From: Pavona decussata
Lineage: Eukaryota
DNA: 64,000 nucleotides
NCBI GenBank assembly: GCA_977016875.1
Contig: CDRNST010000047.1
Location: 1,302,001-1,366,000, forward strand
Direction of reading: 5' to 3'
This document shows, piece after piece, positions 1 through 64,000 of this stretch. Within the stretch, counting starts at the first letter, position 1; each line of letters begins with the position of its first letter. The notes under the pieces were generated by a model. That model ran no database searches. It saw only the letters and a program-made list of their open reading frames with translations, and had not been told where the DNA came from. Position numbers and translations under genes: made by a program.

Positions 1-1277
1 ACAGGAAACTGGGATTATATCAACGGCTGTTAATATTTATTCAAGCTTACTCTTTTAAATCTAGTTTCAAACTTTAGGTAATCCTCCTGGTAATGTTCAG
101 ATACAGACGTTTAAGGGACAATTATTCACGATGCAAACCTATCATCGACAGCGACGAAAATCAAAGATAAAGTCAGTTCCCCGTCATAAGGACTCTCGAG
201 GTGTTTTAGAAAATCAATAAAAATATTACCTTGACGAACTAAAGCGACTGAATCACGAAACAAATTTTTATTTCAAAATGAGAGCGAGAGGTTGTAACAT
301 CCTCAGATAATTGCTCAGTACTGCTCTCTCGACTATTAACTAGGTTGATTAGTGAAATTACTCTACAAGAATTACATTATGTCAAGAACAGTCACTGTGG
401 AAGACATTGTTCAATCCAGTAAAACAGGTGGAGGCCGCCGCCTTTTCTGTGCGCCCTGCTTTTGAGGATTCGCCGCAGGCGAGGTTATTTTGTACGTACA
501 AGGGAAGCTCTTGGGACTGAACAAGACCGTACAAATAGTTTGATGTATTCGTGGCGATGATATCGAATGAATATTGTTGGAGACCAATTTTGATCTTGGT
601 GCTGTTTCGTGGAATCTGCATCAGCTGATAAAACTGCATTTTTTTATATCCAAGTTTCCTAAGCATGTCACGCAAAAGCCACGCCTTTCTTTGAAGAACA
701 CTTCAGAAAGACTAAAACTAGTACTGTGTTCACACTTGCACCAAATAGTTTACTCTGGTTTTGCTATAATTTGTGTTCATACTGAGGAGTCCTGGACGCT
801 AAAACAGGTTCGCAACGAGGTTCTTTGACTATGATCGTGTGCTCTAGTGTAAACCATATGAGATCGGTTGAGTGTGGACTTTGATGCATGCAACCAGTCG
901 GTGAAATGATCAATGGTGCGTCGAGGAAAGAATGAGTCAACTTTTTATGCTTTCAAGGGTGCCCTTCCTTTCTATCAATAATGGTAATGATAATAACAAT
1001 AATAGTAATGATACTCATGATGATGATGATAACACTAATAATGACAATGATAGTCTCTCAACAACTGGGCAGCAAAGATATTTCCTTGACTTAAATACAG
1101 CTTAAATTAGTTGCACTGGTTCTAAATGATTAGATGGCTACAACAACAAAATCAACAACAACAGTTAAACTACTACTACTTTATATAAGTGTCACTGTTT
1201 TTAACTCTACAGTACCAATTTGGGCCGATACTGTAATTGATTAAAGGAAACACTACAAGCTCAAAGCAATTCTGTAA

Positions 1278-1385
1278 AAATCCCAACTGACAGGAGGGCT
1301 CACCAGATGACTATTTACATTTAGCATAGCGGAGGATTTGAACAAGGGACTACCTCGCGGTCTTGAACCCGAGAACTGCAAATCT
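1278..1385 (-). mobile_element. Degenerate tRNA-derived SINE fragment
   Basis: The minus strand shows B-box-like GGTTCAAGACC and GTTCAAATCC. The body (AAAATCCCAACTG..GGAGG..ACCAG.TGACTATTTAC) resembles a coral SINE as I recall it; not verified. Confidence 0.45.
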
Positions 1386-1710
1386 ACTACTGCAAATCTG
1401 TATAACACCTATATATGTTTCGGATTAACTTGTGATGGAAGTGAGGTATACGAAAGTAATTTATATGATTTGATTTGATTAACTTGTGCAGTCATTATGG
1501 CATTAACTCAATAAAGGAAATTATATGTCCTTTTTTTCCATGTCATGAAACGAGAAACCATGTTCAATTTTTTTCCAGAGAAAACCATACAAGGTTCTGA
1601 TTTCAATATAAAGATTGAAAAACTGCGCAGCGTAGTTAATTAATGAGAATTTAAAGATTATAAAATCGACGCTGTTAATTTAACGAACTTTTCTTACGGT
1701 ACAGTTTCGT

Positions 1711-1744
1711 ACCCTGAAGAAGGCAGCATTGCCGAAACGTCGGT
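1711..1744 (+). ncRNA. Minimal type I hammerhead ribozyme motif (Penelope-like-element type) in intron 1 of Dmbx A
   Basis: ACC-CUGAAGA-A-GGCA(GCAU)UGCC-GAA-ACGU-C-GGU. Intact core, 4-bp helix II, palindromic ACGU helix III, GUC cleavage triplet (after 1741), 3-bp helix I. Confidence 0.7.
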
Positions 1745-1843
1745 TTTGATTGCGTCGAGTTTTAATTAGCGATTGTTGTTTTATCCTCTTGTGATTAGCT
1801 AAACCTTTAAGGCACCTTTACTAATACATACCTACATTTTCAG

Positions 1844-2022
1844 ATGTTATCCTGGAAGCTCGGCAAGAGAAAAATCGCCGTCCCCCAAGGCGCACGCGCA
1901 CAGCCTTCACGCACCAACAGCTAGGAATACTGGAAAAATCCTTCAGCAAAACGCATTACCCGGATGTGGAGCTTAGAGAGCAGATTGCTGCAAAGACCAA
2001 CCTACAAGAAGGCAGAATTCAG
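1844..2022 (+). CDS. Dmbx: Dmbx paralogue A exon 2 (179 bp; homeodomain residues 1-46)
   Basis: AG/GT bounded, open frame, same length and phases as exon 2 of B, C and E. Confidence 0.92.
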
Positions 2023-3134
2023 GTGAGTAAAAAAAAAAGAAAACAAAAAAAAATTGGGCACTTTCGTCTTATTGAAAGAGTGCGCACGAAGCGACCGTCG
2101 CTTTTTGCGCACTCTTTCAATAAGACGAAAGTTTTGCAAAACAAAAACAAACGAACACACGAATGAATGATCAAAAGAATTTAGAAACGTAAACGGATTT
2201 TTATCAAGTATTTCCATACACCACTGATCCAGAGCATAGCGGTTTGCGATTTTTACGCACAAACTAGCAGTGCATCAATGGCATCAAGGCCGTACCTTCC
2301 CGACAAAATGACGCTTATTTTTGGTTTTTCGACAGGAAAAGCGTTTATTCTAGTGTTGCTTATAAACACCCTTCAGAAAACCACAAGAAGTCGGTTTCTA
2401 AATTACAATTACAATGAGAATTTATAGAGCGCCAAAATCCAAAAGTTTACAAAAGTAAGAAAAATTCATTGCAAAGATAAGGGCGCTAAAAATATATACA
2501 AAAAATCGTTCAAACATGTGAAGATTAACTAGATATTAACTAAATGTTCGTTTATAAAGAAACGTTTTTAACTTATTTAAAAATATCAACTGAAGTACAG
2601 TTCCTTAATTAATTCAATTGGTAATGTCAGTTCCATAATTTAGGAGCAAATACAGAGAACGCTCTGTCTCCATAACTCTTAAAATTAGAAACCAGAGTAA
2701 CTAATAGTTTTGAAGACGAAGAAGAAGAACTAAGGTTGATCTAAGATACAAAACCCACAATTTAGTTCAGTTTTGCTCTTGCTTTTCAGGTTTGGTTTAA
2801 AAACCGACGAGCCAAATATCGCAAGGAGGTAAGAACATTACTTCTGCCAGATAACTATGAAAGTGACGACGAACACATTGCTACCCTTTGCCCAGTGACC
2901 CCGACGCAAGGCCCCGCACCATCTTATTTTCATTGTAACTCGGTTCCCCGTTACTACAATTATAACGAGCCTATGGACCCATTAAGACCTTTTGGATGTC
3001 CTTCAAATATGTGCACCCATGCGCAGTTGACAGCACATACACAGTTACTACATGCGCATGGACCTCAAGGCTGGAAGCCAGTCAGTAAGCCGATGATGGA
3101 TCATGTACATTTGGGAGAAATGTGGCGTGGATGA
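1844..3134 (+). CDS. Dmbx: Dmbx-like PRD-class K50 homeobox protein, paralogue A; 5'-partial, join(<1844..2022,2790..3134)
   Basis: Splice sites: tttcag|ATGTT at 1844, CAG|gtgagt at 2022, tttcag|GTTTGG at 2790, TGA at 3134. Translation: (D)[73 protein letters not shown]... K50, KTHYPDV and the DxILEAR leader are Dmbx hallmarks. No exon 1 found in 1-1843. Confidence 0.9.
2060..2132. repeat. 73-nt inverted repeat / hairpin in intron 2 of Dmbx A
   Basis: ACTTTCGTCTTATTGAAAGAGTGCGCA (2060-2086) is the exact reverse complement of 2106-2132. The inner AAGCGA/TCGCTT also pairs. Confidence 0.9.
2402..2750 (-). mobile_element. LINE (L2/CR1-clade) 3' fragment, degenerate ORF2 C-terminus
   Basis: The minus strand reads ...[29 protein letters not shown], then broken frames giving ...TSVDIFK and KLKTFLY..., a typical L2/CR1 ORF2 end. 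Confidence 0.7.
2790..3134 (+). CDS. Dmbx: Dmbx paralogue A exon 3 ([12 protein letters not shown] plus tail)
   Basis: In frame with track ORF 2895..3134; polypyrimidine tract and cag acceptor. Confidence 0.9.
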   Translation, partial: VWFKNRRAKYRKEVRTLLLPDNYESDDEHIATLCPVTPTQGPAPSYFHCNSVPRYYNYNEPMDPLRPFGCPSNMCTHAQLTAHTQLLHAHGPQGWKPVSKPMMDHVHLGEMWRG

Positions 3135-3490
3135 TACGAATTGACTTGAAGAAAATTGAGCAGTGTATCCTACTATTTTGGAAGACTTTAATGAGGCTCA
3201 TTTGAAGTAGTCGAGTACTAACAGGCAATGTCAAAGTAATTTGCTTGTTCATTTGAGGAAGATTTGAAGAGATGAAATTTTTGTAAAAGGGCAGCATTTC
3301 TGCTCACGTAATGAGTATATTAGCTTTGTAAATTGCGTGTAAATATGAATTGTCAAGTAGTATCACCAAGGTCCAAGCATAACCCCTGTGCCCTTGTATA
3401 TCAAGTGGTCTCCATCCACATGCAGGAGGTCCACAATAGTTGAGACAAAAAAATCAAATAAATAAAAAAAAAAAAAATTATGCGGTTTAA

Positions 3491-3617
3491 ACCGACGAGT
3501 CATATCATAAATCGATATATTATGATCATCCGGGTGAGTGTAGGACGGTCCCACGACTGTTTGAGGTCACATTGAAAGACGGTTGGACAACATGAGCGGA
3601 AGTCATCATCAAAGTAA
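3491..3617 (-). mobile_element. Penelope-like terminal repeat relic with decayed hammerhead
   Basis: Minus strand TTGATGATGACTTCCGCTCATGTTGTCCAACCGTC follows the CUGAnGA...GAAACGUC layout with core mutations. Confidence 0.4.
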
Positions 3618-4665
3618 ATTGTGGATCGTATAAAATTATCAGCTTACGGTGTTAGTTTCCTGTGGGTTTGATGTGCATTTGCATCCAAGTCACAGTGCTA
3701 GACACAACAGCACCGTAGTCATGTTCTGAGCTGATTTGTGACCAAATGGACCTGACTTAACAAACACTCACAAGGAGAGCAGCTTTAACGAGAAAGTTTC
3801 ACCTTACTTGCCACTGAAAACGATTTCTTCCGCTGTAAAAGAAACAAAAAAAGATTATCTTTCTTCCGGAATTTTTTTGTGCAAAATTGTGTTAAATCTG
3901 TCATGTAACAAAAGTTTGGCTATCTGCCGTGAGAGATGCCTCTAAGGTCTTCTAAGTTGAATACAAAATTGAAGTAAATGTTATCTAAGATCACTGATAT
4001 GTTGGGATAAATATTGGCCGGTGGAATACCTTAATTATTCTATAATCAGATGATTTCCTACCATTGTGTTTCGCATGTCGCACAGCATTAGCTAAAACGC
4101 ACGAGCTCACATCAAAGTCCAAGCCTAACGTTTCTTTGTGTAGAACTGTTCGCTGTAAAATATTTTCCAAAGAGTACAAATTTTCATGCGTGGGCACTCC
4201 TGAGAATGAATGGATATAAACTAGTAATAATCATGGATTGGTAAAGTGCGTTCGAGCTCATGGCATCCAGACCGAAGCGAGTCAACCCGCGGGACTTCAC
4301 TTAGCCAGCGGGATTCATAGCTCTCGCATGAAGTCGAGGCGGGTGGTCAACCAATCCAAGATGGCGCCTAAACCCTGCAATCCAGAAAAAAGCGACATGA
4401 ATAGTATGCGTTCTCCTAACGTCGAACGCAATTTATTTACTAAATAAAATGATCAGATGTTTCAGTTCTAAGTCCCCTGGGGATGTAGTACGGTCTCCAT
4501 TTTCGAGAAAAGCGACTGAAAGCTTGTTATGCTGGAGCTAAGGACAAGCAGAGACCCTGACAATTTGTTAACAAAGTGTTCCGGAGGCTTCAAGAACAGT
4601 CAAGAACGTTGTAAAGGCTTGTGGAAAGTTCCAGAATAATCCGTGCGTGACATAAAGGTCTAAAA

Positions 4666-4826
4666 TAGACCGTTTCCGGGTTGCTTTGAACCTCATTATG
4701 AAAGCGAGGCTAAGTGCAAACTTCCTGTCATGAAAATTAATTTTCACTCATATGCAAACAAAACTAATTTTCATATGAAAAGTTTTGCACGTAGCCTCGC
4801 TTTCAAAGCAACTCGGAAATGACCTA
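4666..4826. mobile_element. TA-flanked MITE
   Basis: Imperfect TIRs TAGACCGTTTCCGGGTTGCTTTGAA / TTCAAAGCAACTCGGAAATGACCTA, plus internal IR GAAAGCGAGGCTA / TAGCCTCGCTTTC. Confidence 0.75.
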
Positions 4827-7618
4827 TTAGCTGTTGTCGTCAAAAAGCTCGGAACGTTCTAGAATTACGTAATTTCCCAAAAATAGCTGTGTGGAACACT
4901 ATAAGTACAGACAACGAAACACTGAGATTTGCTGTCGTTATATTGTTCGCTTTTATTGTCACCGTTAAAGTATAGTACAAAGTTAGAGCTTAATAGTACG
5001 TGAATCGAAAACATCGTTGTAATCAGAGGATCGTGGTAATAAAGCATGGAAAGTCTAAAACGATCGTACGGTTTATCTCGAAACCACTAAGTTAAAAAAA
5101 CACTAAAATTAATGCCAACATGCACGTCGTTACGCTTTTAATTCCTTTTTTTTCCGTGCTGTAAAAGGCCATCTTTAGTACGTGATGCTATGACATGCCT
5201 AATACCCAATAATAGAAAAGCTTCTTAATTCAAATAAAGACGCTGTCAATAAGAATGTATATATACTGCATTTAGACTGAAAGTCAAGGGGCGAGCAACA
5301 AACACTATTTAAATACTCTAAATCCGGGCAGGAATGATTTTGAAAACAAACCCAACTGAAAGAGGGCCTCCGATTATCAGTAGAGGCCTGTTGGTAATTA
5401 ATTAAAACTTTGTCGCTTGTTATTTCATCGATCTTTCATACCATGATATATGCATTTGTAAATACCTAATAGATGAATTTTGTAGTCAGGAAAATAGAAA
5501 TATGCGTAGGATTGTTTTAAGGAATAAATGTTTTTCTTATTGAAATTTTCTTTGTTTGTTACCTTGAAATAATAAATATTTCAGCTTCCTCGGCACTGAT
5601 GCACGCCTCACACTTGAGACACAAACGAGCAATTCAGTTTACACTTATATTGCTGGACAGTTGACGAGGAGAGTTCAGTGTATGATAGCAGAACTGAACC
5701 TTCTGAGTGCTCTCGCCAAGTATAGCTGCCACTGCAAGACTAGAGTCGCGATTGTTTGGTAAGTTCACGGACATCTTTCGTCAGCTATACCTGGAAGCAG
5801 CAATGCCTCGAGCTCTACCTCTTGTCTGGTAAGCGTCTTTTAAAGCATTTTTTTAAAATTAAATATTCCACATTTAAGACCCTAGTGTGCGAAAAGATCT
5901 TACTTCAGTTTCGTCGACTAGCAAGGTCCAAAATCGGAAAATAGTGAGCACAAATTCTTTATTGAAACTAACTTCAAGCCAAACACCATTACGTATACGT
6001 GAAAGGAAAGCTCGTTAACGTTTATCTGAGTGGCCGAAAATGATTACTGATAAAGAAATCGTGGCAGTGATTATCCGGGTGATTAAATACCGATACAGAA
6101 CTGGGCGACAAGTTTAAAAGCTGGATTGCTAGATGTTTTAAACCATATTACCCCAAAGTAAAACATAATTGAAGAGATTTCAAATGAATGGATGGTCACA
6201 CATGATGATTTTACAAAGTTTCGAAAGTTAAAACCACCTTGTTGAGCCTAATTAAAAGCACCACCATAATTTATTGCTCAAATGTCTTTATTTGAATCGT
6301 GCTCAGATCTGAAGATTACGTCAATTTGCTTTTAAAAATAGCTAGAATCACATTAACGGATACGATACTACGAAGTTGAGTTTTAAATAACATATTCTTA
6401 GTCAGGTACTCAGTTTGAACATCAGAGATAAAAACGAAATCGGTTAAGACGTTTCAGATGATGGCTTCATTCTTCGCCTTAAAAACGGAATTAACAGGTG
6501 GTTTTGTTTCTACATTTCAAAGCCGTTTTCACTCACTCTTATCTGTAAGGGTCGTAAGATAAGTTAAGAAAATCAGCATTTTAATATTCTTTTGTTGGTA
6601 TTCAAATTAACACTTCTTACCTCGTTGTTAAGCTTACAGATCAAAGGAATATTTTACCTTGAACGAGGCAAGAAGGGCTACTTTGCAATTACCTGATGCA
6701 GACAAAAGAATATTAAAATGGAAGCCATTTTGGAATAACTTTTATGCGGACCCACCGAAAGAAATAGAAGAACTAGTAACACAAGTAAGCTATAGTAAGT
6801 TGCTGTTCAAAGTAAACGAGTAGTTTCGTACTTGCCAACAACTACTGAGATGGCCAGTGAAATATAAGGTTTTGCCTGTAACATTTCGAGAACATCATAC
6901 TCACTCGTCGTTAGTTTCAAAAATGGCGTATCAGTTCAAAGCTAGGTAAACAAGATACATGAGATTACATCTTTTTATTTGCCCTTGTTGATATGAAGAC
7001 TATGCCTCAAGGTCGGTTCAAATGAAGAGCAAGTGGTTCTCAGTGATTTTACCATTTCGTGACTGCAGCTGTAACCAGACTACACGGAGAACAATATGTT
7101 CCACATAAACTCTAACAATGATTTTGATGAACTAGCCTTTCTCTTGACTTACGGATGGTGATTGCCGTCTTACATACCAAAGATACGAGGAAGTTTAAAT
7201 GGGCACAGCATGAATAAACTAATTTAATCCAAAAGGCATGTTTTTTTTTTCAGGCTATTTTTGTTTCCATTGCGATAGATGCTTTTTTAAGGTTGTTGTT
7301 TTTGGTTTTATACCCTAAATCCCGGGGTCTAATCTATATCCCTTCGCCTTAAAATACAGTAGATATTTGGTAAATCATTGTTTTAGTAAAAGACATTGTG
7401 GCGCAATTGAACGATTATTTCATATTTGGCAAGGTTAAATGGTTAGTCAAAGTTAAATGTTCCGGCTGTGATTTGTTCATCTACCTGAAGAACAGCTAAT
7501 CCAGTTTCAACTGGGACAATCTCAATAAGTTCTTTAAAAGACATAACAAGGATATCATTTAAATATCTGATGAGAAGAGACAATAGATATCCTCGCTTGT
7601 CTTGAAATTTTGCTCGTC

Positions 7619-8176
7619 CCGGGCCCGATAAGTGATTTTGGTGATATATGTTTCTTAACAGAAGTTAATTTTTGTTTTACAATAACTGTCCAAATTCCCG
7701 CGCGCTGATTGGCTCGTAGCTATTGTCTATAAGAGTAAAGACAATAAAAATGACGTCAGATGTAACGCGCGCGCTTTCTCAACGAAAAAAATAGCCAATT
7801 CTGCTCGTACTTTTTCCATGTTATTGTAAAAAACAAATCGAAGGCAGTTTTCTATAGTCTATACTCTTATAGACCATAAAATGACGCCATAAAATGTCCA
7901 AAACTTGGCAGTGAAACCACTCGCCTGCGGCTCGTGGTTCCACTTGAGTTTTGAACATTTTTTGACGTCATTTTATGGTCTATAAGAGTATAGACCATAG
8001 AAAACTGTCGTCGATTTGTTAATTAGCTTTGAATACTAAATTTTAAAATCTTACAAATTTATGAAAACATTGGCCAAGTACCATTTCTGCAATCATTGTG
8101 TAATCGACGAAAAACATTTAAAAATAGACTTATCGGGCCCGGTAAGTTACCGGGACTTTCGAGAAACGGGCCCCTG
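7619..8176. mobile_element. GGGGCCCGTTTC-TIR MITE (5'-truncated), interrupted by a nested element
   Basis: 7619-7675 plus 8024-8176 align to the uninterrupted copy at 20981-21206; right TIR GAAACGGGCCCC-TG. Confidence 0.75.
7676..8023. mobile_element. Non-autonomous element with ~190-bp internal foldback (possibly Helentron/Helitron-type), inserted in a TT context
   Basis: IR AACAAATCGA..CAGTTTTCTAT.GTCTATACTCTTATAGACCATAAAATGACG (from 7831) pairs with the arm ending at 8020. T-rich ends. Splits the host at GTT|AGC. Confidence 0.65.
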
Positions 8177-9562
8177 GTGAGTGCTTAAGGTTGTAACCAA
8201 ATGATCAGACAATAAAGCTTACATAAATAGGAGAAGATGTAACTAAGCTGTAGCTAAGCTGTTTTACTTTGTTTGCTACTAGAGTGGAACTCAAATGTTG
8301 ATCACCGATGGCAGTCGAACTGATCTCCTATCGCCGAAAAAAAAAATGGTACTACATGTATGGTCAGAATAACAACAGGCGACAATGTCTGTCTGTCTTC
8401 CGTCCCTGACATTTCATTCCTACTGGCGCCAACTAGCCTGCATAGGAAACGCTAAATAAGCCACGTAGTTAGGTTACTATGTTTGGTTCATGCCGCTATC
8501 TTGAATGAAAACAAGAAAAAAAAAAAAAACAAAAAAAAAACGTATATAGAGAAACGTATATAGAGAGAGTAAGGGTTAGTGAAAAAATAAAACCAGATCC
8601 CCCTTAATCTTTTGCGAAACGGAGACGGGAGTAAAATCGAAAACGAGCACACTTAAGCAGTAGCCAACCAAAAAAACATCATGTCAACATCGCTGACAAG
8701 TTTATGGTCCACAATCTACATTTCTCACAGTCTCTAAGCCACTCAGTCCACCTTGTAATTCATGTTTGTCTCGGAAAAGAAAGCATGTAAATTATAAAAG
8801 CTTATAAATTTACATAGAACCTTAACAGACACTCTAATTTATGGGATTAAATTTTTTTTTAATGTATGAATTTTCATATATTCACTTTTGTTAAAGGTTT
8901 TTGTCGCCCCAAATAGCCTCTGTTTGCATTTTACGCCTTATGTTTTGGCAATAGTACTGATCGTCCTTTAACCCTTTCACATATGATGTCAAATTGATGT
9001 CCATGAATGTGGTCCCGACCTTCTGTGCAAGAAATCCTAAAATTGACCAAAAATACGCACGGTATGGTAAGCCTTTTTGGCTAAAAAAAAAAAAACGGGA
9101 TTATTTTGGATGTAAATTAATGATGCGTCAGAAATGCAAAACAAACCCGGGCTACGTAGCCTATGAGATTAGACGTGTATTTTAAAATTGACTGATTCCT
9201 TTCCTTCTGGCCGACCAATCAAGCAACCAAGCTAAGAAACCGCTTAGTGTTGCCAACGTTAATTACTTTTTATACCAATCAGCCAGCGCTTTCATTGAAG
9301 GATTTTGTCGATGGCTACGCGGTTACTCATAATATGTTTTCAGAAAATTTGGAAAAATGTTTTGCTGTCTTTTTGTTTCGTCTGAAGAGATCATCCACGC
9401 AAGTGAAGTTAGAGATGTTGTTTTTCAAAGCCATTTTAGCCGTGAGCAAGCAGAGCGCGACACCCCGCTAGAAAGAAAGGCGAAAATCGTGCCAAGTTTT
9501 TCAGAGCATGCACAAGTTGTTGCTTCGATACAGTTTCAAGCCCTGGCTGAATCGCGTGGCCT

Positions 9563-9587
9563 CAACAACAACAACAACAACAACAAC
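9563..9587. repeat. (CAA)8 microsatellite
   Basis: Direct reading. Confidence 0.9.
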
Positions 9588-10119
9588 TTTTGTCTATAAA
9601 TAAAAAAAAGTTATTTAGATACGCCCTTGTTTACTCCTGTAAACCAAACACTTTTACTGTTCGCTCGATGGACGTACGGGCTAGCCATTCCGCTTGTAGT
9701 GTGAGTCATTTTAAAAGACGTTTAGTGGCCCGAACCTTGCACTTCGTTCAGACTTTCGCAGTAGCAATACTTTGAATCAGTCACCTGAAAAATGTTTCAG
9801 TACAAATTTAGAATAAGACGTAATTAATTTTTACTTGAACATAAGCTATCAGAAGCTCTCGAACATTTGATTTCCTAGAAAGTCTGCAACTAAGTGAGAT
9901 TTTTCGACGGCAAAATTGGTATTCGCTTAGACGAAACACTGCAAAGCAACGATCTGTTCTCAAAGAATGCTTTTTTCGCTTTGAACTCTCTGTATTCCAC
10001 CTCTTAGACCGTCGAGTAGTAGGGCTTCGTCTTTCGATTTATAATTCTGAAAACGTGTTTAACAGACCAGAGTCTCGTGAAACGTATATTCAAACACAGT
10101 ACTCTGCAAGGACAATGGG

Positions 10120-10868
10120 GTGATGGCATTTTCTAGCTTTGATCATCCTTCTAGTCAGCTATTTAAAACTCTAGACTGAGATAGTTAAATTTCCTGATCT
10201 TGTTACCTCAGAATCTGTCATTGCCATTTTTATGTATAAATTTCATAATCAATTGTTACCGTCTGTCTTTCAGTCCTTCTTCACTAAGTTAGATACTGTT
10301 CACAGTTACAATAGGTACCAGGTATGCTGCAAAATAGTCTTATTATCTTCCCAAAGCAAGAACAAATAATGGAAAATTTAATATTCGATTTCGAGGCCCT
10401 AAGATATGGAATGATATTGACTATGACATAAAGAACTTGTCTATTTCATCATTCAAAGATAAATTGAAACAAAACTTTCTCCAGAGCTACTAGCCCACTC
10501 TTCCACTGAGATAATACCACTGTTTATTTGCAATTTCCTACCATCTTATGTATATTTTAGTTTGATATATTCACATATTTATAAACTTTTACTTTTTTTT
10601 CTCTTTAATGTAATAGTTTACTGGTGTGATATTTGACTTCCTTTTTCCTTCATTATATTACTTATGTCTGCTTGGGTGGTGTATATGTGTGTGTGTGTGT
10701 GTGCGTCCGACCACAACCAGCATAAATAATTTGTTTACTGGTAACCTGGCATTTTTAACCCAATGGTTATTTCAGGTTTCCAGTAAGCTTGGTTTTCTTT
10801 CCAAGCTGTTTTTGTTTTAATGTAAATACTTGTAAAACAAAGGGTAAATAAAGTGTTGTTGTTGTTGA
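10120..10868 (+). mobile_element. 5'-truncated LINE (CR1/L2/Crack-like) ORF2 C-terminus and 3' UTR, pseudogenised
   Basis: Reads FSSFDHPSSQLFKTL...IAIFMYKFHNQLLPSVFQSFFTKLDTVHSYN/TRYAAK*SYYLPKARTNNGKFNIRFRGPKIWNDIDYDIKNLSISSFKDKLKQNFLQSY*, with frameshifts and stops. Ends in AATAAA and a (GTT)n tail. Confidence 0.8.
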
Positions 10869-12273
10869 TTATGACACAGCTGACTTGGGCACTATTTTGC
10901 TTTGGTGCACCGGGCTCAGTTTTCACCTTTGGCCGGTTTATCAACAAAATTAATGTGCTTTATAAAACCGGTTTGATACTGATAGCAAACCGGAGTGACC
11001 AGCTCAGAAGTTAGGCCCAAAATGCATTTGTCTTCGTTTTACAGTGCAACTTTTTTATTCATCAAGAGGTACAGACTGAGAGCCAAAGTGTTGACTACAC
11101 ACTCGCAACACACGCGCATTTTCAATTGCGTATCCGTAAGTAAGGAAAAATCTAATTGGTTCTCCGGGTCATTTTGAGACTCCCCAGCTATGAATCAGAC
11201 TAATAGGCTTCTGAATGCTTCTGGCCTGAACCTTTCACCTTACTACATTTATTCCATAGCTTTCGGGATTTCATCCACAGGTTGTAATCCTAATGAAAAT
11301 TTCAAGGGCAAGTGCTTCTCGGTAGCTTTCATTTGCTATTGCCCACAGCCTTAAAATTTAGCAAAATGGGGCAAGTTGGCTCTTGGGGAGAAAGTGTTAC
11401 TTGACTCCCATTTTACCATACGTCTGATAAGTTATAGATCACAGATGACATCAAGATGTGCAAAGAAAAAAATTGTCGCTGCGAGCCATAGATGAGAATG
11501 TCACTGATGCTCATACCAGATTTTGATACTGGGACATGCGTCAAAATGGAATCTAATTTTTTTATATACAATAACAACGACATTTCATAATGCAGCGTGA
11601 CCTTACTACGGAATGTTTTTGCAGCCTTTGTTGTGTATTGTTAGTATTAATCAGTTTTCACAAAAAAAGACAGGTCGTTTTGTTACCATATATATAGCAG
11701 TAGGGTGAACAGACAAGGTGGCCAAGGTTAACTATTATGGTCCTGTTTCAAGTTGGAAAGTTACCTAATCCAGAACTGATAAATACCTCAGTAAAGCAGT
11801 TTCCAAAACACGCTAGCCAACAGATTTTGTGGAGGCGTGATGGGGTGCATGGAATTGACGAATTCTTGGGTCTGTAACTTCACTTGCTTTTGAGACATCA
11901 GTCTTAACTTAATACAAGCAATAATGTTTGATTCCAGAATGATTTTGGAGTAAATGTTTCTATGGTTACTAGTCACGTGACTCTATATCGGCCAATACAA
12001 AATTCCAAACAACTTTAAATGGTGATATTTTGCACACAAATGTAGTGAAACGAAAATTGAAAAACCTGTCCGATTTGAATTCCCAAATTTCATTTTTGTG
12101 ACGTCACAAAATGAAGGGTGAAGAATTTGAAACAATTATTTAGGAGAAAACTAATATTGAAAGTTTCAGCATGTCTTGCATATTTTAAATGACTCAAATT
12201 TCTGCAAGGCTGATCGGACTGCACGACAGCGACATGATAATAGAGACCAAACCGAGAATCAACAGAATGCGGC

Positions 12274-12319
12274 AACCGGGACAGCTGTTTCGAGCTAGTT
12301 GGCTTTCGTCAGCACGGTT
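12274..12319 (-). ncRNA. Type I hammerhead ribozyme motif (non-LTR retrozyme-like), slightly degenerate
   Basis: Minus strand AACCGUG-CUGACGA-AAGC(CAACUA)GCUC-GAA-ACAGCUGU-C-CCGGUU. Intact core, palindromic helix III ACAGCUGU, GUC triplet, 6-bp helix I with one bulge, A-C mismatch at the base of helix II. Confidence 0.7.
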
Positions 12320-12800
12320 TAGCACAGCAAAAAGTAGAAGAACCAACGCGAGAAAATCGTTTGGACAAATTCATGGCTGTTTTTTATCACTTTTTTCCCC
12401 AGCGTGAAAAAAAAAAAAAATAATAAAATAAAAGAATGAATAAATAAACAACCAAATAAATAAATAAATATTAACCTTGCCTGCATGCAACGTCAAGGTT
12501 AAGGTACAGCTTTCATTTTAATGATCACACGCAATGACCCTCGGCTGTTCGCGCGAAGTTCATGACTGACTTTTACTGGTGAGTAAAATTGCACGTCAAA
12601 GATAAAGAAATTGGATGTCCTGCGAAATCAGGAAAAAAGCATCTCTTAACACAAGAAAACAACAATAATGCTAGATAATCTCAGGCACCTTTTTGAACAA
12701 TATTCTAATGCTTGTTTTCTTGCTTCAGTATGGAAAAAAAAGTTGAGGTTTCAAGGCAAGTTTGCTTGCACAAAGGTAAAGGTACCTTCCAGTGAACTAT

Positions 12801-13100
12801 CCCCGGGGCTGGGACTCTCATATGCAAGGGGGCGGGGATGCTCGTCGTCTCGCTCATTTGTGTAAATTTCGGATTTTGGTCTCACTTACGGTTTTCAGGA
12901 AAAACGCCATTTTATTTAGCCGCGAAGTCTCGTTTAGAGTTACACGCGAAGAAACATGTATTTTTTATTTGTCTGTGTTTCAAAATGGTTTCTTTTAGAG
13001 GTCAAAAAAAGCTTGGGCCATACCCAGATTGGTCTCCTTTAGGGGTTTAATTAGTAGAGCATCCTCGCCTGTTTCATATGAGAGTTTCCCCCTCCCCCCG
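12801..13100. mobile_element. MITE with CCCCGGGG...ACTCTCATATG / CATATGAGAGT...CCCCCCG termini
   Basis: Terminal inverted similarity (GACTCTCATATG vs CATATGAGAGTT; GGATGCTC vs GAGCATCC). Confidence 0.65.
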
Positions 13101-16100
13101 CCTCCAGGAAACCATTATGCGTGCAATGTATATATCTGAAAGTAGCTGCTGGTGTCATGAATGCATCCGTAGATAAGACTGGTAAATTGTGGCCGGGTTT
13201 AAAGCTTTCCTGTCACGATCACATTAAAATCTTTGCCGCTTCCTCTGTGTATTACCGTGACACCCAACTAAACGTCTGGGGCAGTTTCGATGTTTATGCC
13301 AAATGTATGCATAAATAATGTGCGTTTTTCGCCAAAATCTGTTGTCATGCCTTGAGAACATAGACTTGTGCTTTGGAAACTGAATCATTTGTAACACCAT
13401 TGCCAAACCATTTATAATCCAAAACCGCTCTGATAGAAGTTTGTGCTCTCTACAGAGAAGAACTTTTGATTTCCCTTCTTGCCAATCAATGTTGCTTTTA
13501 CGCTGATCACGGATTTATGATCAGGGTAGGAACAATTTTGAAAGAAAATTTTCACCAACGAATCAAATGATTAACTGGGAAGTTAAAAGCTCCCACAACA
13601 CCAGCAGTAAAAAAAGACAGTGATTTCTGTTATGTAAAATGGCCGTTATGTATTGAAACCACGTCTTGAACCGTTCACTACTGCACAACGCAGCGCGGAG
13701 TTACCCTTACGAATGCGTCCCTTGCGTTGTTTAATAGGAACGACCTCCGTTAAATTTTAGTTCTACCTTTCTGCATACAGTGGATGTTTGGAACTGACTG
13801 GGCTTTATAGTGATCCTCCTCTACGGATACCCTCTCAGCCAGCTATAGCTGTTCACCTTAGAGAGGCGACCGCCTAAAGAAAGTTCGGCCATGGTCATGA
13901 AAAGTAAGTGGCGGTGACCTTCTAGGTCGTTCATGAAACGGTTGTCTCTCACACTATATAGTGAGCAAAATCCGAAGGGAAAATTCCTAGACTGGTTTTG
14001 AAAGATGTCGTAAGACCGTTAAGACGAACAAGAAAGCTTTGCTCAATAGCTTTCATTTAAAGGACCGTAATTTATTAGTTCGAACATCATCCACTGACTC
14101 AAAATTGGGACCCTCAGCTCCAAACAAACATATGTGCAGGAAAGTAAGGTTCAATACGTTTACACCTTAGGATTGCATGTCAAGCATCAGAAGTTACACT
14201 TCTTCATAATAATACATGGATTCCACTGCTTTTAAGGTTTCGATTCTTAGGCTGAAAGCCTAATGCAGAATTCAAGAGAAAAGTATTGCTTTCATTGGGT
14301 TTTGTTCACAGACTCAGAATGTAAAAAAAAAAAAAAAAAAAAAAAAAAACAAATGAGGTAACGTTTGACCCTTCATGTGAATGTGTTAATTGACTACATG
14401 TTGGATTGAATGGCCAATCAACGTGTAAAATGTTTGCGGTCTTTTGGTCTCTTGATGGTTATACTTTACTTTAATAAATTCCACTGGCAAACATTCTTTA
14501 ATGTCGACTTTACAAAACGTTCAGACAGTGATACACAACTGAGAGCAATACTCATTAAAATTGGTCCGACGTCAGCGGATCCATAGGCTCACAAAATAAT
14601 AACAGTAAACCGCAAAGCCAGGTTCGGCCTTTAGGAGGCAGAAGTCGGGAGGCTGAGAATAAGGTAATGTCGCCAAACTTTAATCAAATTAATCAAATTA
14701 GATTGATGGTTAACTGATAATCTGATAATTGGACATTCAAGCAAATCTTTCCTCGCTAAAATCCGATTCAATTGACTGAGCATCTATTATTGATGTTGGC
14801 TTGCCTGACGCAGGGGAAATAGGTGACTACATCAGCTCCCAATACTGAAGGATATTAAAGGTGCTTGCTAACGGTACAGCACATTCAGTCGCCTGCACGA
14901 GACTATAAATACAGCATTTAATTGACTCAGAGTAGCATTTATGAAGATGATAACTGAACAGAGTCGGTCACTTGAAATTCCCACTGTATTTCTACAACAA
15001 CAACCTTATTCATAAACATACTTCAAATTAATTGAAAACAATTTGAGTGTGGGCAGGTAAATTTTGAGGTATTCGAGGCGGGCTCAAAGAAGAAGGGGAT
15101 ATTGCAATAAAATAACGAAAACGGTAACTCTAGAAATTCATTTCACAACGCAGCATCATGTTTCTGGTTGCGTGATGTCGTGAATGTGCAATGTATAATC
15201 GATAAGGTTAAATAACGAATCTTAGTCCAACCTAGACAAGCTATTTAAGGGTTAAGCTGAAATTAAAATATCCCCAATCCGTTATAAATAAATAAGTTGC
15301 ATTAAAAAGAGGAAAACACCCCCGCTTTAATGCTTACAAAGGCATCCGTTGCCATTCACCGGATTTCACAGAGTTCAATTCCCCAGACTGCGAAATTAAC
15401 AACATAAATCATTTTAAGAATTAGCTTTTTTGCCTGTATGAACAATATGAGAAGTAACCAAAGCAATTTAAAACCTGGAGGGGGAGACAGTGAGTCGTTA
15501 CAAATAACTCCTAGAAGGTTACAGACTTTCTTGTTTCGTGGGCGTGGTTAAATATTATTTTCACCTCTAAAAGGTAGCAAGTCTTACAACTCGTTATCTT
15601 ATCTGTTATGCCTTTTGAGCGAATAGCCGTAAAAGGTACAGACCACGGTAAAGCTTTAATTCAGGTCACCTTTTTTTCAACATTGCGATTGGCCAGACCA
15701 AACCACAAATTTAAACCTCTAAAGCAGCGACGAGTACCCCCTTTACATCAGTATGGACGTTTCCTCACGGGGGATTAAAAACAACATCCTTGGGGAGACA
15801 ATGAATAGAAATGACTTACTTACAATTGGTCCTGGGAAAAGGGAGCAGCTGTCTGGCTGTCTTACTTACCCTAATTTTACGGCGTTAAAATTCCTCACTA
15901 ATCTTTTATAATCTATAAGGTTCAAACGTTGTATTGGTCTTAAAAACAACTATTCGGCTATGTATGTAAACATTTAAAAATTGTTTAGTGGATTAGTGTG
16001 GCCTAAGTTAGCACGATCATTTACGCTCGTCACGCAGAATTTGAAATCATATTCTTGCGTTTAGTTCTAAACTGAACATCGATCTTCATCACCCAACCTC

Positions 16101-16444
16101 ATGAAAATTGAGTTCTTTCTCAACAAGGGAACTCACAACTGCACAGCAAAACAGCAAAAACCTTCACTACCTTTGGCAATACTTCCCAGAAGCCTCTCAA
16201 CATGGTTAATCCTTGATTAATCCGTCCAATTTGATTAAGGTAAGCTCTGCCCGGAATGCTAGACATCTTTCGCGCTAAACCTTTCGGCTTTCAAAGCGTT
16301 TAGAATCTATTTTGTTCTTAAACGAGAGGAAATTGAAAGTTTATGTCACTAAGGTTTGATTTCGTAAATCATTAGCTTACACAGTAACGTCATTTATGAC
16401 GCCCAAAATACCTAAGCAATAACTAAGAATAATAATAAAAATGA

Positions 16445-16445
<1 letters not shown>

Positions 16446-16496
<51 letters not shown>

Positions 16497-16497
16497 A
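16446..16497. repeat. (TAAA)13 microsatellite
   Basis: Direct reading; explains spurious ORF 16377..16568. Confidence 0.95.
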
Positions 16498-18453
16498 AAA
16501 ATTGAAAATACAAGAAAAAGAAGAATTAATAAAGAGCTGTCAAATATTTTAAAATGGTTGAGATTCAATACATTTAAACCTCAAACGACTCAAAAGTAAT
16601 ACTCAATTCATTTTAACTGCAACATTAAAATGTGTCCGCTTTTATTACCAGAGCCGACAACGTAATGTCAGGAGGAAGAAATTTTAATGGCGACACCAGC
16701 AGGAAAATGCTCCCAATCTTGCCTGTATGATTATAGAAATCACTAGAACTTCATAATACTAAGCATAGTAACTCTCGTGGGAAATCGAAATAGGGAGTGC
16801 TACGGTATGAAATGGCGCCCAAAACAAAAGCGTTCCTTACATGTTGCGAAAGGCTCCGGACAACGGCGGTGTTCCAGCTAGCGATTGTAAAGTGTGTAGT
16901 AACAGTTGCCGTCATTTCATTTCAGTACAGTTGTTCAATGAATTTTTTTGATCACTCACTACTCGACGAAAGCAATATCTAAGAATCACTTTTTAATAAC
17001 TTCACATCAAACGTTCTTAAAACTGTCGTATTTAGAGAATCGAGTCTCGAATACCTCGATAGCGCCGACTATTTTCGGGATGGGAAGAGGACCGGATACT
17101 CCTTTTGCAAAACTCGTTTTATCGAAAATTTCTATAAGAACACAACTAAAACAACTAACAATTGAACAAAACTGGATTCCGTAAAAATATTTTCAGATAC
17201 TCTTTAAGTGGGATGGTCACTTCACATTCACGTGATGGCTCTAATGCCAAGGGCAGCTGATTTAGTAAAAACATATCTGAGTTGTTTCAGCTGAGTAACC
17301 TTGCAACAAGCGAAGGTAATGAACTTGTGTTTTGTTTGTTTCCAAACTACTGGTCCACCAAGCAAGTACAATCAGACATTCATTTAGCATGTAATCATGA
17401 GCCTTTTTATTTCAGTACAGTTTACCATTAATTTATTAGTATTCAAAACGGCAGACCACAACTAATGAACAGATTTTACCCCTGCAACTCTTTCCCACCA
17501 TTCAAACCAAAACTCAACAAACTCTAAACCTCAACTCAGAGAAGCAGGCAAATGGCCGCTATTTTAGGAGCCGTAATGGTTAACTGACATCTTTAATGTA
17601 TTTGATAGCAAAAAGTACAGCCTCCCTTTCCTCTTACTGCCAGAGGAGGCTTCCATCTTTGATACCTAACTTTAATACAAGCAGTGACGCTTTCCAAGGC
17701 GTATTACTTTAGTAAGAGCTGTTCAGCAAAATTGCGCATCTCAAGGATCCCGGTAAAGTGTGAAGCAAAGACGCCAATATTTCATTTCTTCCAAGTGAAA
17801 GGCATGGGACAGATTTATGTTTGATTCCAAGCGTTTACGAAACAAGAACTATCGTTGGTTCTTAACTGCTAAACTACCTATTTACTGAGCACTTGTATCG
17901 TCGTTGAAATCACCAGTTTACGTGTGTATATAGCATACAACTATGCAAGCTGGTTACCAAAGTTATGAGTGTCAGTTTTCTTCATTTTATTAGGATACAG
18001 TTTAAATTCCGGGTGTCTAGTTCTTGAACTCTATTAGTTATTTAAGTGCTATTTTATGCCGTATTCCTTTTAAGCAAATTCAGAAAGGAAGTGTTGTTGG
18101 TTATTTGTCCATTAGTCTGCTAACAAAAGACAGTCAGTTTTTAATATCAAACTACTCCTCGTGTGTCATGATCTTTTTAAATTACGAAGGCTATACGAGC
18201 GATTAAAAGAAAAGTCTGTAAGGTAATGTCATACCGTAGACTTGCGAACAGTTCAAGTAGGCGAACATGACCAGGAGACTGATCCATCAGCCAGATGGCT
18301 CATGCACAAAGAAAGCGTATTACCCAGGGGGCGCATGTGAGCAGTGCTGATCATTCTACAGCAACTTCAATTTGTGTGTGCTTCATCATCGGCCATATGG
18401 GCTGAAATTACGATTTGTCAGAGATCGGGGCGATGTCAGATGACGTCATCGAA

Positions 18454-18754
18454 TAGGGAAGTTAAGCAATCACGACGGCAACGCCAACAAAGATGTGATT
18501 TAGAACTGTATATACGTTTGCTCGTTTCCTATCTATTTGCCGATTACTCCAACTATTCGTCTTGAACAATGTGAACGAATAATCCAGGAAAAAAGAAAAA
18601 CACCCGCGTCCTTTCCGCCCGTTCTCCTCAAACATTTTACGTTGTTGTTTTGAACAGAACGCCAAAATAATCTACTAAAATAATTTTTTATCGCACATGC
18701 AGAGCCACTAATTTGTTTTTACGTTTTCGTTCCCGTCGCCGACGCGTTGGCTTA
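18454..18754. mobile_element. Degenerate MITE
   Basis: TAAGCAATCACGACGGCAACG on the left vs CGTTCCCGTCGCCGACGCGTTGGCTTA on the right form imperfect TIRs. Confidence 0.45.
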
Positions 18755-20980
18755 TTATGACGGACAAGAAGAATGATCTTGAAGATAAACAAATCTTGTT
18801 TTCCGGACGGCAAGAAGAAGCTGGAGTCCTCTGTAACAAGAACTCTAGAATGTTTTCTTATAATTAAGATTTTAAGCCCCCTGGTAGAGTGAAAAAGGCT
18901 CTATCTGTGATACACCGAAACCTACTCAAGTCTGCTTACGAAGATATATGAACCCAGGGATTTAGACGATTTGCCGGCCTGCTTATATTGCTTGTAAGGA
19001 GAATTTGATACGATCCTGTTCCTTTATTTTTAGTATTCTCACTGCAAGTGTGAGTTTGCTTTGTTATTTTAGGAGAAATAAGATGCAGATGAAGGTAGGA
19101 GCTAAAAAAAGATTATACTTAAGAAAAATAAACTAAAGCGTGTTTTACATAAGTTAGAAGTTTGAGAAAGAAAAGGACACTGGAATCATGAACTTTTTTG
19201 GAAGAGTATTACTGTGTCCACATCACTTCGTGTTGGCATCAGCTTTGGAAAGATTTCCACAACTCAGTGGACATAAGGGAAACAATATATATAGTGTATA
19301 TGACATACGCGTTTTTATTATCTTGTTTTCCAGTTTATGTTTACAGTGCGCGCAGGGAATATCAAAAACTTTTTCCATGCTCCTTATAGCTGACGAAATA
19401 AAAATAAAGAAAAAGGGTGATACGTTTAGCTAAAGCTTAGCTATGATTTTCTCTATTAGTGTATGTGACAAGCAACTGAAGAAGCTAAATTTAATCTAAA
19501 GATTTACCAGCTCTTTCCTCAGCTTGCGGTATAGGTCTGATCTAATCAACGAACAGCACCTTGTATATCTTGTATGGCTCGTCTCAAGGTGTCGGGACAT
19601 CGTTAAGCGTAAAATCCACTCAAAAGAATTATTGCAATCGGATTTTCATGTGAACTGAGACCCCAACATGACGTTTTATGCAAAGGTTTTCCATCGCCGC
19701 AAGTTGAAGGCGAGCCAAGATTCAGTTGCCTTTGGTCAAAAATTACAGCCTTGCGCGCCAATAAACGTGGGAGTAAATTAGCGGTTAAGTTCTTTTAGAC
19801 GTGCCAAGGTTTGACAAAGCTTTAAGGAACATTAATTTCCTCCACTCAGTATTATTCTGTGTGTTCCGTGATACGCAATGATAATTCCGTATTAGAAAAA
19901 TCCGGTAAGCCAACTTTATGCTCATTTAGCATACGAAATCAAACCTGGTCCTCGGCTATAGCTCTTTTCTACCTCACTACACCATCAACTTTTATGATAA
20001 CATACTATCCTGTCTTAACTATTCATAGCGTTATACGCCTTCTGTGCCTCTTCACGCTATAAACATGTCCACGTTTCAGAACTTAGCTATTTTATGTTTG
20101 TTTTTACAGTCTGAGAGCAGATTCTTGAAAATAAATCGGATTGGATAAGAGTTTGGAGTTACACAACCTGAAGGCACGTAAAGTGAATACTCTTTCACAT
20201 GCAGTTGTTTGTGCAACATTTCCGACGAATAAAAAGACGAAACAAATCTATCGGGTAGCGCCGTCTACATCCTGTTTTTTCACCCTATTACGTTTTCTTA
20301 TGTCAAAGATAAAGTTGCAGTAAGTTTTCCTTAGAGAATTGGAACCATTTAACATTCATTAGGGCTATAAAAAGGACAATGCCTGATCCCAGCTAACGTG
20401 ATCTAGTAATCGGCGTCAAATCGCTAGATGCTCCGTATCCAAAGTAAACAAAAGAGCCATTACTTCTAATAACATCCACCACAACAAACCGTAAGAGAGA
20501 ATTTACTCATGTAAACTAATGAAACGGTTTCGTAAATAAAAGAACTACGAACTGCAAAAATAAAAAAATAAATAAATAAATAAATAATAATTAACAATTA
20601 TCACTGTGGCAGCTTGTTCGCTTCTTTTTGATTTACACGATTTGTTTGCCGTAAATGACATCATATTTTAGAACTAAACAACGCGTGAGAATTGTACAAT
20701 TTCCATCATGTTCTTGGGAGGTCAGCATCCGTTTACCGTTTCACAACTACGAACGTGCCACTGAATAGCTAGCGTGCATCTCTTGTCACCACGCGCACAT
20801 TCCGAAGATTCTTTCAGGAGAACTTAGTCAAATCGATCAATAGACCTGCACCTTTCAAAAGCTCTATTTTCACTGGAACCTTATAACCTGCAGCTGTATT
20901 GTTTTTAAGGGCTGGGAACATTGTTCTGTTGACCACTCTTTTGTCCTCTCGACCAACCATGTAAGACGTTGCAAACCGTG

Positions 20981-21206
20981 CAGGGGCCCGTTTCCCGAAA
21001 GTTGCGGTAACTTACTGGGCACGATAAGTGTCTTTGGTGATAAATGTTTGTTAGCTTTGAACACTAAATTTTAAAATCTTATCATTCTGTGAAAACACTT
21101 GCCAAGTAATATGTCTCTAATCACTGTGTAATCGGCGAAAAAATATTTAAAAGTATAGTTATCGGGACGGGTAAGTTACCGGGACTTTCGCGAAAACGGA
21201 CCCCAG
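20981..21206. mobile_element. MITE, GGG...CCC ends with CAG flanks (PIF/Harbinger-like)
   Basis: CAG-GGGCCCGTTTCCCGAAAGTTGCGGTAACTTAC ... GTAAGTTACCGGGACTTTCGCGAAAACGGACCC-CAG; homologous to 7619-8176. Confidence 0.8.
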
Positions 21207-24200
21207 GTCTCCCCAAATGGACAGCGGCCAACAGACTCGGAAAGGAGGCACTCCCTCAAAAGATATCTACACGTAGGCATGTTATGGAGTTGAGCAATTT
21301 TGGTGTGACTTAAGATAAATATCCTTGTGGTATTACGGCAAAAAATTGTATGAAATTTTTCTATTTGGCTATAGAGGTATAGATTTCATAGGATTTGTGA
21401 ATATGGCAGGAAAAATAATGTACAGCACCCTTTGTCTCCGACGAAGGAAAGGGTGCTATATAAACAAAAATTTGGGCGGAATACTTTTACCCACAATTCT
21501 GAGGGGTAGAACCCCTCGGGTAAATTAGTTCCAGGTATTAACCTGTGTTATTCAAAACTCCATGGTTGGTCACGTTTTGGCCTGATTAGCTCGTTGCACT
21601 CAATAAACGCTTCTGGTAATTCGTTAACAAAACATTTGCAGTGCGTCAGTGAAACGAATTTTAAGGCCACAAATTAACGAGTCCAATCATTGAAGATAAA
21701 AATACTGGTCAAAATACTGGATTTATATACTTTAAAGCTCCCACAAATGTGGCCTTAGTGGTTATTTTTCTGACCATTCAGTGATACCGTGACTTACTGA
21801 TGGTTTTATTAATCAGCTTAGTTGACCAATCGTAGTTTTCCAATGAAATCTGGCTGAGATAAAAAACTAATGCAAAATGAAAACTTAAACAACTCCTAAG
21901 AAAGGAAACCCCTTTTTATCCTCTGTTTATAAGAAAAACAATTAGTACCGTTTTCTACTGTAAGAGCCAATTCGTTCTAAATTTGTCAATTCTACCAACA
22001 AACACTATCTGGGGCTAATTGCTAGTTTGGTTTCACCATTAGTTTTCACGGAGAAACGGTTTCCGCTAGAGCTCAATGGAAACATTTCACCGACTTCCTT
22101 CCATCTGAGATGCTGTACACATCTGAAAATATCAAAAGAAGCAACAACTTTGACCTTTTAATAACAAATCAATTCCAAAGGTTTATGCAAATCGAAAGCC
22201 GATAAAATCAGAAGTAGTAGTTAAGTTAAGACTCCTTCGACCGATGAACACGCCGATTACATTATGTTTCTTAAAAGAGCGAAAATAATGAGGGAAAGAC
22301 TGAGTTTTTGTTAGTTTTTAACTTGTTTGTATATAATAAAGCTTTCCGCCGGAAACATAATTCTTCGGATACTGAAAATTTGCTAAATGCCTTAAGCTTA
22401 AAATATCCTCACGTAATGATTCAGGTTGAGACGCAAGATTCTTAGATCGTGTGTGGGCATGCGCCCACATACATATCTTGATCTCCTTTGTATTTGCTAG
22501 GTCACGATAAAGTGACTCTCTTGTTGCATCGTAACGAATGACCTTCCATTTACAATGTTTAATTGAGGTAAAACCTCGGAGATGTTTGTATTGGTGAAAG
22601 CGACAATTTCGTGCAATGTCGCCATGGTGCGTTCTAAGGTTACCTAAGGTTGGATTTGCGGAAAGTTTTGGCGATTTCACGCTAGCACGCAATAGGCATT
22701 CATCGCGTGTTCTGTGGGCCGTCGTAAGCTCTTCTCGTTCAATGACCAGCCTGTAATAATCAATCAGTTAAGAAGGCTCATTAGTAAATAATCTTATCAA
22801 ATCCTTGTGTAAACGAAAATTCGGCGAAACTGTTCGGCTTCAAAATCACTGGCAAATGTTTAATGGAATTGAATTCTTAGTTAACATTTCCAAGTAAAAC
22901 GTTTGAATCTTCATTGTAGGATCGCAAACTGGATACAGGGACGAGGTTGAGATCAGCGCAAGAACTCGCAGATGTCATCTCAGTAATCTTGACAATATCC
23001 CAAAAAATGCAATACCTTGATCTTTTTATTAAAATTTAATCTGTAGACTAAGTACCTATTACACCATTATTTGTTTAACGCAGAAAACCTCAGCGTCTCG
23101 GCCTCTGAAATGATTGCCTCTTCTCTTCGAGTTGACAGAGGCATCATTTTCGATTATTCTACAACGTTTCTATTTACTCCTTGTGAAATAGGCGTCATTG
23201 TTGTAGGAGACCATCGCATGTTGCATTACCCTTGTCAATCTCTAGTTATGGTCAGCTAAGCTAAAATCGCTTTAAGTCCTTTTCATCCGACAGCCATATA
23301 AATATAACGCTAATTCTAATACTCTATAAGCATCATCCTTTCAAAAATACGTTTCCTTTCTCCATAAAATTGCCAGTCTTAAAGAAATAACAAGTTTTGT
23401 TTATACATTGGGTCCATTCGCTGTTGCGCTGAGTGATAGAACAATTAACTCCGCCTCATGTGTACTTCAACTTCTTTAACTACTGGGAATTTTTCTCGAA
23501 GGAGGAAAAAAGATTTAACAACACTTTGACAGTTTTCTCACGCGCAGTCACAAAGCATGACTAGACAGGATTAGGGAATGCCGTAAAGAGTGGCAGATTT
23601 AGGCTTTTGAAATGAGCTCACGGACCAGTTTACTTCCACAATACTAAACAAACAACCCATCACGCATACAATGCACCGTGGAATGATGAATGACGGGCTT
23701 AACGTAGTGCAAAGCCGAGCGTAGCGCATTCTAGCAAAGACAGAAGTCAGGGAACTTAGGAAGAGTTTATGTTCAACTGAATAAGGTACAAACGTACTTA
23801 ATTAGAAGCGTATAGACTTGTTTTACCATATTGAAAACACTGAACCAAATTTGCATTCACCTCATGTTAGATTTTACTTATACGACATTCGCAATTTAAA
23901 AAAGTGTGTCTTAAAACTTCTTTAATTGAAGTGAGAAACGTAAATGATTTACGAAAACCAGCTCACCTTTTCATAAATCCTTCTGTCTGAAACAAAGTTG
24001 ACAACTTGATTTACTATATTTTTCTCAATTTATCGTTTTAAATAGCTATTTAATTATGAGCTATCTCTTACCAAAATATGAGAATGTGGGCGTTCAGTTG
24101 TGTAGCAATTCAATAGATATCTTTGGTAATTCTTTCCAGAAACAAACCACCAAGGTCTCAGGAAAGTTGCTATCGAAGCCAAAAAAACTGAGTGACAGAA

Positions 24201-27200
24201 AGACCCTTTTATTCCAGTACAGTCCTACCCTAGGCTAGCTTCCTTTTTTTCCATGGACATTTTGAGATGGTGGTTAATTCTTAAGACTTTTTTAAACGCT
24301 ATATATTGAGTTTTATCAGTTGTGAAAAGCGGAACCAGTGGGATAAAATATGCAACAGGAAGTTTATTCGGCATGATCGACCAGTTTACCTTTGCCTGAT
24401 CTGAGCTACTTGCTAGGAAAAACATTCTTATATACCGACGGCAATCACACCAGTTAAAATCATGAAAATGCAAAGTTTTATTTGGCATTTCAAACAAAAT
24501 GTTAAATAAACACTAACCTTTTAATTTTAACAGAAACCTAGTTCTTCCAAGACCATTTAAAACTTCAGTTGAAGTGCAATTTTTAAATTTCATTGGCAAA
24601 TGTTGTAAAGTAAATGAAATCAAATTAAGGAAAGTGCTACTGAACAACTTCTAGTTTGATGGAGACATATGAGGGTTTATTCACAAACTCGAATATTGGG
24701 ACCACAGGCGATTAATTGAAGCTGGACTCGACAGTGAAGGGTAGAAGTCCCCTGGAAGAAAATAAAAACAATTACAACGAAGTGGATAAAATTGGTTAAA
24801 CAGAACTGGCGTGGCCCAAACATAACGTGACAGAAATATAGGATTACTCAAACATAAAGGTCCAAAAATACTGTAAAGCGATTTGGTAAAACGAAAGGAA
24901 GCCTAAGCGGGATAAACTGTGTTATGTTTGGCTGGGAACGAAAAAGGTTTGTATTTGTGGTTAATGACGTAGTCTTACATACTTAGCGTGCTACAGTGAT
25001 TATTTACGGCCATAAACTGTATATTCCAGGATAGAATTCTATCCGATACACGAACGGAGCAAATGGATTCATTGCGCATCTACTGTTGCTTCGATTTTTC
25101 CCGTTTCAAAGATTTTATCGAAGAAACATTCGCTTGACGAAGATAATGACGAATGATCTGGTTAACTCTTTCAATCACCTGCAAGTCACGGCGTTAATTG
25201 ATGTGGTTGTAATGGTTTTGAACTCCCTTAAAAGTGTTACTTTTAATTCCTACTCCTAGGCTATTGAGCGGTACGTTCCTGCCATGCTCTGCTCTTAGTT
25301 GTAAAAGAAGGTTCAAACATTTTTGTATGCGGATAAATCGTAAAGTAAGACCATACGATTGATTGCCATTGATCTGTATCCGCTTGTGGTGCTCCTTTAA
25401 AAGGTGGTTCTAACAAACTGCTTGTGAAGAAACTGCCTACGAGTTACTATCAATGAACTATGGCTGCTGTTGCATGTTAACCGTACATTTCGAGAAATGA
25501 AATATCGACTTTCTCTTTTTTTTTAATTCCAAACTGGAAGTGCTTTGGTCATTTCGTCATAAAGGAAGAATGTATGTCAGATGCGGAAACATTCCGATCG
25601 TTTTTTGTTTTGTTTTTCTTTTTTTTTTAGAAATTGCGAGACCGACAGCAGGTCAAGACAATAATTTCAATGCCCGCATGAAGGAGGAATCAACAACTTG
25701 TAACATTCCAAATATGTTATAAGGCCAAAACGTGAATACCGCTCAAGACTCTAATCAAAAGTCAGTAAAAAAATCGCACACGGTGATACACTCTTCACAA
25801 GAAATCAAGGGTGCAGAAATCGAATTAAACTATAATAAACAAAAGTAATGCTGGTCTTTTTAAAAGTTATCGTTATGATCAAAATTATCAATGACATATT
25901 CTGAACAATAACCTTTTTATATGTATCATGGCCCATTGAAAGTTTTCGGGGGAAAACAAAACCATTTTTAAGAGTAGAAAGCAGAGAGACAGACAGAAGA
26001 AGTAAATGGGAAAGTTGCCACTTTTTTCCTGTTCCAAGTTCGAGTCCGGCCACGGTTAGACGGAAATTCAGTTTTTTGCGGCATTACCGAGGGCGATGGG
26101 GATGAGTGAGTTTGATCAAAACCAAAGATTAACCAATTCTCGAGCCAAGGCGATATGAAGATCAGCACGTTATTACGATCGATTTCCGAAATTTCTAAGA
26201 AGCTGGCGTTGGGCTACTTATTTGAAAATCATATCACTGCAAAATCGAAACTGGAACTGAGAGATTAGCAACGAAGAATCAAAGAAAGTCTTTGTCGGTA
26301 CAGCCTACAATCAGTACGTTATTAGTCCATAATATACCGAATTTAAACAGTTAATCATCTTAATTGAGGCCAGGTTGGAAAAGTATGGTAAGCGGAAGTA
26401 ATTTCCATCGTTTATCTTAAGATTTATCGTTGGCTCGCATCACTTTTTTTTTTTTAAGAAAAACAACTGAAGCATTACTTATTTGACCCACAGGTCCTAA
26501 ATCCGTGCTTTCTGGCAAACACTCTCCTGATCGTTCACGGAATGCCAAGGCAAAGCGGCAATTTTTTTCCCAGCGCCCACACAGTTTTAAACCAGACACG
26601 TAACATGTTCCAAAAAAAAAAAAAAAAGAGCATCATCAACACGTCATGATCTCGGATGATCATAGTTTCCTATCTAATTAACTATTCTCTCCTCCGCTGT
26701 ACACTAACAAAAAGCCTCTTCCAGGAGGTCCGCAAGGCCCTAATTAGGACGCTATCAATCAGTGTCAGCGGCGAATATCTTGAGCAAATTATCGGCATTA
26801 CAAGTAAATCGAGGTGTGTACTTTATGATAAACCCGGGTTAGGCAATATAGTGGAGAGGCTAGTCCTTTTAAGCAAGATTTGTTTAGCCCCACGGCTTGA
26901 GTTTTATGTTCGGAAATGAGAAATGCTCAGTGAGCAAATGAAACAAATCTTCTCGGTATGGCCGTTTTATTGTAAAGCTCAGGTGGATTACCTTTTAATA
27001 TCGTCACGTTTACCAGGACTAACCAGAACAGCTTGTGGGACAATAGACGAAAGAACATGAGCCTTTGTATGTGATTTCACATTAAGACAACATAATGAAG
27101 GCAAATTGACAATTGAAAACGTGAAAACCGAAAATGGAAGAAACCAGAACTTAGCGACATTTGACTTGAAGAGAAATTGCTGATTAGTATTGGCGAAGGT

Positions 27201-27690
27201 AAGGGATGAAAAAACACCTTCAGCAGAATCATCTTGGACTAACACTTCGTTTACTTAGGTTACTCACTTATGAAGTCGTTATAGGATTTCGAGACTGTCT
27301 CATTGTCGATTGATCTCTTTAGCCTAAAAAAAAAGAGAGAGAGAAAGAAACAGAAAATTTAAATCTTCTTACGATCTTAACTTTTTCCTCTTCAAATAAG
27401 ATTGTTCCATCCCGGCGTGATTCTGATTTCAGTAGCTGCAGGAAAGGAGTGGTTAATAACACTCCCGCACTGTAAGAGTATTAGAGATGAATTTAGTTGA
27501 TAGAAGTCATGCATGTGCCGTGGTAAGATAGGGTATTTTTGTTTGTCGGACGAGGTAACCACTATTTACGTACATTGCGATTCTGTGGCTACATACATGC
27601 AATGCTTGTTACAGTCAGGTGATAACACCAAGCGAAACTATCGTCTTGTAACACTTTGGTTTGAAACTACAACATTTTCGTTATGAATAG

Positions 27691-27712
27691 ATTGGTTATC
27701 ACTCAGTATAAA
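27691..27712 (+). promoter_or_regulatory. Candidate core promoter of Dmbx B (inverted CCAAT plus TATAAA)
   Basis: ATTGG at 27691 and TATAAA at 27707, about 165 bp upstream of the ATG. Motif match only. Confidence 0.35.
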
Positions 27713-27874
27713 GACTACAAACTGACAGGCAAATTACTTATTTATTGCAGATAGAGAAACGGAAAGGAAGACAATAACACCTTCGTGAACGTCCATTGCG
27801 ACAGACCAAGCAGGTGATTTCTAGCACTGATCAAGAATATTACGTGACAAGTGTAAAGAGAGCAAACATTAAAG

Positions 27875-27998
27875 ATGGAATCAGGACTGAGCACATCGTC
27901 ATTCTCCATCGATAACATTCTGAAACCAGACAAATGCGATTCATCGCAGGAACCTCGTTCAGCAGATAGAGCTTTAACACTGGCTGAGCGCCTCGCTG
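27875..27998 (+). CDS. Dmbx: Dmbx paralogue B exon 1 (eh1 FSIDNIL plus ALTLAERLA)
   Basis: ATG at 27875; 41 codons + 1 nt; G|gtaagt donor. Confidence 0.92.
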
Positions 27999-30410
27999 GT
28001 AAGTACTGTCTAGCGAATGAATGCCCACCCAACCAGCCATATGATCAAAATAAAGAGATAACAAGGGTCGATAGAAGCAGTCTCGGTACAATCTAATTTC
28101 ATCACAGTCCAAAAACGTCCAATTTCATTGCGATCCAAAAGTTAATATCCTAAAAAGATCTGCTAATAAAAAAAACACTTGCTGTAAAATTTTTTTCCGT
28201 AAACTTCACTACAATTAGATCCGCTCTCTGCATTGAGGTGAGCATCGGATAAACTTAAAACACTTCATTATTTAATCTCACGCCCGATTTATCTACTGAG
28301 ATGTCTATTTTCTTAAACGAACGCATTAATTATAAAACAGCCCTGATTGAATTCAACCAACATCATTTTTACCTCATTTGTTTTTGGGAAATGTTAGTCC
28401 ATAAGGGTTTTTCCAAACAGTTTAAATTTTTTTCTTTTTTTGCGTGATTTCATAGTCACGGGTTGAATGGCGCATTCGTATCAGTCATTTTGATGCATCG
28501 TTTATAATCCCATAACAGGCTTATATAGTAGCTGTTATGGTGTCATGCGATAACGTTTCAGGAGAGCAAATACGCTGTTATTAGTCTTGTCTTCTCAGAC
28601 AAAAACGTGAAACTATCCCACATTGCTAATATTCAAACTACATTTTTAACAGGGAAGAGTAACGTTTAATACAACACTCTTTTGTTTTACCTTTCGGGAA
28701 AAGTTCCATGACCATCATTAGCCCTTGAAACAACAAATAATTAAAAAAAAAAAGGTCAACAAAACAGTGGTACAGGCCCTAACAAACATAGAGGTGTACA
28801 GCATACTGTAAAATGAAGGTTATAATGTCAATCCGGATCTTGACGAGACAAAAAGAATTGACTTTCTGTTCAATTTTAAATGACCTGATCTTGGATTGCA
28901 GTCGCAATCGTGGATCGTTAGGATTGGTTTCGAAATCTTATTTCGGATGGTTTATTCTATTTACCGAACTCGTGATATGAACTTGGGGTTTTGCGGCACT
29001 GTCGTTCTGAGTACATGCACGGCAGATACGGATTGATTTGTTTTCAGATTTTCACTTCAGCTAGAAAAATGAGATAAACGTCTGGAATTACTAAATCGAT
29101 CGGAAAGTGGATCAGCTGATTAATACGAACGTTACCAAAAATAGACGTCTGGAAGAGGCGATTTCCATCCCTAAAGCACTTACCCTTTCCGAGGAGTGTC
29201 ACTTGACAATATTTTTCTCTGCAGATATAATACTGGAAGTGCATTATGGATCGTCGAGGGGAAAACATCGACGGACGCGCACTGCGTTTACCCATCAACA
29301 ACTGCAAATACTGGAAAACACATTCTCCAAGACGCATTACCCAGATGTAGTTATGAGGGAGCAGTTGGCAGCTTATATTAACATTCCTGAGTCAAGAATC
29401 CAGGTTAGCTAAAAGTGTTATTAAGTGAGTAATGCGATCGGTTCAGCACTCAATAAAAGTAATGCAATATATCATCACTATGTATTTTCAAACCCCACGT
29501 TTTCAAAACAAATATGGCACATTCTGAACATTTCTAACTGCGGTCTAGGTTCCACTCTCCAACTTGATAAAGGGTAGCCTCTAGCACCGATTATGCAGCT
29601 TAATGAACTGCAACTGCATGAGTTCTTTAACTGAAACATAGAAGGAGTCGTGGAATGTCAGTATTAAAAAGAAAAAAAAGAAAAGGGTTTTTAGGAAGGT
29701 TTGGACGTATCAGCCACGATAGATTATTTCACGCATTTTGGGGGATATTATACAATGATAAAACATCCACGACAACAACAGAAACAAAAATACCGAGATA
29801 CCGTTGGTCAAAACAGCTTGCACCATTCGCATAAATATAATTGGATTTAAATTGAAAAAATAGAAATCGACGCCGAAATAAGTAAACGTTTGCCAGTCAC
29901 ACTATGTTATGGCTCAAAAGTGAGCTTCGAAGAGAGTTTTACGTTGTGATAGAAGTATTTAGGCTCATAGCAATGACTTTAAAACTTTTTCCAACCTGCA
30001 TTATAGCTTTGACTTTAACATGTTTCGATAAGATTGCGTTATTGACATCTTAACTGTATGCTAAATTTTAGGTGTGGTTCAAAAATCGAAGAGCAAAGTA
30101 CAGAAAACAAATGAAAGACGGCGAAGAATTAACCTCATCGGAAATAGAAAATAAAGCATTGGAACGTCATTTCAACAGTCATGAGGCCCCGTGGAGCCCC
30201 CAACACTTTTACACAGCAAGTGGTTTACCTTTCGGCCCAGGGAATGCTGCTACAGCTCAAAGCAACTTCGCACAGTACTCCTGGTCGGCCGTTCCTTTGT
30301 ATACCTCAAGCCCATGCGCATGTTTGCCGTCGTATTCTGACACTTCAAGAAGGTCTTGGTCTTGCACGGCGTGTTATGAAAACTCTGATACAAAAACCCA
30401 TTTACAATAA
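27875..30410 (+). CDS. Dmbx: Dmbx-like homeobox protein, paralogue B; join(27875..27998,29225..29403,30072..30410), 213 aa
   Basis: [18 protein letters not shown]...[10 protein letters not shown]|[60 protein letters not shown]|[14 protein letters not shown]... Donors gtaagt (27999) and gttagc (29404); acceptors ctgcag and ttttag. Frames join without stops. Confidence 0.95.
29225..29403 (+). CDS. Dmbx: Dmbx paralogue B exon 2 (179 bp)
   Basis: gcag|ATATAATACTGGAA ... ATCCAG|gttagc. Confidence 0.94.
30072..30410 (+). CDS. Dmbx: Dmbx paralogue B exon 3
   Basis: ttttag|GTGTGGTTCAAAAAT; matches track ORF 30072..30410. Confidence 0.93.
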   Translation: MWFKNRRAKYRKQMKDGEELTSSEIENKALERHFNSHEAPWSPQHFYTASGLPFGPGNAATAQSNFAQYSWSAVPLYTSSPCACLPSYSDTSRRSWSCTACYENSDTKTHLQ

Positions 30411-33400
30411 CTAGTTCTGGTTTTACTGCCTGATAATTTGGCTATAAGTACAGTTATTGATAATGAGCATTGAAATTTGACTCTAACGCCCCATACACAC
30501 AATAGATAAAAAAGGTTTAACTGAGCTGTCACCGAGAACTGGGGTGAATGCTGCACTTAAATATGATTTCTTCCATTTTTACATACACTGGTTTGTAGTG
30601 TTCCCTTCTATTGTTTCCCTCTTGTCTTTCCCCACTCCTTAGTTTCCTCTTTTTGCTGCTACTTGTCTTATTCCTATTTTTAGAAACTGTTTTATCGTAT
30701 TACCAGTGAAGGTATGCAGTGAAAATGGACTAAATTTGATTAATCAAATTATCCTAAATGCAGAAACCAAGAAATTAACCCAGAAAGGAGCAAATCATAA
30801 TCAGATACATCTACATGCAAGGAAACAATTTGAAAACGTAATCAACGATTGCTTTGAAAAACTAATGCAAAGACGTCTTTCGGCTTTTCAAAGTGACACT
30901 AAAGTACCTGAGCCTCCTTTTTCACCTTTTAGATCTTTACTATGAAACCACATCTGGCCGCTTATTAGAAGTCTGAGGTACAATCAGGCTTTAAAGTTTC
31001 AGTTTATCTCGTTGGTTTTCTTTCTTAACATTTTTAGTTGGGGGTATAACTCGGCATTGGAGATTGCAAAATTAGCAAAAGAAAATGAGGAATTGCTCTA
31101 CGCCTTTCATGATAGGAGCTCACAACCATGCACTCCTGTTTCATACTTAACATTGACACGATTTAATTTTCAATGGCTCTGAAAGTGACAGAGTCAAAAC
31201 TTTCAGAGAGCTTGATAAAGAGTCAACGATTAACTTCTGCAAGAAATTCAGAATTTAAATTCTTTCATTTTCATCGACAATCGCGATCAACGAGATAATA
31301 GATAAAAACATTAATTGTTGGACTGGACGGAATACCTATTATAGTGCAATACAACATTGATAGTATAATAGTTACTGAATAGTAAAGATCTATGGTTAGG
31401 ATATCAGATGAGGGATATTTTGAGAACGAGAACAAAACACTTGAATACAAGTAACCGTCAATATTTGGCTTTTAGAGATCTTATCTTGAGATACTCGAAA
31501 TCCGCGCAGCCACCAAAGCCATAAACTTGAATTTTCGTTTCAGTAAGATTCAGCTGAACAGTCGGTTCAGAAAGGTACAAGTTTTTGTGATCTGGGCATT
31601 AAACTATGCATTGGTATAGTCAACAAAGCCAATATCTGTCTCAGAGCGCACAATCATGGTTTAGAAAAGGCTAAGACTTACAGCTTTATTCTAATACAAC
31701 TTATGGACGTCTAGTTGCAGGATTATACAGAAGAAAGATGTTTCGGGATTATCCTGAAATCTTTGAGAACTAGACAGTTAACCAAAGCCGGACATGATAC
31801 AGCATTCAAATCGTTCCAGCCAATTCCGGATCACCTCAGAAATAAACATATGAATAAAAGTTCAAAAACAAGAAAAACCAAGATCATTCAGCAAGACTCA
31901 TTGTACTATATATCAAGCACAAAGACAGAAACAGCCATAGTTCACGTTATTTTAGATAAGTCAATTCTGTGACAGACAACGAGAAAAAGAATGTACATTA
32001 ACTGGCTGAAAATTATTCAAAACACCTAAACAACAGCCTGCCAAAATGTTAATTGGATTTATATGCAAAAAACAGAATAGAACGCCAAAAATAGCGGAAC
32101 TTTAACACTCCACCTTAAATACAAGTCCCTGCGTACGTGTCAAGCAGAATATTCCCACAAGAGTAGGTTACATCTTGTGGGAAGACAAGACAAAACAAAC
32201 AGACAGCAAATGAACAACAACATGAAATTGTTTTTATCTCGATCGAACCATGCCCATAAAGTGTTTAATTTCCCAACGCCCACTCTCTCATGAAAGTGCG
32301 TCTGTCAGTTGGTCAAAAACAAGACGGCCAATGAAAGCAACGTTGACAAATAAATAAATAAAATACCGCCTAGCCAATATCACTTTAAAATACGTTCAAG
32401 GATATCATTGTAAGAGCTGATTTAGATGTCAAATACACTTCATTGTGCAAAAGATTGAAGTACCCGAGGAAAGGAAGATCGTAATAAAATCAGAATCTTT
32501 TGTTTTAGTGGTTCGGCTGGGCGATGGGAAAAGATACACTTTAAAGGGATGACCTAGGTTAGGTATGTTATCTGTTCAATTATTTCTGGTCGAGAGTACA
32601 TTAATGTATTATTAAAGCCAATCCATGTGTGTCAATGTAATTTAAGGAGACTATCCCTCTCTTGCACCCGTAAAACAGAATTATTGGTGGGTGATTGAAA
32701 AGGATCATAGAAAAATGCTTCACGTACTCTACTGTTTGGACCTTCGAAGTATCGTACCTTGTAAATGTTCTCATTGTTGTAAATAAATATATATTTTGTT
32801 GAAATTCAACGTCCTCGCTGTTTTTGTGAATACTTTACGTCTACTCGATTTTGAAGGGTTTAGGGTCCAGAGTTTAAACCAACAATTGCAAACTAGATTT
32901 CTCCATAAAATGCCACAACCTTCTATTTTTCCATTATTTGGACAAACGAACTATCAAACTCAATCTCTCAAGGTAGAGCAGATACGACGGTATTCCCCTC
33001 TACCACGTTCATCACGAACAACCTGGCTATTTTCTGTTATTGTTAATCAATATATTCTGACCGAACAACAAATTCCCGCTAGGTACATACTTAGAAACAA
33101 GACTGGGAATGGCTGACTCAGAAATTGCGAGGAGGAGAGGAGGGATTCTTGCGGTATGGCTCGATTGGGTTTATCAGAACTGATACTTTCCAAGTTTGAA
33201 CCAAATCACAACACATTAAAAGAGAATCCTGGAGATCGACACCAACAAGTTTGCTAGAAATAGATCTTAATTACTGAGGAACCGAGTCGCCATGGCGACG
33301 TAATGACGTCACTGCTCTTTTTTGCTCGATCGTCTTCAAATATTTAAAGTATTTTTTTTCCCCAAAACGGTGCGAGGTACTTGTAGTTCACATAATTTCT

Positions 33401-35114
33401 TTACATGTACCGCGTTTAAATAAATCCTATCATAAGAGCGTTTGGGGAATTTTTTGGCTTAAGTTTTCGGTTGTTAAAATAAAACAATTCAATAATTTCC
33501 TCGAGTTGCTGTAACTCAGGTTTAACAGTCTTATAGGAATTTAATAATCGGCTTATACAATTTTTATACCTATTAACGAGCTTTGCTAAAAAGGTTGAAA
33601 GATATTGCTTTGTGTCGAAAAATATGGGCATAAATAAGGTGAGCATTTTGTTCTTTTGTCCAAACTTTAGCTACGTTTTGACATAGAAGTTCATAATAAT
33701 AATAATGAAAAAATAAAAAAAATCTGTCAATATATTTTTTTAACTCTTTCGTCCGTCAGTACTTTGAACGACCTCAAGACTTCAGCATCAATGAAATAAT
33801 ACTAGGTGAAACATTGATATAAAATCGGGAAACATATCCTTTCCTATTTTCAGCGTGCTCTGCCTATTGTTGCCGTGTTTTTGTTGTTGTTGTTGTTTGT
33901 AGGGAAGGGCAGAAGTTGCTCCCGAAAGTTGCTCATTTTTGGCAATAGTTGTGCCAACGTTGCTGTATTTTTGAGAAAACAAGGCAAAAATGTGTTTGTA
34001 TTTTGGTTATCTTGCTTTGAAAGATCGAAAGACACTCCAATTTGCAGTTTTAAAATTAATACTGTACAAGCATGAACAGGTCTATAACGTAAAAAAAAAA
34101 ACAGCTTCTCAAGAACCACACTATACACCGCTTGTACATGTCCGCGTCCGCCATTTTGAAATGTGGTGTGTGCGGCCGCTTCTGGTGCTTAGTCCCTCGC
34201 GGCGAGAGGATAATAAAGCCTAATTACAAAAAGATAAATCCAATCCGATAGTTTCAAAAACGATAAAAACTTACTGAAGGAAAGCTATTTCTCAATATAG
34301 TAGTAGAAAAATAGACGAAGAGTAGTTCTCTCAGTAAAAAAGTTGCTCCAAAGTAAGCATTTTTTGCCAGAAAAGTCCAAAGATGCTGAAAAGTTGCCGA
34401 GTAATCTTGAGTCGCTTGTTTCTTCAATTTTGCATGTTTATTGTTCAGAGTTTTCATAACAGTATGAATTCCAATGCACAATGTGCACTTTACACCAGAT
34501 TTACATATAAATTATATATATACGTTGATGAGGAAAACTAGAACTGAAAGGTACTATCAATAAAGGTGATTGTAACTGGCTAGGGTCATGGGCTGTGCCA
34601 GAGATAATTTCTTAGGACCCATGGTTTCACAGGAAGCTAACAACCTTTGGGTTGTTAGCCATAAGGTATTCTCGCTGCTTTGAACCTTTAGGTATAAATA
34701 GGAGACATGAAACATGAACTTTTCTTTCCGCTTTTCATACATCCTCCATTTAGAATGTCTTGTTGTACTTTCAAATTTCAAAGAAAAAGAAGAATAAAAA
34801 TATCACAATATCACGATTTCCTTAACCGTGAAAGGCCTGCCTTCCGAAGTATTGGATTGTGCAATATTACGGTTTCCCCGGCTAACCGTGAAATCCTTCA
34901 GCCTTACTTCTTTATAGTATTCTCGCTGGCGATTATTCTAAAAGCCGCATGAAGATAACACTATTACCTTTGCATGTTACAGTAACTATTTCATAGTTAT
35001 ATTAGTCGTAACTGTTTTTGGTGTTTTCAGTTTTTCCCTGGTATTTTAATTGAAAGGTTAATAATATTAAACTATTAGCAGAGAAATTAATGAAATTACT
35101 AAGACTTCATTCAA

Positions 35115-35623
35115 TAGGCCTTATCACGGTTTTCGACGCCATTTTGACGAGTAGGCAAACACGTCTGAAATAACAGTGTTTGTATGGAAATCCGATGTCA
35201 AATAATTTTCATAAAACATCGTTTCTGAAAAATTCATGAATTGGAAACTTTTAGCACTAGTAAAAGGATTTTAAGAAAAAAATTTGGAGGGATGTAGCTG
35301 TGCCAGAAAGCGTCCAGTCGTGTTTTGAACTTTCCATACATTTGTCTGTATTTTTTCCCGCGAACTATTTTTAGCAACAGTTCGCTATACAGACAAATGT
35401 ATGGAAAGTTCAAAACACGACTGGACGCTTTCTGGCACAGGAACATCTCTCCAAATTTTTTTCTTAAAATCCTTTTACTAGTGCTTAAAGTTTCCAATTC
35501 ATGAATTTTTCAGAAGCGATGTTTTATGAAAATTATTTGACATCGGATTTCCATACAAACACTGTTATTTCAGACGTGTTTGCCTACTCGTCAAAATGGC
35601 GTCGAAAACCGTGATAAGGCCTA
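35115..35623. mobile_element. Foldback/MITE with 235-bp terminal inverted arms, TA-flanked
   Basis: 35117-35351 is the reverse complement of 35387-35621 with about 5 mismatches; 35-bp spacer; TA at 35115-16 and 35622-23. Confidence 0.92.
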
Positions 35624-38462
35624 TCGCAACACAAACTAAGACTTAAAGGCTTCCATGACCTTACTCAAACTTATTTTGTCCCCTCCCCTATAAACTAAGC
35701 GATCTCCCGCCTCCAGTCCTGTCCTTAACGATAAATAAATAACACTCGCTGAACTGTAGATAGCATTTAGACATAGCTTATTTGTGCTATACAGATATAT
35801 GTGCATACCATAGCATTAACAATAATATAGAAAATACAATCGTTTGGTAACACGTGAGTTATTCTTAAAAGAAGTGAACTATAAATTGTTGGACGGACAA
35901 ATTTACGATCCAATTTGCCTGACGAAGTTACCTCGCGCGAATAAATATCGATAGTTTCCTGCTCAAATTAAATTACCATCCATCATAATTGTTGCGATGA
36001 GTGGACAAGGGGTAATCGCTTTTACTAAAAAATTTTAAACATTCATTACGCGCTAATGACTTGAATCTAAAATTCCCATCTGTCGGTTCATCTTGAGGAG
36101 TATACTGTACAAACAAGTGGGTATTAATGTTTTTCATTGTACATGTGTTAATCAAACTAAAACCAAGTTATTTGCTGACGTTGTACATAGCACTTAGCAT
36201 CAAAGACGGCATTTTAACTAGTGTCACTCTAATCTACCAACCAACTGACCTTAGAGGTCATTGAAAAGGCCTAATAATCGAGAAAACAGTCATTGAGGAC
36301 TGTCATTACCAGATCAAGGACATAATGCTGTTGCTGAAAATCGTAGGCTTTTTATCGTTAACTAGTACGTTCTACATAAGCAATGTTCATTACTGATATC
36401 TGAAATCAACTTCTCTAAAAGATGAGCCAGTAACGTTATAGCTAAAGAGGAGGATAAAAAGTATTTGCTTTACAGAATTTTATACTCAAGCAAATTTCTG
36501 CTGATTTCTTTGACTGACGTACTCCCTTTTTGCGTGCAGTTGTTTGTTTATCTAAGAGAGTCCACTATTAATGAAAAGTGCCTCTCAGTCAGCAGTTACG
36601 TTGTTTACATCAAGGAAATTCAATGAAGCTGAAGTTGTCAAAAAAATGTATGCCAAAAATAATGTTCAGTTGCAAATAATTGCCCTCACTGGAATGCATT
36701 TAGGCCGTTAAAACAAGCAAATAACATTGTAAAAGGGATTCTTTTTCGTCTGATGCCTGCCCCAGTAACTGCAGATGGTAACATTCTATATTATTGGCGT
36801 AACTTCTTATCACAAAAAGCAGATGTGGAATTTTGATAGACCAGATCCAGATCGGAACTTAAATAAAACACACACGAGCTAAGGAATTTTCTCGTGTATT
36901 TTCAAGCCGAAAACACTAAATAAAAGTTTAAAATTTTGCGTCAAATATCATGGGACTATTTCAAAGAGATTGAACTGTAGATCTAGATCTAACCGGGCCT
37001 TGCGACGAAATGTAGTGGGGTGGAATGTCATTGTGTCGCAGTGAGGGGGGCAAGGAAGCAAAAATCCAAAATGGCTGAAACTTGGCACAAAGCATATCTT
37101 CGCCAAACATGTAATGAAAAATCAATCCCAATCAGTTCCTTCCTGCTTCTATGTCAAGCGAAGGCGCCTCAGCTGACACACCCATACCTGGTTTTAAAAT
37201 ATGGTGATAAAGGGTGCTGGCAAGAAATAAGTAATACTAGCAATGATAAAGGCGTGCGTGGGATTGCCATTCCGCGACTGCTTCGTGGAATCACGATTGT
37301 GTCTTGACACACAAACAACTGAAAGAACTTGAAATAGGTTAGATTTGATTCTGTAATCACCAGGCAGCTTTGAATTACAGCTTTGCGAATGCTAATCTCT
37401 ATTAAAGACAATTCGGTATAACATTTCTAACGATCACCTATACAAAGCAAATGGAGCTTAGCTTATCAGCATCAACTAGAGGTAGGCTTTAACCGATGTT
37501 TAATTAAAAGCTATCCGCGTTGGTGACAGTAATTGAATTAACTTGTCATCGGTAGTGAAAGCGGGCCCCTTCATCCTAAACGGTTAGGAGAATTCTTAAG
37601 CATATCAGAAACGAAAGCAGTAAGTTGCTTTATTTCATTCTTGTGTGATTATTAACAAACAGAGTGACAGAGGTAACAGTGAAACATTGCTTTGAATGAA
37701 ATTCATCAATAAGTTTCTTGTTAGCAAGGGCTGTAAAGTTGTGCCGTGCACCGCAATCATAAATTCAATTTATCATTTTGACAAACTGAAGTGGTAATGG
37801 AAGGTAAAATTTACGTTAGGCTTCTCAACGACTATCAACAGGCTTGTATATTGATATTTAGTTTTAATAGCTGATTCAAAGTTTGTAGTGAAAACCGGTG
37901 GCATCGCGTCGTTTTGGAAAATTTCCCTCTTAAGAGCTATGAAGGAGTGAAGGGTCACTGAGTTACCGTGCACGAAATCGAATTCTCTTGTTTGTAAAAT
38001 AAGAGTTACTAAATCCACTTAATCCAAAACAACATGTTTCGTACTTTAACTGAAGATTATGATTTGTGGTGGAAAATATTGCGACTGAACAAGTGAGAAA
38101 AGAAATGCCAACAAACCGTGTGAGGTTCTCTAAACATAGCTTTTAAATTCCACAAGACTGGGTGAAGTAGATTTACATCTGATAAGACAAAGGCGGATCA
38201 ATGCGTGAATGAAAAAATGGAATTCTAACAAAAAAAATAAGATATTGTATACTGTTAAAATGAAGCATATAATCAACAAACGACGGAAATAGGACGGATG
38301 GAAATTGTTTTACGTATTCTTACATGGTCGATGTAAATGTCGATACCAGATGTTCCTATCTGTATGTGGTATATTTTGGTCCCTGGTCAAACAGACGCTC
38401 CTGTCTCTTCAAAGTGAATTGGACTGAAAACAGTGACTTCGTGAACAAGAGTGAACACAGCA

Positions 38463-38646
38463 ATGAATCAAGAAGCACTTACTGGCCCAAATGCAGGGTA
38501 TGAAAGAGAAAAAACAACGAATTTAAAATCATCTTCCTTCATGATAGAAAATTTGTTGAAGCCTGACAAGACGAGAGGTGAACCAGAATGCCCGGTGGAA
38601 CCTCCGTCCAAGATAAAGGCCCTTTCTGTGGCAGCGAAGCTTGCAG
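38463..38646 (+). CDS. Dmbx: Dmbx paralogue C exon 1 (eh1 FMIENLL plus ALSVAAKLA)
   Basis: 61 codons + 1 nt; G|gtttga donor at the position homologous to B, D and E. Confidence 0.85.
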
Positions 38647-41600
38647 GTTTGAGGTTTTCTTCCAATTGTTAGTCATATAGTTGTTTTAGGCCGATATAAG
38701 ACCACTTCTGTGTATAATGGAGGTTATCCAGCACGAAGCTATCAGTCAGAAAAATATGCGTTAAGTTTGCTTTATATTTTACTGCCATAAAAGGATCTTT
38801 CCATTAAATGGAGGCCATACTACGCATCAAAGAAACACTAATTCTCCAAGACCATTGTCAAGCCTACTTGTGGCAATTTTCTCAGTAAAAAGTTACAATT
38901 GTACTCTTTATTTATCTGAACAACACAATAATTAGCGATACAAGCATGTTTCATCGCCTAGTTTCCTAGTTTTCTGATTGTGCTGTTCAAAGCCGCCAAA
39001 TCTTTGTTGGTGTTGTGGTTGTTTAAAGGGGCCTGAAGTCTTTAGGAGAGCCAACTACAATTATTAAATGCAATGGCATAAGTCAAATGACATGTTCATT
39101 CAAGACATGATTTGCCACGGAGCAGAAAATTTATTGCAGTCGGTTAATTTTTCTTTGCTACAACCGACGTATTTTAATAATCTGTCATTCCCAATTTGTT
39201 CTTTGCATGGAGCAACATGAATTTCCTTCCGTAAATTTTGGAGCGAAGGGATAATTACAATCTATATATCTTTGGACCCCATAGTTTGGACAGAAGTGGA
39301 GTCTTTCAAAACTTCATTTCCAGAGCATCACAAAAATTCGCTCTCACTAAACACAAGGTGGTAGCGCTTCGATTGTTAGTGAGTAGTAGTATTCAGTTTC
39401 AAAACGGATCACCTCTCTCGTTCGGTTAAAAACAAGTACCTTGAGAGACTGAAAGGAGTTTAAATAACATTTTAAAGCAACCATAAAATCGTTCTATACA
39501 GCCTATTTCCTAGTTTTCCACTTGGAGTTAAGGCCGATTCAAATTAGAGTCCGAAAAGGTTTGCCACCGTATTTTCCCTGCAGTTGTATAATCAAGTGTC
39601 TGTGGTATTCTTCGCCACTCAAACCGTTCTTTACCTCCCAGTTAGATACAATTAAATTTTAATCCATCAACTGACAACAAAGCGGAACTGTTTGGGAACT
39701 GTTAAAAGATTTTGAAAAGCAAAAGACAGGAGGTATAAAATGGGGACGAAGTTTCAGTTTGAGTGTTGAAATTAAAGAACAAAACAAACCTTTGATAATA
39801 TTAAAACAGATCATATAATTAGAAAGAAGGAGAATTAATTCGCTTGGAAATCCAGCCAATAAGAAATGAAAAGACGCCGAAATACACCTATAAACAATTC
39901 CGGCAATGAAATATTAGTTTAGAAACATACTTCAATAAAAATAGCTGGCTGCTAGACATCATAAGAGGGCAAGCGAAACGAGTTTATGAAAATTATACCT
40001 CAAATTATGGCTGAAGACTGAGGTAGACTGTTTTCAAGCAATTTCTACAAGGTCAAATGACAGGTTTCTATCGAAGCCTAATTCCATTAAACAACTATAA
40101 TTCAGTGTTATTATATCATGTAGAATTGGCCACATTTTAAATAGAATCACCTTTGTTACTGTCGCTTATTACGATACTACGGCAACAAAACGGCAGTGAT
40201 GATCGATGTTTTTACTTTTGGCACTATTACAACGCACGCCAAGGAAGATAACACAGTCAAACGAAAGGCGAGAAAAAGGCAAAATCGCAAAAATATTATA
40301 TTTGGTTAGGTTATTTTATAAACAGGCAACATGTTTGCACATAGCGATGCGATGTTTCGTGAACGTAGCAATAAAACTTTTTGCTTTCATAGATGGCTTC
40401 GTTTTTCACTGTTTGTTTACGCAAGCATCCATTTTTATCTTGCGTCACTAACTCGAATCATGTTCAATGCACGGAATTGATTTATATTTTAGCTTTTCTC
40501 TAAAAATCACCTGAATTTATTTAAAAATAATACAATTTTGGGTATTCTCTTAATGCGTTTAAAAGAGCTGCTCGCCGGCTACGGGCATTAAGGGAATTTT
40601 GCTAAGCAATCACTGACAAGTTACAATCACAGCATCAGTAAATCGTCTGTTATGTTTTGTATTCCACGTATAATGGGAAGGTTCCCAGCATCATAAGGTA
40701 CACTATTTTATCAACCAGGAACTGACGCTAAAATCGATAAGATAAGTAAATTAATAAAATTCCTTTATGCCTTTCCCTTCCATTCTAACATGTACAATGG
40801 CCGTAATATGCTCGCTTGCCTGAGCTCGGTTTACTGGGCAAAGAATCAAGACTACCACAGTTGGACCAAAATGGCCATGAGCACAGGCTCATAGCCGCTT
40901 TTATTCAAGCATCAGGCCGCCATATTTGTTTGAAGTTGGCAGAAACAAAACGACTGGGACTAGAATATTTGAAGCAAAGTTTTCTCGTAATTCCTTATAC
41001 TACTGCACATAGGTCACTTAAATTATTTCTGGAGACTACCTTAGCCTAATTTACAGAGCTAAATTCTGAATGTATTTATTACAGCTTCTGATGCTTACTA
41101 ATGACAACAAGTGAACTAAGGTCTAGTGGTTCAATAACAGGCCTAGATCTAAACCATTTTACTCAGCTATTAAAATATTTGATCCGAATGTGCAGCAGCA
41201 CGACTTTTAGGGCGACAGTTTCGACAGCAAAGTAACGAGAGGGCTTAGACTTCTTGAACGTAATGCAGAAAGGCCTCTCACTTATAAACCTGTTGGTAGG
41301 GGTTTTAAAGCCACCTCATTTACCTGTAGACAAAAACTAGTGATAAACTTGACAATTTTAGTATTTAGCCAAGCTATATAGCTGCCATGTAAAATAAATA
41401 AACGTTTGAAAGAAACATTCAAAAAATGAACGATCTTTAAAAGGCTTCAGTCTGAACTGATGCTACCAAAGAGAATTCATATCAAAGGTTCTACGAATAA
41501 CAAAGTGATAGGGTGGCACAGTTAGTCTAAGATTGCGACTTGAAAGTTTCCCATTTTTATTTTCCAGTTCAGTGTTGTGTTTGGTGTTTGATCTTTGGGA

Positions 41601-43189
41601 AAAAAAAAAGCAACTGGACACTAACATCGTGTTCAACATTACGTGTTGCTTGAGCTGCAAAGTACATCCAAATGAAGTGCAACACAAAATTATATGATAC
41701 TGAACAATGCGATCAATTCGCTTCAATTGGTTTCCAGTACAGGTGCAAGCATAAGCTCAGCCATAAGCGTTAACTTCAGTCATCTCATGTAAGCGCATTC
41801 CTCAACTACACAAACAAAAACAAATTGAGGATTGGGGCGGGAACAAATACTTCAATACGAGCTTTAAATACCAATGCAAACAATCGCCGAATCTGTTGTT
41901 ATTGTTGTGTTTCAGATATCATATTAGAAGCTCATTACGGTACTTCTGCCCCACAGCATCGGCGCACTCGCACTGCTTTTAATCGTCACCAGTTACGGGT
42001 TCTTGAGGACACGTTTTCTAAGACTCATTACCCGGATTTAGCTTTAAGAGAAGAGCTGGCAAACTTTACTAATCTACCAGAATCAAGAATACAGGTATGT
42101 GATAACTGCCTTGCTTTATTTTGAAGTACTTCTTTGGCTGAACTTTTTTGTCCTTTTTTTACAATGTAAAAATCTGAAAATGATAATGTAACCCGAGAGA
42201 AAAAGTGGCTTCAATTGATATGTGGAACCTAGCAGCTAAAGCTCATTCAGAACTTGAGTGAGACTACTAAATGATATCTATCTAGGATGGAGATAAGTTT
42301 GTAGAAAACACGACCGTAAGACGCGTTTTTTAAAAATGTTGTTGTTTCTTGTTGACAGGAAGTGTTTCTCCATAATTTTGTCAGGATTTTTTCTAGTGCT
42401 ATAAATTAAAGAGAACAATTTTCGCATTCACTACAATGTTAAGGCAAATGAATTTAATACTATATGTTGTGCATATGCTATGCATTCCACTGTCTTATTT
42501 TCCTTTAAAATTATTATAACCTGTCAATAAATAAGCCTTCAAATTTACTTTTTCCAAGCAGCTTGCAACCTGTTTAATACGCCCACGTCTCATCCCAAGA
42601 TGTCATCATTTATGTAATATATCCAACACGAGGAAGATTGTTTATTAAATCTACAAACACCAAGAAGTGGTTGAAAAAACGAGGCGCAGCCCATTTTTTT
42701 AAAAAATTAGGTTCGATATAGCTTCTCAACCATTATATAATAATTCAGTAGAACAAAAGTTCATCAAATTTTGTGATAATTAAGATCACATTTGCAAACC
42801 TTCTTTCCTTTGTTTTCTCTTCATGAATTATTAAATGTTTGAGAAGTTTTGACACTGCCCTTGTGAAGCACTCTAGTCGATTCATAGTTATACTATAAAT
42901 CATTTTTGTCATTGTTTCTTTACAGATTTGGTTTAAAAATAGAAGGGCAAAGTTCAGACGGGTTGGCACAAGTTGTAATTCCTGCACGACATTATCAGTT
43001 CACTATCCAACACACCAAGTATTTTCCTCAGAAATAAACCGGTCGAACGTGTTTTCAAACCACGAAAGACCCGTATCTTGGATGAATCATGCTTACATAC
43101 ATGAGAGTGTGACGCAAAGCAATTTTACTGGTTACCATCATCCAATGCAAGGCTCCGGCGACTATCCTGTTTATGGTGTTTACATATAG
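38463..43189 (+). CDS. Dmbx: Dmbx-like homeobox protein, paralogue C; join(38463..38646,41916..42094,42926..43189), 208 aa
   Basis: MNQEAL...[12 protein letters not shown]...[10 protein letters not shown]|[60 protein letters not shown]|[14 protein letters not shown]...YGVYI*. Exon 3 is absent from the ORF track and was translated by hand; TAG at 43187-43189. Confidence 0.9.
41916..42094 (+). CDS. Dmbx: Dmbx paralogue C exon 2 (179 bp)
   Basis: tttcag|ATATCATATTAGAA ... ATACAG|gtatgt. Confidence 0.93.
42926..43189 (+). CDS. Dmbx: Dmbx paralogue C exon 3
   Basis: ttacag|ATTTGGTTTAAAAATAGAAGGGCAAAG; open for 87 codons to TAG. Confidence 0.9.
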   Translation: MWFKNRRAKFRRVGTSCNSCTTLSVHYPTHQVFSSEINRSNVFSNHERPVSWMNHAYIHESVTQSNFTGYHHPMQGSGDYPVYGVYI

Positions 43190-43938
43190 GCCAATACATT
43201 TGGATCATTTTGCATCTCACATACTCAACAGTACAAATCTAAATGCATGTCGGCCACGACTAAAGCGATTTCAAGGACCCATTTTGGACCTATTAGGATA
43301 TTTTCGTTAGTATTTTATTTTCACAAGCATAGATCGTTTGTTCAGTATGTTGTTATGTTATTAAATGCAAAAAGCAGACAGTTATCGTATAATGTGAAAT
43401 ATAACATTAAGGGAGATAGCGATGAGCCTGAACGACTGTATTAGGTATGTCAAAGTACGTTTCATTATGTACACATAGGTATAGGCATGGATTGACACTG
43501 CACAGCCGTTCTACCTGCTAAAAAAATAAAAACAATGTTGCTCTTACTTATTTAAGTGCGTTTCACTCACACTCCCCCTTCCCCCCAGCTATCCACTGAC
43601 ACCAAGCGATTCTTTCTTGATCAGGGGACACCATATCTACGAAGAAGCTAGTCACAAACATGTGCAGCCAGTGTACGCCTACCCTTTCTATATGCCTGAA
43701 CTACTCGCCAGTGCCGCAACAGCTTTAGATCGAATAGAATGGCGCCCATCTACTGACAATAGTAGGAACCTTACTTCTCATTGGTTGAGAGTAATTAATT
43801 TCGTCTCGATCCTAGGCCGAGTGTAAAAGCGTAAAACTGAAGTGTAAAACAAGACGTCAAGTTGCTCTCTATTTTTTTTTTTTTAACAAACCAGCCTAAA
43901 AAGGGTTATGCTTATGGAGCAAACCCAGCCGCACCCCT

Positions 43939-44250
43939 TACAGCAGGGTTCGTACTCTTTTGAGCTTTTGAAATTTCATGACCTTCCATGACCTTTTCCA
44001 TGACTTCTTCAAGTTTTCCATGACCTAAATTTGACCGTCTTCTTGGAAATCATCCTTTATTTTGGGTACGTTTTTACTATTTTCTTCGCAAAAAAAACCC
44101 CCAATTTATTTTGTACTTTTTAATAAACATCATTTTCTATGACTTTCCATGACCCACAACTAAATTTCATGACTTTCCAGGCCTGAAAAATGAAATTCTT
44201 AAATTCCATGACTTTCCAGGTTTTCCATGACCCGTGCGAACCCTGTACAG
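43939..44250. mobile_element. Non-autonomous DNA transposon with CAGGGTTCG TIRs and 5-bp TSD TACAG
   Basis: TACAG-CAGGGTTCGTAC (43944) ... GTGCGAACCCTG (44245)-TACAG; about 9 internal TTCCATGAC-like repeats. Confidence 0.85.
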
Positions 44251-45114
44251 TGAATTATTAGTGTGGGTGTCAAGGTATGTGGATCCTAAGACTGAACCGA
44301 CCTATCAACAATCTATTACTGGTGAAGACGTCAATGATGTCTTGACAGAAAATGATAAATTGTTTTTTAAATGAGCGTGATATTAAAATGGACCTATTTA
44401 CAGAAGTAAAGCACGCAGCTCACACAGAGCGATAAACGATACAAAACAAAAGATGATAAAGACGTTGAAGATAACAGCTGGAAATATTACATCAGTTGGA
44501 ACAATCAGTCTTGTCTTGCGGCCCGGCACCTTTCAAAAATTATAAGCATCTGACCCAACTGTATAAATATATTATCTCCCCAAGTCTGGGATAACATCTC
44601 ACCTCTTAGCGTTTACTAGTTTGAAATAAATGTCAAATGTGAGAGGAATCCTATGTAAACAGTGCTGGTGCGCTCAGCTAAAAAGAGAATCAAACAGATA
44701 AATAAATGCAGAGACAATTCACTGGAACCAAAGATGTTTGTCGTGTGAAAGATAGTTCGTTACAACCGGTAAGGAAACAGAGCTAGAGAAGACGATTCCA
44801 AAAGAAACGTCAATTGAATTTGAGCTCTGTGTACGTTAAAGTTGATATTATGGTCATTGCATTGAGATCATGCCAGAAAGCAGACAGATTACTGGATAGC
44901 ATTCTCGGTTTACTAGCGGAGAGGATAACTGCTTTAGCATGTGGTGACAAGAAAATTAAGGGGAAGATACTGTAAACTATTACACCTATTACACATTGTG
45001 ATCATTTCGCCACGTTCGCGGAGCGCGGAAAGAAACAGATGAAAAGAAAAGAGGCCGCTTCACAAATGCTAAAAGACATTTTAAGAGACTAAAGAAATTC
45101 AGCTGAACTTTTCA

Positions 45115-45256
45115 ATGGCAGAATCAGCAGATGCACTTCCATTTTCAGTAGCCAACATCTTAAAGGATGATGTACTAAGGGGAGCCAGTGGCAAACAATG
45201 CAAATCTTCTGATTGCAATGCTAGCAAAGCTCTTACTCTCGCTGAACGACTTGCAG
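45115..45256 (+). CDS. Dmbx: Dmbx paralogue D exon 1 (eh1 FSVANIL plus ALTLAERLA)
   Basis: 47 codons + 1 nt; G|gtaagt donor; too short for the ORF track. Confidence 0.9.
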
Positions 45257-48200
45257 GTAAGTTCTGACTCGTTATGTTGGCATTTAGTCACTGACATTAG
45301 CACGCAGCAAAATATTTACATTCCTTTAATAGGATGACTAGGATGGAAAACCTGTTGTTAAAAAGTTACGCGAGTAGAATAGACCGGTATTTTGCTAAAG
45401 TCGTATGGGGGCTGTGCCGCTGATCTCACAAAACGCTTGTAAATCACACAGGTAAAACAATTCTGCTTTTGCCACGCTGATACTGACAGACATCTGACGG
45501 TCATTTTTATCTTGGATTAATTTTTGTTTTGTTTTTTTTCTGAGGAGGATATTTTTGTAGACGTAATACGGTTGAGTCGACCTTCAAGGCAAAATGTAGA
45601 ATAAATCTCAGTTTAAAACTAAAGATTCCTCGCGACTTGTCACCCTCATTCCGGGTTGTATTCAGTAACAATAAAATAAGAACGTTTCAACAATGAGGTA
45701 ATTTCTTAAACATTTGTGGATGTTTCAGTTATTCACAGCTCGGAGAGAAATTATCTGCAACATTTTATCAAGGGACTATGTTTGGTTACATCAAAAAAGG
45801 GGTGCAAGAAAAAATAATCCTAGCTATATTTTATGTCAGACTGGCTTTAAAGCACTGACCTAATTATACTTTTAACTTTGCATAATTATACTTTTAACTT
45901 TGCATGTAGACAGCCTCATCGGGAAATACCCTTTTCAGCGCAAATTCTTTTAGTACAAACAAAAACTCCATTATTTAGTGTCGAACACAAGTTAATGATC
46001 AAAACAGTGATTCAAAAAACTGAAAGAAGGAACCCTTTTAAATCGTGGCAAAATCAGGCTATAAATGTGACAAATGAATCTGTCTTGCGGTTTATGGTTA
46101 AGATCCCTACAGTAACAACAACGTTTTTTAGTATCAGACGACCGCAAACTTGCATTCCATCAGTTTAATTTAGCATGATACCTTCGAGCCTAATCCTCTA
46201 TCATTGTCATAACCACCATATTGTCGCTTGGCATTAAAACCTATTAGCAGAAAGTAAAATCCCATCTACGCATCGCTAATTAAATCTTGTCATTGAGGAC
46301 CTATGGATCAGGATACATTTTGAAAACAGTGATGCGTGATTTGTATCGAGCGCAAGACTCCCCTTCGGGCATGTTGACCACAGTGCATATACTGGGGATG
46401 GTGTCAGTATTATCGTTACCGACTACTTTGAGGCAATCCTGTCAACATTCAATGCTACTAAATCGTAACTTTCTGTTAAAAAACAACCCCTTGAACATGA
46501 CCACTTTACTACTGAAGGGCAATTCTGATGTTCGTTAAACTGTTGAACGCCTGTTTCGAGATGCACACAGTGCAAGAATTAGCTAGCTAACAGCCGACTG
46601 GGAAGCAATTCTGTGATTGTGCTGACAAATGAAGGAAATTATAGTCTTTGCATTATCGGTTTGGAATATTGGAAATTTGCTGTAATACTCCAATTGTCAT
46701 ACAAAGGTTAGGAAACAACCAATCATCTGCCTTTCGAAGCGACTTACGAGTACTTTCCATTGAATCTTAATTTTAGTTAAAAGAAAGAATACATTCGTAA
46801 ACAAAGCATTTTCTAACTTGGAGGAATAAATTCATTGACTGCGTATATAACATTCCTGACCCTATCTACTGTCACATCATAATAAATTGCGTTTGACTCA
46901 CAAAGCTGATAATCTTTTATAAAGCGCTATTTTGCGAGCTTGCTGTACACTTCAAATAGCGTTGTTTAATTGGTTGAACAATTATGCAAAGAACATGCAT
47001 TGGTGATCAACCATTGCGATAAACGCAATTAATCATCATCTGCCACTGAAGCCCGGGGGGTACTCCCTTATAAGAGGCTAATGGGGATGTGCCGCTGGAT
47101 GGGGTCGCATTTTCACGACTGGATTGAGTAGAATGGGGTTGCATTTTCAGTAGAGTTACTAGAATGGGGTCGCACATTTTCGGATTTTTGGGGTAAGAAA
47201 AAAATAAATCAATAGGAAGTGACTTAGTTGGGATCGCGAAAATTACATTTTCCCAAAAAGTGACTAAGATGGGGTCTATAACTGGCCACAAAAAAAGACT
47301 ATAATGGGGCAGGGGCTCTGAGAGGCCAGCGGCACATACCCAGCAAAACTGAGTTCATGTAATAAAATTGCTTAAAAAAGGGCCCAATGACCAAACAAAC
47401 TTAAAAGCGAGGTTTGTAATCCGTAGCGTAAAAACGTAGCTTCCCCAGTGACAGGAAAAAAAAACAAAAAAACAAGCATCAAAGACAACGGTGAGAACGA
47501 AAGAAAAGAGTTGTAATTAGACCTTGTTAGCAAGTGTTTTGAGAGAAGAATTGTCTTCCCAAAATACTTGTTAAAACATTCCTATTGTTATTTCACAAAA
47601 TTATTCTTTTGTTATTTTGGCATGGGTAAAGAGCTAGAGCTAGGACTCTGGTGTTTTATGGTCTCATGGACAGAATCATGAATTTTATAAATAGTTTTTA
47701 AGATCATCCGAAAATACAGTCGCTTGTTGAGAAAGTTGGGTGGCGAACCGAAGAAGGAGAGGGAATAAGCAAAAAATTTGAGAATAGGAATAAAAAAAAA
47801 AAACGTAATTGTCAAAATGAACTTTAACACTCCCACGAGGTTAAGCGATTGAACTACATTTTAAATACATAGCATTGTTGAAAGCTGTTTTTAAATTTTA
47901 CATTTAAAAAACTGCCAGTCCAGTTTGTCACGAGCATGCATCAATGAAACCACAAGAAACGACCTTTTGCCCTGTTACTTTTCGCTATTTCTTAATGTAA
48001 ACTACTTCCATGAATGGTGCTTGTTTTCGCTTTGTTTTGTTTCTTCCTTTTTCACGAGACATGAAATCAGACTAATGCTTCAGTCAGGTGGCTCGAAGGA
48101 AATGGTTAATGGCTACCCTCGCGCAAGTAACCCAAACACGCCAAACCTATATAAGATGCGAAAACGTGAGAAAGTAGCACAACGTTCACTGGGTCTCTTC

Positions 48201-49376
48201 TCAGTGATAGAAATGTTTGGATGAAAGTTATCCAGTAGATATTTTCTGTAAACCAGAAAAACCTTTTTTGATATAACATAAAATCTACAGGATAACCGGT
48301 TTTGTCATACTGCAACTAAAAGAGGTTCAAAAATTTTAGAAGCTTTCCAAATAGTAATGAAAACGGTAGGTAGTTCTTTTTGTAAAGCTGTGCTTCCATC
48401 TTAACCACTATATGGTCAGGATTAGCCTTATTACATTATCTCACAGCAACAGAATCAGAAAAATATTTATACTTGGCCGCATGATCACAACTAAAATTTT
48501 TAGTAATTTTTAACTATTCCCAAAGACTCCACACGAGCCTTCTTAACCTAACTTCATACATTACCCTCTTAGACGTGATCATGGATGCTAAGAACACTGC
48601 TGACGGTGGTGTTCAGAAGCGTCGACGAACACGCACCGCCTTCACTCAGTATCAATTGACAATTCTGGAGAATGTGTTTTCACATACTCACTACCCAGAT
48701 GTGGTAATGCGCGAGCAGTTAACCCTATGGACCCGATTACCAGACTCTACTGTGCAGGTACAATTCTCACTTCAGTACAAAAGCAAAAAAGTGCTTCACG
48801 ATTCGGCGTATGTGCATTAATCAAAATACTCTGTTCTTGAAGTACATGTAAGTGGGATTTTTAACGCCCTAAAATTGACAACAAAGAGAAAAAGTATTTA
48901 GATACATGCACATGCGCCGGGGTGAAACCTTCACTTTAATTCTATGAGTGATCATCGTCGTATTGCCGAGTAATCATTTGACTGGCAATAGCAAAGAGCT
49001 TTAAAAGAAATTGCTATTCATGACAAAAAAATGAGCTGATACTCTAGTTATGCTTGAGAATGATCCTCACGTCCTGGGACTGTTTGAGCTATTCTACTAC
49101 TGTCTTTCCCGGCAGATCTGGTTTAAGAACAGGAGAGCCAAGTTTCGCAAGGAAAAAAGGACTTGTATTCTCAAAGATACCAAAGAAAAGAGTGACGAGG
49201 ATTCAAATAACACAATACCAGTGAGTCCCATTTGCTGTCCACTTCTGTTACCCATATCTGCACTCCAAGGTGCCACACCCATTATTACGGAACAAACACC
49301 AGGGGACAAAATACTCCTTTTCCCTTCAATCTGTCAGCCGTCATCGCCGTTGACCTCCTCTTGGACGCTGGTGTAG
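45115..49376 (+). CDS. Dmbx: Dmbx-like homeobox protein, paralogue D; join(45115..45256,48573..48757,49116..49376), 195 aa
   Basis: [19 protein letters not shown]...[10 protein letters not shown]|[62 protein letters not shown]|[14 protein letters not shown]... In-frame TAA at 45082 precedes the ATG; donors gtaagt and gtacaa. Confidence 0.92.
47052..47352. mobile_element. CCCGGGGGGTACTCCC-type repeat in intron 1 of Dmbx D (3'-truncated)
   Basis: GC-rich island with repeated ATGGGGTCG; terminus resembles those at 12801 and 62874. Confidence 0.55.
48573..48757 (+). CDS. Dmbx: Dmbx paralogue D exon 2 (185 bp)
   Basis: tcttag|ACGTGATCATG ... GTGCAG|gtacaa; two codons longer than in the other paralogues. 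Confidence 0.9.
49116..49376 (+). CDS. Dmbx: Dmbx paralogue D exon 3
   Basis: ggcag|ATCTGGTTTAAGAAC; in frame with track ORF 49050..49376. Confidence 0.9.
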   Translation: MWFKNRRAKFRKEKRTCILKDTKEKSDEDSNNTIPVSPICCPLLLPISALQGATPIITEQTPGDKILLFPSICQPSSPLTSSWTLV

Positions 49377-50751
49377 ACGAAACCCACAACTACATAGGAA
49401 AACTGGAGTTTTAAGAGCCCTTTCAAACTTTCCACATTAAAAATTGTAAAAATATTAAGCTTCGTTGAAATTGTCGGAATTAAATAAATAAATGTAGTAT
49501 AGTTATTCAAGTATGCAAGGCTTTTGTATTTCAAATTATTAAACTATGTAACTCCGCTATGTGAAACTAAAAATTAGTAGTCTTCGTTGAATTTCACTGG
49601 GGAGGCGATGTATTTGCATGCTATGCATGGCTGCTAAAAGATTTTTTATTGGTTCTTGTTATGAAATAATTTATATGCGTTGATTTGTTCAGTTATTTGT
49701 AACCTGTCTATTAAAAATTGTTTTTAGTCTTCTTACAATACGAATAAAGATGGCCAAGACTGAGGGCATGTTGACGGTCTTGTTGTTTAACTATCACACA
49801 AGCAGATCAAAGGGGAAGCAATCACGATACAGTGCTTTTATCCTTTTTTTTGGAATCCCAGAACGACTGGAATTTTTCTATGCTAATCAATAAAAAAAGT
49901 AAATTGTTTTTGCAACAGCAAACTTATTGTTGTCTGAATATACGAGGTTTGACTTCTCCGTAACGAGAGTTATGGTTTTTCAAATTGCTTTACCCTACAA
50001 GGGAAAACCTGCAGTGCAGGAGGTTTTGAGGCGAGCGAAGGATGAGGAGCCGGTTAAAGTCGCAATTTTAAATAAGAGAAAAGCCGATGGTGTTTTAGGG
50101 AAAAACTGCTGATGTTTAGGCTGTTTCCAGATAGCTGAACAGGTCAGCTGATCATGTGAGGTAGGGGAGTAGCATAACAAGACAAAGAAACAAACAACAC
50201 AACACAACAACCTTGCTCACCTGCTCCACTTTTGAGGAGAGATTTGGTCAAGAAACATGATCTTACTTGCACATAAAGAAAAGAATCTAAGGCTCGCCCA
50301 CCAAAATAAAATGAGGTTAGCACTAGTACCTAAAAGAAAGGTTTACGGATTCTGCTTTTTCATTTGAAGCCTACTGTGTGTTAACGGCCGCTTGAATCGT
50401 CTGGTTAGCAGAAGAGCAAAAGTTTTGCAAACCGCGCGGGCCGCTCTTAACAAAAATTTCTGGATGTGCACTGCACCTAGCAAGTCTTTTATCACAAGCA
50501 GCCGTAGTGGCTATGTAGAAACTGTTTCCGACAGGAAAAGGCTTCAAATCAACCACAAAATGATGAATTAGTAGAAATGAGTCCTAACTCAAAGCATCAA
50601 ATATGAGCGATTCCTTCCTATCGCACCCTCGCATTCTTGTCAAAAGCTAGATGCCTTAATTAACATTTAATTTGCCAATAGATTGTTGTTGTTGTGTTGT
50701 TGTTTTTTCCTGAAACAAATTATGGTTTTGCCTTCTGTCCCTTCTGGGCAC

Positions 50752-50917
50752 CAGGGACTCGTTTCTTGAAAGCCCCGATAAGTTTTTGAGTATTAATCAA
50801 ATCCGTTTATTATAATTGGTAAAATGACTTTCAAAAGCAGTAGGGTGAATTCATTTTTAGGTAAATTATGCACAAAAAAGTGTTTTCGGGCTGGACTTTC
50901 AAGAAACGTGCCCCCAG
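50752..50917. mobile_element. MITE, third member of the CAG-flanked GGG...CCC TIR family
   Basis: CAG-GGACTCGTTTCTTGAAAG ... CTTTCAAGAAACGTGCCCC-CAG. Confidence 0.7.
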
Positions 50918-53900
50918 GTCTGAAAATATGCAAACAGAAAATGACGTATTTTGACCTGAAATAGGAACCAAGCCTCACACCCCGACCAAAATAATAACAA
51001 CGTTTACCTCCAGGGGCCCAGCACCTCGAAAAGCAGCCTCCGGGAAGCTAAATGTTGTGCATCATAAAGATGCTTTGAAAATTGGTCGTCCCAGCCACGT
51101 GCATTATGGTCTTAATTTCGTCTATGAAAACTAACTGGACAATCATCAAATGGTCATTTAAAATTAAAACTATGCGATCACTCGGTCCTCCGTGGTTTTC
51201 AGTCTCATGCAGTTCGATGTAATGTCTTTCATTTCCGTTGGCACAGGGTAATGAAGAAATATTTTAGCCTGAAACAAAGCCGGTGTTGGTGAGATGCCGT
51301 TTACTCACAGCATGATAGACCCTCGATGGATGGCGTTTTGCGCTTTGGTTCACCAAAATGTGGATTGAAGCACATTTTGATCACCACAGCTAATCGTCCT
51401 TGTTACACATTTTATGGACAGAGAAAATTCCTAGCTGCTTCATGAGCGAAGAAACATTTTCCGACACCTAAAAATATTTTAAAAACACCAGGCAAAAGCA
51501 AGCATGCTTACACAGCAGGCAGAACATTAACAGTTGGTTTTCACACCCTCTCCTTGGGGAAGCGGAAAATCAGATTAACACATTCAACCTTTTCAATATT
51601 TAAAAACGTTAAGGCGATAATGAACACTTAGGGAGTTCCCTTGAGCCCTTGATCGGCTTTGACAGTTTCTTGTCATACGTTCTATTCATAACAAAATTTT
51701 ACAAGAAGTCCGCCAATAACATTTAACAACAAAATAGGCCTTTTTTTTTTCTTCACAATTGCAGATTTTGTATTTTGGTTTAGCTGTACTAAAACTTGAA
51801 CACAAGCTCGATCGAATCCACGTCCTTCTCTTATCACAAAGACTACGCAATCATTGTTTTGTCGTATCAAAGTCAGTGTAGAAACTAACAACCAAACCTC
51901 AAGTCGCGTGAAATGTTTATGTGGATGTAATCGATCGTAGAGTGCGAAAATTTCAATCAGAAAGACACCAAGTCTTGCTTCCGCAGTACTGTACATTGTC
52001 ATGTGCTTGTCCCCTGGATATTGCAAGGTTGTTCCAAGTGTGTGGATGAAATCTGTAAACTGTGACCATTCAATCAAAAATTATTTAAAATTAAAGCAAA
52101 AACGTTTTCGTTGGAGCAGTTTTATACCACCTCGTTCAAGATTGTTCTTACTTTTAAGTTTCAAATAACCGCCGTTTAGGAGCATTCTCCTGTGGATTGT
52201 ACGCTGTCTGCTTCTTAACTTTTTCCCGCAAACGTTCGAATTGGTGTCTTTTGTACAGAAATAAAAGGTTTTATAGACCTAAAGAGTACCGTGGATGCAA
52301 TTATTCTACCGCCGTTACGTTTTGTGTACACTGCTATAATTATTGTAATTACTCACTACGCAGGAGGTCTCCGGCAAAAGGTGAGAAAACGTGATTGGGA
52401 GTTATTTCTATCAGTTTTCCAACTTTTTTTCCCTACAGAGCCTGATGAATTTATATATTTTTGTACATTTCGAGAGGCAAATGACAATTTGATGACTAGA
52501 TACAAAAACGAAACCGCTTATTTGAAGCACCACAAGCGTAGATTAGCAAATAGCGGATTTAATACCATTATGAGGGATTACAGCATAAGCTTTAAATGTT
52601 TTGAAGAGCGAGTAATGGTTTCCAAAAAGTTTTCTTTTCAACTTCAATTATGTACTTCTGTGGGGGATCTAATGTCGGTGGCTTTTCATTTCGTAACAAA
52701 AGGAACAGTTTAAATAGAATAGTAGTCAGTTATATGAAGAGAAACGGAAACGAGGATAACTTTAACTCGCTCTGCTGCGCTTCTTAAAGCGTCCGATATT
52801 CACCTTCTTGGAAGCACTGTGTCTATGGAATAAAGCATTTTTTAGATCAAAAGCTTAAATATCATGGATCTTATTTCTGATAGAAAAACAAGCACAATGG
52901 CTTTCAAAATCCGTTGATAACTAAGCCATGCAAAAGTGTGATTTACACGGATCAGTAATAGCTTCCACACAAAAAGATCGCGCTAATTGGTTACTACCAC
53001 AATAACTACCTTTAGGTGGGGTATGGTCCTTTCTAATTAAATTACCATCAATCACAGCGACAGGTTTCGCTTATCGGCATTTCAGTGAAACAAAAACCGA
53101 CACTCACAGATGGGAGATTTGGACTATCAATCAAAAAAGGCTGAACCCAAATGAGAAGCTAACCGCGCGAGAAGTCTTTTTTTTACGGACGTAAGAGAAG
53201 TTCAGCTTGAAGTTGCGTTCAATCCATAGACACGAAGGAGTTTCAAAAGGTATCGTCTCTTTGAGTGCCTGTTCTTTGTCAATGATTGGTGGTAGAATTA
53301 GGAACTCAGTTCAGTTTTGTACCTCGTAAAATTTTCTTTTCTCTCGTCCTAAAAATGTTGCATGAAGCTGTTGCAGCTTCTGACTTGCTAGTTATAGTTC
53401 AGTCCATTACAATTGCATATAGAGTACACTGAATGATAAATCATAGATTGCATGATTCCTTAAGTTTTGAATTGGAGTTGGCGAGAAATACACCGCTCCA
53501 GGTCCACTGCAAAAAAGTGGTTATATTGTTTGCTGGCTGATAGAAGCTAATATCGCACAACGTCAAGGCTAATATCTTGTTTATGTAAACCTATCACCTA
53601 AAACAATGTAATAATTCGCGAATTCTGAAAGGGTAGGCTAATGAAATGTTAGCATGTGGCCCACTTAGAGAATTGTATACAAAATAATCGCATTAAAATA
53701 CCGATGAGCAGGATCGCCAGGTTTCGACACCTCTGCTCCCCTGTACCACATACACTTGCAGTTATAATTCGAATGAGAACAGACGACAAATGGAATGGTC
53801 ATTAAGATTTTAACATTTTTGGTATGAAACAAAATGCCACTACTTTGATCTCGTAATTAAAATATTTTACAGTTGCCTGTTTAAAGGTATAACAAATTAA

Positions 53901-53975
53901 GAAATTGCCTACGGGTAGCAGCAGGCAAAAGGAAATTTCGGATTTCTCGCCAGGTGTGGAAATTATCCCAGCAGG

Positions 53976-53983
53976 TATTTAAA
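53976..53983 (+). promoter_or_regulatory. Candidate TATA (TATTTAAA) of Dmbx E
   Basis: About 220 bp upstream of the ATG; a possible 71-bp 5'UTR intron (gtgagt 54066 ... ctacag 54136) lies between. Motif match only. Confidence 0.25.
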
Positions 53984-54198
53984 CACCCCTGAGTAGTGTG
54001 TGACAATTGCCAGACAACGTTACACTTTACAAGTTGAATGGTATACATCTCACCGACATATCCATGTGAGTTTGATAGAGAAGTCAAGGCATATTGATCA
54101 GTCGGTGTTTCACTCCAGGCTTATCTTATTCTACAGTGCTACAGCTACGCTCTTGACAGAAAGTTCGTTCATCGACGCTAACCTGCGAGCGTTACGTG

Positions 54199-54325
54199 AT
54201 GGATTTCGCATCATCGTTCTCAATCGACAATATATTAAGAAATAATCCATCTTCCCGGAATACTAGCCAGGTGTTTAATGAACAGAATGGAGCTCGCGCT
54301 CTCACATTAGCGGAGCGCTTAGCAG
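54199..54325 (+). CDS. Dmbx: Dmbx paralogue E exon 1 (eh1 FSIDNIL plus ALTLAERLA)
   Basis: 42 codons + 1 nt; G|gtatgt donor; upstream in-frame TGA. Confidence 0.92.
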
Positions 54326-57300
54326 GTATGTGATATTTGTTGTAAATTTCTACTGTCATTCTTAGAACAATAATCAATTTGTAGTCTTTTCGTTTACCGC
54401 TGCCGCAATAAATTCAGCATGGAAATTAGCATCTGTAAATCAATAAGTAAGACTGGGTAACATCGCAATTGCTTCTAATCACAGGCAAAGATAGTCTGTG
54501 GTCAATGCCAGGTCAATGACCTCTGTTAAATGGAATTTGAAGGCATAGGCTTTGCTGTAGTCCTGATTCCAGAGTTTGCGTCGTTTAAACTAACAAAATA
54601 CGTTTTTATCTGTTTGTTTGACTCGTTAATGGGCTTAATGATCGTTGCGAAATCGCCATTGAAGACATTGAAACATGGCATCAGGCATTCGACAGTCATT
54701 TAGTTTTCATTTGAGACCATCAAAGTAGCGAATAAGATTTTTTTTTCTCTAAAACGTCGACGATTGAGTTTATGTCGCTTCACTATTAAACTAACATTTA
54801 GTCATACTTTGTTCTATTCTTCTGTTCGTCCCATCTTCTGCATCTTGACCGTACGGGTCTCTTAAAAGCCGACAGACAACTCCTACCGGATTCCGTTCGT
54901 TTGGTACCACATACTGTACATAAGTGTTTTAATAATCCGTTGGCTGTGTTCATTTTACCCCCAGTATTTATTTAAGCTCCAAAACGCTTTTATTATACTG
55001 AACAATGAGCCAGTCACTGAGTTCCTGAAGGAAAGGACTGAGTTCTACATCGTCCAGTCTGCTGTTTTCTTTGGCATTTGAAAATATTTAGTCATTTATT
55101 AATGAACCTTTTAAAAGGTAAAACGTTACTAAAATGATCTTTAGCACTGTGGGGCCTCTCTTCACGTTAGAATGTAATAATTATCTATTATTTTCCACCA
55201 TTAAATATTCACCAGCTATTTAAGATACCCCTGAAATCACTTGCTTCCCATTCCATGGCATAAAAGATACAGGCAAGTAAACTGTATCCCAGTTTGTCAC
55301 TGCTACCGCAAGAGTCCGCCAGCCAGACGTTCGGTTAGGTCAGGTTTATTTTCAAGTGAATAGTTTTCTCTATTTTTTTTCCCTTTCCGAAGCCGAATAC
55401 AAGCTACAACTGACTCGATTGAATTGTTTAGAGGGGTGGCCGGGGCCTATTGACGGTAGACAGGTCAGTCTAGCATGGGGACTGTTCACCTGGAACAAAC
55501 ATTTACTCTATTTTCTTGAATATTAGCGTTGTGAGCAGAATCAGTGTTCTCCAAATTGACTTATATAGCAATATTGTGGCTAGTCTGGTCGATGAAGAAA
55601 AGTTGGAGCCTTACAGTTTCTTGAGTATCAGTGAAATGTGGCAATTTTTTCTTTTTAAATTAAGAACCTATATAAGGAAAATGCTTAATTTTTTTGAAGT
55701 TGCGAGCCTGTCATTTTTTCCCTCTTACACCAGGCCAACAAATTTCAGTGGAACTGAAGCAAAAGTGGCTAAAAAAACCGTTTGTACTAAATTTTGTCCC
55801 ACACATTACCGAAAATGGATAAACAAATTGGTTAACATTTAATCCCGGATTAGCATTAATTGGCTCTCGAACAAAAGGTCTCCGGATACTACACTGTTAT
55901 TAGACAAAGTAAATGAGCCGAATTCAGTTCGAAGAGTATGAAATGAACACAATAACTTTGCTAACTTATACTGTTATTTTGGTTCAAATCCAATTTTCAA
56001 ATTTTGTGATACTCACAACATAATCACTGAATTCGCTGTTCATATGGCCCCATCCTATGATATGCTTTTGCTGTCACATTATACAGCAATGGTACTGTGG
56101 CACGTCGCTAAATTTTACTCAACTGAACACTATAGTCCGTAATACTATATAGTGGCCATGTTTCAAAATCCACCTTCTCTCTCTTGCGTTCATCCATAGA
56201 AGAGGTTGTTGTGACAGTGATAACTTAATGACGATATGATAAAAGCCTGAGCATGCTCCTGGCATGCTTGTAAGGCAAAATAAGTAGTGAAGACGGTCTG
56301 TATCTGAAGTTTGCAAATACTGCCCTGTAGCGTATAGGTCGGTTCTGTGTAAGATTGCATCCATTGCACTGATTGTCCAGCTTTCGTTTGTGTCGATGTT
56401 AGTCGCTAAGAGCCAAAGAACGAAGTTTAAAGCGATTGCGCAGGGTGTGTTTAAATTGTGATAAAAGCTGCTTCCTTGTTCATTTCAATACCTGAAAACA
56501 TGAGCACAGCGCAGATGCGGCCAAGCGGGTCGCACACAAACCAGCTGAGCACTAGAGTACAGTGCTGCCTCGCCTATCAATCCAATGGATGCAAATGCAC
56601 ACAAAAGATAAAAGAACACATCTGTTTATTTTCTTAAATTTTCTGGGTTCCCTGTCTTACGTAAATCTTTTCAGGTCATAACATTAGCTGTTGAAAGCTT
56701 TTTTAAAAAGTAAATAAATAATAGCCATTTTTACGGTTAACTCCAAAAAGTCCTTCTAAGAGCATGGTATCCTTATGTTAAAGATATAATCCTAGAGGTT
56801 CACTATGGCGCCACGAGAGGAAAGCACCGTCGATCCCGCACAGCTTTTACCTATCAACAGCTTGAGCTGCTTGAGAATACCTTCACTAAAACGCATTACC
56901 CAGATGTTGTGATGAGAGAGCAGCTTGCAACTTGGACAAATCTTCCAGAATCAAGAATTCAGGTAACTAAATAAAATTTAAGTAGTTGAAAGGCGTTTGT
57001 AATATAGAGAAAATAAGTGCTCTAACCGGTTGGAAGTTGGATTAACCAGTTCTCTTCTCTTCCCAGTCTGCCCTTTCCTCCCATTCTCTTCTTTTCTCTT
57101 TTCAGCTCTTCTGCTCTGTTCTGTTGTGTTTCTATGACCTCTTCTCTTTTCCGTATCTGATCTTAACCTTAAGGCAATGTGAATTGAAAGGATACTCAAC
57201 CGATAGTAACAGAAATTAACACAAAAGTAAACGAAGGGTTGGAAATTCCAAATAAAGGAAACCAACGCGATTGAGAGGCACAGACATCATGATTGTTTCC

Positions 57301-58453
57301 GTGTAGACTTATATTTATTCTTTTTCCTCATGCACGTTTTTATTAGGGCAGAACCTAAAATGCCTACATCTATAGACAGAAGCTAAAATCATGGATGTTA
57401 ACATCCTTTTCAAAGTAGCGAAATAAAATGCTCGAATGGCATCACACGAAATTCTACAATTCGCCCTCCATTCATGAAGCGTTAAATTCCTTCCATAAGT
57501 TCCTCCCTGTGAGGGTATATATACCTAACAGTTTGATAGTTTCAGTGTAATACCAGCCTTTCTAGATAGAATTCATGGGCAAAAGTGTTTAATTCCTTTC
57601 AAAAACAAGATTCATTGATATTGTCATCTTTGGGTGTTTTCTGCGTGCTAGTTGAAAGCATAAATAAGTTTGGTAATGGCTTTAGAAAATAATACCAGAC
57701 GAGTGTAGACCACTCTCAAAGTAACATTATACCAAGATATTGGACGGATAAATAAAAATTTGTGATTAAACTTATATAGACAGGCCCACCAAGACTAGCA
57801 TTAGCTACCTGCGGGTCAGTCCAATTGTAAATAGTTAAAAATTAAGAAAATAAACATTGTTGTTGGATAAAAATCCGCTGCCATTTCACTTACAGGTTTG
57901 GTTCAAAAACAGAAGAGCCAAGTACAGGAAGCAAGAGAAAGTAACAAAATACACAAAGTCTGACAAGAGTGGCAACCGTGTTTATGACGCGGAAACCAAA
58001 GTTACTGTGAGCGACGCAACGCGGCAAAGTCCACTACCGGTTCCACCGAGTGTAAGCTTTGGGGAAGACAAGTCAGGAGCAGAAACAAGAGTGGTTTCAA
58101 CCCAACATGAACCAATACCAAACACTGAAGGGTTAACAAACAACAATGCCCAGGTGTTCTCTCATCACGGTCAACCCTACACTTTTGATCAGTATCCAAT
58201 CGCCACGCACGATACTCCATGGAATTGTTCTGATCTACCAAGGCACAACACTGGCTTACTTCCAACACTCGAAATGCCGGCGTTTGGCTGGTCTATCGGT
58301 GACAACGATACGTGCCATGTTGGAAACAAACTAACTTCGCGCTGTAGTGTGCGGAGACCAACATCTTCCAGTGTTGACCTGTGGCGATTACAATCTGGCT
58401 GGCAAAACAGCGGTTGTCAGTGGACAGATCAAGTGGGATGTAGACCGTACTGA
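54199..58453 (+). CDS. Dmbx: Dmbx-like homeobox protein, paralogue E; join(54199..54325,56784..56962,57896..58453), 287 aa
   Basis: [15 protein letters not shown]...[11 protein letters not shown]|[60 protein letters not shown]|[14 protein letters not shown]...[17 protein letters not shown]... By eye its homeodomain is the closest of the five to bilaterian DMBX1. Confidence 0.95.
56784..56962 (+). CDS. Dmbx: Dmbx paralogue E exon 2 (179 bp)
   Basis: ttaaag|ATATAATCCTAGAG ... ATTCAG|gtaact; AAG acceptor. Confidence 0.92.
57896..58453 (+). CDS. Dmbx: Dmbx paralogue E exon 3
   Basis: ttacag|GTTTGGTTCAAAAAC; in frame with track ORF 57857..58453. Confidence 0.93.
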   Translation, partial: VWFKNRRAKYRKQEKVTKYTKSDKSGNRVYDAETKVTVSDATRQSPLPVPPSVSFGEDKSGAETRVVSTQHEPIPNTEGLTNNNAQVFSHHGQPYTFDQYPIATHDTPWNCSDLPRHNTGLLPTLEMPAFGWSIGDNDTCHVGNKLTSRCSVRRPTSSSVDLWRLQSGWQNSGCQWTDQVGCRPY

Positions 58454-58596
58454 ACCAATTCAAATTCTTAGTAGAACAAAAATCAGCTCAAGATAAAAAA
58501 AATAAATAAATAAAAAACTAGAAAGACACCGTGAAGCAAACCAAACCAATGAAAAGCCCTGCTCCTGCAGTTCGTCCAGAGACTCGGAGGTTAAAA

Positions 58597-58732
58597 TAGC
58601 CCTTATTCGTATCTTCGGTATTGAGCTGAAGCTTGCACAGGAGGCTTAAGTAAACTTTGTTAATATATTCTCCCGTAAGAGCCACCATTACAAGCTAGAC
58701 CAAGTCAATACCGAGAATACGAATATAGTCTA
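58597..58732. mobile_element. Small TA-flanked MITE downstream of the Dmbx E stop
   Basis: TATTCGTATCTTCGGTATTGA / TCAATACCGAGAATACGAATA imperfect TIRs. Confidence 0.7.
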
Positions 58733-59669
58733 TTGCATCGGAAAAATCAGTTTCTTAGGAATGAAAGACCAGATACATCACTTTCCACTGGATTAAGAAA
58801 CGCCAGACTCTGTTTATGTAATGTTATTGTTATGTTCGAGCTTCTGATAGGCAATAATTATAAAGCCTGTCTATTTTGAATGAAAGCGCTGGAGTAGAAT
58901 TTCCTATGGTAGCTTGTAATTAACATTCCCACCTCGTAAGAAAACACAATTAAGTACGCGACTGTTGTTTCAAATTTGCCTAAACATTTTCATATGAGGT
59001 ATTCCTATTAAGTAGTTTTGTTTCCAGTCTTGGCTTTGTCTGCACTGACTAATTGCCTCATACTGTTGACATACGGAAACTGTATTTAGTTTTATTCTGC
59101 TTTGTCTTGTCAAATAAAATTAATGATATATTTTTTTAACCCTGTTGAATGAGGAAATAATAAGCAGAGAAGTTTCTAATTTGGCTGAGATCCAGTATTC
59201 TTTAACTAGTATTCAAAAGACGCACGCCGGAGGTAGTCAGGTATGGTTGTTTGCGCAGGCGCGGGGTCCACGCAAACCAATGTGTTAGCAGTCATTATTT
59301 CCCAAATCTTTCGGTTGGCGGTGGGAATGGCTATTATAATAAACCGGGAATAAATTCCACACGTTTTAATGCCGGAGAAAAACACACAAAGTTGAAATAA
59401 ACTCAGGCTGGTACTTTTTTTGCTGACGGATCTACACGCCCCGGACGCATTTAGGAGAAAATAAACCAACCAAACTGTAAGATTAATCCCCCCTTTGCAG
59501 TATTACTAGCCTTACAATAGGGCCCTGAAGGAATTACAAATGCCAGTATCCAGTTCAACTTTTGTCCCAAATCCCATGCCAGTGCCAAAATCGCAAAATA
59601 ATATCATGCCCTCCTTAAAAAATATAAGGCCCTCCTTAACAAAGAAAAGGACTTGATTATAGTACTATT

Positions 59670-60024
59670 TTAAAGGGGCAGTATCATGGGAGATCGATTG
59701 GAGATATCATAATTTTTGGCCAAAATTCACTTAATTGAAACTTTGAACACTGTTCTAAGACGAAAGGTTGATCCAAAATGTAGTACAACCGGCGATTTTT
59801 AGTGCGTTATAACAGCGAAATTTGAAAACGTCCGCCAGACGTTTTCAAATTTGAATCTTTCTCTATCTTGGTCATCTGCCGGCAAAAATATCCTTGGATA
59901 GTTTCTTTGCAATCTGATAGTCTTTTAATGGAATTTTGTGATTATATCTTGGCTGCTATCAAACGAATAGCGTTTTTCCGATTTTCGATGTGTTACTAAA
60001 AATAGCGTGATACTGTCCCTTTAA
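59670..60024. mobile_element. TTAA-flanked non-autonomous DNA transposon (Kolobok-like AGG...CCT ends)
   Basis: TTAA-AGGGGCAGTATCA ... TGATACTGTCCCT-TTAA. Confidence 0.75.
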
Positions 60025-62873
60025 CATGGATTGATCAGTTGATCAATAAAAACTGTTAACCTGTTGGACATTAAAAATTCCGACATTCTGTCTGTAAATA
60101 TTCTCACTCGGTCATCGAAGGCTGAGTTTCAAATCATTACGTCCTTTTCAACTTATTATCAAAGGTTCGTTTGTTTCATCATTGAAGAAAAACAACACGA
60201 TTTCAGCACAAAGCCCACAGTTGCAGAACAAATGAAGCGAAAATGCATTATGTAGAAATCAATCAATGTTATTCATCATGGGCTATGCCAGTTTCGGCCC
60301 AATTGTAACACATGGTATTGGGAGTGACGTTTTACTATGTTAAGTTGCGCGGTTCGGGCGTGCGCAATATGGATCAGTGGATTCGTGAATACGCCAACTA
60401 TGATCTTTAGTGATATGTTAGCAATGAAGAGACAATTTAGGATAACTTGTTAACATACACTCAGCCTTTCGTCTCTTCGTTTTCTTATTCATTTGTCCGT
60501 TCGTTCGTTCATCAAAAGTCTTCCATTAAATAATAATGGCAGTTTTTCGATAAAATGGAATCCCAGATGCTATATTTTGCTAAGCCTATTGAGGCATTTA
60601 AATATGGCGTCCAACTGTGGTGGACAGGAAGATGGGTTCCGTTGGAAAAACATGTGATACATCTCTAACGAATATTGTGAATCACCAGGACTCTGATAGC
60701 GAACAATACTCGAAGTTAAAAGAAGTTGAAGATAAAAAGGAGGGAAGGTAAATGGTTTATGTTCATGACGTAAAGAAGAGTGGTAAGCGATATATGTTTC
60801 TCGCGCAGCCTTAAAGTTTTGTCAAATCGGTTTCGAATCAACAACTCACATTGATGAAAGAATGACCTTAAGGAAAATCTACGGTCTATGTCCTGTGACT
60901 TATAACAGGTATTAAGAGGAAAGTTCCTGCTCCACCGATCCCTTGACCGTTACGTACTAACAAGACATTTCATTGGTTTCACCACCCCTTTACTTCCATA
61001 CATCAGCAGAGATTACCTATATCCATCCCTGTCATCTTTTAATTAGTGGTGAAAACAAGACATTTGGAAACAATTGTCGAGGCCAAAGACTAACGCGTTT
61101 ACAGTAAATTTTGAAACTTGTAAAGAAACCGTTTCTTTTTTTAACTATGCGACCTAGCCCTTAAAGAAGGGATTAATGGTTATCGAGCGAAAATAATTTT
61201 ATCTGAAAATTAATCCCACTATATCAGCAACCCGGGAAACCTCACACACAAAAAGGTGGTATCTTTTTTTGTTTGTTGATTTGTTTACCTGTTTAAAAGG
61301 ATCCGAATTTAATCCAAGCAGGAAATTTTCTCAGGAAAATGAAGACTTTTTTTCGCTTGGCCATCGTTCATTTTTTTCCTGATCCTCGGCTCCTAATTCA
61401 CAGCATGTTGCATTGAATTCCAGTGTGTAGTATAATCGATAAATTTCTCATATAGTTTTACATCTGTTCTTCCAACTGAATTACTCACCCACAAAATGGG
61501 TTCAGTCTCTTGAATGTAGGGTCCGCTCATTGTTAATTGGACGACCTCTTTATGGTCTGTTATAACAACTACTTACGTGAAAAGAATGATGGTAGAAAAA
61601 TAATGAGAATTCAACAACAATGGCGTTCTGTTACGTGAAATATGTATTTCTTTTTATTGAAACGTTTTATTTTTGATCCGTTTCTAATTAGCCGGTTCGT
61701 GTATACATAGGTCCTTTTCACACATGTGAAATTCGGAGATCGTCCTGAAGCAATGGTAACAGTTAACAGAAACACACTTGTACTCTGTCTTGGTTTTCTA
61801 ACGAAAAATCTGATGTACACATGTTTCGCCCTTGAAATACGTCAAAGTGTAAGAGGGTGTGGCTTGAAAGATCGACTCCCGACCTCTTTCTTCAACAAAA
61901 GTAAATTCATGTTATACTTTAGAAAGAAAACTGATCTGAACTCAAATTCCGTCATAGAGCCAAATTCTCCATAATTTCCCACGCAGTTATTTTTAAGCGA
62001 GTCGTATTACCTTCCTTTGCACAATGCAAGTAATACAACTCCAGTTCTTAAATTATAAAAACGACTGCGCGGGAGGCTAAAATCTCCGAACACGAATATC
62101 CAAATCATGTGTGATAAGCGTAAACAGAAAATGACACTAATTCAGGAAACTGTCATAGATGGCTGAGTAGCGATACAGCATGCAGTTGATAGGAATAAAG
62201 ATGGGATAACGAGACGACCGAGTCAAGCTAAGGTTATCCAGCTGCTGTAGAAAGCACAATGTTAAAAATCATCCATCGTTCATGTCATTTCCAGAGTGCG
62301 GTGCAAATGGTGCCAAAGTTGCCAATAATAAATCAAAAGGTCTCGCAGTCTTTTTTACCCTCTTCTCTCTTTTACATCACTTTGAACCTTCTCGGACCAT
62401 AAAACCCGTAATTCGGCGTCGCTTCACGAAAAGCGGTTAAGGGTTTCCTCAGCCATTGAAAATTCGGGTTGACGATGCACTAGTACATTGCAAAATCTGC
62501 ATACGATGTTAGTTAAGGTTACGACCGATTAACTTACAAAGTTCTGAAGATGTAGTATAAACCATAATTGAGCAATATAGCTATTGAATATTGATTTTAA
62601 AGTGATATGACTTTCATGAAACACGAGAGATAATCTACAACGTATTGGTCATACCATGAAGGTAGTTGTAATAAATGACCACAAAATAATTTATGAATCG
62701 TTTTTCAAGCTTATAATTCATTTCCAAAATCCGTCCGTTTGTTCATCGCGATTCGCACATCATAACATAGAACAAGTTGGTCTTTTGCTAATACAAACAA
62801 AAACGCGCTAAGCTGGAAAATGTGGAAAGTAACTCTGAACATCCCGTTACCGATGATACGTGTCAGCTAGATT

Positions 62874-63526
62874 CCACGGGGGAGTAGTCCTCTATTTTAG
62901 CTATTTAGGTTTGTATAGGTGCGACCCCAAAGAGCATGGTTTTTAGGCTGTTTTGGTTTGAAACACTGTATGTTGGTCTGAAAGTGTGGAAACGGGTATA
63001 GATTTTATAGCAACGGGTATGAATTCTAGAGATTAGGCGTGTGTTTTTCAAACTCCCGAAAAGATTTCGGACCCAAAAACTATTTACATGCACAAAATTC
63101 ATTACCAAAAATCAGCCTTTGACATTGAGCTACTTTGTACGAAAAACAACCAGCATATCTGTAGAAAAGGGACAAGAAAGAACGAGGCCACAGGTCTAAG
63201 ATTTCAAGGGTATCGGAAAATTAGTCATACATATCATATATTGGTCTCATATAAGGTCAGGGTTGGGAAAACCGAGCCGCACTACACCGGTTTTCTTTCT
63301 TGTTGCTCTATTTTTTATTATAAGTAACTCTAATCAGCTATTAGGGGCTAACTCGAAAACCTTGCGGTTCCTTTAGCCTGTAGGCTCCTATTGACAATTA
63401 CTCTACTTCCTTTTTTTTTTCTTGTAATGTATAAAATACTTCTTCTGTAATTAATCCGTGTGAGTCAATAAAGATCACTTACTTACTTACACCCCCACCA
63501 AAAATCCCGAGTAGTACCCCTCCCCG
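62874..63526. mobile_element. GGGGG(A)GTA...GTACCCCTCCCCG-type MITE carrying a nested retroelement 3' end
   Basis: Terminal similarity to the 47052 family; repeated TTGGTCT motifs; interrupted at 63289-63487. Confidence 0.55.
63283..63493 (+). mobile_element. ~200-bp 5'-truncated LINE 3' end with (CTTA)n tail and TACACC target-site duplication
   Basis: TACACC at 63283-63288 and 63488-63493; AATAAA followed by ACTTACTTACTTAC tail. Confidence 0.6.
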
Positions 63527-64000
63527 ATGGGGGGGGGGGGGGACGGGGGGACAACAGCATCCAAAATGTAGATATCAATACAAATTTTATTTTGCAGTAA
63601 CCACAAAGAATAAAATATCAACAAAGCAAACTTTCATTTAAAAGGTTGTACTTTTTGTCTTTACCCACATACTTAAAAGTCGCAATGATCCCTCTCAGCA
63701 TGGTTTTGGACGCCCAAGCTAGAGGTTAAAACACGCACGGAAACACCCAGATGAGGCACAGATGCTTTTAATAAGGGCAGACTCCTTTTAGTTGATCCTC
63801 ATTTTTGTCAAATTGAACTTTGGGCATTAGTGAATTACGGCTGACTGCTCTTTTTGCGAGAGCATTAGGTTCTGTTATCACAAAATCTGGGGTCTGAAAA
63901 AGGAGGAAATAAAAGAGTACATACAGTTACGAACCGGGCCTACCGGAGGGTTGAAATATATCAAATCAGTTGAGTATTTTATCAAATTAATGACAGATGA

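Follow-up and report, generated by a model that had tools for sequence, protein, structure and literature searches.

Gene content and organization of the locus

The analyzed window, a 64-kb stretch of contig C47 of Pavona decussata, contains five (A, B, C, D and E) of the eight members of an array of Dmbx homeobox genes, which extends over approx. 104 kb of this contig in the order Z, A', A, B, C, D, E, F, with all of the genes located on the + strand (Table 1). Six-frame motif scans of the window for helix-3 and N-terminal homeodomain exons revealed exactly five exons of each kind, all on the + strand, and all five exon-2 peptides were matched by the Pfam Homeodomain profile (E 4e-14 to 3e-12). 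The exons were searched singly, and the joined coding sequences were used for frame checks, dN/dS calculations and tree construction.

The original prediction, made from the sequence of the window, of a cluster of five K50 homeobox genes on the + strand was borne out in all of its details (coordinates, introns, gaps and frames). The introns are all of the GT-AG type and have identical positions and phases in the different genes: intron 1 (phase 1) is located immediately 5' of the D in the DIILE motif, and intron 2 (phase 0) lies between homeodomain residues 46 and 47, a position common among PRD genes. The same intron positions are found in all eight genes and in those of Pocillopora, Oculina and Nematostella. 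The reading frames, described as intact in the five genes, are open in all eight, with canonical splice sites, and the stop-to-start gaps (24,740 bp for A-B, 8,052 bp for B-C, 1,925 bp for C-D and 4,822 bp for D-E) match the 24.7, 8.1, 1.9 and 4.8 kb given previously. The span given originally (1844-58453) starts with the first base of A exon 2 and finishes with the last base of the E stop codon. The cluster had been expected to continue beyond the left edge of the window; three more genes are in fact found there (counting A, by virtue of its own exon 1), and one further gene (F), absent from the original prediction, is located to the right.

Table 1. Exons of the Dmbx genes and conserved non-coding blocks (window coordinates unless stated otherwise)
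Feature	Position	Strand	Basis
Dmbx-A exon 1	C47:1299870-1300002, left of window (~2.1 kb)	+	gene model
Dmbx-A intron 1 (part inside window)	1-1843	+	gene model
Dmbx-A exon 2, 179 bp; DVILE motif and homeodomain residues 1-46	1844-2022	+	motif scan, Pfam
Dmbx-A exon 3; homeodomain residues 47-60 (K50), 100-aa tail and stop	2790-3134	+	motif scan
Dmbx-B exon 1; ATG, eh1-like FSIDNILK motif, ALTLAERLA	27875-27998	+	gene model
Dmbx-B exon 2, 179 bp	29225-29403	+	motif scan, Pfam
Dmbx-B exon 3	30072-30410	+	motif scan
Dmbx-C exon 1; eh1-like FMIENLLK motif, ALSVAAKLA	38463-38646	+	gene model
Dmbx-C exon 2, 179 bp	41916-42094	+	motif scan, Pfam
Dmbx-C exon 3	42926-43189	+	motif scan
Conserved non-coding blocks 5' of D exon 1, collinear, 70-84% identical to Pocillopora and Oculina	44299-44947		alignment
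Dmbx-D exon 1	45115-45256	+	gene model, comparison with relatives
Dmbx-D exon 2, 185 bp; longer by two codons 5' of homeodomain	48573-48757	+	motif scan, Pfam
Dmbx-D exon 3	49116-49376	+	motif scan, comparison with relatives
D-E intergenic conserved non-coding blocks (51538-51679, 52295-52394, 52565-53134, 53537-54198), same order, 72-85% identical to Pocillopora and Oculina	51538-54198		alignment
Dmbx-E exon 1	54199-54325	+	gene model, comparison with relatives
Dmbx-E exon 2, 179 bp	56784-56962	+	motif scan, Pfam
Dmbx-E exon 3; 185-aa tail region kept across stony corals	57896-58453	+	motif scan, relatives' proteins

The same modelling reproduced the annotated proteins P0015, P0006 and P0025 of related species, and a 1.7-kb cDNA contig without introns (L045), which encodes the B-type protein of Montipora foliosa, aligns colinearly with the model of gene B. 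Of 24 read runs identified, four were aligned to gene E and provided no joints, an outcome that does not speak against expression. The contigs of two of them (X6 and X18) also lie inside introns and therefore look like DNA, while the matches of the other two (X19 and X20) are short pieces of repeats. The locus thus modelled supplies correct gene structures, including small exons that are missed by ORF-based tracks.

A scan of the whole genome with B exon 2 placed the top eight matches on C47, all on the + strand; the eight genes represent the entire Dmbx complement of P. decussata. The only other homeobox genes listed on this contig are a Pitx gene upstream of the array, in the same orientation, and a Pax gene downstream of it, and the Otx and Gsc homeodomains of the same genome are encoded on a different contig (C28). 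The remaining ORFs of at least 110 aa in the window, including those at 22318-22692 (- strand), 51682-52077 (- strand) and 52291-52713 (+ strand), contain no Pfam domain, and an Rfam scan of the window at gathering thresholds gave no matches. No relic Dmbx exons were detected by tblastn (E <= 0.05) in the 24.7-kb gap between A and B. A dead exon 1 is located between A' and A, which indicates that decay does happen in the array.

Assignment of the genes to the Dmbx family

In all eight genes helix 3 of the homeodomain reads WFKNRRAK, with lysine at position 50, as in paired-class K50 proteins. The nearest PDB chains (DUX4, OTX2, PAX6, ALX4 and CRX) are likewise all of the paired class; the PDB holds no DMBX1 entry, and its names could therefore be used to label outgroups only.

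The Dmbx identity claimed originally was corroborated by three lines of evidence. (i) The 18-residue motif that precedes the homeodomain of vertebrate DMBX1, aligned here against the vertebrate proteins P0042, P0100 and P0109, has near-identical counterparts in B and E and can be recognised in each of the eight genes, where this Dmbx-specific motif spans the junction of exons 1 and 2. (ii) Over all 85 residues of its motif and homeodomain (residues 34-118), the E orthologue P0005 shares 76% identity with vertebrate DMBX1 proteins, more than 100 in number (E ~2e-33); its best 100+ non-cnidarian matches are all from vertebrates, and those with specific names are nearly all DMBX1. (iii) In a maximum likelihood tree of 43 homeodomains (60 columns, outgroups labelled by their best PDB matches), the Dmbx sequences and vertebrate DMBX1 are set apart, by a branch with support of 79/88 that recurs in 81% of bootstrap trees, from the Pitx, Otx (five sequences), Gsc, Q50 and S50 homeodomains of P. 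decussata itself. Thus none of the array genes falls with the Pitx, Otx or Gsc sequences of this genome, three families against which the original prediction had proposed to compare them. The support for this split is moderate and the tree does not settle the relations among the paralogues; orthologue (1:1) clades were recovered for D (100/98), F (99/96) and B (95/80).

The vertebrate gene (DMBX1, also called Atx/Otx3/Mbx) is present in one copy, or two in teleosts. It shares with the coral genes the K50 homeodomain and the motif directly before it, but the encoded proteins differ outside this region. All eight coral genes have an N-terminal eh1-like motif (FSIDNIL), which vertebrate DMBX1 lacks, and the coral proteins are shorter (195-287 aa, compared with mostly ~330-415 aa for the vertebrate DMBX1 proteins among those listed). 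An OAR motif, an accessory feature of vertebrate DMBX1 that does not define the family, was found by Pfam at the C-terminus of vertebrate P0042 (24.7 bits), whereas it was absent at E <= 10 from the five coral exon-3 peptides, P0005 and P0023.

The homeodomains of A, C and D are only 62-78% identical to those of B and E, and the poorly resolved backbone of the tree leaves room for these divergent copies outside Dmbx, among other K50 paired-class families (Otx, Gsc or Pitx); an eh1-like motif such as that of the array genes is also typical of Gsc. We nevertheless consider such an assignment highly improbable: A, C and D carry the Dmbx-type motif at the exon 1/2 junction, interrupted by the same phase-1 intron, the 79/88 branch places them with Dmbx, and the genome has Otx and Gsc genes on C28 and a Pitx gene upstream of the array.

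Conservation of the array among anthozoans

The cross-anthozoan comparison of synteny proposed originally revealed that the order C-D-E-F is kept in Pocillopora verrucosa, that D and E are neighbours in Oculina patagonica, where a Z gene followed by an A-type gene lies 73 kb off on the same chromosome and strand, and that Z is followed by an A-type gene in Porites lutea as well. No called genes separate the homeobox genes in the loci of these three genera (L043, L047, L048 and L049). Orthologues (1:1) at matching positions in other corals were identified for B, D, E, F and Z, as well as for the A type, and Dmbx-C has a positional orthologue in Pocillopora. For B, D, E and Z, annotated or cDNA-derived orthologues are available. 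Three Montipora foliosa proteins (B-type, E-like P0018 and Z-type P0141) are encoded on one 49.3-Mb record, and a Z orthologue of Acropora cervicornis (P0154) was observed among the protein matches.

Gene B could be traced further. Its orthologues in two sea anemones show 95-97% identity in exon 2; that of Nematostella (P0025) has the same three exons, with an exon 2 that is 97% identical at the amino acid level, and a second, divergent K50 homeobox gene is located 5 kb downstream of it on the same strand. In Actinia tenebrosa B stands alone within +/-10 kb, in a locus containing N gaps, so that the 10-kb flanks in sea anemones hold only B and the one divergent neighbour in Nematostella.

The order shared with Pocillopora, Oculina and Porites implies that most of the duplications are older than the radiation of stony corals. 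These comparisons indicate that the tandem duplication which gave rise to the array took place before the two main lineages of stony corals separated, an event dated to ~415 Mya (PMC6214176), and that the duplication behind gene B predates the divergence of corals and sea anemones. The view of the cluster as old and selectively maintained is upheld both by the shared order and by the purifying selection described below. Since gene order is unusually well kept in stony corals in general (PMC6214176), the conserved order is in itself no proof of selection for clustering.

Duplicated homeobox genes of cnidarians have been called independently duplicated (Hislop et al. 2005, as cited in PMC6214176), and the copies might accordingly be seen as having arisen recently, within the lineage of Pavona, from one Dmbx gene. 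The close pair formed by A and A' (with homeodomains 97% and N-terminal regions 74% identical) would fit such an origin. For every gene, the A/A' split possibly excepted, this model is contradicted by the positional 1:1 orthologues of B, D, E, F, Z and the A type in other corals, by the B orthologues in the two sea anemones and by the exon-3 tails, only 8-22% identical between paralogues; we regard it as exceedingly improbable. The original description of anthozoan Dmbx genes as lineage-specific linked duplicates holds with regard to linkage, but most of the genes have 1:1 orthologues among stony corals and B has them in sea anemones also.

Selection and gene conversion

The dissimilarity of the tails, formerly judged by eye, is thus quantified by the above values; the homeodomains of the paralogues are 62-83% identical. 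A dN/dS analysis, one of the checks suggested originally, gave values far below 1 for the homeodomain (0.006-0.13) and the pre-homeodomain region (0-0.17), and values of 0.08-0.83 for the tails, with up to 0.74-0.83 in the fast-evolving tails of D and E. These ratios indicate strong purifying selection on the homeodomain and the N-terminal motifs, together with divergence of the C-terminal tails beyond recognition. The collinear conserved non-coding blocks next to D and E (Table 1) likewise speak for selection at the locus.

The fast evolution of the D and E tails, the dead exon 1 and the lack of joints for gene E in the four runs, whose contigs look like DNA, raise the question of whether some genes among A-E are duplicates that are decaying or have lost their function, with nothing more than the open frames retained. 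This is very unlikely in view of the eight intact ORFs with canonical splice sites, the low homeodomain and N-terminal dN/dS, the retention of orthologues for ~415 My and the annotated or cDNA-derived orthologues of four of the genes.

Exon 2 of A and A' is 97.2% identical at the nucleotide level, with sharp edges, compared with ~71% for exons 1 and 3, and dS between the two genes is 0.20 in the homeodomain vs 0.66 and 1.06 elsewhere. On these alignments A and A' form a closer pair, in which gene conversion has homogenised the homeobox exon alone.

Proposed role and known cnidarian Dmbx genes

Most bilaterians with a Dmbx gene have a single copy, and in vertebrates the gene patterns the mid- and hindbrain. 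Taking the above results together, the window very probably holds five members (A-E) of an eight-gene tandem Dmbx array that is old and has retained its structure, with purifying selection acting on the homeodomain and N-terminal motifs, a converted exon in A/A', and products that we infer to be transcription factors. The array was built by tandem duplication, with every copy retaining the three-exon structure, and individual genes have conserved non-coding blocks of their own in their flanks. Judging from what is known of the family, each gene would encode a sequence-specific transcription factor whose K50 homeodomain would bind TAATCC-type sites, and the eh1-like motif, of the Groucho-binding type, would probably confer repression. 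The paralogues were probably kept because expression domains and partner interactions became divided among them.

Multiple linked Dmbx genes of anthozoans have already been published, and the Pavona array is a larger case of this known cnidarian expansion. Six DMBX homeodomains have been reported in Nematostella vectensis (Ryan et al. 2006, PMC1779571), which resembles Pavona in having multiple K50 paired-class genes of this family, with P0025 as the 1:1 orthologue of B; the eight Pavona genes form a single array, and only B was matched 1:1. For one Nematostella Dmbx gene, linkage with the anterior Hox cluster has been reported (PMC1779807); on the 2.3-Mb contig C47, by contrast, no homeobox of the ANTP type was seen. 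A further parallel is the tandem Dmbx pair of Acropora millepora, likewise tightly linked in a stony coral and framed, as cited in PMC6214176, as an independent duplication (Hislop et al. 2005); compared with the pair so described, the Pavona array has eight members in an order shared with Pocillopora, Oculina and Porites.

With eight copies in an array of fixed order and 1:1 orthologues across the ~415-My split (PMC6214176), the view in the literature of coral tandem pairs that were duplicated independently changes to that of one ancient, stable array of paralogues. The array extends known biology without introducing a new principle, and offers a well-defined locus at which the division of roles among duplicated developmental regulators can be studied in an animal of simple body plan.

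Non-coding sequences and possible co-regulation

The window contains 42 TAATCC (K50) sites vs 31.4 +/- 5.2 expected, a number reached in 3 of 100 shuffles, and a single site lies inside a conserved block. This enrichment is too weak to be taken as evidence that the genes regulate themselves or one another.

Collinear expression is a hallmark of Hox clusters, and the array might by analogy be a Hox-like co-regulated unit, with shared enhancers or one regulatory domain and collinear expression, as envisaged in the original prediction. The eight genes are all oriented alike, with no Pfam-domain gene between them in the window and none annotated between them in the coral loci, and their order is kept across stony corals; furthermore, the set of endomesodermal segments marked by Dmbx1 in Nematostella differs from that marked by Dmbx2 (10.1101/2023.01.09.523347). 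However, the conserved blocks adjoin single genes, so that gene-by-gene control fits equally well, the TAATCC enrichment is marginal, and the high background of synteny in corals (PMC6214176) weakens the argument from order. Co-regulation of this kind seems to us unlikely, and we favor the reading of the locus as an old tandem array of paralogues.

Together with Pitx and Pax, the eight Dmbx genes make up ten paired-class homeobox genes within ~154 kb. By the same analogy, these might be what is left of an ancestral paired-class cluster acting as one coordinated patterning unit, e.g. specifying the identity of directive-axis segments in gene order, as a second, non-ANTP counterpart of Hox in anthozoans, though we consider this quite improbable. 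The homeobrain-rx-orthopedia (HRO) cluster (Mazza et al. 2010, PMC2938728), of the paired class, and the ANTP-class Hox cluster resemble the Pavona array as ancient homeobox linkages that were long kept, and the Hox genes also share one orientation; HRO, however, joins three different families, whereas the Pavona array consists of paralogues of one family, with Pitx and Pax flanking them.

Extent and neighbourhood of the Dmbx array

A search of the 602-Mb assembly with exon 2 of Dmbx-B revealed that the eight best matches all lie on the + strand of one contig (C47, CDRNST010000047.1). With 60 kb fetched on either side of the window, which itself covers C47:1302001-1366000, these matches resolved into an array of approx. 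104 kb, in the order Z, A', A, B, C, D, E, F, which is the whole Dmbx complement of the genome. The cluster had been predicted to reach past the left window edge, and Z, A' and the first exon of A are indeed located there. A relic first exon between A' and A reads NPFSVSSILKK..., lacks a start codon and ends short of ALSLAVKLA.

Among the matches listed, the only other homeoboxes of C47 are of the Pitx and Pax types, one on either side of the array and both on its strand. The upstream K50 gene has PITX2/3 as its best PDB match (E 7e-21) and a homeodomain split at 46/47, as in the Dmbx genes; in the downstream gene, an S50 homeodomain accompanies a complete paired domain (224 bits). Pitx, the eight Dmbx genes and Pax thus make ten homeobox genes of the paired class in one orientation over approx. 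154 kb. No Pfam domain was found in any other window ORF of at least 110 aa, and a scan of the whole window at Rfam gathering thresholds gave zero matches.

Features of the Dmbx array and its surroundings (C47, contig coordinates; w, window coordinates)
Feature	Coordinates	Strand	Remarks
Pitx-type K50 gene (locus L032)	C47:1255176-1257290	same as array	21 kb upstream of Z, ~45-47 kb left of window
Dmbx-Z	C47:1277971-1284607	+	three exons, like A-E; left of window
Dmbx-A'	C47:1289581-1295245	+	three exons, like A-E; left of window
Relic Dmbx exon 1	C47:1296226-1296336		between A' and A, ~5.7 kb left of window
Dmbx-A exon 1	C47:1299870-1300002	+	left of window
Dmbx-F	C47:1373114-1381503	+	three exons, like A-E; right of window
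Pax gene (locus L041)	C47:1406417-1409377	same as array	25 kb downstream of F, ~104-107 kb right of window start
Three-copy non-coding element, copy 1	C47:1288737-1288861		around A' and A
Three-copy non-coding element, copy 2	C47:1291898-1292126		around A' and A
Three-copy non-coding element, copy 3	C47:1299073-1299300		around A' and A
Conserved non-coding block	w 44299-44947		upstream of D
Conserved non-coding block 1	w 51538-51679		between D and E
Conserved non-coding block 2	w 52295-52394		between D and E
Conserved non-coding block 3	w 52565-53134		between D and E
Conserved non-coding block 4	w 53537-54198		between D and E

Structure of genes A-E

Scanned in six frames, the 64-kb window (38% G+C, zero N) contains exactly five helix-3 motifs ([VI]WFKNRRAK) and five N-terminal homeodomain exons matching them, all on the + strand. 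Each helix-3 exon begins immediately 3′ of an AG and each N-terminal exon closes with CAG/GT, which means that a phase-0 intron separates homeodomain residues 46 and 47; the N-terminal exons start two bases into a GAT codon (phase 1). An upstream exon was located for four of the genes (B, C, D and E); each contains an ATG and the eh1-like motif F-S/M-I-x-N-I/L-L, and its end is of the A-L-T-L-A-E-R-L-A type, with G/GT next. All splice sites are GT-AG, the products comprise 195-287 aa, and Pfam Homeodomain matches all five exon-2 peptides. The original prediction was upheld in its details: exon 2 measures 179 bp in all copies but D (185 bp), the gaps are 24.7, 8.1, 1.9 and 4.8 kb, the joined reading frames of all five genes are open, and the exon-3 tails are unrelated (8-22% identity between paralogues, vs 62-83% for the homeodomains).

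Assignment to the Dmbx family

The exon-3 tail of E, used as a query, retrieved orthologues from stony corals only, several of them annotated as diencephalon/mesencephalon homeobox proteins, and their full sequences reproduce the three-exon model of E. When the part of the Desmophyllum E orthologue that spans motif and homeodomain (residues 34-118) served as the query, coral and sea-anemone proteins ranked first, followed by more than 100 vertebrate proteins with 76% identity across the whole region (E ~2e-33); nearly all specifically named vertebrate matches were DMBX1. An 18-residue vertebrate motif directly N-terminal to the homeodomain is near-identical in B and E and recognizable in all eight genes, and in the coral genes it is cut between A and D by the phase-1 intron.

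In a maximum-likelihood tree of 43 homeodomains, including the genome's own Pitx, five Otx-type, one Gsc-type, Q50 and S50 sequences (the Pitx, Otx and Gsc labels being best PDB matches), a single branch (79/88) set all Dmbx sequences and vertebrate DMBX1 apart from all others. One-to-one clades with other species were recovered for D (100/98), F (99/96), B (95/80) and E (80/97). Vertebrate DMBX1 has an OAR motif, whereas the coral tails lack a Pfam-detectable one; conversely, the coral genes carry the N-terminal eh1-like motif that vertebrate DMBX1 proteins lack.

Gene order and age

In other assemblies the orthologous loci retain the order and orientation of the Pavona array: C-D-E-F in Pocillopora verrucosa, D-E in Oculina patagonica and in a close relative, and Z followed by an A-type gene in Porites lutea. 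Oculina also has Z followed by an A-type gene, on the chromosome and strand of its D-E pair and 73 kb from it (78 kb here). The best exon matches across species were positional counterparts in every case, and the gene models rebuilt from the relatives' loci equal the proteins annotated there. A clear orthologue of B, with 97% identity in exon 2, is present in Nematostella, where a divergent K50 gene follows 5 kb downstream; B is older than the coral/anemone split. Porites is usually classed as a complex coral, and Pocillopora and Oculina as robust ones; if this assignment holds, most of the duplications predate the complex/robust split. This split is dated to approx. 415 Mya (PMC6214176). Stony corals as a whole preserve gene order to an unusual degree (PMC6214176), and its retention here does not by itself prove selection for clustering.

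Gene conversion between A and A'

A and A' are the closest pair in the array. Their second exons (window 1844-2022 and C47:1294519-1294697) share 97.2% nucleotide identity with sharp edges, whereas exons 1 and 3 are ~71% identical, the adjoining introns do not align, and dS is 0.20 in the homeodomain vs 0.66 and 1.06 elsewhere. This pattern indicates gene conversion limited to the homeobox exon.

Selection and conserved non-coding DNA

Pairwise dN/dS (NG86) was 0.006-0.13 in the homeodomain, 0-0.17 in the pre-homeodomain region and 0.08-0.83 in the tails; purifying selection acts on the DNA-binding and N-terminal modules, and the tails diverge freely. At synonymous sites, the divergence from Oculina and Pocillopora amounts to 0.75-2.3, a level at which neutral DNA is not expected to align; nonetheless, collinear non-coding blocks with 70-85% identity are present upstream of D and between D and E, and, outside the window, around Z, A' and F. 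One of the latter, 1.6 kb in length and located upstream of Z, is common to Porites too.

Two ORFs without a Pfam family, at window 51682-52077 (-; 131 aa) and 52291-52713 (+; 140 aa), lie between D and E, the former just past block 1 and the latter overlapping blocks 2 and 3. Neither Pocillopora nor Oculina has an annotated gene at the equivalent position, which makes it more likely that the conservation here is regulatory rather than coding. The element present in three copies around A' and A, which may be a conserved regulatory module, occurs twice at the A-type gene of both Oculina (locus L048) and Porites (L049).

Expression

Four candidate RNA runs (of 24) gave zero joints on gene E, and their contigs fell in introns too. 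An intronless 1.7-kb contig encodes the B-type protein of Montipora foliosa and is colinear with the B model over both junctions, and complete orthologues of E, B and Z in relatives are encoded on contigs of 0.9-1.9 kb. These are too short for intron-bearing genes, and so provide indirect evidence of expression from relatives. At window 55831-55864, 57768-57865 and 58705-58735, short stretches have high-depth matches to contigs from coral RNA and metatranscriptome runs, which continue into unrelated sequence; their behaviour is that of dispersed repeats rather than of Dmbx-E transcripts. The endomesodermal segments marked by Dmbx1 in Nematostella differ from those marked by Dmbx2 (10.1101/2023.01.09.523347), and a DMBX1-positive pharyngeal cell state has been described.

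Comparison with known systems

The array combines tandem paralogues of fixed gene structure with conserved non-coding DNA next to the genes and with local gene conversion. Judging from the family, the K50 homeodomains would bind TAATCC-type sites (marginally enriched in the window), the eh1-like motif would recruit Groucho-type co-repressors, and the copies may be kept via partition of expression and partners. The Hox-like collinearity that had been suggested is not supported by any result obtained here.

Six DMBX homeodomains are known in Nematostella (Ryan et al. 2006, PMC1779571), and tandem Dmbx duplicates in Acropora millepora are attributed to Hislop et al. 2005 in PMC6214176. Full-text searches yielded no account of eight Dmbx genes arrayed between Pitx and Pax and conserved among stony corals. 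Linked Dmbx genes have already been published for anthozoans, and the Pavona array is a new, larger example.

Other clusters were observed in the genome. A second K50 paired-class cluster, at C28:1467273-1619997, comprises within ~150 kb a Gsc-type homeodomain and no fewer than five Otx-type K50 homeodomains, of which one contains an in-frame stop. Pax-type genes have expanded in tandem at C67:2641755-2814993, where ~175 kb hold eight paired domains together with several homeodomains of the S50 type.
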